Part shown: one piece after another, positions 1-43,588 of the stretch | How positions within the stretch are numbered: the first letter of the stretch is position 1 | How the letters are laid out: each line of letters opens with the position of its first letter | NCBI GenBank assembly: GCA_002719695.1 | Contig: PBEQ01000008.1 | Coordinates: forward strand, 14,725 to 58,312 | Source: a bacterium | GTDB lineage: Bacteria > Margulisbacteria > Marinamargulisbacteria > GCA-2716485 > GCA-002719695 | Reading direction: 5' to 3' | DNA: 43,588 nt | Made by a program: the position numbers and the translations under genes | The notes under the pieces: model-generated | Database searches by the model: none | Told to the model about the DNA's origin: nothing | The model's input: only the letters and a program-made list of their open reading frames with translations

Positions 1-656
1 GTTATAAATTTTTGATTTGCTTTTCGTAATGCTGTTTCAGGATTAATGTTTTCTTTTCGTAAAACATTTATAATTGCAAATAATAAATCACCAGCTTCTT
101 CTTCTAATGATTCTTGGTTATTTTTTTTGTTTAATTCATGGCTAAATTCATGTATCTCTTCAGAAACTTTTTTTATTGCATCTGTTGTTTTATCCCAATC
201 AAATCCATCTTTGGCAGCTCTTTTTTGGATTTTTTCAGCTTTTATTAAGGCTGGTAAGGGAGGGATGTTATCTAATTGAGATTGACGTGGTTTTTCTTTT
301 TCCTTAATGTCATCCCATTGTTTGAGTACCTCATCAGCCGTATTTAATGTGGTTTTGTTAAAGACATGGGGATGTCTGGCTATCATTTTTTGATTAACAG
401 TTTCAGCAATTGTTTGGATAGAAAATGTTTTGGTTTCATTGGCAATGGTAGCGATCATTATGACTTGGAGTAATACATCTCCTGCTTCTTCAATAATGTT
501 TTCAGTCATATTTGTTTCAATAGCCTCTACTAATTCATAACATTCTTCAATGATACATGGTATTAAACTTTTAAAGGATTGTTCTCTATCCCATGGGCAT
601 CCTTGAGGTGACCGAAGAATATCAACGGTTTCAATGAGTTGATCTAAATGAGTCAT
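1..656 (-). CDS. mazG: MazG nucleoside triphosphate pyrophosphohydrolase, 3' end runs off the window
   Basis: Not in the ORF track. Manual minus-strand translation from ATG at 656 gives MTHLDQLIETVDILRSPQGCPWDREQ...IEECYELVEAI...EEAGDVLLQV...KMIARHPHVF...GFDW...EEEAGDLLF, the two-domain MazG motifs. The start overlaps the sepF stop (TAATG). Confidence 0.95.
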   Translation of the reverse strand, partial: MTHLDQLIETVDILRSPQGCPWDREQSFKSLIPCIIEECYELVEAIETNMTENIIEEAGDVLLQVIMIATIANETKTFSIQTIAETVNQKMIARHPHVFNKTTLNTADEVLKQWDDIKEKEKPRQSQLDNIPPLPALIKAEKIQKRAAKDGFDWDKTTDAIKKVSEEIHEFSHELNKKNNQESLEEEAGDLLFAIINVLRKENINPETALRKANQKFI

Positions 657-1096
657 TAATTAGCCGCAGCTTCTTTATATAAAAGTTCTCTTTCTATGGG
701 GTTTTCTGTAAATGATGATTCTTCATCAGAGTTTGTGATTAAGATATTCGCTGGTGTAAATAAAAATATATTTTCACCTAATTTCATCATATGGCCATTG
801 ATTGCGTAAGCGGTTCCACATACAAAATCAATTAATCGTTTGCTTGCATCATTGTCTAAAAACTTTAAATTAATAATGACTGGTTTAGAATCTCTAAGAT
901 AAGAGGCGATATTAAGTGAGTCTTCATAAATTCGGGGTTCTAATACTTTGATTTCAGATGCAGCAAATGGTCTTGACGATTTTGAGTTTATAATAGACCC
1001 TTTAAATGGTTTTTGCTCGATAGGTTTTTGAATTCCAGATTCATCTGGTTCTGAGAATCCAAAAAATTGTTTTAGATCGTTAATCATTGATCCCAT
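656..1096 (-). CDS. sepF: Cell division protein SepF
   Basis: EIKVLEPRIYED...LRDSKPVIINL...KRLIDFVCGTAYAINGHMMKLGENIFLFTP matches SepF. Start placed at ATG 1096 (MGSMIND) because AAGGAG lies just upstream. Follows yggS, the usual gene order. Confidence 0.92.
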   Translation of the reverse strand: MGSMINDLKQFFGFSEPDESGIQKPIEQKPFKGSIINSKSSRPFAASEIKVLEPRIYEDSLNIASYLRDSKPVIINLKFLDNDASKRLIDFVCGTAYAINGHMMKLGENIFLFTPANILITNSDEESSFTENPIERELLYKEAAAN

Positions 1097-1106
1097 GTGT
1101 ATCTCC

Positions 1107-1793
1107 TTATTTTTGAAACAGCATTCGTCCAATACGTATCATTGTCGAACCTTCTTCAATGGCTAATTTATAATCTTGGCTCATGCCCATGCTTAATTCA
1201 CTTGCTTTAGGTAAGTTAGGTGCTGATTTATATAAATTATAAGCATTTTTAAACATATTTTTTGTTATTTCCTTATTTTCTGATAGTGGAACTATAATCA
1301 TTATACCTTTAATTATTACATTTGGAAAAGTAAATAATTGTTTGTTTAAGCTGACAAAATCATGCTCAGAAAACCCAAATTTTTTGGGATCATTAGCAAT
1401 ATTAATTTGAATATAGCAAATGGTTTTTTTGTTTAGTTCTTTTGATATCGAATTTATTTTTTCTAATAAGGAGATACTATCTACAGATTGAATAACATCA
1501 AAGTGTTGGATTGCTTTTTTAACTTTATTACGCTGCAGATGCCCAATAAAATGCCATTCAATATCAGCTAGGTGCTGGAGGTTAGAAATTTTTTCTATAC
1601 CATCTTGGATTTTATTTTCACCAAAAATTCTAAATCCTTGGTCATATAGTTTTTCAATTTGGTTAGATGATGCATACTTTGATGCTACACAGACTCTGAT
1701 AGGGGCCTTGTTTGGCACTTTATCATGCATAGATTTTAGAGTGGCCAGTAATAGCTGAGATTGGTCTTTGATAATATTTTCGTTTGTTTTCAT
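1107..1793 (-). CDS. yggS: YggS/PROSC-family pyridoxal-phosphate homeostasis protein
   Basis: VASKY, FGENKIQD, WHFIGHLQRNKVK, IQSVDS, LSMGMSQDY and EGSTMIRIG motifs. Confidence 0.96.
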   Translation of the reverse strand: MKTNENIIKDQSQLLLATLKSMHDKVPNKAPIRVCVASKYASSNQIEKLYDQGFRIFGENKIQDGIEKISNLQHLADIEWHFIGHLQRNKVKKAIQHFDVIQSVDSISLLEKINSISKELNKKTICYIQINIANDPKKFGFSEHDFVSLNKQLFTFPNVIIKGIMIIVPLSENKEITKNMFKNAYNLYKSAPNLPKASELSMGMSQDYKLAIEEGSTMIRIGRMLFQK

Positions 1794-1843
1794 TGTTTAG
1801 GTATTGTATCGTAATTATGTCTATCAGAAAAAGAGTTGTTACT

Positions 1844-2452
1844 ATGTCGATTCATTTAGAAAAAAAAACCTGTTTTATTTTATTTATTAGTTGTGTTTTT
1901 TTAGTAATAGGGTTGCTATTGGTAGTAGCATTAAATATGAAGACAGTGCTTGTCTATGAGTCACCGTCTATTCCTGCTCAAGTGGATGCTGTTGTTGTTT
2001 TAGCAGGAGGGACTGGTAATCGTGTTAAAAAGGCTGTATCCGTTTTAAAAAACTATCGCCCTTACTACCTTATTATGACAGGAAGTCCTTTTTATCATAT
2101 TTCAACCCCTCGTTTAATGGGTGAGTATGCCAAGAAATTACAAGCGAATTTACCATTAATTATTTATGAAGAGCAGTCTTATTCTACGTATGATCATATA
2201 AAGTATTTGCCAGCTATATTTGATCGCTATCAGATTCGTACGGTTTTAGTTGTTACATCGTATTATCATACGGCCAGAACGTATTTAATGTTTAATCGTT
2301 ATATTAAAAAATTTGACTTAGATTATGATATTTATGTGCTTGGTTCTGAGGATAATGTTAGTTATTCACATTGGTGGAAAGATCATGAAATGATCGAAAG
2401 GGTTGGTTTAGAATTGATAAAGCGCCTCTATTATTTTTTGTTATTGCCATAG
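1844..2452 (+). CDS. YdcF/ElyC/SanA-like DUF218 envelope protein
   Basis: N-terminal TM helix, then DAVVVLAGG, EEQSYSTYD and VVTSYYHTAR. Start uncertain: the track start at 1784 overlaps yggS head-to-head, so ATG 1817 or 1844 is more plausible. Confidence 0.85.
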   Translation: MSIHLEKKTCFILFISCVFLVIGLLLVVALNMKTVLVYESPSIPAQVDAVVVLAGGTGNRVKKAVSVLKNYRPYYLIMTGSPFYHISTPRLMGEYAKKLQANLPLIIYEEQSYSTYDHIKYLPAIFDRYQIRTVLVVTSYYHTARTYLMFNRYIKKFDLDYDIYVLGSEDNVSYSHWWKDHEMIERVGLELIKRLYYFLLLP

Positions 2453-2547
2453 TTTTTTAATTTTAATTTTTTTATTTGAAATTATTTTTTGAAATTTTTT
2501 TATAAATAATATCTATTAGAGTGTACAAGTTTCGCATTTGATTAGCC

Positions 2548-3201
2548 GTGTATACTAATGTGAAACAGCTACAAGTTTATTTAAATAAGGCTCGATTTGG
2601 AATATTTGTATTATTTATATGGATGTTTTTATATAATGGGTATAGTTTTTCAGAAACATCTAATACATTGATAGATATTAGCAATTCTAGTCAATATAGT
2701 TTATCTATCCTCAAAGATATTTCAAATGGATTAACGGATTTTTTTGGTATTATTAATAGAAAAGTTGGAAGTAAGGCAACAAATATTAATAATAAAGACA
2801 ACAAACTCGTTATTTTATCTATGAGCTTTAATCAATTGTCATCATCTCCAAATAGTTTGGGTAATATTATTGATCCCGATGAAGATGTTGAACCTGCTGT
2901 AACAAGTAAGCCCTTGGTATATCCAAACCCATTTAGACAATCAACACAGAATGGTGCTATTTTGTCATATGATTTGTCTAAAGATTTTTCATTTGAAATT
3001 CATATCTATAATATGTTGTCACAGCGCGTGTTTAAGCAAACATTTCAGGAGGGTGGCCCTGGCGCTAGAAAAGGAGCGAATAGATTGCAGATTAATCAAG
3101 AATCATTAGGGGGTTATTTATTATCATCAGGTGTTTATTTTTATGTGTTTGTTCATAATCAAGATGTGTTAGCAAAAGGTAAAATGGTGGTGAAACCATG
3201 A
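2548..3201 (+). CDS. Exported protein with C-terminal T9SS-sorting-domain-like / FlgD-like Ig domain
   Basis: Hydrophobic N-terminal signal-like segment. C-terminal ~100 aa read LVYPNPF...LSYDL...IHIYNMLSQRV...LSSGVYFY...KGKMVV, resembling the type A T9SS CTD pattern. Confidence 0.7.
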   Translation: MYTNVKQLQVYLNKARFGIFVLFIWMFLYNGYSFSETSNTLIDISNSSQYSLSILKDISNGLTDFFGIINRKVGSKATNINNKDNKLVILSMSFNQLSSSPNSLGNIIDPDEDVEPAVTSKPLVYPNPFRQSTQNGAILSYDLSKDFSFEIHIYNMLSQRVFKQTFQEGGPGARKGANRLQINQESLGGYLLSSGVYFYVFVHNQDVLAKGKMVVKP

Positions 3202-4178
3202 TTAAATTAAGATTATATATAATACTTTTATTGTGTATGTTTTGTGTGTCTTCAAATGAGGCATTTGAAACATATTACTTTTCTCCAGATAGTGTGGGTT
3301 CTTCTGCAAGATCGATTCGATTAGGCGGTGTTGAAGGGATGAGTTCACACGCTGATTCTGTATTTGAAAATCCAGCTGCATTGTATCGAATCAAGCGGTT
3401 TTCAAGTTCTTTTTTTCAAACTGAGTTTATGGAAGAGGTTGTGTATCAAAATGTTGCATTTGCAACGCGAACGTCATTTGGCGTTTTTGGGGTTGGTTTT
3501 TTTAATGTTGGTGTTGATAACATTCCTAAAACAGATAAAATCGAGTATGAGGATTATACAGATTATTTTGTGAGATATTATTTTAACTATCAAAACTCTT
3601 TGCTAAAAGGATCGTATCAATATTCTGTATCAGATTATATTCATATTGGCGTTTCTGGTTCTTATTTTTTTAATGATTTTGATACAGTTCGTGGAAGTGG
3701 TTATAACGGTGATTTTGGACTTTTGCTAGATCTTGGCCGATTTGAATTTTCTATGTTAATTCGTAATTTAATTTCATCTAACGAAGTTTTGTACACGGAT
3801 TCGGAAGTTGGTGATAATAGTAGTGATGGAATTACAGAAAAGCTTTCCATTCAAAACATTTATTCGGTAAACTATAAATTAAGGAACTTCACAATGTATG
3901 GTCAATTTAAAACAGTTGGGGAGCAACGAGAGTTGCATAATACGCTTGGATTACAGTTTAATCCACGATTTTTACCTTTTTTAAAAGGATCTGTGGCTTA
4001 TAAACAATATCCTCTTGTTGCTTATGAGGAAGGTGATTTAGCAATGCAAGATAAAAACTCTTTGGTTTTTGGATTAGAACTTAATTTATCAGGTTTGCAT
4101 TTTAATTATGCTTATGAGAGAAGCGATCATATTCAATTTGAACATAAAAATTATTTTTCAGTGGGGTTATCGTTTTAA
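3198..4178 (+). CDS. Outer-membrane beta-barrel, PorV/PorQ-like (FadL/UPF0164 superfamily)
   Basis: Signal peptide, N-terminal GSSARSIRLGG...ADSVFENPAAL plug motif, amphipathic beta strands and a terminal Phe (SVGLSF). ATGA overlap with the upstream gene. Confidence 0.75.
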   Translation: MIKLRLYIILLLCMFCVSSNEAFETYYFSPDSVGSSARSIRLGGVEGMSSHADSVFENPAALYRIKRFSSSFFQTEFMEEVVYQNVAFATRTSFGVFGVGFFNVGVDNIPKTDKIEYEDYTDYFVRYYFNYQNSLLKGSYQYSVSDYIHIGVSGSYFFNDFDTVRGSGYNGDFGLLLDLGRFEFSMLIRNLISSNEVLYTDSEVGDNSSDGITEKLSIQNIYSVNYKLRNFTMYGQFKTVGEQRELHNTLGLQFNPRFLPFLKGSVAYKQYPLVAYEEGDLAMQDKNSLVFGLELNLSGLHFNYAYERSDHIQFEHKNYFSVGLSF

Positions 4179-4193
4179 TGACATGTTAAAAAA

Positions 4194-7100
4194 ATGTGGG
4201 TATTTATGACATTAGAAATTAGAAAATATTTAATCTTGATTTTCTTATTTATCACAACAGGGTTGTACGCTGGGTATAATGACATGGTTCTTACTCCTTA
4301 TTTGTATGATCATCTTAAACAAGAGCCTTATAATGGTAATTTTGATATTAGAGTAGGCTTTGTAACTGCTAATTATTATAAGAATATGTTTATTTGTCCT
4401 TATTCAGAATCGGATTCTTCTGAATGTCACTTAATCAATGCAACTGTTAATAATGGGCAGACTGTATTAAAACTTGAAAACATGGACGATCTAGATGCTC
4501 TAATTACTGCCAATCTGCAACTTAAATTAAAACTTGATAGTGGTGTTTCAATTATCCCAGAGGATGATAATTATCTTTTTAATTCATCGGCTTTTAGCAT
4601 CTTGAGCTATAAAACTGACTATGTTCAATTTCCTCAAGCTGAAAAGTTAGTTTCTTCATCTAGCTTTGTTAATCCTGTATTAGTTGAATCGGATGTTGAT
4701 TTTGGTTGGATGTTGTTTTCTAAAACAGCTCCTTATCTAGGAAAAAGAGATAGTGCTCAAAATGTTATGGTTGATGTGGCTACTATTAATGTTAAAGAAA
4801 ATTTATATGTAAATGGTCAGCCAATAGGAGAGAGTTTTTTATGGAAAACAAGTAATAAAGGAAGGATTTATGTTGAAACTGGTGTTGATTTAGCGATTAA
4901 GAAATTTTCTGATGGTGTGCCTGTTGGGGAGCCATTATATAGCGTTCAAGTTGTTGGTTCTATTGCTGCAAATGAGTTTTTTCAATCGGATAGTCCTTTT
5001 ACACTTTTTTCAGATTGGGTTACTCGTGATGCTCGTCCAGAGTATTTAGAGCCAGTAAATACCGAAGTTATGTATTTTGAAAAAGTTACACAAAATATTG
5101 GTTTTGGAGTGGCAGATCTCAAAGATAGATTAAATTCAAATGGCATATTATTAACAGGTAATATTAACACTAATACAGTTACATCTGGATCGGTCTTTTT
5201 TAAGAATAATGAATTTTTTGGTGTTAAACATCAAGCTGGTAGCAATGAAATTGTAACGTTTAATCCTATTCAATCAAATGGAAGTGAAAATCAGTTAGCC
5301 TTTTTTAATGATGCTAATAATATTAGCAGTGATCCGAGAGCAAAAATACAGACTAATTCTAATTCGACTGTAACATTATTTGATACGGAACGTTTTTTTC
5401 GTTTAACAGATTCTTTTGCTGTTGTATCTTCAAAAAATAATTATTTGTTTGGTATTAATTTTGATCAAGGAAATGTTGTTATTTCAAAAAATACTGATTT
5501 TGGATATAAACTGGGTGTTAATGGAAAAATTGATGCCAAAGATTATTATTTGCGTGGGTTTCCAATATCTATGCAAATGGCTTCAGGGGAATATTTTTAT
5601 CGAAATTTAGCTGTTTCTACAGAGGATAATTATAAAATTTATTATGATAGAGGTCATATTGCATTGGGTGCTTTTGAGTCTATGGATTCGCGATCTAGTT
5701 TAGAAATTGGAACTCCATTAAGGGAAGATAATCAGGTTCCAATCAATCCAGCTTTGTCTTTTACAAAAAGAGCTCAAGGTTCAGGAGATGATACTGGTTA
5801 CTCTTTGGGTATTAATAGCTCATATAATGATCAATTTTTTTTAGTTAATGGGTATGATTTAAATGTTAATGATCCGTTGTTATCTATTAAGAAAAATTAT
5901 TTAGGAATGGGTATCGTTGAGGCCAAGGCTAATTTACATGTTTCTGGAAATGCAGGAGTATTAATTCAAGGCCAGTTACGGTTTTTTGATGATGTATATC
6001 GTCAGGATGTCATCGATGCGTTTAATCAACCTGGGTCACAGCTTCAATTTAATCCGTATAGTGCTTCATTTAGATCAGGTATGTTTTTTGATTCTGAAAA
6101 TTATTTTACAAATGTCGGTGTTTTTTCTGCTGGTACGGGCTATTCTAACCAGGTTAGTGGCAACTTAGCTGCTGCTTTAGGTGGTGCTAGTCAGCGTGTT
6201 GCAGGTTTTTATTCAACGGCTATGGGTGGGACTTCCAATGATATTCTTTCGGGATTTTCGTTTTCAGGTGGAAAAGGTTCTTATATTGATCATCATGGAT
6301 CATTTGTTTTTTCTCATAGTGGGTTTTTGCCGGTTGGTGTAACAAGTATTTCTCAAGATGACCGTTTAAAAACTACTGATACAAGACAGTTTCTAATTGG
6401 AACACCTCAAAACTCGTTTGCGCCTGCTTATTTAGGGATAAATACTAATAATGCTTATGGATTAGCGACGATTAAAGCACGATCTATTGTTCCCAGTGTT
6501 TTTGAGGAAATGTTATCGTTATCTTCAAGTAATGCAACTATTTTAGTTAATGCCTTAAAAGATGAAAAATTTATTGATTCAGATGGTGATTTATTGGTGT
6601 ATAAAGATCGCTATTTTACACAATATTTTTCGGCAAATGACTTGCCTATTATTGCTAGTATTAACTCGGTTCAGGTTTATCAAAACCTTGTAGCCACTTT
6701 AAATAACAATAACCACAATTATTGGAATTCTAACAATGCTATTACGAGTACTAATTTGAGAGAATGGGCGCTTGTTCCAACAGGTAATTGGGATGACTTA
6801 TTTATGCCCGTTTTAGATGGGAATTCATCTACTCCCGTATTTAATAATAATGCTAACGTGGGAATTAGGTTTCATACATTATTTGTGAGTAAAAATGTTT
6901 CTAAGACAGCTGAAAAATTTAATGATGCTCTTAAAACTATAGGTATCTATGATGAGAATTCATCATTTAAGCAGTGTGGTAATTATGGAACGTGGTCTAC
7001 ATCTACTATTACTAGTGATATTATTGAGGGATATGTTGATACCATAGATTCTGTCCTTTCTAATGAATTAGAAAGCTTTACTAATATAACGACAACCAAT

Positions 7101-10100
7101 GTAAAAGATTTTATGGTGGAAGAATTAGATAAAGAGGGTGTTGATTGTGATGCTTGGCAAGATTTATATATTACGATTGCCACTGTAAACAAGAAAATTT
7201 ATCAAAAGGATGTTGATGTTCCCAATTTTGAAGCATCATTTTGCGACGGAAGTGATACTTGGCAATGTCAATACACATATTATGCATATAGCAACTATTT
7301 AAGTTCAACCGTTTATAGTCAATTATTTGATGCTATTCGTAGTAATATCGATCGCTTTGTATTAGATTTAGATAGTGTTGCATCTGGATCTTATTTGCTT
7401 TCTGATTTGGATCAGGGATTTATAGATGATATCAGTTTTGATGGTAGTACTTCAATTACTAGTGTTGATGTACAAGCTGTTTTAGAAAAACTTTTAACAA
7501 CGAATATCGTATTATTGGAAGGTCAAAATCAAGATGCTGTTTTTCGTGTTCAAAATAATAATAGTATCAATTTAGGATTTGATGAATTTGTTAACAATGC
7601 AGATTTTGCGATTAGTGGTAATATTGCTATCGTTGAGCCTCGTGTTGAATCGTTTATTTCTACTCCATCTTTAATCAAAATAGATAATTTATATGATCCG
7701 TATTTTGATTATAGTTCCAACCAACCGTCATCGTATGCAGATTCTCTTTTAGTAAGAAAAGCGCCTCAATCACAAGTCCCTAGTCCTACGTTTGTAATTA
7801 ATTCAAAAGGTATCGTTGGTTTAGGAGAAGTTGTTTCAACAGATTCTTATTTTTTACAGGTATCAGGAGAACTTATGGCGACTGTTTTTACAACGCCAGC
7901 TGGAGATTTAACACCGCCTGATGATGTTGTTATTGTTTTTTTGCATGAAGATACAACCCCTAATATTTATTTTACTCAAGGATTTTTGGGTTTGGGTGTT
8001 GCTAGTCCAAATTCGTTGTTACATTTAGGCTATTCTTCTTTGCATACTCCGTCTGATCCTGTTCTAACATTTGATTATTTTAATGATGACATCATAAAAG
8101 TAGGTGGAGCAAGTTCTTCAAATCCAGGATTTAAAATAGGGTCTCCGGATTCTTTTTATACAGCCCCAGCTTTGTTTGTGTCTGGAAATCAGACGGGTGA
8201 TCCACAATTACCCGGGTTTTTTACAAGCCAAGCTGGTGTTATATCTGGAAATCTCGGAATTAGTTCTACTTTACAGGTAAATACCGATAATGTGATGGAG
8301 GCAGGATTTGCAAGTAATGAAATTAAAACAAATGTATTATTTTTAAAAAATGATAATAATCAGTTTGTAAAAGTTTCTGCATCAGGGTTTCCTTGGAATT
8401 TTGATATAGACAAACGCTTAATCTATTTAAATGATGGAACATTAATTGGTATTCATACGTCTTTTCCTCAATATGATTTAGATGTTAGTGGGAATTTAAA
8501 TTTTATAGGAAACGAACAAGCTTCTTTTAATGTTCTTAATAATGTTAGGTTACATGAATTATTCTTAACAACAAATGTAACTGATGATGTTACTAACATG
8601 AACTTGGCTTTTAAGGACACTGTTGTTGATAGTAAACTATTTGTTGAATCTCAAAATTTGATCTTAAAGTTTAATAATGTTGATTTTAATCAAACAAGTG
8701 ATATTACTGCTGGAGAGGGGTATTGTGGAGATTTTGTGATTTTTCAACAATTAACGGATGTTTACTCTTCTAAGTTTCACGATCCTGATCCTGATAATGG
8801 TATTCCCCCTTGCTTTGAAGGTCCAGATACTAATTATGAGGGTTATCCTACTTCAGAAGTGAATTTTAGTTTTGATTTTAGAGATGTTACTTATAACTTT
8901 TTTACGTATAATGACACTGCGAAAGATTGGGATTTAGCAACTTCTGGAAGAGTGACTGAGAATATGTCTATCTTGGAAATAACAGGAAATATTTTATTAG
9001 ATTTAGATAGCCCTACTGTTAATACTGATATTGTTTTTCCTAGTTCTGATTCAGAGAATGTTTTGTATTTCGGTAAGTCACAGGATACGTCTATCAGGCA
9101 TAAGGGTGATTATTGGGCGGATTCGTATTCGTTTTCAGCAGTATCTCTGAATGTTGTGATTACAAATAACAGTGGTAACGATTTTACTTCAGCAATTACA
9201 GGCATTGATATTCAAATAGATAATATTGACAGTACAGGTCAAACGAAGAGTTTAACAAATGGAACGGAAGTTGTAGGTTTGTATGTTGATGTTACAAATG
9301 TTAGTGTACAAGATTCAGGAGTTGATACGAGAGGGTATCGCTATCCTGCTGTGTTTATGGGGGATGTTTTAATGGCAACATCTAATGCCTTAACACATAT
9401 AACACGAAATATGGGGGTTTTAACAGGCCGTTTAGAAACAGAGACATCGTATAATTATTTATTAGCTGTTCAAGGTACTTTAAAAGCGGTTGGTCAGAAG
9501 GCTGATCTAATTATATCAGATGGTTTGTTTTCACCTTCGTTACAAGTTAATGCTGGTTTTATCAATGCTTTTAATGCCAATATTGATTCTAATAAAGCAA
9601 GGGTTGGCATTAATAAAACGAATCCACAAGTTGAGCTGGATATTGATGGAAATATTCGCGCTTCTTATTGGGAAGCAAATAAAGGGGCTCTTCGTTCTAA
9701 TTATTTGTCTCATTCAAACGATACGTTTATTGTTAATCAAAATGGATTTGTTGGATTTGGTGTTACTGAGCAAGCTGATAATGATGGAGATGTATTATTT
9801 TACAAATTATTTGATGAAACTTCATTAGCTAATTTATCCAATGCTTTTATTTATAAATCATATCAGTTAGATGTTACTAAAGATATTACTTTTAGTAACA
9901 ATGTTACGGGTTTAAGCTTAGCATTTCCAATGGAAGACGATAATTTCTTTGGTATGATGGATTCTAGCCAGGCAACAGCTGTATTAAAAGGTTTAGATGT
10001 TAATTTGAGCGATATATCTCTTACAAATAATGCACGGTTAATTGGTGTTAGTGTTAATGTTTTGGATAATAGTAATAGTTATGCTGCTGTATTTTTAAGT

Positions 10101-13100
10101 GGAAATGTTGGAATTGGAACAGCAGATCCTGGTTATGATCTTGATGTTAATGGGACTGTTTTTGCAACGAGTTTTAATGCTTTAGAGTCAAAAATTAGTT
10201 CAGTCAATAATCTTACTGTTCAGACCTTAAATACAGCAACAGCTGCTTCTGTAACGTTTAATGTCGTTACAATGAATGCTGTTGATGTTAATACCTTAAC
10301 ATTTGGACCGAATGTTGGATTTAGTTTTGATTCTTTAGTTAGTTCTGGGGGCGGTGATATTTTAAATTTAGACTTAGATAATGATATTTCTGTTACTACC
10401 ATGAATAATGTTTCAACGTTAAATGTTAAGCAAGATAATAATTCTAAACTTATTATTTCAAATCAACTAACGGCTGTAACGGGAAATATTTTTACCAAAG
10501 TTGAATTAATGGATGGATCTGTTTCGGCTATGGAAGTTTTATTGTCGTTAAAATCGCCATCAATTAATTTAACCATTGCTGGTGATAATAAAATGAGTGC
10601 AGGATCTTTAATTGTATCTAATAATCAGTATCAAACATTAGTTGCTGATCAATCTTACTTGTATATTAATGAGAGTTTTCCTGACAGTGATAGTTATCGC
10701 TATCCTGTTAACATAGAATTACAGGTTACAACAAATACAATAAATGGTAATACGACGTCATTTGTATCAGGTAATGTTAAGTCGTGGAATGCTTTAGGTA
10801 TATTTAGTGGGGTAACTGCTAATAATAGTTTAAATGCTATTTCTTTAGAACCACATTCCAATCATCAACAAACCTGGATGGTTGTTTCTAAGCAACTTGA
10901 TAAACAAGCTAATGGTCCAATATTGACCGATACTACCCTTGATTTAAGGCTATATGAATTTGAGAACGAAGATGATAGTAAATTAGATTTTACAAATATT
11001 ACTGCAGGTAGTAATTATATAGCGCCTTCTTTGTATATAACAGCAACGGGTAACGTTGCCTTATTTCCACAGCCGGTTGATCTTCAGGATTTGGCAAGCC
11101 TAGCAACATTTAATGTTTTTGGAACGGCTGCTTTTGAAAATGTTGTGGCACCTACTTTAAATGTTGCTACTATTAATTCTATTGAAAACCTTTCTATAGG
11201 AGAGATTGGGGGCTATATAGCTGTTAATAGTACCGTTACGATGAATGCAACTATGTATGTTGCTGATAAATTAGAAATGAAAATTATGGCTACGGAAGGT
11301 AGTGATAATGATTACTTGGGTATTGTTAACGATGAATTTGCATTATATGCTGCCACGGCTAATGAGGTTGGTACTACTGCAGATTTATGGATGCATGTAA
11401 AGCGTGATGGAGGTTTTAGTGTTAGCGTTAATTTAATGCAGGATTTTACGTTTCGAAATGGTGCTATTATTGTTTTTTCTGATAAAGGGGTGCCTACACC
11501 ATCTAATTTAATGGTTACAACTAATTCATTACCTGATCATTATGTTTTGTCTTTTAATGATCCTTCAACATCCAATCGAGTATCTTTACAATCTACTATT
11601 TCAGGAGATACGGTTTTTGCTAACAATAGCATTACCTTAAATAGTTTAGATATTGGGATTGAACGTAATGAGGTTAATTCTTCTCGAGTTATTAGAGGCT
11701 TAGATATACAAGTTGCTTCTGCAAATTTAAACGATGCTATTGTTGGGTTACGGGTTTCAATGAATGGTCTTGCTAATACAACTAGTTCATTTAAAAATGC
11801 TGCCATTTTTAATGGAGGCGATGTTTTATTGGTATCTAAAAATATTGATTTTGATTCATTTTCTCTTGGAAACCCTTCCGCTAATTTCCATATTGCTTCA
11901 CGTAATATGGGGGCTTCCCCAAATTTTATTATTGCTAATAATAATTTTAATTTACTGACAGTATCGTCCAATAAGGTTGGTGTAGGTGTTTCAACAAATG
12001 CTGTTTTAGATAGTTTGGTCTATGTGGAAACGCAATCGTATTCTTCTAGCACAAACGATGGATCTCTTTTTGCTATTAAGGATCAAAATGGATTGCCTTT
12101 TATTGATATAAAGCAATCAACTAATAATCAGATTACATTAAACAGTACCGTTTTATTTCAAAATCAAGCGACATCTAATTTCACATTTTTAGATACTGAT
12201 AGCATACAACTAAATCAATCGGATGTTTTTACCTTTGATTTTATTAATCACAATATTGGTATGAGACAAGCAACTCCAATTGCTCAATTTCATGCCAAAG
12301 ATGTTTTAACTCGTGAGGTTGTTGATAAAGCAAGAAAGACAATTCAGATACTTGATGCTATTGATAATCAGAATATGAATATAACGGGTTTTGATATTTC
12401 TATTGGGTCTGAAGAAAATAATGAGATGGATGCTGCCGTTTTAAAGGCAATCAATATTGATATGACAACGTTAGATGTTGATCCAGATTCAGTAATTTAT
12501 GGTATGTATGTAGATGTAACAGAAAATGAAACAGTATCTGCTAATAGTATTGTTTTTAAACAGGGTAATGTTGGTATTGGGACTACTCAAATTAACCCAA
12601 GAGATGTGTTAGATATTGAAGGGACATTATATGTTGGAGAAAATTTGCTAACTCCATCTGATAATATTTATATTAATGCTCAACAGGTAACTGCAAGTTC
12701 ATTAGCTGTTAGTAAAGGGTTAGCTGTTAATTCAGATGTTGTATGGACTAATATCGAGACAGAGGAATTGGTTTTTTCAGAAATGTTTGATCCAACTGGA
12801 TCGCAATATTCTTTTGATTTTGATAATTTTTTTCAGGCAGATGATATTACGATTAACATTCTTTCTTTTCCCGATGTAAGTGGTACTGAATTATATCTAA
12901 AGCCTCTAGCAAAATTAGTGATAGGAACAAGTATTACTTTAGAAGATAATCAATCTATTTTAGTTGATTCTGGATCACAAAAAGTTTATATGAGAGATGT
13001 TTATATGGACAGTACCAAGGAGTTATCTGTGTCTACCATAAATGCTCAGGCTCAAATAATAGATGTTTATGGCGGTATTCGTTTAAATAACGTTGCTAAG

Positions 13101-16100
13101 ATAGAGGTGTTAGAAGCTCCTTATTTTCAATTTAGTACTAATACAACTACATTAAATAATTCTTTAACGGCATCTGGTAGCAAAATTTGGTTTACCCCTT
13201 CTGGTAATAAAGAGGTTGCTCTAGGATTAGGGGGTACTTCCTCAGTTCAAAATGGATACATTCCTGTTGCAAGTCAAGGCGGATTAACATTTAACCAGAC
13301 GTTAAGAATTGAAGACTCAGGTAAAAATACAGTCCTGATTGTTTCTAAAAATGAGATCTTAGCTAAACTTGATGCAACAAGTGCCTTTCCTCTCAATGGA
13401 CTAGAAAATATTGATTTGCAATTAAATTATCGTTCTCCTTCAGAACTTAACGCTGCTAATGACTTAAATATGAAAGGATTATATGTTCGGGTTACATCTT
13501 CTAATTTGTCAGATCAGGAAAGTTCAGATGATGTAGTAACTGGCGTTAGTATTAATATGTCAGAGTTAATGGCTGATTATTATTTAGGTGGCGGTGTGTT
13601 AGCCGATGTAAAAAAACATGCTGCTATTTTTGAAGGAGGTCGTGTTTTATTTTCCCCGTCATACAACAGTACGATTCCAACGCCCACTTCTCGTGTTATT
13701 GGCCAGGATACGCAGGGGAATGATATTACGATTGGTGTTGATGTTTATGTTTCTAGTAATATTCACGAGGATACTAATCTTGCGAAACTTTACCAAGATT
13801 TTTTAGTTGAGTTAAGTACGGGTAACAACCAGTCTGTATTTGCTATTGATCATACTATGGGAGTTAATGCAGATGATAATGGTAATCAGCTATTTGTTGA
13901 TATTGGTGTTTCACGTAATAGTACAACAAGTTTTGATACTAATGACTATATGGTTCAAATTGCAACAACCAATAGCGACTTGGTTAGTATCAGATCAAAT
14001 TCAAATGATATGTTTACAATTAAAAATGATACGGTTTTTATAGGTGATACCAGTGGTTTACAACCAAATTTATCTGTTAGTTTTAATATAAAACCTTATA
14101 GTGCTTCTGCGGTTATTGTAAGCATGAATAAACTTAAGATTGATGATAAGGGAGTGGCTGTAGGTGGTTCTTATAACCCTAGTGATCGCGTAGCTAACTT
14201 AGATATTCGTGCTACGAGTCCTACTAGTAATGTGACATTTTCAGATAGTAGTACTACGTTTGGTGTAATTACAAAAAATGTTGATCATATTCAGTTTTTA
14301 ATTAATACGGCAAACGTTACTAATCAGACTAGTTTAGCTAGTGGCCTTGTCCACCCAAATATAGACTTCGCTTTAATAACAACTAACGCAAGCCCTATTT
14401 TTATTGGACATGATAACTCAGCAAGAAATTCAATATTTAATCGGTATGCCGTAGTTATTCAAAATAATGATAACTTACAAGCTGTAGATGATAGTTTTTT
14501 AAGTCTTGGTGTAAGTTCAAATGTCACCATGTCTGAAATCGTATTTGGATCTGAATCATTAAAATTTATGGCTAATAATAACTCTGTTTTAACGTTTTAT
14601 CATCCTAATCGAGATGGTAATTTAAAGGTTGGTTTATTTGTTGATCAGCCTACTGAAACCTTTACATTAAATCGTTTTTCACCTACCCATCATTTTATGC
14701 ATGTTACGGATGATTCCGGTAATGAGCCGTTTTTTATTGATTTAAATAATAAAATTGGCGTTGGTGGCATTACTACTAGTTTAGTAGCTGATTTAACTGT
14801 TTCTGGTCAAATGTTAATTAATCGTATTGAATATTCAGAGGATGCCAAAACGCGTTTGATTGTTAATGGAACGGTTGAAGTTTCTGGAAATAATTATATT
14901 GGTGCTAATCCACTTGTTATCGATATTACCCAAAATAGTATGGAGCAGTTTATTGCTAAGGATATTGTATCTAACTTAAATACGGATATCTGGGATCATA
15001 ATATAGCGGGTTATGCAATAACGATTGGCAACCAAAGTGTTTCAAACTCAGGTTTTCCTCATTATGGTTTATATTCAGATGTAAGGGATCTAGATGCTAA
15101 GGCTGCGGAAGATTCGTACAAGTATGCAGGTGTTTTTTATGGTAAGTCAGGAAGTCAATATGATTCTAAGGTTGTTATTGATTTAGTGGCTGATCCTAGT
15201 AAGTATTGGACACATCATAAGAAACAAGCTTGTACTCAACTTCCGGGTTTTACAACTAACGACGGCAATAACTGTTTAAAAAATGTAAATTATGATTTTC
15301 CGTTAACGGTTATTGCTTCTGATAACTTAAGCACAGGTACGGAGATTGTTTCGTTTCGTAATGGAGATAGTGGAATCACGTTTAATTTTACATTAGTTCC
15401 TTTGGGAGTAACGGCTAATAATAATAATACTAATCTTAAAACAGATGGGGTTTTTGATACTCAATTAACAATGAGAAGTTTTGCTAATACCTTGCCTGAT
15501 GGGGATAATAATATACCGTTAGTTCAAAGTTTTTTAACAGAGATTTGGATTGCTCTTACCGACGCACAGATTATTAATAATGACGGACAGATTAATGAAA
15601 CTAACATGGCACAATTTAATAATATTAATACATTTCCTCCTATCGCATCCATTTCAGAAAATATTTTTGCTGTTTTAGAAAGTTTTACAACTCAAAATGT
15701 TTTTGCGATGCAATATGAGTTTAATTATAATCAAACAGAAGCTAATATTTGTGTTATTGATGATCTTGTTGGAGAAATTTGGGTACCGGAAAGCCCTAAT
15801 AGTCGTCCACATCCTGATTTTGGTGATTGTGTTCATAGTAGTTTTGTTTCAGAAAGTACAGGAACTGGTAATAAAACAATGTTTCCATTAGCATTTTCAA
15901 CGGGTAATGATCCTGCCTTTTTAGAATTATTTAATATTGCTCGAGTAGGGATTAATTTAGTTACAGCTAATAATGCGTTTGTGAATGGCGATGTTAAGTT
16001 TTCAGAAACATTGGTTATTGGCAGTCTTTCGGATTTAGATGTTGGTGTAACAACTGATTATAAAGATACTACTTTAAAACTTTATCAGGGTGGTTCTGAT

Positions 16101-18554
16101 AATGTAAACGATGACAGTATAGGTGACCATTCTTTTAAAACAAAGAATGGGTTTCATATGGATTTTGAAGATTATGTTGCTAGTATTTTTTTAGAGGCAA
16201 ATAGTAACTATTTCCATACTACCCCTAATGTTCATGATTATGTCGATCTTGATCAACATAAACTTACGGTACTTAATAAAGGCGTTATTCGATATCGCTA
16301 TATGTCTTATAAGACTCGTCATCAAGATGTTCGAATTGGACAATATGTTCCTCAGACAGATGCGTTTAATGATCTGATAAATCCTGATGCGACTGTGATT
16401 TTTTCGGGTGGGCCGTGTATTTCTCCGGAATTATCGTCAGATGAAAATTGTTCAGAAAATTTGGATGTTTTATCCATTGGTCGAGACAATCGGTTTCTTG
16501 GAGAAAATATCTATGCTTCTCATCTTAAAGTTAATTTGCAAGAGTTAGCAGGAAATAATGATATCCAATTTAGTATTGGATCTACAATCGGTTCAGAGTT
16601 TCAAGCACCTTTAATTGCGGGTGCCTATATGGATACATCCTATGTTGGTATAGGACGTGCTTTTGATACACTCAATAAACCAAAATCGGTTTTACATGTT
16701 AAAGATTACTCAGATTTTTCAAGTGATGGTTATGTTGAATTTTTTCAAACCAGTTCCATTGATCCTGACTTGTTTTTATATGGTGCAGAAGCCAATCAAG
16801 AGATGTATTTTAAATCAAAAGAACATAGTTATGATAACTTTGGTATCCCTACTAGCCTTAGAACGGCTGCTGAAGAAGGTGCTGGTTGTGATGGTGATTA
16901 TCGGGTGTATGGCAATAAGCCTATTTGGGATAATTTTACACCATTTGGGTCAGATCCAACATATTTTGAGCTTTTGCCTACCCACAATATATGGGAAGAC
17001 CTAAATGATTTTTCAAGAACAGTATTTGCTCCTACTACTAAGAATGAAGTGATAAGTTATATAGGAAGCGGTACTGATGGTTATCAGAATACCATTAATA
17101 GTTTTACTCTTGAAAATGGAGCTCAAAGAGAATCTGTTTATTCCTGCCATTATTTTGCGTGGATTGTTAAAGATGTTTTGGGGGTTGATTATCAAGGGCA
17201 ACCTACTGGCCAAAATGCTAATAGCCCAACATTAGCGACGAGTAATGTTAACCTTTCTTCTACTGCGTTTCCAAATGTAGGTCCACAGCAAACACAGGTA
17301 TGTTCAATTGACCTATATAATTGGAGTGATTTTGTTACAAAATTTAATGCAGGTTGTTATATACAACAAATGAAAGATAATAACATCGCCTTTCCTGATT
17401 TATTACGCTTAGATGACTCTTCGAATTCGCCTCGATTTGTACCACGTTCCCATGATTCTGTTCCGGCAGCTGCATCGCCTGTCACTACTTATGATGCTGG
17501 TACTTATAGAAATTATGGATCTATTGCTGCGAGAGATTGTAAGAAAGTTGATTTTGATACTTTTCCAGACAACGATACTGTAGCCAGAGATACACCACTC
17601 ACATATGGTGAACTCACAGACTCAGAAAAAAGAACATGGTCGTATGTAACTAAAAATGAAGATAAAGATGCTCTTTATCTGATGCAAAACGATAAGAGCG
17701 ATCCGCTTAATATGTGTAGGACAAACTTTGTAAATCCAGTTAAAATCCGTCGATCAGGAGAGTCTGATTTTAACAATAATGACTATTTAACACAAATCGA
17801 AGCTCTTGATGCTTCTAGGCCTATTTTAGCGTTAAACTTTGTTAATTCGACAATTGGAGAAGGGACTAATTTTGCTTCATTTTTTTCAGGGCCTGAGCCT
17901 AACGTTCCTTTAGGAGAAATTGAAGGCATGGATACTAGCATTTCCAGTTCTTTAGGTGCAGGTGTTCAGTTTTCGTCACCTGGAAGAGATTATGCAGAGT
18001 ATATGATTAAAAGAGATCCAAATGAAGTGATTAACCCAGGTGATATTGTTGGTGTTTTTTCTGGTGAAATATCCTTAGATACCCATGATGCTGATACCAT
18101 TATGGTTATATCTAGTGCGCCTGTTGTGGTTGGTAATTTTCCAGGTGATGATGTGAAACATTTATATGAATTAATTGCATTTCTTGGACAGGTTCCTGTA
18201 AAAGTTATCGGAGGGGTTAATCCAGGTGATATTTTGGTTCCTTCTGGTAAAGGTGATGGTACCGCTATTGCTGTTCATGAAGATAACTTATTATCAGAGC
18301 AATTACCACTTATTATTGGCCGAGCTTGGGATGGGTATGAGGGGGATGATGTCGCTTACATTAATACGTTGGTTGGATTTTCGTTTAATATTGATATTAT
18401 TAATCGTTATATTCATAAAGCTGAACAACGCTTGGATGATGAAAAAGATGCTAATAAGCAGTTAGATGAATCATTAAAAGCTCATTTAAAAGAACAACAA
18501 GATTTAATTAAACGGTTAGAAAAAGCCTTATCAATGAACAAGGATTCACAATGA
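4194..18554 (+). CDS. Giant (4786 aa) secreted tail-fibre-like adhesin with C-terminal peptidase-G2-like autocleaving chaperone (giant 1)
   Basis: 14.4-kb uninterrupted ORF. Signal peptide (RKYLILIFLFITTGLYA; start could be ATG 4206), GNVGIGT-type repeats, YadA-head-like GGxxN repeats (~5930-6320), RDYAEY...PGDIVGV...FLGQVPVKV...GDIL...IIGRAW domain (~17990-18390) and terminal coiled coil. Confidence 0.8.
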   Translation: MWVFMTLEIRKYLILIFLFITTGLYAGYNDMVLTPYLYDHLKQEPYNGNFDIRVGFVTANYYKNMFICPYSESDSSECHLINATVNNGQTVLKLENMDDLDALITANLQLKLKLDSGVSIIPEDDNYLFNSSAFSILSYKTDYVQFPQAEKLVSSSSFVNPVLVESDVDFGWMLFSKTAPYLGKRDSAQNVMVDVATINVKENLYVNGQPIGESFLWKTSNKGRIYVETGVDLAIKKFSDGVPVGEPLYSVQVVGSIAANEFFQSDSPFTLFSDWVTRDARPEYLEPVNTEVMYFEKVTQNIGFGVADLKDRLNSNGILLTGNINTNTVTSGSVFFKNNEFFGVKHQAGSNEIVTFNPIQSNGSENQLAFFNDANNISSDPRAKIQTNSNSTVTLFDTERFFRLTDSFAVVSSKNNYLFGINFDQGNVVISKNTDFGYKLGVNGKIDAKDYYLRGFPISMQMASGEYFYRNLAVSTEDNYKIYYDRGHIALGAFESMDSRSSLEIGTPLREDNQVPINPALSFTKRAQGSGDDTGYSLGINSSYNDQFFLVNGYDLNVNDPLLSIKKNYLGMGIVEAKANLHVSGNAGVLIQGQLRFFDDVYRQDVIDAFNQPGSQLQFNPYSASFRSGMFFDSENYFTNVGVFSAGTGYSNQVSGNLAAALGGASQRVAGFYSTAMGGTSNDILSGFSFSGGKGSYIDHHGSFVFSHSGFLPVGVTSISQDDRLKTTDTRQFLIGTPQNSFAPAYLGINTNNAYGLATIKARSIVPSVFEEMLSLSSSNATILVNALKDEKFIDSDGDLLVYKDRYFTQYFSANDLPIIASINSVQVYQNLVATLNNNNHNYWNSNNAITSTNLREWALVPTGNWDDLFMPVLDGNSSTPVFNNNANVGIRFHTLFVSKNVSKTAEKFNDALKTIGIYDENSSFKQCGNYGTWSTSTITSDIIEGYVDTIDSVLSNELESFTNITTTNVKDFMVEELDKEGVDCDAWQDLYITIATVNKKIYQKDVDVPNFEASFCDGSDTWQCQYTYYAYSNYLSSTVYSQLFDAIRSNIDRFVLDLDSVASGSYLLSDLDQGFIDDISFDGSTSITSVDVQAVLEKLLTTNIVLLEGQNQDAVFRVQNNNSINLGFDEFVNNADFAISGNIAIVEPRVESFISTPSLIKIDNLYDPYFDYSSNQPSSYADSLLVRKAPQSQVPSPTFVINSKGIVGLGEVVSTDSYFLQVSGELMATVFTTPAGDLTPPDDVVIVFLHEDTTPNIYFTQGFLGLGVASPNSLLHLGYSSLHTPSDPVLTFDYFNDDIIKVGGASSSNPGFKIGSPDSFYTAPALFVSGNQTGDPQLPGFFTSQAGVISGNLGISSTLQVNTDNVMEAGFASNEIKTNVLFLKNDNNQFVKVSASGFPWNFDIDKRLIYLNDGTLIGIHTSFPQYDLDVSGNLNFIGNEQASFNVLNNVRLHELFLTTNVTDDVTNMNLAFKDTVVDSKLFVESQNLILKFNNVDFNQTSDITAGEGYCGDFVIFQQLTDVYSSKFHDPDPDNGIPPCFEGPDTNYEGYPTSEVNFSFDFRDVTYNFFTYNDTAKDWDLATSGRVTENMSILEITGNILLDLDSPTVNTDIVFPSSDSENVLYFGKSQDTSIRHKGDYWADSYSFSAVSLNVVITNNSGNDFTSAITGIDIQIDNIDSTGQTKSLTNGTEVVGLYVDVTNVSVQDSGVDTRGYRYPAVFMGDVLMATSNALTHITRNMGVLTGRLETETSYNYLLAVQGTLKAVGQKADLIISDGLFSPSLQVNAGFINAFNANIDSNKARVGINKTNPQVELDIDGNIRASYWEANKGALRSNYLSHSNDTFIVNQNGFVGFGVTEQADNDGDVLFYKLFDETSLANLSNAFIYKSYQLDVTKDITFSNNVTGLSLAFPMEDDNFFGMMDSSQATAVLKGLDVNLSDISLTNNARLIGVSVNVLDNSNSYAAVFLSGNVGIGTADPGYDLDVNGTVFATSFNALESKISSVNNLTVQTLNTATAASVTFNVVTMNAVDVNTLTFGPNVGFSFDSLVSSGGGDILNLDLDNDISVTTMNNVSTLNVKQDNNSKLIISNQLTAVTGNIFTKVELMDGSVSAMEVLLSLKSPSINLTIAGDNKMSAGSLIVSNNQYQTLVADQSYLYINESFPDSDSYRYPVNIELQVTTNTINGNTTSFVSGNVKSWNALGIFSGVTANNSLNAISLEPHSNHQQTWMVVSKQLDKQANGPILTDTTLDLRLYEFENEDDSKLDFTNITAGSNYIAPSLYITATGNVALFPQPVDLQDLASLATFNVFGTAAFENVVAPTLNVATINSIENLSIGEIGGYIAVNSTVTMNATMYVADKLEMKIMATEGSDNDYLGIVNDEFALYAATANEVGTTADLWMHVKRDGGFSVSVNLMQDFTFRNGAIIVFSDKGVPTPSNLMVTTNSLPDHYVLSFNDPSTSNRVSLQSTISGDTVFANNSITLNSLDIGIERNEVNSSRVIRGLDIQVASANLNDAIVGLRVSMNGLANTTSSFKNAAIFNGGDVLLVSKNIDFDSFSLGNPSANFHIASRNMGASPNFIIANNNFNLLTVSSNKVGVGVSTNAVLDSLVYVETQSYSSSTNDGSLFAIKDQNGLPFIDIKQSTNNQITLNSTVLFQNQATSNFTFLDTDSIQLNQSDVFTFDFINHNIGMRQATPIAQFHAKDVLTREVVDKARKTIQILDAIDNQNMNITGFDISIGSEENNEMDAAVLKAINIDMTTLDVDPDSVIYGMYVDVTENETVSANSIVFKQGNVGIGTTQINPRDVLDIEGTLYVGENLLTPSDNIYINAQQVTASSLAVSKGLAVNSDVVWTNIETEELVFSEMFDPTGSQYSFDFDNFFQADDITINILSFPDVSGTELYLKPLAKLVIGTSITLEDNQSILVDSGSQKVYMRDVYMDSTKELSVSTINAQAQIIDVYGGIRLNNVAKIEVLEAPYFQFSTNTTTLNNSLTASGSKIWFTPSGNKEVALGLGGTSSVQNGYIPVASQGGLTFNQTLRIEDSGKNTVLIVSKNEILAKLDATSAFPLNGLENIDLQLNYRSPSELNAANDLNMKGLYVRVTSSNLSDQESSDDVVTGVSINMSELMADYYLGGGVLADVKKHAAIFEGGRVLFSPSYNSTIPTPTSRVIGQDTQGNDITIGVDVYVSSNIHEDTNLAKLYQDFLVELSTGNNQSVFAIDHTMGVNADDNGNQLFVDIGVSRNSTTSFDTNDYMVQIATTNSDLVSIRSNSNDMFTIKNDTVFIGDTSGLQPNLSVSFNIKPYSASAVIVSMNKLKIDDKGVAVGGSYNPSDRVANLDIRATSPTSNVTFSDSSTTFGVITKNVDHIQFLINTANVTNQTSLASGLVHPNIDFALITTNASPIFIGHDNSARNSIFNRYAVVIQNNDNLQAVDDSFLSLGVSSNVTMSEIVFGSESLKFMANNNSVLTFYHPNRDGNLKVGLFVDQPTETFTLNRFSPTHHFMHVTDDSGNEPFFIDLNNKIGVGGITTSLVADLTVSGQMLINRIEYSEDAKTRLIVNGTVEVSGNNYIGANPLVIDITQNSMEQFIAKDIVSNLNTDIWDHNIAGYAITIGNQSVSNSGFPHYGLYSDVRDLDAKAAEDSYKYAGVFYGKSGSQYDSKVVIDLVADPSKYWTHHKKQACTQLPGFTTNDGNNCLKNVNYDFPLTVIASDNLSTGTEIVSFRNGDSGITFNFTLVPLGVTANNNNTNLKTDGVFDTQLTMRSFANTLPDGDNNIPLVQSFLTEIWIALTDAQIINNDGQINETNMAQFNNINTFPPIASISENIFAVLESFTTQNVFAMQYEFNYNQTEANICVIDDLVGEIWVPESPNSRPHPDFGDCVHSSFVSESTGTGNKTMFPLAFSTGNDPAFLELFNIARVGINLVTANNAFVNGDVKFSETLVIGSLSDLDVGVTTDYKDTTLKLYQGGSDNVNDDSIGDHSFKTKNGFHMDFEDYVASIFLEANSNYFHTTPNVHDYVDLDQHKLTVLNKGVIRYRYMSYKTRHQDVRIGQYVPQTDAFNDLINPDATVIFSGGPCISPELSSDENCSENLDVLSIGRDNRFLGENIYASHLKVNLQELAGNNDIQFSIGSTIGSEFQAPLIAGAYMDTSYVGIGRAFDTLNKPKSVLHVKDYSDFSSDGYVEFFQTSSIDPDLFLYGAEANQEMYFKSKEHSYDNFGIPTSLRTAAEEGAGCDGDYRVYGNKPIWDNFTPFGSDPTYFELLPTHNIWEDLNDFSRTVFAPTTKNEVISYIGSGTDGYQNTINSFTLENGAQRESVYSCHYFAWIVKDVLGVDYQGQPTGQNANSPTLATSNVNLSSTAFPNVGPQQTQVCSIDLYNWSDFVTKFNAGCYIQQMKDNNIAFPDLLRLDDSSNSPRFVPRSHDSVPAAASPVTTYDAGTYRNYGSIAARDCKKVDFDTFPDNDTVARDTPLTYGELTDSEKRTWSYVTKNEDKDALYLMQNDKSDPLNMCRTNFVNPVKIRRSGESDFNNNDYLTQIEALDASRPILALNFVNSTIGEGTNFASFFSGPEPNVPLGEIEGMDTSISSSLGAGVQFSSPGRDYAEYMIKRDPNEVINPGDIVGVFSGEISLDTHDADTIMVISSAPVVVGNFPGDDVKHLYELIAFLGQVPVKVIGGVNPGDILVPSGKGDGTAIAVHEDNLLSEQLPLIIGRAWDGYEGDDVAYINTLVGFSFNIDIINRYIHKAEQRLDDEKDANKQLDESLKAHLKEQQDLIKRLEKALSMNKDSQ

Positions 18555-19402
18555 TAATAAAAATGATTTCCTTATTTTTAACATATTGTCGCTCAGAATG
18601 TTCATTTTCTGATCATACCTGTCATGCTTATGAAAGAGATTTAAACCAATTTATAGCGGTGTCAAATTATCAATCATCGGGTTCATTAACGGGTTATTAT
18701 GAATGGTTACAGAGTCAGTCATATGCTCCTAAAACTATTCATAGAAAATTAGCATCTTTACGAAGTTTTTTTCAGTTTTGTATTCAAGAGGGTGTTTTAA
18801 ATCCCAATGTTATGCTTGCTATTCCTCGTAGTGTGGCGCCTGTTCGGATTCCTCAGGTAATGGATGAAGAGACTATTAAATTATTATTTAAATTGCCTAA
18901 TATAACTACCCTTAAAGGATTGCGAGATCGTGTCTTACTTGAATTATTGTATAGCACAGGAATGAGAGTGTCCGAATGTACTTCTTTAACACCATCTCAG
19001 ATTGATTTAATGGAAGGTGTCATTACTGTTAATGGCAAAGGTGATCAACAACGGTTAATTCCTTTAACAAATCGCTCTGTAGAGTATTTAACGTTATATT
19101 TAGCAAAGGTAACGAAAAAATCTTGGGTTTTTGAAGGTCGAAACAACCGTCCTATATCTCGTTTTACGGTTTATTCTATTATTAAATCATACGCAATGCG
19201 CTTATCTAAAACTCAGCCTATTTCTCCTCATAGCTTTAGACATGCATTTGCAACCCATTTGTTAGAAGGTGGTGCCAGACTAAGAGATGTTCAAATTTTA
19301 TTGGGACATAAGCAATTAAATTCAACGCAGGTGTATACGAATATTGCAAACTCTGCTATTAAAAAAACGTTTTTACAGGCACATCCAAGGGGGTTAGTAT
19401 GA
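18551..19402 (+). CDS. XerC/XerD-family tyrosine recombinase
   Basis: RDRVLLELLYSTGMRVSE, GKGDQQRLIP, SPHSFRHAFATHLL, LLGH..LNSTQVYT and terminal HPR give an intact R-K-H-R-H-Y catalytic set. XerC and XerD cannot be told apart with certainty; adjacency to a site-2 protease favours xerD. Confidence 0.92.
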   Translation: MIIKMISLFLTYCRSECSFSDHTCHAYERDLNQFIAVSNYQSSGSLTGYYEWLQSQSYAPKTIHRKLASLRSFFQFCIQEGVLNPNVMLAIPRSVAPVRIPQVMDEETIKLLFKLPNITTLKGLRDRVLLELLYSTGMRVSECTSLTPSQIDLMEGVITVNGKGDQQRLIPLTNRSVEYLTLYLAKVTKKSWVFEGRNNRPISRFTVYSIIKSYAMRLSKTQPISPHSFRHAFATHLLEGGARLRDVQILLGHKQLNSTQVYTNIANSAIKKTFLQAHPRGLV

Positions 19403-20112
19403 GTATTAGTTTGATTTTAATACTTATAATTTCAGTTTGTATTCATGAATGGGCCCATGGTTATGCTGCTTTTTTGTTGGGGGATAAAACGCCAATGTAT
19501 TTAAAACGACTTACTTTAAATCCTTTACGTCATCTTGATTTGGTAGGATCTATCATAGTTCCTACTATGTTGGTAATTTCAGGTACGTCTTTTGTTTTTG
19601 GTTGGGCCAAGCCCGTTCCCGTAAATAATCGCTATTTTAAACATCCAAAATCAGGTATGTTACTGGTAGCTATGGCAGGCCCTTTAAGTAATTTTTTCTT
19701 AGCTTTTTTAATGGTTATGGTCATGCCTTTATTGGCATTTATACTAGGATCTCATGGATCGACGGAATTTTTTCTTCAGGTTTGTGTTTATGTTGTTTAT
19801 ATTAATGTAGTTTTAGGTGTTTTTAATTTGATTCCTATTCCCCCATTGGATGGTTCCTATGTTTTAATGCCGTTTATTCCTGTAAAATATCATCATTTGA
19901 TAGCACGGTTTTCTATGTTTGGATTATTTTTTGTGGTTGGATTACTATCAATTTCTTGGTTTCAAGTTTTATTTCATCGTATTATAAAAGCTAGTGTTTC
20001 TTTTTTATTTTCACTTAAAATTGAATCAATGTTTTATAATGCAATATTTTTATTGTTTTTTTCGTTCTATAATATAGGGTATAAAGGAATCTTTATGGAT
20101 TTAAGTTTATGA
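19399..20112 (+). CDS. Site-2 protease (M50) family intramembrane metalloprotease
   Basis: HEWAH zinc motif, RLTLNPLRHLD, FGWAKPVPVN, AGPLSN and FNLIPIPPLDGS. Confidence 0.93.
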   Translation: MSISLILILIISVCIHEWAHGYAAFLLGDKTPMYLKRLTLNPLRHLDLVGSIIVPTMLVISGTSFVFGWAKPVPVNNRYFKHPKSGMLLVAMAGPLSNFFLAFLMVMVMPLLAFILGSHGSTEFFLQVCVYVVYINVVLGVFNLIPIPPLDGSYVLMPFIPVKYHHLIARFSMFGLFFVVGLLSISWFQVLFHRIIKASVSFLFSLKIESMFYNAIFLLFFSFYNIGYKGIFMDLSL

Positions 20113-23100
20113 AACAATTTCTAGTTTATCTTTGTTTAATAGTCATGCTAGTTATAAGTAATAACAGCGTGTTAATTGCGCATAATGATTCTCATGAATT
20201 AGCGATTGATTCAAATTATAACTTTATTGTGCCTCCTCGAATTTCGTTTGATGTTCAGTTAGCGGACTCTTCTGGACCATTAAATGGAAATTATTTTGTT
20301 ACGATTCGTATTGGGTCAAAGGCAAATATTAATGAAAACTATGATATGGTGCCATTTCGGTGGATTCGTTCTTTTTCTAATGTTAATTTTCAAAATGGTG
20401 TTGCAAGTTTTGTTTTAGGCGATAATTCGAACCCTATAACACCAAATGATCTAAGTGATTCTGATACTGTTATACAAATTGAGGTTAATCAATTAACAGC
20501 TGCCTTTCCATTGCCATCTGTTCCTTATTCAATTTATTCACAAAGTAGTCTCCATGCTGAGGAAATAAAAGCTGAGAATATTATTGGATCGTTTATTACA
20601 ACAATGAATATTAGCAATGATTTTATTGTTTCAAAAAATGGTGAAATTGCAGTTTATATTGACTCAACGAATCAGCGTGTTGGGGTTGGGAAAAAACCAG
20701 ATTCATCATATGAAATGGATATTAATGGGAGCGTCAATGCTGCTGCCTATTTTATACAAGGAAGTTCAATAGGTGAAATTTTTTCATGGACAAAAAAAGA
20801 TGGAAATCTATTTTATAATGGTAATGTAGGAATTCATACTGAGGATCCTCAGTATGCTTTACATGTTAGTGGTAATATATCAGCAGAAGAGTATTTTGTT
20901 GTAATGGAAGATGCTAATACAGGTGCGAAACAATATGTGACATTAGAGGATCATTTAGCAGCTCAAGGTTTAAACTGGAAAAGTGATGCAAATGAAACTA
21001 ATAGATTAGGAATTTATTACATAGCAGGAAATGTAGGTATTGGTACATCAGAAAATATTGTAGAATCATTAGTTGTATCAGGTGCTATAAAACTTTCTGA
21101 ATCGATTCAAGATGCAGATGACATTAAGCCAGGAACAATTGAATATCGGGAAAATGACTTTATTGCATATTCAGATGCTGGTGAATTTTCTTTAACTGGT
21201 ATTAAAATTGACCCTAATTCTGATAATCTTAATAGTATTCCACGCGGTTCTATTCCTTATTTTGTTGCGGATGGGTTTTTAGATGTTACTGATAATTTTA
21301 AAGTTGTTACTAGTAATGACTTTTTTGGCGTTGCTATTGGTACTGATAATACAACGGCTGCGTTAACAGTTCAGGGTAATGGCCAGGATTCATACCTAGA
21401 GGTTCTATCTGAGCAAAATGAACCTGTTTTTATAGTGAATAAGGATGGCAATATTTCAGTTGGTACGACTAATATTAATGAAAATATAAAATTTAAGATT
21501 GATGGGATTGTTGATGCAACAGAGTTTTTAAAAAATGGTAATCCATTGGCTAGTAGTTTATCTGAAAATTCATTTTGGAATATAGGAGAAACTCATTACG
21601 GAGAGTTAAATCAAGCGGCAACAGATTTGTTTTATTCGGCAGGTTTTGTTGGTATTGGAACAGCTTCACCAAAAAACATGTTAGAACTATCCTCTTCAAC
21701 GGATTCTGTTGCTTTAACATTTGATATTAATGATGTTGATTTATTTACTATTGGAATTACATCAGAGAATGCATCGACATTTGTTATTTCTCAAGGAAGT
21801 AATTTAGATTTACCTATTTTTTCTTTTTCTACAAAGAATATTGGTGTTGGGCTATCAGAACCAAAAGTATCATTACATGTTAGTGGTAATGCTGGATTTC
21901 TCGTGGAAGGTGAAACAGATTTAACGTATTCATTAAGCCAAGATTTTCCAGAGCCCGTAACGGGTTCTGCTATGTTTTATTATCCGGTTAGAGCCGCCTT
22001 TAGAGCAGGGTATGCATCTGATTTAGAATGGTCTGATGCTAATTTAGGTGCTTACAGTGCTGCTTTTGGTTATAATAATATCGCTTCTGGTCTTGCTTCT
22101 TTTGTTGGTGGTGGCTATGAAAATGTTGCATCTGGCGATTATTCTGTTGTTCCGGGAGGTATTCTTAACAAAGCTATCGGTGATTATAGTTTTGCTGGTG
22201 GGTATTATGCGAGTGCACTCCATAATGGATCTTTTGTTTGGGCAGATACGACATCATCCTTAAATCGTTTTGAATCAGCTCAAAATAATCAGTTTTTAAT
22301 TAGAGCTTATGGTGGTGTTGGTATTAATACGAATCAAACCTCAGAGTCTGCTCTTACTGTTCAACATCAAGGATCTGGGGATATTCTAAGATTAATAGGC
22401 AGTGGAGCTTCAGATCAAACGATAGGGGTTTCTTCAAAAGGTCAGTTTTATATGGGTGATCAACCTTCTCCTTCACATGACGATGCTAAGTTACTTGTTT
22501 CTGGTCGTGTTGGTGTTGGAACTGATGATCCAAAAGCATTGTTTCATATTGAAAATACAGATGATGAACAAGCCTATTTAATGTATATCAAAGGATCTAG
22601 TAGTACGAATGCTTCTTCCAATGTGTTTGTAATAACCAATACTGGAAATGTTGGGATTGGTACAGAACATCCAACCGTAAAATTAGCAGTAAGTGGTAAT
22701 ATTAAGGCAGATAGTTTTTTAATGGTTGATCCTGATGATCCTACCGCTGTTATTCAATTACAGCCATCTAACGGGTCGCCATTTCAAATGTATACTGGTT
22801 TGGGGCGTTCGGATGCCTATCGGTTACAAGGTTTTATTGGCTTAGGTACGATGACTCCGAATACATTGTTAGAACTTTCAAATCAAAATGACGTACAAGC
22901 CTTGCCAATTATTACGTTTGATTACAATGATGTTGATATTGTTCAAATGGGACTGATAACATCCAATGAAGGCGTGTTTTTTGCGATAGCACCAAGTTCT
23001 AATTTTACGTCTGAAAATGCAACCTTTGTTATTACTGGTAATTCGGTTATTTTAGGAAGAGGGGTTGTTCCTCCAAATACGAATTTTGCATTAGACGTAA

Positions 23101-26100
23101 GTGGAAATCTTAATATTGATGGCAAACTAGCAGTAGGAACAGATAATGTGTTAAATGACTATGATGTTTTTGTTAATGGTGCTCTTGCCGTTTCTACTTT
23201 AAATATTGGGGGTTCAGATTTTGAACTACCAGACGATAATTTATGGAAGGTTAATGGTGTTAATTTGTATGCTAGTGATAATTATATCGTTTTAATTGGA
23301 ACGGATAATGCGTCGCAATCGTTAACGGATGCCCTGGTTGTTAGTGGCTCTGTTAGAGTTGATAATTTAATTATTAGTGCTAATCAATTTAAACTTGATG
23401 GTGAGTTGGCTGTTGATCACGTTAGATTTCAAGATCAAGCTGTATCGACTCAGTCTGCTAGTGTTTTTGTAGAAGGAGGAGAATTAGTTTTTGAAAAATG
23501 GGATGGAACTAAAAAGTCATTATCGTCTCCATTACAAGCTATTGAAGGTGATAGTAATCAATCAGGACCACTTGCATTTTGGGTTAATAACAATACTATT
23601 TCAAAATCACCATTTTATTGGGATGGTGGCAAAAAAGAATTAGCTATTACTTCTAATGTTGTTATTTCTAATTATGAAGTCCAAGCGAATGGTTTAGAAG
23701 TATCTACCAATGTTTCTTTTTTAGATAGTATTGGTTTTGCTATCGAGACTACTATTGATCATAAGGGGATCGCTAATTCATCAACTGATTATACGCTGTA
23801 TGATTTAGATTTAAATATTGAAGAGGATTGGGGCCGTCAAGGTACGCCGATTGCTATTAGAGGAATCGATTTGAATTTGCGTAATAATGAGGATACCTTG
23901 ATTTTAAATCAAGCATCTGTCACAGGGCTTTATGTGGATGTTACTAGTGTGAATGTTAGTGAATCTCAGTTTGGTAATAAATATGCTGCTAAGTTTTTAG
24001 GTGGTAATGTTGGAATTGGCATTGAAGATCCATCCGTTGCTCTTGAAGTAAATGGTGTTATCTCTGCTAATTATTTTAATATTACTTCAGGAATATCTAT
24101 TCCTGAGCTTGTAATTAATGAAGGTGTATATGCGTTAGTTGTTAAAAAATCCGGAACGGAGGCTCGTGTTGGTATTGGTACCGAGAGTCCACAAACTAGC
24201 TTAGATGTTGATGGAACTGTATCTGCAAATTTATTAACTGTTTCTGGTTTGTTAGTCTCCACAATGAATATAGGCGATGGAAGTTTTGTAGTTGATGCTA
24301 CTGGAAATATTGGTATTGGAACAGATTTTCCAGAAGCTTCTTTTGAAATTAATAGAGTGTTAGATGGATCAAATCAAAATAGTCCATATATTGCCGAAAA
24401 AATATCGTTAGGAATTGATGGAACAACATTAGTTGGTCAAACATATGTTTTTCAGCAAGATCTTACGGGATTGTATCTAGATTTAGATACAATGACAAAT
24501 TCATCAATTCAAGATGCTGAAATTAGAGGACTTGATCTTGATTTGGTATCGGTTAACTTGCGAGGAGATTCTAAATTATATGGTATGTATGTTGATGTTG
24601 GGGCTCCTCAAACTGAAAATAAAAATCGCTATGCTGCTGTTTTTCTAAATGGAAATGTTGGTATTGGAACAGATAATCCAACTGAAGAACTAGTTGTTAG
24701 CGGTAGTATTAAGGCGGACACCTTAATATTGTCAGAAGGCCTTGAGTTTCAGACTGGCATTACAGTTAATAACTCACTTGTTGTGGAGGATGTTGCAAGT
24801 ATGAATAGGGTTTCTATTAATCATTTATATGTTGAAGATTCTTTTTCAGCTAAAAATCTATCATTTGATAATACAGATATTCAGGCAGATAATGCTACCT
24901 TTGGTACAATAACGGCTAATCAAATTTTAGATGTTTCATATGCTAGTATCGATACGGTTTCAGCAAATAACATTGAAGTTAACAACGCTGTTTTTACAGA
25001 TGCCTTATCTGTTGCAACTGATAACATAGAACCAAATACATTAATGGTTAATGGGACTATCAAAGCAATTTCTGCTATTTTTACTGATACTGTGACGGTT
25101 CCTACCTTATCAGTTAATAATGGCACTACGTTGTTTGCTGGAAATAAAAAAGTAGGTATTGGTACAGATACACCAGAGTCTGCATTGCATATTATAAGTA
25201 GTCCAGATAGTGCTTTTGATCAAGCAAATACGGAAACCTGGAATGCATTAAAGATGGGTGTAGATACAGATATTTCTGGACAAACGGTTGGATTTTTATT
25301 TTCTCCTGATGAGCAAGTATCACAAAATATAGGATCAGGGATTTTAGCTCAACGAACAGAATTTGGACAATCTAGTTTATTATTTTTAACGGATCCACCT
25401 AATGATAGTCCTAAAGTAAGGATGATAATTTCGGATGAAGGAACTGTCGGTATTGGTGATATCTCTAACCCTTTAACATTTTCACAAAAAGATTCTAGTA
25501 ATGAGCCTGTAACATTATATGTAAATGGAACAGCAACATTTACCGATACTGTAACAATGGATCGATTGGAAGTTTCTGAAATTACGGGCGAAGTTAACTC
25601 TCTTATTATTAGTGCTAATAATGGGATTGGTTTTCGTGGTGATGTTAGTTTTAATAATCGTGTTCAACTTGATAAGGCACTGGCTTTTAAAAACTCTCGT
25701 AGTTTACAGATTCAACCAACTGAAGTTCCTAGTTCTGTTGGTTATTTGTATGTCTATAATAACGATTTATTTTATGTCAATCAGTCATCATCCAAAAATA
25801 TTTCCTCAGTGTATTCTGGAGACCCTGGAAAAGTTCCCGTATTTGATGATGAAGGTACTTTAAAAAGTTCGTATCCATTATCATTTAATGATAATACCTT
25901 TACAATAGGTACTTCTAATTCTTATACGCAATTTAAACTTGAATCTGTTGTTTCTTCGGATGATTCTGTTGGTGTTCAAGAAATTATTGTTACATTTGAT
26001 AACCGAACTGGTTCTAATACTAGATTTGTCGCATTTGATATTCAAATGGAGGGAGATGATACCTCTGACAGTCTTGGTATTAATGATACTGCTATTGGAC

Positions 26101-29100
26101 TAAATATTGATGTATCGCGTTTGTCTGGTCAGTCAGCAAATGATAATAAGTATGCGGCTATATTTAATGGAGGAAATGTGGGCGTTGGTATATCAGATCC
26201 TGGCGCTCTGTTACATGTTAAACAAGCTGAAAGTGAGAATATATTTCGTGTTGATGGCGATAACTTTATTAGTTTAATGGTTTCTAGTACGGGTAATGTA
26301 GGTGTTGGAACGGCAACTCCGTTAGCCTTATTTGAAATTAAAAAACCTGTTGCTTCTTATCAAGATGATTTGTTTAAAATTGTTTCAGATAATGTTGAGT
26401 TATTAAGGGTATCGTCTAATGGATCTCTTGTTATTCAGGGGGATGTTTCTGCTAATCTTGGTGTTTTTGATGTTGTTAGTGCCAACGCTCTTCGCATTGC
26501 GGATGGTATGTTTTTTGTAAGTTCTAATGGGAATGTTGCTATTGGTACAGATAATGTTGACTTAGGTACTATAACAATTTTAAAGGAGATAGATTCAGCT
26601 CAGACTTCAGATTACATCGGTGAAAAATTAGATGTTGTAATTGATTTTGAAGGGGATGGCGATTTAACGGGAAGTAACTCAAATTGGGATGCTGATTATA
26701 CGTATAATAAAGATTTAACGGGGTTTGATATATCCCTTTCTAATGCTAATGCTAATCAATTTGGGGATTCTAATGACACAGTAATTGCTAAAGGGATTAA
26801 TGTGACTATGAATAACCTAGATCTTGGTTCTAATGCAAAGGCTTATGGTTTATATGTTGATGTTGGGAATGAAGACAAGGGCGGTACTCGCTATGGTGCT
26901 TATTTTAATGGCAATGTAGGTATTGGAACGTTAACGCCAACGTATTCGTTAACGGTTAGTGGCAATGTCTATAGTTCGGGACTAATTGTTGATGGAAATG
27001 TTTCTGCTAATCAGTTAACGGTTAACAATATTATCGTAAATGGTCTTTTAAATGTTGCTGGAGATGTAACGATTAATGGAACATTAACAGCTACAACGAT
27101 TACAGCAAATTCTTTAATTGTAGATGGTGCGGTTCAAGCTGGAGAAGGTATTTATAACACCGTTACGGTTAATCAAAGATTATTTTTACCTCAATCGAGT
27201 CAATTAATTGTTGGAATGGAGGATGGTTTTTCGGATTCAAATTATATTATGTATGTTAGCGGAAATGTAACGTTTAATGGAATTGTTGATGTTGATAAAT
27301 TAAATGTATCAGTAATTTCAGCTAATAATACAACGATTAATATTAGTAGTGTAATAAGTGCTAATAAAATGATTTCAGGTGAGACTATTAGTCTTAATAT
27401 GGTGCAATTTAGTAATAGTGGTTCTACTGTACCAAATTCATTGTTTGTTGATGGCAATAATTTGTATTTTAATAATAGCTCAAGCTCTCCAATTGATTTA
27501 ACATCTTTTTTAACTTCCGAGTATCCTAATCGAATTCCTGTTTATCATGGTTCAACTCTTACCTTAACTTCAAATGTGTATGCATTACAATTTAAAAATA
27601 ATGATACGTTGCAATTGGGAGGAAGTTTAAGTGCTGGAACCTATCAAAACTTAGGATTAGAAATTGGTGGTCAGGTTACTAAGAATTTTACGGGTCATCT
27701 TGTTAGTGTTAATGTTAAAAATGTGACTAGTGGCTCTAAAAACTTTACCGGTGTAAAAATAAACTTTAAGTCAGAGAATTATGGTGGACCTGATCCAAAT
27801 TTATGGGGCAGACTTTCTGAGGGGGACTCAGCTGTTGGTCTTCATGTTGATTTACAGCAATCTTTAGGAGATTATTATGGATTAGGTGGTAATGTTATTG
27901 CTCCAAAAAAATATGCAGCGCTTTTTAATGGAGGACTTGTTGGAATTGGGACAGATACTCCTCAAGCGGCCTTACATGTAAAGCAGTATGAAAATTATTT
28001 TAATATTAGAAAAGATATTTTTAGAGTGGATACCTTTGGAAGTACTACTCCTGCTTTTCTTGTTGATAAAGATGGTAGGGTAGGGATTAATTCTTTAATG
28101 GATAATGATGCCATTACTGCTCAATTTGTTATTGAAGCGGATTCTACAATAAATCCTTTTGTTGTGTCTAGTAACTCAAAGGTTCAGTTTTCGGTCCAAA
28201 CTAATGGTGTAGGGATTCAAACGGAGACTTTAGGAGGAGCTACGTTAGCGGTATCAGGTAATATGTTTGTTAGAGATAGTTTGGGGAATGACCAATTTTT
28301 TGTAAGTGATGATGGGGTAGCAATAGGTCATACTATTCCAACTGCAGATTTAGACATTAAGGGGGATGGAAGTAAGGCATTGCTAAGAATAAGTGATGGT
28401 GTTAATGATCACGTTTATGTGGATAAGGCTGGTAAATTTTATATGGGGACGTTTAATAGTTCTGATGTCCAGGGAACTCCTTTGTATGATTTCAATATCA
28501 TTAATCCAACAAGTAGTATTGCTTTGATTTCTAATAATAATGATCCATTTGCTACTGTAGGTTTACCAACAAAATTAACCGCTCCAGGCAATAACCCTTA
28601 CGGTGTTTTAGCTGTTAATGGTAGTAACAATAACAATAACTTGCTTTTTATGGGACATGTTACAGCTAATGAATCACTTGTATTATTTGGAGGTAGTAAT
28701 AGTCCTCAATTAAATATTGTTGCCTCAACTGATACGAAAGAAAAATTAATTATGGATGTTACTACGCAAGGCTTGGGAATTAATCGCGATTTTCGTACTG
28801 ATACGGCTTTAGCTGTTAGTGGTAACTTTTTTGTTGGCGCTGATGCTAATAATGCTGCCTTTGTTGTAAGTCCTAATAGTAACTTTGTTGGTGTGAATAC
28901 TACAACTCAAATTGGCTCTGAAACGATGAGAGTGGCTGGATCCTTACTTGTTGATGAGCTGGAAGTTGCTGAAGGTGGTATTACGATTACTACCTTAAAT
29001 GTGAATGGCCAATTTGTTTTAAATGATACCTTGAATGGTACATCAGGATCCACATTTGTTGATTTATATGAGTCGGTTTCTTTGAATATAAAGCTAAATA

Positions 29101-30752
29101 CCGATATGACTAATAAGCTATATGGATTAAAAATAGATATGAATTCTAATACAGCTCCTGAATCGGATGAGGATCCTAACTATTTAATGGCAGGTAATGC
29201 GGATGCTTATGGTATTCATGTTGATATGTCTGATTTAAAGGTAGCTGGAGCTGCTTCTGGTACTTATTATGAAAACCTTTTTGGTAATAAGTATGCTGCT
29301 GCTTTTATGGGAGGTGCTGTTGGTATTGGAACGGAAACCCCACGTTATCCTTTAGAAGTAGTGGGTGAATCTAATAGTGTTCTTGCTGGTTTTGGAAGTA
29401 TTGGTTCTGGAATGGTTATTAGGGATTATGGGTTAGGTAAATTAGGAATAAATGTAATTAATGATAGTGTTAATTCTAGTTTAGAGCATATTGGTATTAC
29501 GATTAAGGCTTCTGAAACCAATGGCTCTGGCTATGCTCCTGCATTAGTTGGTATTGGAACTCTAAATCCTGATAAAGCGTTGGTTGTTAATGGAGATATG
29601 CGTTTGGGTGTTCGATCGTTAAATTCTGTAGCTGGTCTATATGGCCGCTATGGAAATAAATTGTTTTTTTCAGGTGGGCCAAGTTATGGTTTAGATAGTG
29701 ATAATGGGGATGATTTGTTTATTGCTAGGTATAATGTTGAGGATAAATCGTCTCATTTACGAGTTAACTTTTCAACTATCAATTCTGATTCGAATGATGA
29801 AGCTGGTGTAGCAAATGGGACAGATCAATTTGTTGTTGGATATACAAAAAGTTCTGGATTGTATCAACCTATTTTAAAGGTTCATAATAATTCAAGAGTT
29901 ACTGTATGGGGCGATACAACCTTAACTACTCAAGCTCAAGATTATTTACCCGATTCAACGTTACATGTTAGAGGGTCAGGTTCTACAAACGATTCAGTAT
30001 TTGGAGATTATACGGCTACTTTAGAAAGAAGTGGTGGGGTTGATAGTGGCGTGCTAGCGTTATCTTATGATACATCAGAGTCGTTAAGTGAAAAGTCAAA
30101 ATTTATTGGTTTTTATAGTGCTCAAACCTTAATTGGTTCAATTGAAGGAAATAGTAATGGTGGTATTCGTTTTGTAACATCAGGTGCGGATTATGCAGAG
30201 TATCTTAAGAAAAAAGATAGTATGGAGTCGTTTGAAAAAGGTGATATTGTAGCGGTTGTTAATGGAGTTATATCAAAAGATACTAGTGATTTTCAGCAGT
30301 TAATGGTTTTAAGTAGTGCGGCTGCTATTGCAGGTAACTGGCCACAAGGTAATAAAGACGATTTTGAGTTGGTTGCATTTTATGGTCAGGTACCAACAAA
30401 GGTAAAAGGTCGTGTGAGCAAAGGAGATTTTATTTTAGCTGGATTTGGTAATGATGGCATTGGTATTGCTAAATCTCAAGATAGCTTAAGTTCACAAGAT
30501 CGTAGTCGTATTGTTGGCCGAGCTTGGGAGTCATCAAATGATCGTGGTGTAAAACTAATTAATACGGCAGTTGGCTTTTCTTTTGGGAATTATTCACTTA
30601 ATGATGAAATGGCTCAACTAAATAATTTAAACAAACAATTAGATGGTCTTCGTTCTGAAAGAGATGATTTATTATCAACGTATCAAACAACTTTAGAAAA
30701 ACAGTCTCAGCATATAGAGACATTATTAATGAAACTTGAAAATAGTCGTTAA
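20109..30752 (+). CDS. Giant (3547 aa) secreted tail-fibre-like adhesin with C-terminal peptidase-G2-like autocleaving chaperone (giant 2)
   Basis: 10.6-kb ORF. Signal peptide, N-terminal ISFDVQLADSSGPLNG...NGVASFVLG...LPSVPYS domain, many GNVGIGTxxP...L(E/D/H)VxG repeats, GGxxNxAxG beta-roll repeats (~21870-22250), GADYAEY...GQVPTKVKG...IVGRAW domain (~30190-30590) and coiled coil. Confidence 0.82.
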   Translation: MKQFLVYLCLIVMLVISNNSVLIAHNDSHELAIDSNYNFIVPPRISFDVQLADSSGPLNGNYFVTIRIGSKANINENYDMVPFRWIRSFSNVNFQNGVASFVLGDNSNPITPNDLSDSDTVIQIEVNQLTAAFPLPSVPYSIYSQSSLHAEEIKAENIIGSFITTMNISNDFIVSKNGEIAVYIDSTNQRVGVGKKPDSSYEMDINGSVNAAAYFIQGSSIGEIFSWTKKDGNLFYNGNVGIHTEDPQYALHVSGNISAEEYFVVMEDANTGAKQYVTLEDHLAAQGLNWKSDANETNRLGIYYIAGNVGIGTSENIVESLVVSGAIKLSESIQDADDIKPGTIEYRENDFIAYSDAGEFSLTGIKIDPNSDNLNSIPRGSIPYFVADGFLDVTDNFKVVTSNDFFGVAIGTDNTTAALTVQGNGQDSYLEVLSEQNEPVFIVNKDGNISVGTTNINENIKFKIDGIVDATEFLKNGNPLASSLSENSFWNIGETHYGELNQAATDLFYSAGFVGIGTASPKNMLELSSSTDSVALTFDINDVDLFTIGITSENASTFVISQGSNLDLPIFSFSTKNIGVGLSEPKVSLHVSGNAGFLVEGETDLTYSLSQDFPEPVTGSAMFYYPVRAAFRAGYASDLEWSDANLGAYSAAFGYNNIASGLASFVGGGYENVASGDYSVVPGGILNKAIGDYSFAGGYYASALHNGSFVWADTTSSLNRFESAQNNQFLIRAYGGVGINTNQTSESALTVQHQGSGDILRLIGSGASDQTIGVSSKGQFYMGDQPSPSHDDAKLLVSGRVGVGTDDPKALFHIENTDDEQAYLMYIKGSSSTNASSNVFVITNTGNVGIGTEHPTVKLAVSGNIKADSFLMVDPDDPTAVIQLQPSNGSPFQMYTGLGRSDAYRLQGFIGLGTMTPNTLLELSNQNDVQALPIITFDYNDVDIVQMGLITSNEGVFFAIAPSSNFTSENATFVITGNSVILGRGVVPPNTNFALDVSGNLNIDGKLAVGTDNVLNDYDVFVNGALAVSTLNIGGSDFELPDDNLWKVNGVNLYASDNYIVLIGTDNASQSLTDALVVSGSVRVDNLIISANQFKLDGELAVDHVRFQDQAVSTQSASVFVEGGELVFEKWDGTKKSLSSPLQAIEGDSNQSGPLAFWVNNNTISKSPFYWDGGKKELAITSNVVISNYEVQANGLEVSTNVSFLDSIGFAIETTIDHKGIANSSTDYTLYDLDLNIEEDWGRQGTPIAIRGIDLNLRNNEDTLILNQASVTGLYVDVTSVNVSESQFGNKYAAKFLGGNVGIGIEDPSVALEVNGVISANYFNITSGISIPELVINEGVYALVVKKSGTEARVGIGTESPQTSLDVDGTVSANLLTVSGLLVSTMNIGDGSFVVDATGNIGIGTDFPEASFEINRVLDGSNQNSPYIAEKISLGIDGTTLVGQTYVFQQDLTGLYLDLDTMTNSSIQDAEIRGLDLDLVSVNLRGDSKLYGMYVDVGAPQTENKNRYAAVFLNGNVGIGTDNPTEELVVSGSIKADTLILSEGLEFQTGITVNNSLVVEDVASMNRVSINHLYVEDSFSAKNLSFDNTDIQADNATFGTITANQILDVSYASIDTVSANNIEVNNAVFTDALSVATDNIEPNTLMVNGTIKAISAIFTDTVTVPTLSVNNGTTLFAGNKKVGIGTDTPESALHIISSPDSAFDQANTETWNALKMGVDTDISGQTVGFLFSPDEQVSQNIGSGILAQRTEFGQSSLLFLTDPPNDSPKVRMIISDEGTVGIGDISNPLTFSQKDSSNEPVTLYVNGTATFTDTVTMDRLEVSEITGEVNSLIISANNGIGFRGDVSFNNRVQLDKALAFKNSRSLQIQPTEVPSSVGYLYVYNNDLFYVNQSSSKNISSVYSGDPGKVPVFDDEGTLKSSYPLSFNDNTFTIGTSNSYTQFKLESVVSSDDSVGVQEIIVTFDNRTGSNTRFVAFDIQMEGDDTSDSLGINDTAIGLNIDVSRLSGQSANDNKYAAIFNGGNVGVGISDPGALLHVKQAESENIFRVDGDNFISLMVSSTGNVGVGTATPLALFEIKKPVASYQDDLFKIVSDNVELLRVSSNGSLVIQGDVSANLGVFDVVSANALRIADGMFFVSSNGNVAIGTDNVDLGTITILKEIDSAQTSDYIGEKLDVVIDFEGDGDLTGSNSNWDADYTYNKDLTGFDISLSNANANQFGDSNDTVIAKGINVTMNNLDLGSNAKAYGLYVDVGNEDKGGTRYGAYFNGNVGIGTLTPTYSLTVSGNVYSSGLIVDGNVSANQLTVNNIIVNGLLNVAGDVTINGTLTATTITANSLIVDGAVQAGEGIYNTVTVNQRLFLPQSSQLIVGMEDGFSDSNYIMYVSGNVTFNGIVDVDKLNVSVISANNTTINISSVISANKMISGETISLNMVQFSNSGSTVPNSLFVDGNNLYFNNSSSSPIDLTSFLTSEYPNRIPVYHGSTLTLTSNVYALQFKNNDTLQLGGSLSAGTYQNLGLEIGGQVTKNFTGHLVSVNVKNVTSGSKNFTGVKINFKSENYGGPDPNLWGRLSEGDSAVGLHVDLQQSLGDYYGLGGNVIAPKKYAALFNGGLVGIGTDTPQAALHVKQYENYFNIRKDIFRVDTFGSTTPAFLVDKDGRVGINSLMDNDAITAQFVIEADSTINPFVVSSNSKVQFSVQTNGVGIQTETLGGATLAVSGNMFVRDSLGNDQFFVSDDGVAIGHTIPTADLDIKGDGSKALLRISDGVNDHVYVDKAGKFYMGTFNSSDVQGTPLYDFNIINPTSSIALISNNNDPFATVGLPTKLTAPGNNPYGVLAVNGSNNNNNLLFMGHVTANESLVLFGGSNSPQLNIVASTDTKEKLIMDVTTQGLGINRDFRTDTALAVSGNFFVGADANNAAFVVSPNSNFVGVNTTTQIGSETMRVAGSLLVDELEVAEGGITITTLNVNGQFVLNDTLNGTSGSTFVDLYESVSLNIKLNTDMTNKLYGLKIDMNSNTAPESDEDPNYLMAGNADAYGIHVDMSDLKVAGAASGTYYENLFGNKYAAAFMGGAVGIGTETPRYPLEVVGESNSVLAGFGSIGSGMVIRDYGLGKLGINVINDSVNSSLEHIGITIKASETNGSGYAPALVGIGTLNPDKALVVNGDMRLGVRSLNSVAGLYGRYGNKLFFSGGPSYGLDSDNGDDLFIARYNVEDKSSHLRVNFSTINSDSNDEAGVANGTDQFVVGYTKSSGLYQPILKVHNNSRVTVWGDTTLTTQAQDYLPDSTLHVRGSGSTNDSVFGDYTATLERSGGVDSGVLALSYDTSESLSEKSKFIGFYSAQTLIGSIEGNSNGGIRFVTSGADYAEYLKKKDSMESFEKGDIVAVVNGVISKDTSDFQQLMVLSSAAAIAGNWPQGNKDDFELVAFYGQVPTKVKGRVSKGDFILAGFGNDGIGIAKSQDSLSSQDRSRIVGRAWESSNDRGVKLINTAVGFSFGNYSLNDEMAQLNNLNKQLDGLRSERDDLLSTYQTTLEKQSQHIETLLMKLENSR

Positions 30753-31245
30753 ATATCTTTGGTTGTATATCGTCTGTATTGTTGATCTTTGTAATAGTTT
30801 TACAGTATCAAGTTCTCGTTTTTCTCAGTGGATTTTTCGTGAGGTTAAATGGATTCTTTTTGTTATAGATGGTGCTTGTAAACATTCAGGGAACTGTTGT
30901 AAATCTATTCAAATATCTTATGATTTTTTTCCAATAAAAACTATCAATCGTTTTAATGCTATTTGTAACCATGATTCTAATATGACGCGTTTTATACCTA
31001 ATGTTAAAAATGATGCAATAGATTTTTTTGATTGTCGTTGTTTAACGAGTGATAACTATTGTTCTAGTTATCAATCAAGACCTAAATTTTGTGTTCAGTA
31101 TCCACGTAATATTTTGTTTTCAGATGCTCAATTATATGAAGGATGTGGTTATTATTTAAAACAAGTTATATATTTACCATTTTTTTCTTCTTCATCTTTA
31201 AAAAAAAAGATTATGTGTTTTAAATTTAATAATCATTTGTCTTAA
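30736..31245 (+). CDS. YkgJ-family cysteine-cluster (Zn/Fe-S) protein
   Basis: CKHSGNCC ... CRCL...NYCSSYQSRPKFCVQYP...GCGY. TTG start is uncertain. Confidence 0.75.
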   Translation: MKIVVKYLWLYIVCIVDLCNSFTVSSSRFSQWIFREVKWILFVIDGACKHSGNCCKSIQISYDFFPIKTINRFNAICNHDSNMTRFIPNVKNDAIDFFDCRCLTSDNYCSSYQSRPKFCVQYPRNILFSDAQLYEGCGYYLKQVIYLPFFSSSSLKKKIMCFKFNNHLS

Positions 31246-31324
31246 TGATCGTCTTAAAATAAGTGTTTCATGAGATTGATATAACGTATATAATATAGTT
31301 TGATTAAAAATTGGGAGTTTAATT

Positions 31325-31801
31325 ATGGCATCTATTAGATCTGATATAACTACATTAGATCGATTTCAAAGTTTTATTGTTTTTGAACCTGCTTCAATAA
31401 GAATTTCGGATAATGATATTTTGTATATTGGGAATAATGTTCAAACTATTTTTGATGAGACATTTGAAAAAGTTTCTTTGTTACAAAATGATATAAAAAT
31501 GAAGATTTTACTAAATAAATTTGAAAAAATTGGTAATATGTTAAGTCTTTTAGAATCTAATGATAATGTGATTATAACAAAGTTTTTTGATCGTATTTGG
31601 CGACGTTATTCTTATGTAAGTCATTTAGGTGAATCATTTTTTTCTTTGGATGTGTTTTTAGATTTTTTTCCTCAATTTGATACTGAGTCAGAAAAAGTTA
31701 TTGCTCAACGTATTGATGCTAATGTTGATCAATTTGATGAAGAAGATGACGATGACGAAGATGAAGATGAAGATGAAGATACAAATTCATCAGATGAATA
31801 A
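31325..31801 (+). CDS. Hypothetical protein with acidic C-terminal tail
   Basis: 158-aa ORF with a GGGAG RBS. Ends DEEDDDDEDEDEDEDTNSSDE. No family recognised. Confidence 0.75.
   Translation: MASIRSDITTLDRFQSFIVFEPASIRISDNDILYIGNNVQTIFDETFEKVSLLQNDIKMKILLNKFEKIGNMLSLLESNDNVIITKFFDRIWRRYSYVSHLGESFFSLDVFLDFFPQFDTESEKVIAQRIDANVDQFDEEDDDDEDEDEDEDTNSSDE
31757..31780 (+). repeat. (GAAGAT)4 coding tandem repeat
   Basis: Four exact hexamer copies encoding EDEDEDED. Confidence 0.85.
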
Positions 31802-31834
31802 TCTATTTGAAATAGAGTATAACGTGTTTTAACG

Positions 31835-32932
31835 ATGTCTAATAAATTATCTATTGGTATAGTAGGGTTACCTAATGTTGGAAAGTCAACATTGTTTAAT
31901 GCTATTACTCAAGCAGGTGTTGCGTCTGAAAATTATCCTTTTTGTACCATTGATCCAAACGTTGGCGTTGTTTCAGTTCCAGATTTACGATTAACGACCT
32001 TGGCTGGGTTATCTGAATCTGACAAAATCTTGCCAGCTACTATTGAGTTTGTTGATATTGCTGGATTGGTTGCCGGTGCTTCAAAAGGTGAAGGATTAGG
32101 AAATCAATTTTTATCTCATATTCGGTCTACATCTGTGATTGCTCACGTCATTCGATGTTTTGATTCGGATGATGTTACCCATGTACATGGGCGTGTGGAT
32201 CCTTTGGGGGATTATGATGTGATCATGAGTGAGTTAATTTTAGCTGATTTGGCCCTTTGTGAAAAATTATTAGAAACCTATAATAAGAAAATTAAGCAAG
32301 ATAAGTCTGCTCAAGCTATTGTTGATGTTTTAACATTATTAAGTGATGAATTATCGCAAGGTAACGCTATTAAGCAATGTGATTTAAACCAAGATCAACT
32401 TGATTTAATTTCATCGTTTCAATTTATAACACTAAAGAAACAATGTTTTGTTGCTAATGTTGCTGAAGATTCATTAGGAACTGATAATGAGTATGTTAAA
32501 CAGCTTAAGAAATTTGCTGCTGATCATAATGAAGATGTTATTGTTATTTCTGCAGCTTTAGAACAAGAGTGTTCGTTATTATCTGGTGATGAAAAGAAAG
32601 AATTTTTAAGTGAGCTTGGAATTACTTATTCTGGATTAGATCAATTGTGTTTAGTATGTTATTCCTTATTAGATTTACAGACTTACTTAACTACAGGTCC
32701 GAAGGAAACAAGAGCGTGGACTATCAAAAAGGGATTTACAGCTCCTGAAGCAGCCGGTGTTATCCATACGGATTTTCAAAATGGTTTTATTCGAGCTAAT
32801 GTAATTCATTATGATGATTTTGTGTCATGTGGCGGGTTTAAATCAGCAAAAGAAAAAGGCTTATTAAGACAAGAAGGTAAAGATTACGTTATGCAAGATG
32901 GGGATGTGGTTGAGTTTTTATTTAATGTATAA
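31835..32932 (+). CDS. ychF: Ribosome-binding ATPase YchF
   Basis: GIVGLPNVGKSTLFNA, NYPFCTIDPN, DIAGLVAGASKGEGLGNQFL, AAGVIHTDF and EGKDYVMQDGDVVEFLFNV. Confidence 0.97.
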   Translation: MSNKLSIGIVGLPNVGKSTLFNAITQAGVASENYPFCTIDPNVGVVSVPDLRLTTLAGLSESDKILPATIEFVDIAGLVAGASKGEGLGNQFLSHIRSTSVIAHVIRCFDSDDVTHVHGRVDPLGDYDVIMSELILADLALCEKLLETYNKKIKQDKSAQAIVDVLTLLSDELSQGNAIKQCDLNQDQLDLISSFQFITLKKQCFVANVAEDSLGTDNEYVKQLKKFAADHNEDVIVISAALEQECSLLSGDEKKEFLSELGITYSGLDQLCLVCYSLLDLQTYLTTGPKETRAWTIKKGFTAPEAAGVIHTDFQNGFIRANVIHYDDFVSCGGFKSAKEKGLLRQEGKDYVMQDGDVVEFLFNV

Positions 32933-32949
32933 CAATTTTTAGGATTGTA

Positions 32950-33756
32950 ATGTCTTCATTGGTTCTTGTTTTAAAAGGAGTTGCCTTAGGGTTAGCTAAT
33001 ATAATTCCGGGCTTAAGTGGTGGTACCGTTGCTTTGATATTAGGTATATATCAATTTATTATTGATTGCTTAGCATCGTTAGTGTCATTTAAGAAGCAAA
33101 CATTTATGTCGTCTTTGGTATGTTTGTTTTGGATTGGTGTTGGTGGCATCAGTGGGATTTTTTGTTTTTCATTTCTTATTGATTGGTTACTAACTTATTA
33201 TCTGGAGCCGAGTTCTTTTTTCTTTATTGGAGTTATAATAAGTTCAATTCCATATATTTTAATTTCTGAGTCAATTAAAATTGTAACAGTACCCCGAATA
33301 AGTTTATGTGTGATAGGTATTTTAACTGGGTTTTTATTTGTTAGTTTTAAATCGTTATCTATGGCGCCTGAAATTGTTGGTAATTATTCGAATACATATG
33401 TTTTTCTTTCTGTTATGATTGCGGCTGCTACAATGATTATCCCAGGATTAAGTGGATCGTTAGTCTTAGTTTTATTTGGAACGTATTCTTTTGTAATTGC
33501 TTCAATTAAAGGGGTGTTAATTACTAATTTAGGCTTAATTGCTGTTGCTGTAGGAATTGGTGTTTTTGGGTGTTCAAAGTTAATTAGTTTTTGTATTAAA
33601 AACCATTTTCAACTAACTATGAGTCTTGTAATTGGTTTGATGATTGGAACGGTTCCAGGTGTGTTTAATGGATTTTCTTTGCCTTATTTATATTTAAATG
33701 TTTTATCCTGTTGTTTTGGTATTAGTATTGTTTGGATACTAAAAATTTTTCGTTAA
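32950..33756 (+). CDS. DUF368 membrane protein (undecaprenyl-phosphate translocase family)
   Basis: Two copies of the re-entrant motif (ANIIPGLSGGTVAL and MIIPGLSGSLVL) plus multiple TM helices. Confidence 0.9.
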   Translation: MSSLVLVLKGVALGLANIIPGLSGGTVALILGIYQFIIDCLASLVSFKKQTFMSSLVCLFWIGVGGISGIFCFSFLIDWLLTYYLEPSSFFFIGVIISSIPYILISESIKIVTVPRISLCVIGILTGFLFVSFKSLSMAPEIVGNYSNTYVFLSVMIAAATMIIPGLSGSLVLVLFGTYSFVIASIKGVLITNLGLIAVAVGIGVFGCSKLISFCIKNHFQLTMSLVIGLMIGTVPGVFNGFSLPYLYLNVLSCCFGISIVWILKIFR

Positions 33757-36350
33757 CTTTCTTTTTTTTCTTCAGGATGAAAGACCATAATGCTAGGATT
33801 TATTAAATATGTTTTAGCAGCATCTTTAACCATTTCTTTTGTTATCGAGTCAATCGTTTTATCTATAGTTTTACTATGATTGACATCGTTTAATAATAAT
33901 TCGTTCGCGGCTTCTAACAATACAAGGGAGTCGCTAGAGGATGCTCGATCTTTGTAATAAAATTTTAATCTAGCGATAGCTTCGTCCCACTCTTTTTGAG
34001 ACGCTACTGTTTCTTGAAGTGATTTTATTTCTTTTAAGATAATATCTTGAACATCTTTCCACGATTCTTCATTCGTTAATGCATAAATATAAAAACCACC
34101 TTTATCTAAGCCATTAAAATTAATTCCATGAACAAGATAAACAAACCCTTTATCTCGTAGTTGATTATGTAATCTTCCCCCTGGATAACTTGCTCCAGAT
34201 AATAATGTGTCAATGATATCAAGGGTTACTTTTTCTTTGGTATTAAGTATTGTTGTTCCATTAAATCCCATAAAGAAAGATGTTGTTTGAAATTTATGAT
34301 TATTATGCGTAATAGTGTCAGTTTGTTTTACTGTGTTGTCTATTTTGTTTTGTGGCGCTTTTGGTTCTGAAAAACGTAAGTCTTTTATTTGTTTTAATAA
34401 ATCATTTTCGTTAAATTTTCCCATAATACTAATAATCATATTGTTGGGATCTAGTAACTGGTTATGAAATTTTTGAAACGTTGTTTTTGTCAGCGACTGG
34501 ATGGATTCTATTTCGCCACTTGATGATAGGCTATAGGGGTGGTTTCCCCAAAATTGTTTTTTAAATCTATAATTTCCATAACTAAACCAATCATCATCTC
34601 GTTGCTTAATAGTGTTAACTTGTTTTCTTTGTTCTTCTTTAATGTGGGAGTCTTTAAATGTAGCATTAAAAAACGTATGAAAAAACAAAGGTGCTAACGC
34701 TATGGTATCTTCTTCTAAGCAATCTAAGGTGTAGTAAAGCGTATGGTACCCATGGTTTGCACTCATACTAGCTCCATGATCTTCGATGATACTTTCGATA
34801 TCATCCTTTGAATATTTAGTTGTGGCTGTTCCAATTAGTTTGGCTGTGAGGTTGCCAATTCCATTTATTGTTGGTGTTTCACTAATTATACCTGCTTTTG
34901 ACATAATTTGTATTTTTGTTGATTGTGATGTTTTGTTTGGGTATAGAATGACCCGAAGTCCATTATCTAATGTTATTTTTTTTCGATTGGTTTTTGTTGA
35001 TTTATGGGTTAAATTGTTTTTCGTGTTAGTACTAGATTTTGGTGTTGCAATCGTTGTAATTAAATGATCAAAATCAAGATACGTATTAGCTGTTTCTTGA
35101 ATTTGTTTAGCTGTAATTTCACTAAAGTTTTGGGCATAAACATCAAAAAAATTTGTAGTATTAGAATATAAAAATGACATTGCTAATCGAGTTGTTTTAT
35201 CTTCGATAGATGCAATACTTAATATGTTTTCAGCTAATTTTTGTTTTTTAGATCGTTCAATCAGGTTTTTGCTAAAAGGTCTTTTTTTACTTTGTGTAAC
35301 TATTTTTGTTATTTCTTTAATAACACGTTCAATATGTTTTTCATCTGTATCAATCATTATCTCGAAATAGCCTTTGGTGTAAGCTGGAGTGTATGAGCTA
35401 GTTGATACTGAATAAGCAATTTTTAATTCTTCAACTAATTTTTTTGTTAAAATGGATTGATTTCCATTGCCTAAAATATAATCAAGTAGATCAAGTGTAT
35501 ACAAGTCTTCTGAATACAAATCAACTGTTGGAAATCTGAGACTGATTAGTGTTGAATTCATATCAATTTCTTTTTTAAGTTCACGTGGATTAAAAGGCAT
35601 CGGTTCAGATCTGTTTATGAATATTGGTTTAGCTACCTTTTTTTCGATTCCAAAAGTGGTCTCAATTGTTTTTTTAACGTTATTTATAGAGATAGGGCCC
35701 CCAATGATAAGTATCATGTTTGATGGGACATAATTACGTTTGTAAAACGTTTCTAAATCATTTTTAGTAATAGTATTAAATTTATCTAAGAAACCAATGA
35801 CTGGAAACTGGGAAGGATGATCTAAATAGGTGTTTTCTTGGCTTAAATAATAAAATTGACGTTGAATATTGGATTGTGTTTTTTCTATTTCTCTTGTAAT
35901 AACTTCTTTTTCTCTATCAACCTCACTTTTTTTAAAAGAACAATGAAACATCCATTCATATAAAGTTTGGATTGCTTGGTTCGTTTTATCAGGAGTCGTA
36001 TTAATAAAGTAAGCTGTATGATCTGTTGTTGTGTAAGCATTACTAACCCCTCCCATGAGAGAGAGAGTTTCTTTATAGGTTTCTTCTGATTGCTTTTTTG
36101 TTGAACCTCCAGCAACAATGTGTTCTAAATAATGTGAAATTCCAGTTCCTAAAAACTCTTTTTCATAAATTGAGCCAACGTTTACAATAGTTTTTGCAGT
36201 AATAATTTCAGCGCTTGGATCATGTAGTAAGATAACATGTAATCCATTATCAAGTTGAAATGCTTTGGTTGTTTCATTAGCCATGATTGGGGCTAATAGT
36301 ACCATTATTAGAATAAAAAGAATATTTAAATTTATTCGAAAAAAAATCAT
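33753..36350 (-). CDS. Exported M16-family zinc peptidase (fused two-half, PqqL-like)
   Basis: Signal peptide, LDNGL, GISHYLEH (HxxEH) and NAYTTTDHT. The second half starts with another LDNGL and lacks the zinc motif. Confidence 0.92.
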   Translation of the reverse strand: MIFFRINLNILFILIMVLLAPIMANETTKAFQLDNGLHVILLHDPSAEIITAKTIVNVGSIYEKEFLGTGISHYLEHIVAGGSTKKQSEETYKETLSLMGGVSNAYTTTDHTAYFINTTPDKTNQAIQTLYEWMFHCSFKKSEVDREKEVITREIEKTQSNIQRQFYYLSQENTYLDHPSQFPVIGFLDKFNTITKNDLETFYKRNYVPSNMILIIGGPISINNVKKTIETTFGIEKKVAKPIFINRSEPMPFNPRELKKEIDMNSTLISLRFPTVDLYSEDLYTLDLLDYILGNGNQSILTKKLVEELKIAYSVSTSSYTPAYTKGYFEIMIDTDEKHIERVIKEITKIVTQSKKRPFSKNLIERSKKQKLAENILSIASIEDKTTRLAMSFLYSNTTNFFDVYAQNFSEITAKQIQETANTYLDFDHLITTIATPKSSTNTKNNLTHKSTKTNRKKITLDNGLRVILYPNKTSQSTKIQIMSKAGIISETPTINGIGNLTAKLIGTATTKYSKDDIESIIEDHGASMSANHGYHTLYYTLDCLEEDTIALAPLFFHTFFNATFKDSHIKEEQRKQVNTIKQRDDDWFSYGNYRFKKQFWGNHPYSLSSSGEIESIQSLTKTTFQKFHNQLLDPNNMIISIMGKFNENDLLKQIKDLRFSEPKAPQNKIDNTVKQTDTITHNNHKFQTTSFFMGFNGTTILNTKEKVTLDIIDTLLSGASYPGGRLHNQLRDKGFVYLVHGINFNGLDKGGFYIYALTNEESWKDVQDIILKEIKSLQETVASQKEWDEAIARLKFYYKDRASSSDSLVLLEAANELLLNDVNHSKTIDKTIDSITKEMVKDAAKTYLINPSIMVFHPEEKKES

Positions 36351-36379
36351 TGAATTTACTCCGTTATCGTTATATTTCT

Positions 36380-36407
36380 TTGCTAAATATACTAATTATC
36401 TTATCAT
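36380..36407 (+). promoter_or_regulatory. Candidate sigma70-type promoter for the cmoA-like/atp run
   Basis: TTGCTA (36380-36385), 16-nt spacer, TATCAT (36402-36407) in the short divergent intergenic region. The AT-rich context weakens the match. Confidence 0.35.
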
Positions 36408-36416
36408 GTGTTTATT

Positions 36417-37151
36417 ATGAGGGATATGTTATTTAAAAAGCCTTATTTTTCTGATGGAGAATTTTGCTTTAACCAAGATGTTGTTACTGTATTTGATGAT
36501 ATGGTTTCTCGTAGCGTTCCGTTTTACCAAGAACTATTGGTGCTTATGAGTCACTTTGTCTATGATTATTTTAAATCATATAATTCCGTTTCAATTTATG
36601 ATTTAGGATGCTCTACTGGCAATTTCTTAAAATGCCTTCTAAACCAAAATTTAAATAGTTTTGTTAGGTATCATGGTATTGATAGTAGTTCTGATATGTT
36701 GTCCACATTAGATAGTTTTCAAATAGATGCATCAATTGGGCAAGTATCATTAATTCAACATGATTTAAATAATTTTATTTCATTTAACTCTATGGATGTT
36801 TGTCTATTTAATTTAGTATTACAGTTTATTAAGCCTCAAAATAGGTTGGCATTGATTCGTAATTGCTATGAATCATTATCACCAGGAGGTATTAGTTTTG
36901 TTGTTGAAAAAGTTGTTAGTCCAAACAACGATATTCAGTCATGGTTTACAAAGCAGTATCATTCTTTTAAAAAACAAAATGGCTATTCATCTGAAGAGAT
37001 CATTAATAAAGAAAGTGCCTTAAATAATGTTTTAGTCCCCTTAAGTATGGAGCAAAATAGTAAGTTGTTACATGATGCGGGATTTAAAACTGTGCAACCT
37101 TTTTTCCAATGGCTTAATTTTTTTGGTATTCTTGCAATTAAGGAGCGATAA
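36417..37151 (+). CDS. cmoA: CmoA-like SAM-dependent enzyme (carboxy-SAM synthase family)
   Basis: RDMLF, FCFNQDVVTVFDDMVSRSVPFY, YDLGCSTG, LQFI, FKKQNGYS and FFQWLNF align with E. coli CmoA. Start taken as ATG 36417 (track: GTG 36408). Function may differ; see findings. Confidence 0.75.
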   Translation: MRDMLFKKPYFSDGEFCFNQDVVTVFDDMVSRSVPFYQELLVLMSHFVYDYFKSYNSVSIYDLGCSTGNFLKCLLNQNLNSFVRYHGIDSSSDMLSTLDSFQIDASIGQVSLIQHDLNNFISFNSMDVCLFNLVLQFIKPQNRLALIRNCYESLSPGGISFVVEKVVSPNNDIQSWFTKQYHSFKKQNGYSSEEIINKESALNNVLVPLSMEQNSKLLHDAGFKTVQPFFQWLNFFGILAIKER

Positions 37152-37156
37152 CGCTT

Positions 37157-37363
37157 GTGAAAAAAAAAGTATGGAATAAATATATTAATTTGCTGATTCG
37201 ATTAGGGTTATCTATGTTAGCAAGTATTTTTATTTTTTTTTCTATGGGATTGTTTTTAGCTAACTATTTACCTTATGCGGAGGTTTTAATTGTTGGAGGA
37301 ACATTAATAGGTGTGTTTGTAGGGTTTTATTTAATTTATGTTCAGCTAAAAGGTTTTTTTTAA
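37157..37363 (+). CDS. AtpZ/AtpQ-like ATP synthase accessory membrane protein (ATPase gene 1)
   Basis: 68 aa with two TM helices and a GxxxG pattern. First gene of the atp cluster. Confidence 0.7.
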   Translation: MKKKVWNKYINLLIRLGLSMLASIFIFFSMGLFLANYLPYAEVLIVGGTLIGVFVGFYLIYVQLKGFF

Positions 37364-37758
37364 TGTTTGTATTATCAAGAAATTTAAAATTTATAATTAA
37401 TAAGCTACATAAAATTATTTTGATTGAGTTTTCTTTGCTCGGTACAATTTTTTATTTTATCGATAAATCATATATTGGCTCATCATTATTAGGTTTATTA
37501 TTTAGTTTTTTTATCATACTTGATTTTGCTTATGCAGAATATGCTATTTTACATGGAAGAAAGAAAGGCCTGTTTTTTGTTTATTATCTTTCTCGAATCG
37601 TATTGTATGCAATTCCTCTTGTTTTTGGACTAGTGTTTAAAAACTATTTTAATTTTTTTGTAATTTTGATATTCTTATTTTCCTATCAAATTCATTTCAT
37701 AGGGTTTGAATTTTTTAGAAGTTTAAAAAAAATGAAAAGGCAAAATTTTAATGGATAA
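37363..37758 (+). CDS. atpI: ATP synthase protein I
   Basis: 131 aa, about four TM helices, YYLSRIVLY motif, directly upstream of atpB. Confidence 0.75.
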   Translation: MFVLSRNLKFIINKLHKIILIEFSLLGTIFYFIDKSYIGSSLLGLLFSFFIILDFAYAEYAILHGRKKGLFFVYYLSRIVLYAIPLVFGLVFKNYFNFFVILIFLFSYQIHFIGFEFFRSLKKMKRQNFNG

Positions 37759-38605
37759 ACTTGGTGAAGTATCACAGGCTACGTTGACGTTATTTGGGTT
37801 GTCGATAACCTATAATCCTATTACTTTCTTAATGACTTGGGTTGTGATTTTGTTTATATTAGTTTCTGCCTTAGCTGCAAGAAAAAAAATGTCTTTAGTT
37901 CCAGGTTTTTTACAGTCTATTTTTGAATTAATCTATGACTTTTTAAAAGATATTACGCTAGGTACTTTAGGTGATGAAGATGGTCGAAAGCATCTTCCTT
38001 TTATAATTTCTTTATTTGTTTTTATTTTGTGTGCTAATTGGATTGGTATATTGCCAAACGTATTTGCTATGTTTGGAACATTGCTCGGTGTGGTTTTTTC
38101 GTTTTTTGATTCATCCATTATAGTTACTTTTAATTCATTAATTGACATTAGTTTGTCTATTCCTGAAAATCGTTGGTTTTCATTTTTGTTTGATCTTCCT
38201 GCGTTTGAGGAGCCTACTCGTTCAGTAAACATGGATTTGGCTTTAGGTTTATTGGTGTTTGCTGCTGTTCAGGCTTATGGTGTTAAAAATAAAGGTTTTT
38301 GGGGGTATTTAAAAAGTTATTATAATGATCCATTTCCAATGAAAGGGTGGATGGCGCTGTTCTTTTTTCTTAATCCGTTTTTCTATTTAAATTTAATTGG
38401 CGCTGTTGCTAATGTTGTTTCTCATTCTTTTCGTTTGTTTGGTAATATTTTTGGTGGCGGTATGATTATTGTGATTGTTTCTAGTTTATTAAAGTTTTTT
38501 ATAGTCCCTGTAGGATTATTTGCTTTTTTTGGTATTTTTGCTGGGTTGGTACAGGCCTTTGTTTTTACAATGTTAGCTGTTACGTACATACAGCAGCAGC
38601 AATAA
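37751..38605 (+). CDS. atpB: ATP synthase Fo subunit a
   Basis: PGFLQSIFE, NWIGILP, SHSFRLFGNI (essential Arg) and VQAFVFTMLAVTY. Confidence 0.95.
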   Translation: MDKLGEVSQATLTLFGLSITYNPITFLMTWVVILFILVSALAARKKMSLVPGFLQSIFELIYDFLKDITLGTLGDEDGRKHLPFIISLFVFILCANWIGILPNVFAMFGTLLGVVFSFFDSSIIVTFNSLIDISLSIPENRWFSFLFDLPAFEEPTRSVNMDLALGLLVFAAVQAYGVKNKGFWGYLKSYYNDPFPMKGWMALFFFLNPFFYLNLIGAVANVVSHSFRLFGNIFGGGMIIVIVSSLLKFFIVPVGLFAFFGIFAGLVQAFVFTMLAVTYIQQQQ

Positions 38606-38616
38606 GGAGATAAGTT

Positions 38617-39324
38617 ATGTTAGTATCTAGTTTGTTTTCTGTTATTGGATCTGGAATAGCGATGGGTCTAGGATCTATAGGTAGTGCTGTTGGGGAGGGA
38701 ATGATTGCTATGAGTGCCGTTGATTCTTTAGGTAGACAGCCGAAAGCATCTCCAAAAATTCTTCGAATTATGATCATTGCACAAGCAGTTACTGAAACTG
38801 CTGCCATTTTTGCGCTTGTGATATCGCTCTTGTTATTGTTTCAAGCAGGTACCGATTCATTGTTTAAAGGTGTAACGTATTTATCGGCAGGGCTTGCCAT
38901 TGGTTTAGGGACAATAGGCGCTGGGCTAGGTGCTGGTTTACCTGGTGCTGCTGCAATGAAAGGGATTGGAAAGCAGCCTAAGAACTCCGATGTGTTAACG
39001 GTGCATATGATTATTGGGCAAGCTGTAACACAAACGTCAACTATATTTGCATTAACAGTTTCATTAATACTTATTATGTTAGCGCCTGATGGAGGTCTTT
39101 TGAAAATGGCAGCTTGTTTGGGAGCTGGGCTTGCAATGGGTTTTGGAGCTGTAGGGCCTGGAATAGGAGATGGGTTAGTAGCTCGGTTTGCAAATTTAGG
39201 TGTTGCGAGAGATCCACGGAATATGGGATTATTAACTCGTACCATGATTATTGGTCAAGCAATTACAGAAACAACAGATATTTATGCAATGGTTGTTTCT
39301 TTAATTTTAATTTTTGTAATATAA
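38617..39324 (+). CDS. atpE: Triplicated ATP synthase c subunit (three helical hairpins)
   Basis: Three c-like units with loops RQP/KQP/RDP and outer-helix motifs AVTETAAIF, AVTQTSTIF and AITETTDIY. AAGGAG RBS. Confidence 0.92.
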   Translation: MLVSSLFSVIGSGIAMGLGSIGSAVGEGMIAMSAVDSLGRQPKASPKILRIMIIAQAVTETAAIFALVISLLLLFQAGTDSLFKGVTYLSAGLAIGLGTIGAGLGAGLPGAAAMKGIGKQPKNSDVLTVHMIIGQAVTQTSTIFALTVSLILIMLAPDGGLLKMAACLGAGLAMGFGAVGPGIGDGLVARFANLGVARDPRNMGLLTRTMIIGQAITETTDIYAMVVSLILIFVI

Positions 39325-39339
39325 AATGGAGGTAAGAAA

Positions 39340-39591
39340 ATGGAAATGATTACAGGAGAACAATTAATTAAAGCTTTAGCTTTATTAGCTGCGGGTTTAT
39401 CAATGGGATTGGGTGCTGTAGGACCTGGTATCGGTGAAGGTTTTGTTGGTGGAAAAGCGTGTGAGTCTATAGGTAGACGACCAGATGAAGCAAACTTAAT
39501 CACAAAAACAATGATTATTGGTCAGGCAATTTCTGAGACAACTGGAATTTATGCTTTGGTTGTTGCTCTTATTTTAATTTTTGTTGTCTAA
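39340..39591 (+). CDS. atpE: ATP synthase Fo subunit c, Na+-binding signature
   Basis: GPGIGEG...RRP...GQAISETTGIY (E33, E66, T67, T68, Y71). GGAGG RBS. Confidence 0.96.
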   Translation: MEMITGEQLIKALALLAAGLSMGLGAVGPGIGEGFVGGKACESIGRRPDEANLITKTMIIGQAISETTGIYALVVALILIFVV

Positions 39592-39603
39592 AGGAGTTTA
39601 GTT

Positions 39604-40089
39604 GTGATTTCAATTAATATTTATGAAATCATCATGCAGATGGTTAATTTTTTAATCTTGCTGTATTTATTGAATCGATTTTTAATTAAACCTTTGTCAG
39701 AATTTATTGAAAAGCGCTCAGGTGATATTAAATCTGATATTGAAACTGCAAAAGAAAATAAAGAGGAATCTTCTAAGTTGTTAGAGGAGCAAAAATCAGT
39801 ATTAAATAATGCAAGACAAGAAGCAAAATCTATTAGAGAAAAAGCTGAGCAAATTTCTCTTAAAGAAAAAGAACAGGTTTTATCTGATGCTAAAAAAGAG
39901 TCAGAACAAATGTTGAAGCAAGCAAGAAAAGACATCGATTTAGTTGTCGATAAAGCAAAAAAAGATTTAGTTAATGAGGTTGGCCACTTGTCGATTACGT
40001 TAGCTGAGACTGTTTTAAAAAGAACGATTGATCATAAGGATAAGGAAACACTTATTTCTGATGGGTTAAACAAGATATCAATATCATGA
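39604..40089 (+). CDS. atpF: ATP synthase Fo subunit b
   Basis: QMVNFLILLYLL...KPL...EKR followed by a charged coiled coil. AAGGAG RBS, GTG start. Confidence 0.95.
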   Translation: MISINIYEIIMQMVNFLILLYLLNRFLIKPLSEFIEKRSGDIKSDIETAKENKEESSKLLEEQKSVLNNARQEAKSIREKAEQISLKEKEQVLSDAKKESEQMLKQARKDIDLVVDKAKKDLVNEVGHLSITLAETVLKRTIDHKDKETLISDGLNKISIS

Positions 40090-40616
40090 AGTATGTATTA
40101 CTTGCATCTCGATATGTAAAAGCATTTTCGAATTGTTTTGATTCGGATTCTGATAAAATTTCTCAATTAAGTATATTAGCAGATGTTATTTCTAAAGTTT
40201 ATCTTGAAAAAGGTGTTGTTGATATGATCAATGATCCAACAGTTACATCCTCTAAAAAGTTTAGTGTTTTATCTTTGTATGTCCCTAGTGGTAATAAGAT
40301 GCTAACTAATTTTCTTTCTCTTTTGATTCAAAAAGATCGATTTTTTCTTTTAGACGATATGGCTACTATTGTTGAATCTATGATTTATGATTTAAAGAAA
40401 GAAGTTCCCGCAACTGTTTATTCATCTGTTTCTTTACAACCTAAAGATAAACAGACGATTCTTGCATATTTAAAATCTTATTTTAAAAAAGATGTGGATT
40501 TAAAAATGATCGTTGATGAATCGATTTTAGCAGGCGTTAAGGTAGAAGCAAACAATACAGTTTTTGATGCAACGCTTGATAATTCATTAAAAAATTTAAA
40601 ATTAGCATTTCAATAA
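40086..40616 (+). CDS. atpH: ATP synthase F1 subunit delta
   Basis: ASRYVKA, NFLSLLIQKDR and VDESILAGV...VFDATL. Position between atpF and atpA. Confidence 0.92.
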   Translation: MKYVLLASRYVKAFSNCFDSDSDKISQLSILADVISKVYLEKGVVDMINDPTVTSSKKFSVLSLYVPSGNKMLTNFLSLLIQKDRFFLLDDMATIVESMIYDLKKEVPATVYSSVSLQPKDKQTILAYLKSYFKKDVDLKMIVDESILAGVKVEANNTVFDATLDNSLKNLKLAFQ

Positions 40617-40631
40617 AAGGAAGGTAATGTT

Positions 40632-42143
40632 ATGAAGTTTAAACCAGAAGAAATTACAGGGGTGATTGAAGATCAAATTAAGAATTTTGATATGAATGTA
40701 GAAGAAAAAGAAACAGGTAAGGTTTTACAGGTTGGAGATGGAATTGCTCGAGTTTATGGTCTTGAAAGTGTTATGTCTGGAGAGTTGGTTAAATTTGCTT
40801 CAGGCGTTCAGGGTGTTGTTTTAAACTTAGAAGAGGATAACGTAGGTGTTGTTATTTTAGGAAACGGTTCTTCGATTAAAGAAGGTGACGTTGTTGAAAG
40901 AACAAAACGTATTATGGATATTCCTGTAGGGGATGCCTTACTTGGTCGTGTTGTTAATCCATTAGGGGAACCGATTGATGGTGTTGGTGATATCGTTACT
41001 GATTTAAGACGACCTATAGAGCGAATTGCTCCCGGTGTTTGTGATAGACAGCCTGTTTCTGAGCCACTACAAACTGGAATTAAATGTATAGATACAATGA
41101 TTCCTGTTGGTAGAGGACAAAGAGAATTGATTATTGGTGATAGAAAGACTGGAAAGACTGCGATTGCTTTAGATACTATTATTAACCAAAAGGGTGGGGA
41201 TATAATCTGTGTTTATGTTGGTATTGGTCAAAAGAAGTCTACTGTATCAAGAGTAATTCAAACTCTAAAAGATCATGGCGCTATGGATTACACTGTTGTT
41301 GTAAATGCAGCTGCTTCTGATTCTGCAACATTACAATACTTAGCACCGTATGCCGGTTGTGCGATTGGTGAAGAATTTCTTGATAATGGTAAACACGTGT
41401 TAGTAGTTTATGATGATTTGTCTAAACATGCCGTTGCATATAGACAGTTATCATTGCTTCTTCGTAGACCACCAGGTAGAGAAGCATTTCCGGGGGATGT
41501 TTTTTATCTTCATTCACGTTTATTAGAGAGAGCACTTAAATATTCTGATGAAAAAGGTGGCGGATCTTTAACTGCTTTACCAATTATCGAAACTCAATCT
41601 GGTGATGTATCTGCTTATATTCCTACCAATGTAATTTCAATTACAGATGGTCAAATTTATTTAGAGTCTAATCTTTTTAACAAAGGAATTCGTCCAGCTG
41701 TTAATCCTGGAATTTCAGTTTCAAGGGTTGGTGGTAGTGCCCAGATAAAAGCAACAAAAAAAGTGTCTGGTAGATTACGATTAGATCTTTCTCAATATTG
41801 GGAAATTGAAGCATTTGCTCAGTTTGGTTCTGATTTAGATTCCGCAACAAAACAACAGTTAGAAAGAGGTAAACGTTTAATTGAAGTTTTAAAGCAAGAT
41901 CAATTTAATCCTTTACGTATATCTCAGCAAATTGTCATTATATATGCAGCTGTTCATGGACATTTAGATGATATAGCACTTGATAAGATAAGTGAATTTG
42001 AAAAAGCAGTGTTTTCACTTTTGAACTCCGAGCATGCTGGTTTGCTTGATAAACTTGAAACTGAAAAAGATTTATCGGATGAAATAGTGACTTCAATTCA
42101 AGAAATTATTAATGAAGTAAGAAAATTGTTTGTAGAAGTATAA
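40632..42143 (+). CDS. atpA: ATP synthase F1 subunit alpha
   Basis: [41 protein letters not shown] and [13 protein letters not shown]. Confidence 0.98.
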
Positions 42144-42146
42144 ATC

Positions 42147-43007
42147 ATGGCTCAACTCAGAGATATTAAAGATCGAATTAATTCAGTTAAAAAAACTCGT
42201 AAAATGACTCAGGCTATGAAAATGGTTTCTGCTGCTAAGTTTAAACGAAATTCTAAGCAAGCTGTTGCTAGTCGTTTTATTATACATGAGCTAGATTACA
42301 ATATTAATCAAGTTTGTAGTAATGCTGATGGGTTGTTTGATGTTTCTTTAATGCAACCTGTTTCATCGGATCGAGATTTGGTTTTAGTCATTGCTGGTGA
42401 TCGTGGTTTGTGTGGTGGTTTTAACAGTAATATTTTGAAATATGCATCTCACTATATTAATAAGTCTGAAAATGATTGTGACTTAATTCTATTTGGAAAA
42501 AAAGCAATTTCTCATTTTAAAGATCAAAAAGATGCTATCATTGCTACATATGAAAATTTTCAGGAATCACTAGCTATAAATACTATTGATACTATTGTAT
42601 CTGAATGTGCTAATTATTATCTTAGTAAGCAGTATGAACGTATTGTTGTTTTATATAATGAATTTAAAACTGCTGTAGCTACTAATCTTATTTCAAAACA
42701 ATTATTCCCTGTGAAATGGGACACTGATGATGACTGTGATGTGGAAAAAAGTGTTATTATAGAGCCAAGTATTGATGCTGTTCTTGCTGATTTATGCCAG
42801 TCATATGTTAAGTATTCTTTGTATAATGCATTTTTAGAGAGTTCAGCTGCAGAGCAAGGTGCAAGAATGGCTGCTATGGATGCTGCATCCAGTAATGCTG
42901 GGGATATGATCAATGATTTAACATTAATTTATAATAGACAGAGACAAGCTCAAATTACGACTGAGCTTTCAGAAATTGTTGCTGGAGCAGAAGCTCTTGT
43001 CAATTAA
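42147..43007 (+). CDS. atpG: ATP synthase F1 subunit gamma
   Basis: MTQAMKMVSAAK, GDRGLCGGFN, EQGARMAAM and RQAQITTELSEIVAGAEAL. Confidence 0.97.
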   Translation: MAQLRDIKDRINSVKKTRKMTQAMKMVSAAKFKRNSKQAVASRFIIHELDYNINQVCSNADGLFDVSLMQPVSSDRDLVLVIAGDRGLCGGFNSNILKYASHYINKSENDCDLILFGKKAISHFKDQKDAIIATYENFQESLAINTIDTIVSECANYYLSKQYERIVVLYNEFKTAVATNLISKQLFPVKWDTDDDCDVEKSVIIEPSIDAVLADLCQSYVKYSLYNAFLESSAAEQGARMAAMDAASSNAGDMINDLTLIYNRQRQAQITTELSEIVAGAEALVN

Positions 43008-43016
43008 ATTATTTAA

Positions 43017-43588
<572 letters not shown>

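What the first reader, a model, noticed from the sequence alone, without database searches (positions are those of the whole stretch)
2548..30752. Candidate giant surface-fibre system: CTD-like Ig protein, PorV-like barrel and two giant self-cleaving tail-fibre-like proteins
Seen: six co-directional genes, four junctions being ATGA overlaps (3198, 18551, 19399, 20109) and one a 15-nt gap. The two giants take 25 kb, have signal peptides, and end in a DYAE domain plus coiled coil, with no autotransporter barrel, LPxTG, SLH or T9SS CTD of their own. No capsid, terminase or baseplate gene lies in the window. Known: GNVGIGT repeats and C-terminal autocleaving chaperones typify trimeric phage tail fibres/spikes, and Bdellovibrio uses cell-encoded chimeric trimeric fibres (many with S74 chaperones) for prey recognition. 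Inference: a cell-encoded system displaying very long trimeric fibres for host, prey or particle attachment, exported or anchored through a reduced T9SS-like barrel/adaptor pair.
Basis: partly seen in the sequence, partly recalled or inferred. Interest (0 to 1): 0.88.

Follow-up and report, generated by a model that had tools for sequence, protein, structure and literature searches.

The report
Giant cell-encoded fibres with barrel anchor
An uncultured marine bacterium (Candidatus Marinamargulisbacteria) encodes two enormous phage-tail-fibre-like proteins next to a small outer-membrane barrel and adaptor pair borrowed from the type IX secretion world, a gene cassette that recurs many times in this group although the rest of that secretion system is missing.

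Summary
In detail: six co-directional genes with the stated overlaps, and no phage structural gene in the window. The organism is Candidatus Marinamargulisbacteria.

The two giants, G1 (4786 aa) and G2 (3547 aa), are colinear paralogues. A profile of the G2 family matches solved trimeric Bdellovibrio MAT fibres (E 1.1e-14) and the UspA1 adhesin head (E 1.7e-14). Both end in a domain with an invariant DYAEY motif. This motif aligns with the first residues of the released phi29 gp12 chaperone.

The 217-aa protein is a signal peptide, a linker and a T9SS type-A CTD. The 326-aa protein is a distant PorV/PorQ-family barrel. SprA and GldK were not found in 9 of 9 genomes, with a positive control.

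Of 51 related barrels examined, 38 sit in the order CTD-only protein, barrel, large same-strand ORF. Most of these ORFs share one N-terminal domain.

XerC/D and M50 are probably bystanders.

The parts
2548..3201 (+). CTD-only adaptor candidate (217 aa). It has a signal peptide, a variable linker of about 80 aa, and a T9SS type-A C-terminal domain starting at 'YPNPF'.
   Evidence: TIGR04183 scores 28.1 bits against a cut-off of 23. All 10 of 10 orthologues match TIGR04183.
3198..4178 (+). PorV/PorQ-family-like outer-membrane barrel (326 aa), with a signal peptide and a C-terminal ...SVGLSF.
   Evidence: NF033709 PorV_fam gives E 7.5e-9 and 35.6 bits, below the cut-off of 90. Of 10 orthologues, 8 match PorV_fam (best E 5.4e-17), 7 match PorQ and 6 match PorV2. 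There is no PDB sequence relative.
4194..18554 (+). Giant fibre G1 (4786 aa), the variable paralogue. It has 20 cysteines in apparent pairs. Its most variable stretch is residues about 3900-4500, just before the chaperone.
   Evidence: It is colinear with the G2 family: hhalign probability 100 over 3293 columns. Orthologues are 10-25% identical with many indels.
17988..18551 (+). G1 C-terminal DYAEY domain plus coiled-coil tail. This is the predicted auto-released intramolecular chaperone, and cleavage is expected just before D4599.
18551..19402 (+). XerC/D-type tyrosine recombinase (283 aa), probably housekeeping and not part of the fibre system.
   Evidence: TIGR02225 scores 268.9 bits against a cut-off of 329.6. 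It is one of only two Xer-type ORFs in the genome. It lies on the opposite strand in G022 and G031.
19399..20112 (+). Small M50-family membrane metalloprotease (237 aa, HEWAH). Any link to the fibres is unknown.
   Evidence: PF02163 gives E 3.8e-12. It is absent from the locus in G036 and inverted in G022 and G031.
20109..30752 (+). Giant fibre G2 (3547 aa), the conserved paralogue. It has one cysteine, in the signal peptide.
   Evidence: Orthologues are colinear and 30-50% identical. The 18-sequence profile matches Bd2133 8ond at E 1.1e-14, 8oml at 2.1e-9 and UspA1 3pr7 at 1.7e-14.
20226..20591 (+). N-terminal domain (NTD, residues about 40-161 of G2), shared by the cargo proteins that follow barrel cassettes.
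   Evidence: E 2.9e-32 in the window's own genome. It is found in 93 of 121 genomes of the phylum.
22017..22244 (+). YadA/UspA1-like head repeats (G2 residues about 637-712).
   Evidence: UspA1 3pr7 gives E 1.7e-14 and 3ntn gives 2e-6 against the G2-family profile. Residue range is from the alignment.
22254..22712 (+). The clearest MAT / tail-fibre-like beta-helix module with GxVGIGT motifs (G2 residues about 716-868). There are 21 such motifs along G2.
   Evidence: PHROG tail fibre phrog_9942 gives E 5.2e-14 and phrog_18345 gives 2.1e-8. Bd2133 8ond matches.
30189..30749 (+). G2 C-terminal DYAEY domain plus coiled-coil tail. This is the predicted auto-released chaperone, and cleavage is expected just before D3361.
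   Evidence: PF11962 gives E 1.4e-3. The profile matches 3gqh at 2.6e-3 and 28nb at 1.5e-3, with DYAEY aligned to the first residues of those chains. D, Y, A, E, Y and K are invariant in 24 sequences.
30736..31801 (+). Conserved downstream neighbours: a CxxCxxCC-domain protein that overlaps the G2 stop by 17 nt, and an unassigned 158-aa ORF. Their role is unknown and I do not claim them as parts of the system.
   Evidence: PF03692 gives E 3.6e-5, and the 158-aa ORF has no Pfam family. The 158-aa ORF is conserved after G2 in 8 of 8 relatives with that context, and the CxxC protein in 7 of 8.

Best explanation
This is a conserved chromosomal cassette of Candidatus Marinamargulisbacteria for very long cell-surface fibres.

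G1 and G2 are ancient paralogues with the same layout: a Sec signal peptide, an N-terminal domain (NTD) of about 120 aa, thousands of residues of MAT / tail-fibre-type beta-helix modules (GxVGIGT), one YadA/UspA1-like head segment, and a C-terminal chaperone domain followed by a coiled coil.

Shown by sequence: homology to proteins solved as intertwined trimers, and a DYAEY motif that aligns with the first residues of the released phi29 gp12 and Dpo31 chaperone domains.

Inferred for the fibres: the chains trimerise from the C-terminal chaperone. The chaperone is then cut off just before the Asp of DYAEY. This leaves mature fibres whose variable, cysteine-rich tip (in G1) is distal.

The two upstream genes encode a protein that is little more than a T9SS type-A CTD on a short linker, and a PorV/PorQ-like outer-membrane barrel.

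Inferred for the upstream pair: the CTD stays bound to its cognate barrel, as the PorZ CTD does on PorQ. This pair would then hold, or carry, the NTD of the fibre at the outer membrane. A separate CTD-only adaptor makes sense because the fibre's own C-terminus is occupied by a chaperone that must be released.

The route of the fibres across the outer membrane is unknown. The canonical T9SS translocon was not found, while secretins are present. XerC/D and M50 are most likely unrelated genes trapped between the paralogues.
For: Fibre identity:
- The G2-family profile (18 sequences) matches Bd2133 8ond at E 1.1e-14, other Bdellovibrio MAT chains (8oml 2.1e-9, 8ol4 3.6e-6, 8on4 3.6e-5, 8ojn 6.8e-5), UspA1 3pr7 at 1.7e-14 and MyRF 7dc3 at 1.3e-3.
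- PHROG tail-fibre families match at E 5.2e-14 and 2.1e-8.
- G1 and G2 families align over 3293 columns with probability 100.

Chaperone:
- D, Y, A, E, Y and K are invariant in 24 C-terminal domains.
- The profile aligns DYAEY with residue 1 of 3gqh (DFAEY) and with the start of the Dpo31 chaperone domain, and it also aligns a second GQVxVKV motif.
- Pfam Peptidase_G2 matches weakly in both giants.
- Passages read in PMC4690869 state that the phi29 appendage chaperone is auto-proteolytically released.

Barrel and adaptor:
- TIGR04183 is above its cut-off, and 10 of 10 orthologues match it.
- PorV_fam matches 8 of 10 barrels, best E 5.4e-17.
- Each of the 6 TIGR04183 places in the window's genome lies beside a PorV-like barrel, and a seventh CTD-like/barrel pair on C27 was recognised by similarity to the window pair.

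Link to the fibres:
- The CTD protein and barrel lie directly upstream of G1 in 9 of 9 relatives with readable context, although the genes further upstream differ in 5 of these 9.
- Of 53 barrel matches of 100 bits or more, 51 were examined. 38 are clear triples: CTD-only protein, barrel, then a large same-strand ORF starting within about 150 nt. 2 more are ambiguous.
- The cargos include third-type DYAEY proteins of 1000-1700 aa at G036:C14, G027:C2, G035:C204 and G011:C123, and an S74-terminated protein at G036:C7.
- 30 of the 38 cargos carry the same NTD right after the signal peptide. 12 of these 30 were training rows of the model.

Extracytoplasmic location: signal peptides (read by eye) and 20 paired cysteines in G1.

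Not mobile: housekeeping flanks, class-wide synteny, and only weak partial matches in 50,697 phage records.
Against: - No structure or complex could be predicted. Trimer formation, the barrel-CTD contact and the NTD-adaptor contact are therefore untested.
- Pfam Peptidase_G2 scores (18.5 and 15.1 bits) are below the gathering cut-off of 25. PorV_fam scores are below the cut-off of 90. The barrel profile finds no PDB sequence, although PorV structures exist.
- G2 has no cassette of its own.
- 3 CTD/barrel pairs have no fibre after them (G000:C27, G001:C35, G002:C14).
- 5 related barrels stand without a CTD protein or a fibre (G037, G034, G019, G030, G013:C57).
- A 1196-aa DYAEY protein with an NTD at G012:C4 has no cassette.
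- Only 3 of 44 S74 matches lie beside a barrel match.
- The window's own G1 NTD is too divergent to reach E 0.01 with the NTD model.
- Gene order is conserved in this lineage for unrelated neighbours too, for example G2-CxxC-orf158-YchF. Synteny alone is therefore weak evidence.
- CTD proteins normally reach the surface through SprA, which is missing here. How the adaptor or the fibres cross the outer membrane is unexplained.
- From my recall, not from any call: phi29 gp12 cleavage was reported to need ATP, which would be awkward outside the cell.
Confidence: 0.6

Rival explanations
1. The barrel and CTD-only pair is a dedicated carrier or exporter rather than a static anchor. Like PorV or PorP/SprF carriers, it escorts the fibre across or away from an unidentified outer-membrane channel, such as a secretin or a divergent translocon, and may then release it.
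For: In the T9SS, PorV is a carrier that binds CTDs on its extracellular loops, and type-B cargo genes cluster with their cognate PorP/SprF carrier (passages read in PMC10994853 and PMC10202324). Secretin genes were found in 4 of 5 genomes searched, including one about 10 kb upstream on the window's contig. One cassette may serve two tandem NTD cargos, as with G1 plus G2, or the two ORFs after the G036:C7 cassette.
Against: No translocon partner was identified. SprA_N and GldK were not found in 9 of 9 genomes, while the control genome matched at 437 and 600 bits. The cargo itself carries no CTD, so it cannot be loaded the way T9SS cargo is. No test of binding was possible.
Confidence: 0.2
2. 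The giants are envelope-internal structural filaments, periplasmic or sheath-like, tethered to the outer membrane from inside by the barrel pair. They are not exposed adhesins.
For: G2 is unusually conserved and colinear for an adhesin, at 30-50% identity with few gaps across the class. No outer-membrane export route is evident.
Against: All solved relatives (MAT fibres, UspA1 head, phage spikes) are surface-exposed (and passages read in PMC10769870). G1 has a hypervariable, cysteine-rich region just before the chaperone, as expected for a distal binding tip. A related strain shows a replaced 82-nt stretch there.
Confidence: 0.1
3. The adjacency is only inherited gene order. The CTD/barrel pair works on its own, for example as a surface module unrelated to the fibres, and G1 and G2 are anchored or released by other means.
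For: Gene order around the locus is conserved for unrelated genes too. There are CTD/barrel pairs without a fibre, barrels without a CTD protein, and NTD/DYAEY proteins without a cassette. In the same genome other barrels pair with cargo that carries its own CTD.
Against: The same three-gene order recurs at several non-orthologous loci per genome, with different cargo types: G1-type, third-type DYAEY, S74, and others. It is found in 38 of 51 barrels examined and in at least one other class of the phylum (G052:C28). The genes further upstream of the cassette vary while the triple stays intact.
Confidence: 0.08
4. The region is a decayed prophage, a tailocin locus or a recent transfer of phage tail-fibre genes.
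For: There are PHROG tail-fibre matches and a phage-type C-terminal chaperone.
Against: No phage structural, replication or lysis family appears in the window. G+C content is even at 0.28-0.36. The locus sits between the same housekeeping genes across families of the class. Only 11 weak partial matches were found in the phage collection, at 32% identity over 39% of the domain.
Confidence: 0.02

Closest known systems
Bdellovibrio bacteriovorus MAT (mosaic adhesive trimer) fibres (Caulton et al. 2024, PMC10769870; passages read)
   Same: Both are cell-encoded. Both have a signal peptide, then a conserved N-terminal domain of about 120-130 aa, then a long intertwined beta-helix stalk with V-G-G/N-type capping motifs and a C-terminal auto-processing chaperone. 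The G2-family profile matches the solved MAT chains 8ond, 8oml, 8ol4, 8on4 and 8ojn.
   Different: The window's fibres are 3.5 to 5 times longer (3547 and 4786 aa against about 1000). Their chaperone is the phi29 gp12 / G2 type with DYAEY, not S74 with SDxxxK. They lie in a conserved tandem pair behind a CTD-only/PorV-like barrel cassette. The organism is a marine Margulisbacteria member that is not known to be a predator. Homology of the two N-terminal domains was not tested, because no Bdellovibrio sequence could be reached with the tools left.
Phage phi29 gp12 pre-neck appendage and Dpo31 tailspike C-terminal chaperone (MEROPS/Pfam Peptidase_G2, PF11962; PDB 3gqh, 3suc, 28nb)
   Same: The domain is C-terminal and sits after a beta-helical fibre. 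The D-[YF]-A-E-Y motif aligns with the first residues of the released chaperone, and there is a second shared GQ[VIL]xV[KR]V motif.
   Different: The relationship is very distant: E 1e-3 to 3e-3, and Pfam scores are below the cut-off. The window's domain has an added C-terminal coiled coil. It belongs to a large cellular family of 5866 cluster representatives at E <= 1e-3, found in Bacteroidota, Ignavibacteriota, Chlorobiota, Gemmatimonas and Phycisphaerales as well. Cleavage was not shown.
T9SS cognate carrier pairs: PorZ CTD on PorQ, PorU CTD on PorV, and type-B CTD cargo with PorP/SprF (review PMC10202324 and PMC10994853; passages read)
   Same: There is a type-A CTD beta-sandwich and a PorV/PorQ-family barrel encoded side by side. 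In the known pairs an uncleaved CTD stays bound to its barrel at the cell surface, and cargo genes cluster with their carrier.
   Different: SprA and GldK were not found, and PorU matched only through its CTD part. The CTD protein has no passenger domain. The presumed cargo is a separate protein with no CTD. The phylum lies outside the FCB group, where the review says CTD proteins are restricted.
Trimeric autotransporter adhesins (YadA, UspA1)
   Same: One segment of each giant is made of YadA/UspA1-type head repeats (UspA1 3pr7 E 1.7e-14). P0018 carries PF05658.
   Different: There is no C-terminal YadA-type membrane anchor or any autotransporter family. The C-terminus is a chaperone domain instead.

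Membership tests
Peptidase_G2 / phi29 gp12-type intramolecular chaperone (PF11962) | Score above the Pfam gathering cut-off (25 bits) | tested here: not met
   18.5 bits (E 1.4e-3) for G2 and 15.1 bits (E 1.6e-2) for G1 on 350-aa C-terminal pieces. Two homologues, P0012 and P0023, carry a precomputed PF11962 hit.
Peptidase_G2 / phi29 gp12-type intramolecular chaperone (PF11962) | Acidic cleavage-site motif at the start of the released domain, placed at the C-terminus after a beta-helical fibre | tested here: met
   DYAEY is invariant in 24 of 24 sequences. It aligns with residues 1-5 of 3gqh (DFAEY) and with the start of the Dpo31 D4 chaperone. The domain is C-terminal in both giants.
Peptidase_G2 / phi29 gp12-type intramolecular chaperone (PF11962) | Autocatalytic release and trimer-dependent folding | not testable with these tools
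This needs expression of the C-terminal fragment.
Bdellovibrio-type MAT fibre family | Intertwined trimeric beta-helix stalk with V-G-G/N capping motifs | tested here: met
   Met at sequence level only. The G2-family profile matches 8ond at E 1.1e-14, 8oml at 2.1e-9, 8ol4 at 3.6e-6, 8on4 at 3.6e-5 and 8ojn at 6.8e-5. A single-sequence search found nothing.
Bdellovibrio-type MAT fibre family | Conserved beta-rich N-terminal domain of about 130 aa after the signal peptide, homologous to that of the MATs | not tested
   An NTD of that size and position exists, but no Bdellovibrio sequence could be fetched for comparison. It has no PDB sequence relative.
Bdellovibrio-type MAT fibre family | S74 chaperone with SDxxxK, or a non-chaperone tip domain | tested here: not met
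   No PF13884 was found in the window's genome. The giants end in the DYAEY domain instead. S74-terminated NTD proteins do exist in relatives.
T9SS type-A C-terminal domain (TIGR04183) | Score above the NCBIfam cut-off (23 bits), at the C-terminus | tested here: met
   28.1 bits over residues 124-216 of 217. All 10 of 10 orthologues match. Pfam PF18962 gives only 18.4 bits against a cut-off of 27.
PorV/PorQ family barrel (NF033709, NF033711) | Score above the NCBIfam cut-offs (90 and 220 bits) | tested here: not met
   35.6 and 24.2 bits. 8 of 10 orthologues match PorV_fam at E <= 1e-3, best 5.4e-17. The best paralogue in the window's genome scores 59.6 bits. There is no PDB sequence match.
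Type IX secretion system | Core components SprA/Sov, GldK/PorK and PorU sortase present in the genome | tested here: not met
   SprA_N PF14349 and GldK TIGR03525 gave 0 of 9 Marinamargulisbacteria genomes (7 of them at least 90% complete). The Psychroserpens control matched at 437 and 600 bits. The PorU model matched only over its CTD part, positions about 920-1094. TIGR04189 found nothing in the window's genome. GldL, GldM and GldN were not searched.
Trimeric autotransporter adhesin | C-terminal YadA-type beta-barrel anchor | tested here: not met
   No such Pfam family appeared on whole proteins or chunks. Only the head repeats match.
Prophage / tailocin locus | Capsid, terminase, portal, baseplate, sheath or lysis genes nearby | tested here: not met
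   None in the 43.6-kb window. Synteny with housekeeping genes holds across the class.

The most novel reading that the evidence does not exclude
Margulisbacteria use a stand-alone, translocon-less derivative of the type IX sorting parts. A CTD-only adaptor sits on a cognate PorV-like barrel and acts as the universal outer-membrane socket for a shared N-terminal domain of modular trimeric fibres. In this marine lineage the fibres have grown to roughly 0.24-0.33 micrometres, extrapolated from about 0.72 angstrom per residue in the Bd3182 model quoted in PMC10769870. If the NTD is the same domain as the invariant N-terminal domain of Bdellovibrio MAT fibres, this cassette names the kind of surface partner that paper left unidentified. 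It would also show that CTD-barrel recognition exists, and perhaps arose, outside the T9SS and outside the FCB group.
Probability: 0.35. Interest if true: 0.88.

Novelty: new variant of a known kind. Interest (0 to 1): 0.78.

Why it matters
1. It extends cell-encoded, phage-like trimeric fibres from predatory Bdellovibrio to an uncultured marine phylum. These versions are three to five times longer, use a different self-cleaving chaperone, and take a large share of a small genome: five ORFs of 2300 aa or more make up about 4.9% of 1.33 Mb.

2. It shows T9SS-type CTDs and PorV-like barrels working as gene pairs where the SprA/GldK core was not found. A 2023 review states that CTD proteins are restricted to Bacteroidota and track the T9SS core (PMC10202324, passage read). 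I found no paper that links Margulisbacteria with type IX secretion.

3. The three-gene order recurs in 38 of 51 barrels examined, and the cargo N-terminal domain is shared. Together these give a concrete, testable candidate for how such fibres are fixed to the outer membrane. The MAT paper leaves that question open.

4. The DYAEY domain defines a large family that Pfam barely detects: 5866 cluster representatives.

Tried and rejected
The protein atlas was closed.

Single-sequence searches. P0001, P0002 and the G2 C-terminus found nothing useful in the PDB; only profiles did. The barrel, CTD and NTD profiles gave no credible PDB matches.

Pfam sub-threshold matches. Matches on the giants to Botulinum_HA-17, Spore_YunB and S100PBPR are below cut-off. 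I treated them as chance and did not follow them.

Promoter and terminator scans. Counts were at or below the shuffled expectation (88 against 97.7, 10 against 9.2, 66 against 75.0, 10 against 7.1). They say nothing about operon structure.

Expression. No RNA holder was listed for the stretch, so co-expression could not be examined. Read laying used DNA contigs only. One 4862-nt contig bridges the G1 end, XerD, M50 and the G2 start. A strain about 95% alike, from another study, is colinear over 5973-19458.

G1-family alignment. A3 was too wide (6574 columns) for a PDB profile search, so the MAT match is shown for the G2 family only. G1 is tied to it by hhalign.

Naming NTD relatives. Cluster look-up returned no names.

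DYAEY loci in other phyla. With 3-kb flanks they show no barrel or CTD with my models, except L063 and L102, which have a CTD ORF downstream. The flank is too short for proteins above 1000 aa.

Idea rejected. I considered that the XerD-like recombinase shuffles the two giants. G1 and G2 are direct paralogues, so recombination between them would delete rather than invert. The genome also has only two Xer-type genes, as expected for housekeeping XerC/XerD.

Rows left out of the barrel survey. Barrel matches below 100 bits were not examined. Two matches at contig edges (G017:C38, G017:C358) were not fetched.

Supplementary files of the papers were closed. Supplementary tables of PMC10769870 that list MAT members and relatives in other bacteria may bear on novelty.
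Full report
**Observation.** The window carries six co-directional ORFs at 2548-3201, 3198-4178, 4194-18554, 18551-19402, 19399-20112 and 20109-30752. There are 4-nt overlaps at 3198, 18551, 19399 and 20109, and a 15-nt gap before the first giant. G+C content is even, at 0.28-0.36. I scanned all ORFs of 100 aa or more that are not nested in a larger one against Pfam. The flanks are MazG, SepF, a YggS-like protein and DUF218 upstream. Downstream lie a CxxCxxCC protein, an unassigned 158-aa ORF, YchF, a VCA0040-like protein, an M16 peptidase, a methyltransferase and the ATP synthase operon. No phage structural gene is present. What it left unnamed are the two middle genes: an XerC/D-type tyrosine recombinase (TIGR02225, 268.9 bits) and a small M50 metalloprotease.

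**Organism.** The window is part of a 1.33-Mb, 53-contig genome that is 74% complete. Relatives of the giants and of the locus come from records titled Candidatus Marinamargulisbacteria or Margulisiibacteriota, and from marine metagenomes. Passages I read in PMC6349859 describe Marinamargulisbacteria as oceanic aerobic heterotrophs. That text has no occurrence of 'pili', 'adhes' or 'secretion'.

**The giants.**
- Pfam finds nothing on G1 (4786 aa) or G2 (3547 aa), whole or in 500-aa chunks, except weak Peptidase_G2 matches at the C-termini.
- PHROGs tail-fibre families match G2 residues about 716-868 at E 5.2e-14 and 2.1e-8.
- GNVGIGT-like motifs occur 21 times in G2 and 6 times in G1. Shuffles gave means of 0.75 and 0.57.
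- An 18-sequence alignment of G2-family proteins (A2) was searched as a profile against PDB sequences. It matches Bd2133 (8ond, E 1.1e-14) and four further Bdellovibrio 'cell wall surface anchor' chains (8oml, 8ol4, 8on4, 8ojn). It also matches the UspA1 head (3pr7, E 1.7e-14; 3ntn) and, weakly, MyRF.
- Passages read in PMC10769870 describe these Bdellovibrio proteins as mosaic adhesive trimers: a signal peptide, an invariant N-terminal domain of about 130 aa, a meandering trimeric beta-helix, and in 13 of 21 cases an S74 chaperone.
- The G1 and G2 families align over 3293 columns with probability 100, so they are colinear paralogues.
- G2 orthologues are 30-50% identical with few gaps across the class. 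G1 orthologues are 10-25% identical with many indels, most of all at residues about 3900-4500 just before the C-terminal domain.
- G1 has 20 cysteines in apparent pairs. G2 has one, in its signal peptide.

**The C-terminal domain.**
- The last 250 residues or so of G1 and G2 are 36% identical.
- In 24 such domains, D, Y, A, E, Y and a K three residues later are invariant.
- The profile matches the released chaperone of phi29 gp12 (3gqh, E 2.6e-3), whose chain begins DFAEY. It also matches the chaperone domain D4 of tailspike Dpo31 (28nb, E 1.5e-3). Both the DYAEY and a GQVxVKV motif align.
- Passages read in PMC4690869 state that the phi29 appendage chaperone is released auto-proteolytically.
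- I therefore predict cleavage just before D4599 in G1 and D3361 in G2. This is inference.
- The domain family is large and mostly cellular: 5866 cluster representatives at E <= 1e-3 and 1732 at E <= 1e-30. It is C-terminal in the 150 listed, of which about 48 are 2800 aa or longer.
- It also occurs in Bacteroidota, Ignavibacteriota, Chlorobiota, Gemmatimonas and Phycisphaerales, in proteins of 300-1300 aa or more.
- The phage collection holds only 11 weak partial matches.

**The two small genes.**
- The 217-aa protein is a signal peptide, a variable linker of about 80 aa and a type-A CTD (TIGR04183, 28.1 bits against a cut-off of 23). All 10 orthologues match the model.
- The 326-aa protein has a signal peptide and ends in ...SVGLSF. 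It matches PorV_fam at E 7.5e-9 and PorQ at E 1.6e-5, both below the curated cut-offs.
- Of 10 orthologues, 8 match PorV_fam (best E 5.4e-17), 7 match PorQ and 6 match a 'PorV2' model.
- SprA_N and GldK were not found in 9 of 9 Marinamargulisbacteria genomes, 7 of them at least 90% complete. A Psychroserpens genome searched in the same calls matched at 437 and 600 bits.
- The PorU model matched only through its CTD-like end.
- These organisms therefore have CTDs and PorV-like barrels without the T9SS core that I tested.
- In the window's own genome, each of the 6 TIGR04183 places lies beside a PorV-like barrel. A seventh CTD-like/barrel pair, on C27, was recognised by similarity to the window pair.

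**Is the pair linked to the fibres?**
- The G2 C-terminal domain was found in 23 of 41 genomes of the class, usually as a tandem pair 10-13 kb apart. Two of the 'negative' genomes, G013 and G038, have the giant running off a contig end.
- In 9 of 9 relatives with readable context, the CTD protein and the barrel lie directly upstream of the G1-type giant. The genes further upstream differ in 5 of these 9.
- I then examined 51 of the 53 barrel matches of 100 bits or more. Two at contig edges were not fetched.
- 38 are clear triples: CTD-only protein, barrel, then a large same-strand ORF starting within about 150 nt. These comprise 10 G1-type loci, 4 loci with a third, shorter DYAEY protein, 1 with an S74-terminated protein, and 23 others. 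Of those 23, 16 match the G2-family model and 7 do not.
- 2 are ambiguous.
- 3 are CTD plus barrel with no fibre.
- 1 is cut by a contig end.
- 5 are barrels with neither a CTD protein nor a fibre.
- 2 are partly unreadable.
- The cargo proteins, whatever their type, start with a signal peptide and a shared domain of about 120 aa with the pattern W.E...F..G.F...LG...VPYA. A model of this domain hits 30 of the 38 cargos at residues about 20-165. 12 of those 30 were rows the model was built from.
- The model misses the window's G1 and its close orthologues. Their N-terminus is divergent, but hhalign aligns it.
- The NTD occurs in 93 of 121 genomes of the phylum. Barrels are numerous in other classes too, and an NTD directly follows a barrel at G052:C28 and G071:C3. 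This is not so in G047, G053 or G082.

**Counter-examples.**
- G2-type giants have no cassette of their own.
- A 1196-aa NTD/DYAEY protein at G012:C4 has none either.
- Only 3 of 44 S74 matches lie beside a barrel match.

**Mechanism proposed.**
- Shown: the architecture, the homologies, the missing T9SS core, and the recurrent gene order.
- Inferred: all four proteins are exported by Sec. The barrel is inserted in the outer membrane. The CTD-only protein stays bound to it, as the review (PMC10202324, passages) describes for PorZ on PorQ and suggests for other cognate PorV-like barrels. The fibre chains trimerise from the C-terminal chaperone, which then cuts itself off. The fibre's NTD is held by the adaptor-barrel pair, so the variable tip points outward.
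- A separate adaptor would be needed because the fibre's C-terminus is taken by a chaperone that leaves.
- The Bd3182 model quoted in PMC10769870 is about 550 angstrom for about 760 residues. By the same ratio, mature G2 and G1 would be about 0.24 and 0.33 micrometre long. This is an extrapolation.
- How anything crosses the outer membrane is open. Secretins are present in 4 of 5 genomes searched.

**The middle genes.** XerC/D and M50 are probably passengers. The genome has just two Xer-type genes. The pair is on the opposite strand in G022 and G031, and M50 is missing from the locus in G036. Their persistence between the paralogues remains unexplained.

**Comparison and novelty.** The giants work like MAT or tail-fibre proteins and are their sequence relatives. 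They differ in size, in chaperone type, in organism and in genomic setting. The cassette resembles the cognate CTD-carrier pairs of the T9SS, but it lacks the translocon and has the CTD on a separate, passenger-less protein. I found no paper that holds both 'Margulisbacteria' and 'type IX secretion'. West-Roberts et al. (bioRxiv 2023.11.21.568195, one passage read) only note that Margulisbacteria have a high incidence of very large genes. I file it as a new variant of known kinds. The more novel reading is a translocon-less socket for a shared fibre NTD, and the evidence does not exclude it.

**Limits.** No structure or complex prediction, no expression data and no supplements were available, and earlier scan findings were closed. 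The anchoring model rests on gene order and domain logic.

Noticed in passing
G000 contigs C1:21893-41836, C6:12542-27924, C43:1-6900 (outside the window): The genome holds three more giant ORFs. One of 6157 aa ends in its own T9SS type-A CTD and follows one and a half PorV-like barrels. One of 5127 aa runs off its contig. One of 2300 aa is cut. Together with G1 and G2, ORFs of 2300 aa or more take about 4.9% of the 1.33-Mb assembly.
   Followed up: partly
G000 contigs C1, C3, C27, C32, C47, C48 and the window: Each of the 6 T9SS-CTD (TIGR04183) places found in this genome lies next to a PorV-like barrel gene, and C27 holds a seventh CTD-like/barrel pair. SprA and GldK were not found. There are two kinds of pair: cargo with its own CTD plus a barrel, and a CTD-only protein plus a barrel.
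   Followed up: partly
window 38617-39324: The ATP synthase c-subunit gene encodes 235 aa with three PF00137 stretches. This suggests a fused, multi-hairpin c subunit rather than the usual single hairpin of about 80 aa.
   Followed up: no
window 17203-17301: A related strain about 95% alike, in a run from another study, is colinear over 5973-19458. It has 82 different letters in place of 97 here, inside the variable region of G1 just before the chaperone domain.
   Followed up: no
window 30736-31801: A CxxCxxCC (PF03692) gene overlaps the stop of G2 by 17 nt. It is followed by a 158-aa ORF with no Pfam family. After G2, the 158-aa ORF is conserved in 8 of 8 relatives with that context and the CxxC gene in 7 of 8.
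   Followed up: partly
G000 contigs C3:3955-12900 and C48:256-9287: These are two near-parallel loci: FtsK-like, YebC-like, a CTD protein of about 1065 aa, and a protein of about 803 aa with a PorV-like N-terminus. This may be a duplication or two strains binned together.
   Followed up: no
G046 (same phylum, other class): This genome has 33 matches to the fibre N-terminal domain model in 1.6 Mb, far more than any other genome searched.
   Followed up: no
L114 (G036:C7) 6803-8883: After a CTD-only/barrel cassette come two tandem NTD proteins. One is 452 aa with an S74 domain and a coiled coil. The next has collagen-like G-x-y repeats.
   Followed up: partly
G000:C8:4949-5437 (about 10 kb upstream of the window start): A secretin-family gene (PF00263, 74.7 bits) lies on the same contig as the fibre locus.
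   Followed up: no

What the first reader, a model, noticed from the sequence alone, without database searches (positions are those of the whole stretch)
38617..39591. Hybrid rotor: triple-hairpin c subunit with a silenced middle site alongside a normal c subunit
Seen: hairpin 1 has E27/E60 (ETAAIF), hairpin 2 has A106/Q139 (QTSTIF, both carboxylates lost) and hairpin 3 has D185/E218 plus an unusual D221 (ETTDIY). A canonical 83-aa c gene follows. Known: Acetobacterium woodii builds a hybrid Na+ ring from single hairpins plus a two-hairpin c1 lacking one Glu, and three-hairpin proteolipids are known from the A-type enzyme of Methanocaldococcus jannaschii. A three-hairpin c in a bacterial F-type operon is not something I recognise as characterised. 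Inference: a heteromeric ring with fewer ion sites than hairpins, altering or tuning the ion/ATP ratio.
Basis: partly seen in the sequence, partly recalled or inferred. Interest (0 to 1): 0.78.

Follow-up and report, generated by a model that had tools for sequence, protein, structure and literature searches.

The report
Three-hairpin ATP synthase rotor subunit
A marine bacterium's ordinary ATP synthase operon encodes, next to the normal small rotor subunit, a conserved protein made of three such units fused together with the middle ion site switched off, which should change how many sodium ions the motor uses per ATP.

Summary
An 83-aa single-hairpin c gene with a complete two-carboxylate Na+ motif follows, inside a canonical F-type operon.

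It is not an artefact:
- The hairpins are only 39-46% identical to each other.
- 97 of 107 three-hairpin proteins, query included, keep the same E,E / A,Q / D,E,D pattern.
- All three hairpins are under purifying selection.
- 22 of 22 complete related loci have the c3-then-c1 gene pair.

The genome looks like Candidatus Marinamargulisbacteria and carries Na+-NQR genes.

Ion sites lie between hairpins. Correlated degeneration (63 of 70 pairs) and a published motif rule assign c3 one canonical site, one dead site and one atypical D185/E218/D221 site.

My best reading is an Acetobacterium woodii-like hybrid Na+ ring with fewer sites than hairpins. Co-assembly of c3 with c1 is inferred, not shown. 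Related proteins with 2 to 5 hairpins occur in other phyla. Seven literature searches found no description. This scan had already noted the same family on other DNA.

The parts
37157..37363 (+). 68-aa small membrane protein, AtpZ / ATPase_gene1-like; first gene of the atp operon
   Evidence: PF09527, E 3.4e-08, 33.8 bits, above the 26.6-bit cut-off
37363..37758 (+). 131-aa hydrophobic ORF in the position where atpI usually sits. Its family is not established.
   Evidence: No Pfam family. Only a sub-threshold NCBIfam hit (MG406 family, 16.4 bits against a 40-bit cut-off). Calling it AtpI-like rests on position alone.
37751..38605 (+). F-type subunit a (284 aa)
   Evidence: PF00119, E 7.8e-44. 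The sequence contains ...SHSFRLFGN..., with the Arg expected in the a-subunit helix that faces the ring (read; the role of this Arg is recalled).
38617..39324 (+). c3: 235-aa c subunit of three hairpins and six helices. An AAGGAG Shine-Dalgarno lies upstream.
   Evidence: Three PF00137 stretches. AlphaFold2 mean pLDDT 93.8 with six long helices; DSSP lists a break at residue 139 in the fourth. Conserved in 106 homologues. Shine-Dalgarno read.
38617..38847 (+). Hairpin 1 (residues 1-77): E27 and E60 carboxylates; T61/A62/F65 is a degenerate neighbour-serving triad; loop GRQP
   Evidence: signature EVETAAF
38848..39087 (+). Hairpin 2 (residues 78-157): A106/Q139, no carboxylate; triad T140/S141/F144; loop GKQP
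   Evidence: signature AVQTSTF. Median dN/dS 0.139, so it is still under selection.
39088..39324 (+). Hairpin 3 (residues 158-235 plus stop): D185/E218 plus D221; full triad T219/T220/Y223; loop ARDP
   Evidence: signature DIETTDY. It is the hairpin closest to the single c, at 59% identity.
39340..39591 (+). c1: 83-aa single-hairpin c subunit with the two-carboxylate Na+ motif (E33, E66, T67, T68, Y71). A GGAGG Shine-Dalgarno lies upstream.
   Evidence: PF00137, E 6.9e-20. Aligns residue by residue with the Na+ rings 4bem_A, 3zk1_A and 1yce_A. Mean column identity 82% over 22 orthologues.
39604..40089 (+). Subunit b
   Evidence: PF00430, E 3.6e-26
40086..40616 (+). Subunit delta (OSCP)
   Evidence: PF00213, E 1.8e-28
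40632..42143 (+). Subunit alpha
   Evidence: PF00006, PF00306 and PF02874
42147..43007 (+). Subunit gamma
   Evidence: PF00231, E 8.8e-83
43029..43586 (+). Subunit beta, N-terminal part; runs off the window and contig end
   Evidence: PF02874 and PF00006. A further PF00006 fragment on contig C49 may be the rest of the gene; this was not checked.

Best explanation
c3 is a genuine rotor-ring subunit of the organism's only detected ATP synthase, an F-type enzyme that is probably Na+-coupled. Its six helices form three adjacent hairpins of the c ring. The ring is completed by copies of the 83-aa c1, as in the A. woodii c1/c2/c3 hybrid ring.

Each ion site is built from the helix-1 residue and the helix-2 Glu of hairpin i+1, plus the 66/67/70 triad (Ilyobacter tartaricus numbering) of hairpin i. 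On that basis c3 contributes four interfaces:
(a) A canonical two-carboxylate Na+ site at its N-terminal edge. E27/E60 are completed by the T/T/Y triad of the preceding subunit.
(b) A dead interface between h1 and h2, with A106/Q139 facing T61/A62/F65.
(c) An atypical site between h2 and h3, with D185/E218/D221 facing T140/S141/F144.
(d) A full T219/T220/Y223 triad that completes the site of the following subunit.

Each c3 in the ring therefore removes one ion site per three hairpins, and possibly alters a second. This lowers the Na+/ATP ratio below hairpins divided by three.

Shown: the anatomy, its conservation, the operon context, the Na+ motif of c1, and the Na+-NQR genes. Inferred: co-assembly with c1, the number of c3 copies per ring, the coupling ion, and the effect on the ratio.
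For: 1. Anatomy. Three PF00137 hairpins and a confident six-helix model. All three cytoplasmic loops keep the [R/K]-x-P motif (GRQP, GKQP, ARDP), read. That motif's role in contacting the central stalk is recalled, not tested.
2. Selection. 97 of 107 proteins keep the pattern. Median dN/dS is 0.141, 0.139 and 0.133 for h1, h2 and h3, and 0.068 for c1, with dS near saturation.
3. Context. The gene sits between a and b in a canonical Z-(I)-a-c3-c1-b-delta-alpha-gamma-beta operon. All 4 PF00137 hits in the 1.33-Mb, 74%-complete genome lie in this operon.
4. Linkage. 22 of 22 complete Marinamargulis-type loci have c3 followed by an ~83-aa c. Multi-hairpin loci of Desulfobacterota, Brocadiia and Planctomycetota also hold a single-hairpin c gene, though not always adjacent.
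5. Na+ coupling. c1 aligns with the F. nucleatum, I. tartaricus and A. woodii Na+ rings and has E/E/T/T/Y at the ligand positions. The motif is defined in passages of PMC3692424. nqrA and nqrB lie on contig C46. Na+-NQR is reported for Marinamargulisbacteria in passages of 10.1101/328856.
6. Site geometry. Over 23 distinct signatures, the triad state of hairpin i matches the active or dead status of hairpin i+1 in 63 of 70 consecutive pairs. The opposite direction matches in 22 of 70. A. woodii c1 obeys the same rule (alignment). So does the motif rule for double-hairpin subunits in preprint 10.64898/2026.10.01.756066.
7. Closest solved relative. A. woodii c1, 4bem_J, gives sequence E 2.1e-19, and Foldseek rmsd 1.6 A over 158 columns.
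8. Transcript-library contigs. Contigs from two marine metatranscriptome studies bridge the c3 stop and the c1 start: X2 record 7 and X3 record 12 with 0 differences, X1 record 3 with 7. This is weak, because such libraries can contain DNA.
Against: There is no direct evidence that c3 enters a ring, or of its copy number.

The h2/h3 site departs from the Na+ motif. It has Asp instead of Glu/Gln on helix 1, Phe instead of Tyr on the neighbour, and an extra Asp at position 68. It may therefore not transport Na+ like the others. If it is also inactive, c3 has one working site, not two.

7 of the 70 pairs break the triad rule, and the window's own h2-to-h3 pair is one of the degenerate-triad-with-active-site type. 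The signatures counted come from related proteins and are not independent.

The hairpin tree is a quick tree on 83 columns with weak support: 87-88 SH-aLRT for the cross-phylum groupings.

The genome is only 74% complete, so a second ATPase cannot be excluded.

In one search the search was by this protein at E <= 1e-10. 86 of 146 genomes of the phylum had no match at all, and 114 had no three-hairpin-length match. These include well-assembled genomes of the same class. The design is therefore not universal in the group.
Confidence: 0.68

Rival explanations
1. Alternative rotors. c3 and c1 do not mix. The cell builds either homomeric c3 rings (hairpin number a multiple of three, two carboxylates per three hairpins) or ordinary c1 rings, giving two gear ratios.
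For: Each gene has its own strong Shine-Dalgarno. h3's full triad (T219/T220/Y223) could complete the E27/E60 site of another c3 as well as that of c1. In archaea, rings of multi-hairpin subunits alone are known. That is stated in passages of 10.64898/2026.10.01.756066.
Against: The two genes are adjacent in one operon in 22 of 22 complete loci, with gaps of about 15-80 bases or a short overlap. RNA-library contigs span the junction. Both facts argue against independent regulation. The only characterised bacterial precedent, A. woodii, is a mixed ring of nine single hairpins plus one four-helix subunit (passage).
Confidence: 0.12
2. Structural or assembly role only. One c3 per ring acts as nucleus or size-setter for ring assembly. 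The loss of one site is a by-product with little bioenergetic meaning.
For: A. woodii has a single c1 per ring (passage). c1 evolves about half as fast as the c3 hairpins, as expected if c1 is the multi-copy majority component. The operon keeps AtpZ-like and AtpI-position genes. A requirement of AtpI for A. woodii ring assembly is recalled, not checked.
Against: The dead interface is kept very precisely, with Q139 in 106 of 107 proteins and A or S at position 106 in 105 of 107. Relatives extend the number of dead hairpins to two or three per protein. That looks like selection on the number of sites rather than on a nucleus.
Confidence: 0.15
3. The enzyme is H+-coupled, or mixes ions. The two-carboxylate motif and the D/E/D site bind protons, and the Na+ motif is misleading.
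For: The h2/h3 site fails the published Na+ rule because it has no Tyr and has Asp on helix 1. Passages of PMC3692424 show that two-carboxylate sites hold an additional proton.
Against: c1 carries every Na+ ligand of the solved Na+ rings. The genome has Na+-NQR, and the relatives come from marine samples.
Confidence: 0.1
4. Not functional: an assembly artefact or a decaying tandem duplication.
For: None beyond the loss of the middle carboxylate.
Against: Hairpins are 39-46% identical to each other. 106 homologues have an intact frame. 32 of 146 phylum genomes give a three-hairpin-length match. dN/dS is about 0.14 in every hairpin. The model has pLDDT 93.8.
Confidence: 0.02

Closest known systems
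Acetobacterium woodii (and Clostridium aceticum) Na+ F1Fo ATP synthase hybrid rotor: c1 (two hairpins, one site) plus c2/c3 monomers; PDB 4BEM
   Same: It is an F-type operon with a multi-hairpin c gene placed directly before a single-hairpin c gene. One hairpin has Gln in place of the carboxylate. The monomer has a Na+ motif. The hairpin before the dead one carries Phe instead of Tyr at position 70 (alignment). It is the best sequence and fold match. A lowered Na+/ATP ratio is the accepted interpretation in passages of PMC7911925.
   Different: There are three hairpins rather than two. The dead hairpin is internal, not C-terminal. Helix 1 carries Glu or Asp (two-carboxylate type) rather than Gln. 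The third site has an extra Asp (D221) and a Phe-bearing neighbour. The organism is a marine Na+-NQR bacterium rather than an energy-limited acetogen. Ring composition is unknown here.
Fusobacterium nucleatum c11 ring (PDB 3ZK1), two-carboxylate Na+ motif
   Same: c1 and hairpin 1 of c3 have Glu on both helices. c1 also has the full T/T/Y set, equivalent to E32, E65, S66, T67 and Y70.
   Different: The F. nucleatum ring is a homomer of single hairpins, and every site is active.
Archaeal A-type multi-hairpin proteolipids (for example the triplicated Methanocaldococcus jannaschii subunit and the 13-hairpin Methanopyrus kandleri subunit)
   Same: Several hairpins are fused in one polypeptide, and some hairpins lack the carboxylate. 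M. kandleri is mentioned in a passage. M. jannaschii is recalled only.
   Different: Those belong to A1Ao operons and form rings on their own. This one sits in a bacterial F-type operon beside a monomeric c. Its hairpins score best against F-type c models (NF009999, 161.2 bits).
Multi-hairpin F-type c genes of Desulfobacterota, Planctomycetota and others (3+1, 4+1, 2+1 loci; 5-hairpin proteins)
   Same: The logic is the same: the first hairpin is active with a degenerate triad, the middle hairpin or hairpins have Gln, the last hairpin is c1-like, and a separate monomeric c gene sits in the locus. h1 groups with h1 and middle hairpins with middle hairpins in the quick tree, at 87 and 88 SH-aLRT.
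   Different: They are 38-48% identical to the window protein. They have different numbers of dead hairpins and no D at position 68. As far as my searches reach, they are known only from databases and are not described in print.

Membership tests
F-type ATP synthase subunit c (PF00137 / NCBIfam F0F1 subunit C models) | Helical-hairpin domain matching the family model above its cut-off | tested here: met
   PF00137 at 140.7 bits (cut-off 24) with three stretches. NF009999 at 161.2 bits (cut-off 124).
F-type ATP synthase subunit c (PF00137 / NCBIfam F0F1 subunit C models) | Gene lies between subunits a and b in an F1Fo operon | tested here: met
   a (PF00119), c3, c1, b (PF00430), delta, alpha, gamma, beta
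F-type ATP synthase subunit c (PF00137 / NCBIfam F0F1 subunit C models) | Ion-binding carboxylate in the middle of the C-terminal helix of each hairpin | tested here: not met
   Present in h1 (E60) and h3 (E218). Replaced by Q139 in h2. The feature is met for two of three hairpins, so this is an atypical member.
A. woodii-type F/V hybrid rotor | Multi-hairpin c gene and single-hairpin c gene side by side in one F-type operon | tested here: met
   38617-39324 and 39340-39591. The same pair occurs in 22 of 22 complete related loci.
A. woodii-type F/V hybrid rotor | One hairpin of the long subunit lacks the carboxylate (Glu to Gln) | tested here: met
   Q139, conserved in 106 of 107 proteins
A. 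woodii-type F/V hybrid rotor | Long subunit has two hairpins (four helices, V-type-like) | tested here: not met
   Three hairpins and six helices. No PDB chain covers all three; best TM-score normalised to the query is 0.61.
A. woodii-type F/V hybrid rotor | Both subunits assemble into one ring | not testable with these tools
   This needs isolated rings. The single complex prediction is reported under Tried and rejected.
A. woodii-type F/V hybrid rotor | Na+ coupling: complete Na+ ligand set in the monomeric c | tested here: met
   E33, E66, T67, T68 and Y71 align with the ligands of 3zk1, 1yce and 4bem_A. This tests the motif only; no activity was measured.
N-ATPase (alternate F1Fo, TIGR03322 c subunit) | c subunit above the TIGR03322 cut-off, and an operon that starts with beta-epsilon and has AtpQ/AtpR | tested here: not met
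   TIGR03322 gives 128.7 bits for c3 (three stretches summed) and 65.5 for c1, against a cut-off of 130.85. The operon order is the canonical F-type order. The N-ATPase gene order is recalled.
Archaeal A-type triplicated proteolipid | Encoded in an A1Ao (V/A-type) operon and matching subunit K models | tested here: not met
   V-type subunit K models are far below their cut-offs, for example NF004913 at 66.5 bits against 211. The neighbours are F-type subunits.

The most novel reading that the evidence does not exclude
Bacterial F-type ATP synthases have a widespread and so far undescribed way of setting their gear ratio: fused c subunits of 3 to 5 hairpins in which defined inter-hairpin sites are switched off. 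In this marine clade several c3 copies would enter each ring. The Na+/ATP ratio would then fall well below hairpins divided by three, for example 8 sites on 12 hairpins, or 2.7 per ATP. The ring would also mix three kinds of site: a canonical two-carboxylate Na+ site, a dead site, and a three-carboxylate D185/E218/D221 site with different ion affinity or specificity. D185 and D221 appear to vary together. Both are lost in each of the two proteins where D185 is replaced (V/V in P0121, S/S in L022). D221 is Ala in the one lineage where h2 regained Glu.
Probability: 0.3. Interest if true: 0.82.

Novelty: new variant of a known kind. Interest (0 to 1): 0.62.

Why it matters
The ion/ATP ratio of an ATP synthase is usually read off the number of c hairpins. 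The A. woodii ring is, so far as I found, the only characterised bacterial F-type case where that rule fails.

This gene shows the same principle taken further, with three hairpins and an internal dead interface. It does so in an abundant group of uncultured marine bacteria that run a sodium cycle, and it belongs to a much larger set of 2- to 5-hairpin F-type c genes in several phyla.

If rings contain these subunits, bioenergetic budgets inferred from genomes (ATP per Na+ or H+) are wrong for these organisms. The family would also offer a natural series for testing how many silent positions a rotating ring tolerates. The conserved D185/E218/D221 site is a further, untested variant of ion-site chemistry.

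Tried and rejected
Complex prediction of c3 (alignment A1) with c1 (alignment A2). The verdict was weak support: score 0.54, best of 3 controls 0.00. The mark was reached by 58 of 80 solved complexes and 2 of 110 mismatched pairs. At 0.60 or under, only 7 of those 80 and both mismatches reached it. The runs agree in at least 98% of contacts, and the partner's pLDDT is at least 84. A like complex (4BEM) is solved, so the pass may reflect memory of that structure. I do not count it as evidence either way.

Hairpin tree. The careful search did not finish in 288 s. Only the quick tree on 83 columns is available, and 41 of its 87 inner branches are unresolved. I use it as a hint that h1 and the middle hairpins are position-specific across phyla, not as proof of a single origin or of transfer.

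Metatranscriptome runs. All 8 runs hold 15% or less of the sampled words. The 4 runs laid are contigs, so they give no expression level, strand or c3:c1 ratio. Parts without cover mean nothing.

Papers. Matthies et al. 2014 (PMC4228694) is not held. [quoted passage not shown] Its survey of distribution could already list longer c subunits. Supplements of the 2026 preprint could not be opened and might list multi-hairpin F-type c genes. Two searches failed on term format.

N-ATPase reading: rejected (and the operon order). Artefact or pseudogene reading: rejected.

I could not obtain model coordinates. The position of D221 relative to E218 and F144 comes from helical-wheel reasoning only.

The library searched carries no names, so the 150 representatives cannot be sorted into F-type and A/V-type with certainty.
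Full report
**1. What is in the sequence**

Window 38617-39324 (+) is one 235-aa open frame. It matches Pfam ATP-synt_C three times, with a whole-protein E of 1.7e-41.
- E27 and E60 in hairpin 1.
- A106 and Q139 in hairpin 2.
- D185, E218 and D221 in hairpin 3.

An 83-aa ORF with a single ATP-synt_C domain follows at 39340-39591. Both genes have a Shine-Dalgarno sequence, AAGGAG and GGAGG.

The three hairpins share only 39-46% of residues with each other. Hairpin 3 shares 59% with the single c. This is an old fusion, not an assembly duplication. AlphaFold2 run on 30 homologues gives six long helices in three hairpins, with mean pLDDT 93.8 and pTM 0.88.

**2. Context**

The gene order is:
- a 68-aa AtpZ-like protein (PF09527);
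- a 131-aa hydrophobic ORF with no family hit;
- subunit a, c3, c1, b, delta, alpha, gamma, and beta, which is cut by the contig end.

This is the canonical F-type order. It is not the N-ATPase order, and the N-ATPase c model stays below its cut-off.

In the window's own genome (1.33 Mb, 53 contigs, 74% complete) the only four ATP-synt_C matches are these four hairpins. c3 therefore belongs to the only rotary ATPase found there. The same genome carries nqrA and nqrB next to each other on contig C46.

Named relatives of c3 are Candidatus Marinamargulisbacteria single-cell genomes and MAGs. Passages of 10.1101/328856 describe Na+-NQR and an aerobic respiratory chain for that group. In the 12 of 13 places shown, they say nothing about its c subunits.

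**3. Conservation**

The protein search returned 820 hits, of which the best 120 were listed. Of the 107 proteins of 225-242 aa, query included, 97 have exactly E,E / A,Q / D,E,D at the seven columns. Q139 is kept in 106, E60 and E218 in all 107, and D221 in 105.

The genome-contig scan matched 200 stretches. 98 of them encode a relative, and 79 distinct loci were kept. All 22 complete Marinamargulis-type loci (L005-L026) have the three-hairpin ORF followed by an ORF of about 83 aa with one hairpin. Two more loci are cut by contig ends.

Across 146 genomes of the phylum, 32 gave a match spanning at least 177 of the 235 residues. Of these, 29 are full length without stops, one has an in-frame TAA, and two are cut by contig ends. 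27 are in the window's class or closer, and 5 are in other classes at 47-49% identity. 86 genomes had no match at E <= 1e-10, several of them more than 90% complete.

For 17 genomes, median dN/dS is 0.141, 0.139 and 0.133 for hairpins 1, 2 and 3, and 0.068 for c1. dS is about 1.6-1.8, so these values are rough. The hairpin without a carboxylate is as constrained as the others. c1 is the most constrained, with 82% mean column identity.

**4. Ion sites**

c1 aligns residue for residue with three solved Na+-binding rings: A. woodii c2/3 (4bem_A), F. nucleatum (3zk1_A) and I. tartaricus (1yce_A). It carries E, E, T, T and Y at the positions equivalent to 32, 65, 66, 67 and 70.

Passages of PMC3692424 state that each site lies between two adjacent subunits. 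Glu32 and Glu65 come from one subunit. Ser66 and the Val63 carbonyl come from the neighbour. Thr67 holds a water, and Tyr70 hydrogen-bonds Glu65.

In a fused subunit one must therefore ask which neighbour serves which site. I extracted the seven-column signature of every hairpin in 155 multi-hairpin proteins, which gave 49 distinct signatures. I then took the 23 distinct signatures left after removing those recognised by a simple filter for the Marinamargulis pattern; one divergent member of that group slipped through. In those 23, a full triad (Ser/Thr at 67 and Tyr at 70) in hairpin i goes with a carboxylate in hairpin i+1, and a degenerate triad goes with its absence, in 63 of 70 consecutive pairs. 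The opposite assignment fits only 22 of 70. These proteins are related, so the counts are descriptive rather than a statistical test.

Two independent observations agree with this direction. First, A. woodii c1 has ...ETSGIF in hairpin 1, before the dead ...QTTGIY hairpin 2 (alignment). Second, preprint 10.64898/2026.10.01.756066 requires the [STQ][STQ]xxY motif in the first hairpin and the Glu in the second hairpin of double-hairpin subunits.

Applied to the window protein, the interfaces are:
- **Preceding subunit to h1.** E27/E60 are completed by the T/T/Y triad of whatever precedes, either c1 or the h3 of another c3. This is a canonical two-carboxylate Na+ site.
- **h1 to h2.** A106/Q139 face T61/A62/F65. 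This interface is dead on both sides.
- **h2 to h3.** D185/E218/D221 face T140/S141/F144. A carboxylate is present, but Asp replaces Glu/Gln, the Tyr is missing, and there is a third acidic residue one helical turn from E218.
- **h3 to following subunit.** T219/T220/Y223 complete the next subunit's site.

The third site is unusual rather than simply active.

D185 and D221 seem coupled. In the two proteins where D185 is replaced, D221 is replaced as well (V/V in P0121, S/S in L022). In the one lineage where hairpin 2 regained Glu (P0045, L008), D221 is Ala. Numbers are too small for more than a note.

**5. Relatives with other hairpin numbers**

The same search found five proteins with four hairpins and seven with five hairpins. 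In these the first hairpin is active, the middle ones carry Gln, and the last is either active or carries a full triad. One named example is from Desulfatitalea sp. BRH_c12.

The loci show the following arrangements, each with a single-hairpin c in the locus:
- 3+1 in Desulfobacteraceae and a Brocadiia MAG.
- 4+1 in eight Desulfobacterota-type loci.
- 2+1 in a Planctomycetota MAG.

A full HMMER scan of 1.84 billion cluster representatives found 1608 proteins at E <= 0.001, 370 at E <= 1e-10 and 81 at E <= 1e-30. Among the best 150, my hairpin model counts 24 with two hairpins, 47 with three, 70 with four, 4 with five and 5 with six to thirteen. Some are fragments. That library has no names, so part of them are surely archaeal or V-type.

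In a quick tree of 93 hairpins, Marinamargulis h1 groups with Desulfobacterota h1 (87 SH-aLRT), and the middle hairpins group together (88). h3 falls with the single c subunits. This suggests that the multi-hairpin gene is older than the class or was transferred, but the tree is weak.

**6. How it most likely works**

The closest characterised system is the A. woodii hybrid ring. 4bem_J is the best match by sequence (E 2.1e-19). It is also the best match by fold (rmsd 1.6 A over 158 columns), and no solved chain covers all three hairpins. That ring contains nine single hairpins and one four-helix subunit (passage). It is taken to lower the Na+/ATP ratio (passages of PMC7911925).

By analogy, c3 should sit in the ring as three neighbouring hairpins flanked by c1 copies. 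Several observations fit this:
- Its loops keep the [R/K]-x-P motif.
- Its edges are compatible with c1 on both sides.
- Its gene is locked to c1 in every complete locus.

Each c3 removes one site, so sites equal hairpins minus the number of c3 copies. With 11 hairpins, one, two or three c3 copies would give 10, 9 or 8 sites. These numbers are illustrative, because the ring size is unknown.

Contigs from marine RNA libraries of two studies bridge the c3 stop and the c1 start. This is consistent with co-transcription but does not prove it. The complex prediction gave only weak support and is listed under Tried and rejected.

**7. Novelty**

Seven full-text searches found no paper describing an F-type c subunit with three or more hairpins. 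None of the 25 papers listed contains 'three-hairpin' or 'triple-hairpin'. The October 2026 preprint states that F-type rings are predominantly built of single hairpins and that duplications are much rarer than in A-type enzymes.

I could not read Matthies 2014, Brandt and Muller 2015 or any supplements, so an earlier listing cannot be excluded.

Earlier notes of this scan describe the same family on other genomes, including Margulisbacteria-like ones. I re-derived the points I use. I rate this a new variant of a known kind: the hybrid-rotor principle extended to three hairpins with an internal dead interface and an atypical third site.

**8. Verdict**

I put 0.68 on a hybrid, probably Na+-coupled ring with fewer sites than hairpins.

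Noticed in passing
window 4194-18554 (+) and 20109-30752 (+): Two giant ORFs of 4786 aa and 3547 aa lie in a genome of about 1.3 Mb. Neither matches any Pfam family at E <= 1e-5. Together they fill more than half of the window.
   Followed up: partly
window 37363-37758 (+): The 131-aa hydrophobic ORF in the usual atpI position has no Pfam match and only a sub-threshold NCBIfam hit (MG406 family, 16.4 bits against 40). Its stop overlaps the start of subunit a by 8 bases.
   Followed up: partly
L008 1605-2318 (also P0045): In one Marinamargulis lineage hairpin 2 has regained a Glu at the carboxylate position (signature VVEVSGF), and D221 is Ala. This may be a natural revertant of the silenced site.
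   Followed up: no
P0021, P0027, P0123 (five-hairpin proteins); P0143 (three hairpins): Some relatives keep a carboxylate in only one of five hairpins. P0143 shows none in any of its three hairpins by my column extraction. Its signature is AVSTPSF SVQSASF AVQSTAY. I did not check this against an alignment error or against context.
   Followed up: no
G000 contigs C22:15183-15812 and C7:40584-41213: Two further strong ATP-synt_ab (PF00006) matches lie in ORFs of 438 and 436 aa outside the atp operon. Their size suggests flagellar or type III export ATPases rather than a second rotary ATPase. This was not examined.
   Followed up: no
L005, L006, L009, L023 (record titles): Several contigs carrying near-identical c3-c1 loci are filed under unrelated names: Actinomycetota, Rickettsiales and Alteromonas sp. 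MAGs. These are probably mislabelled or mis-binned Marinamargulisbacteria contigs.
   Followed up: no
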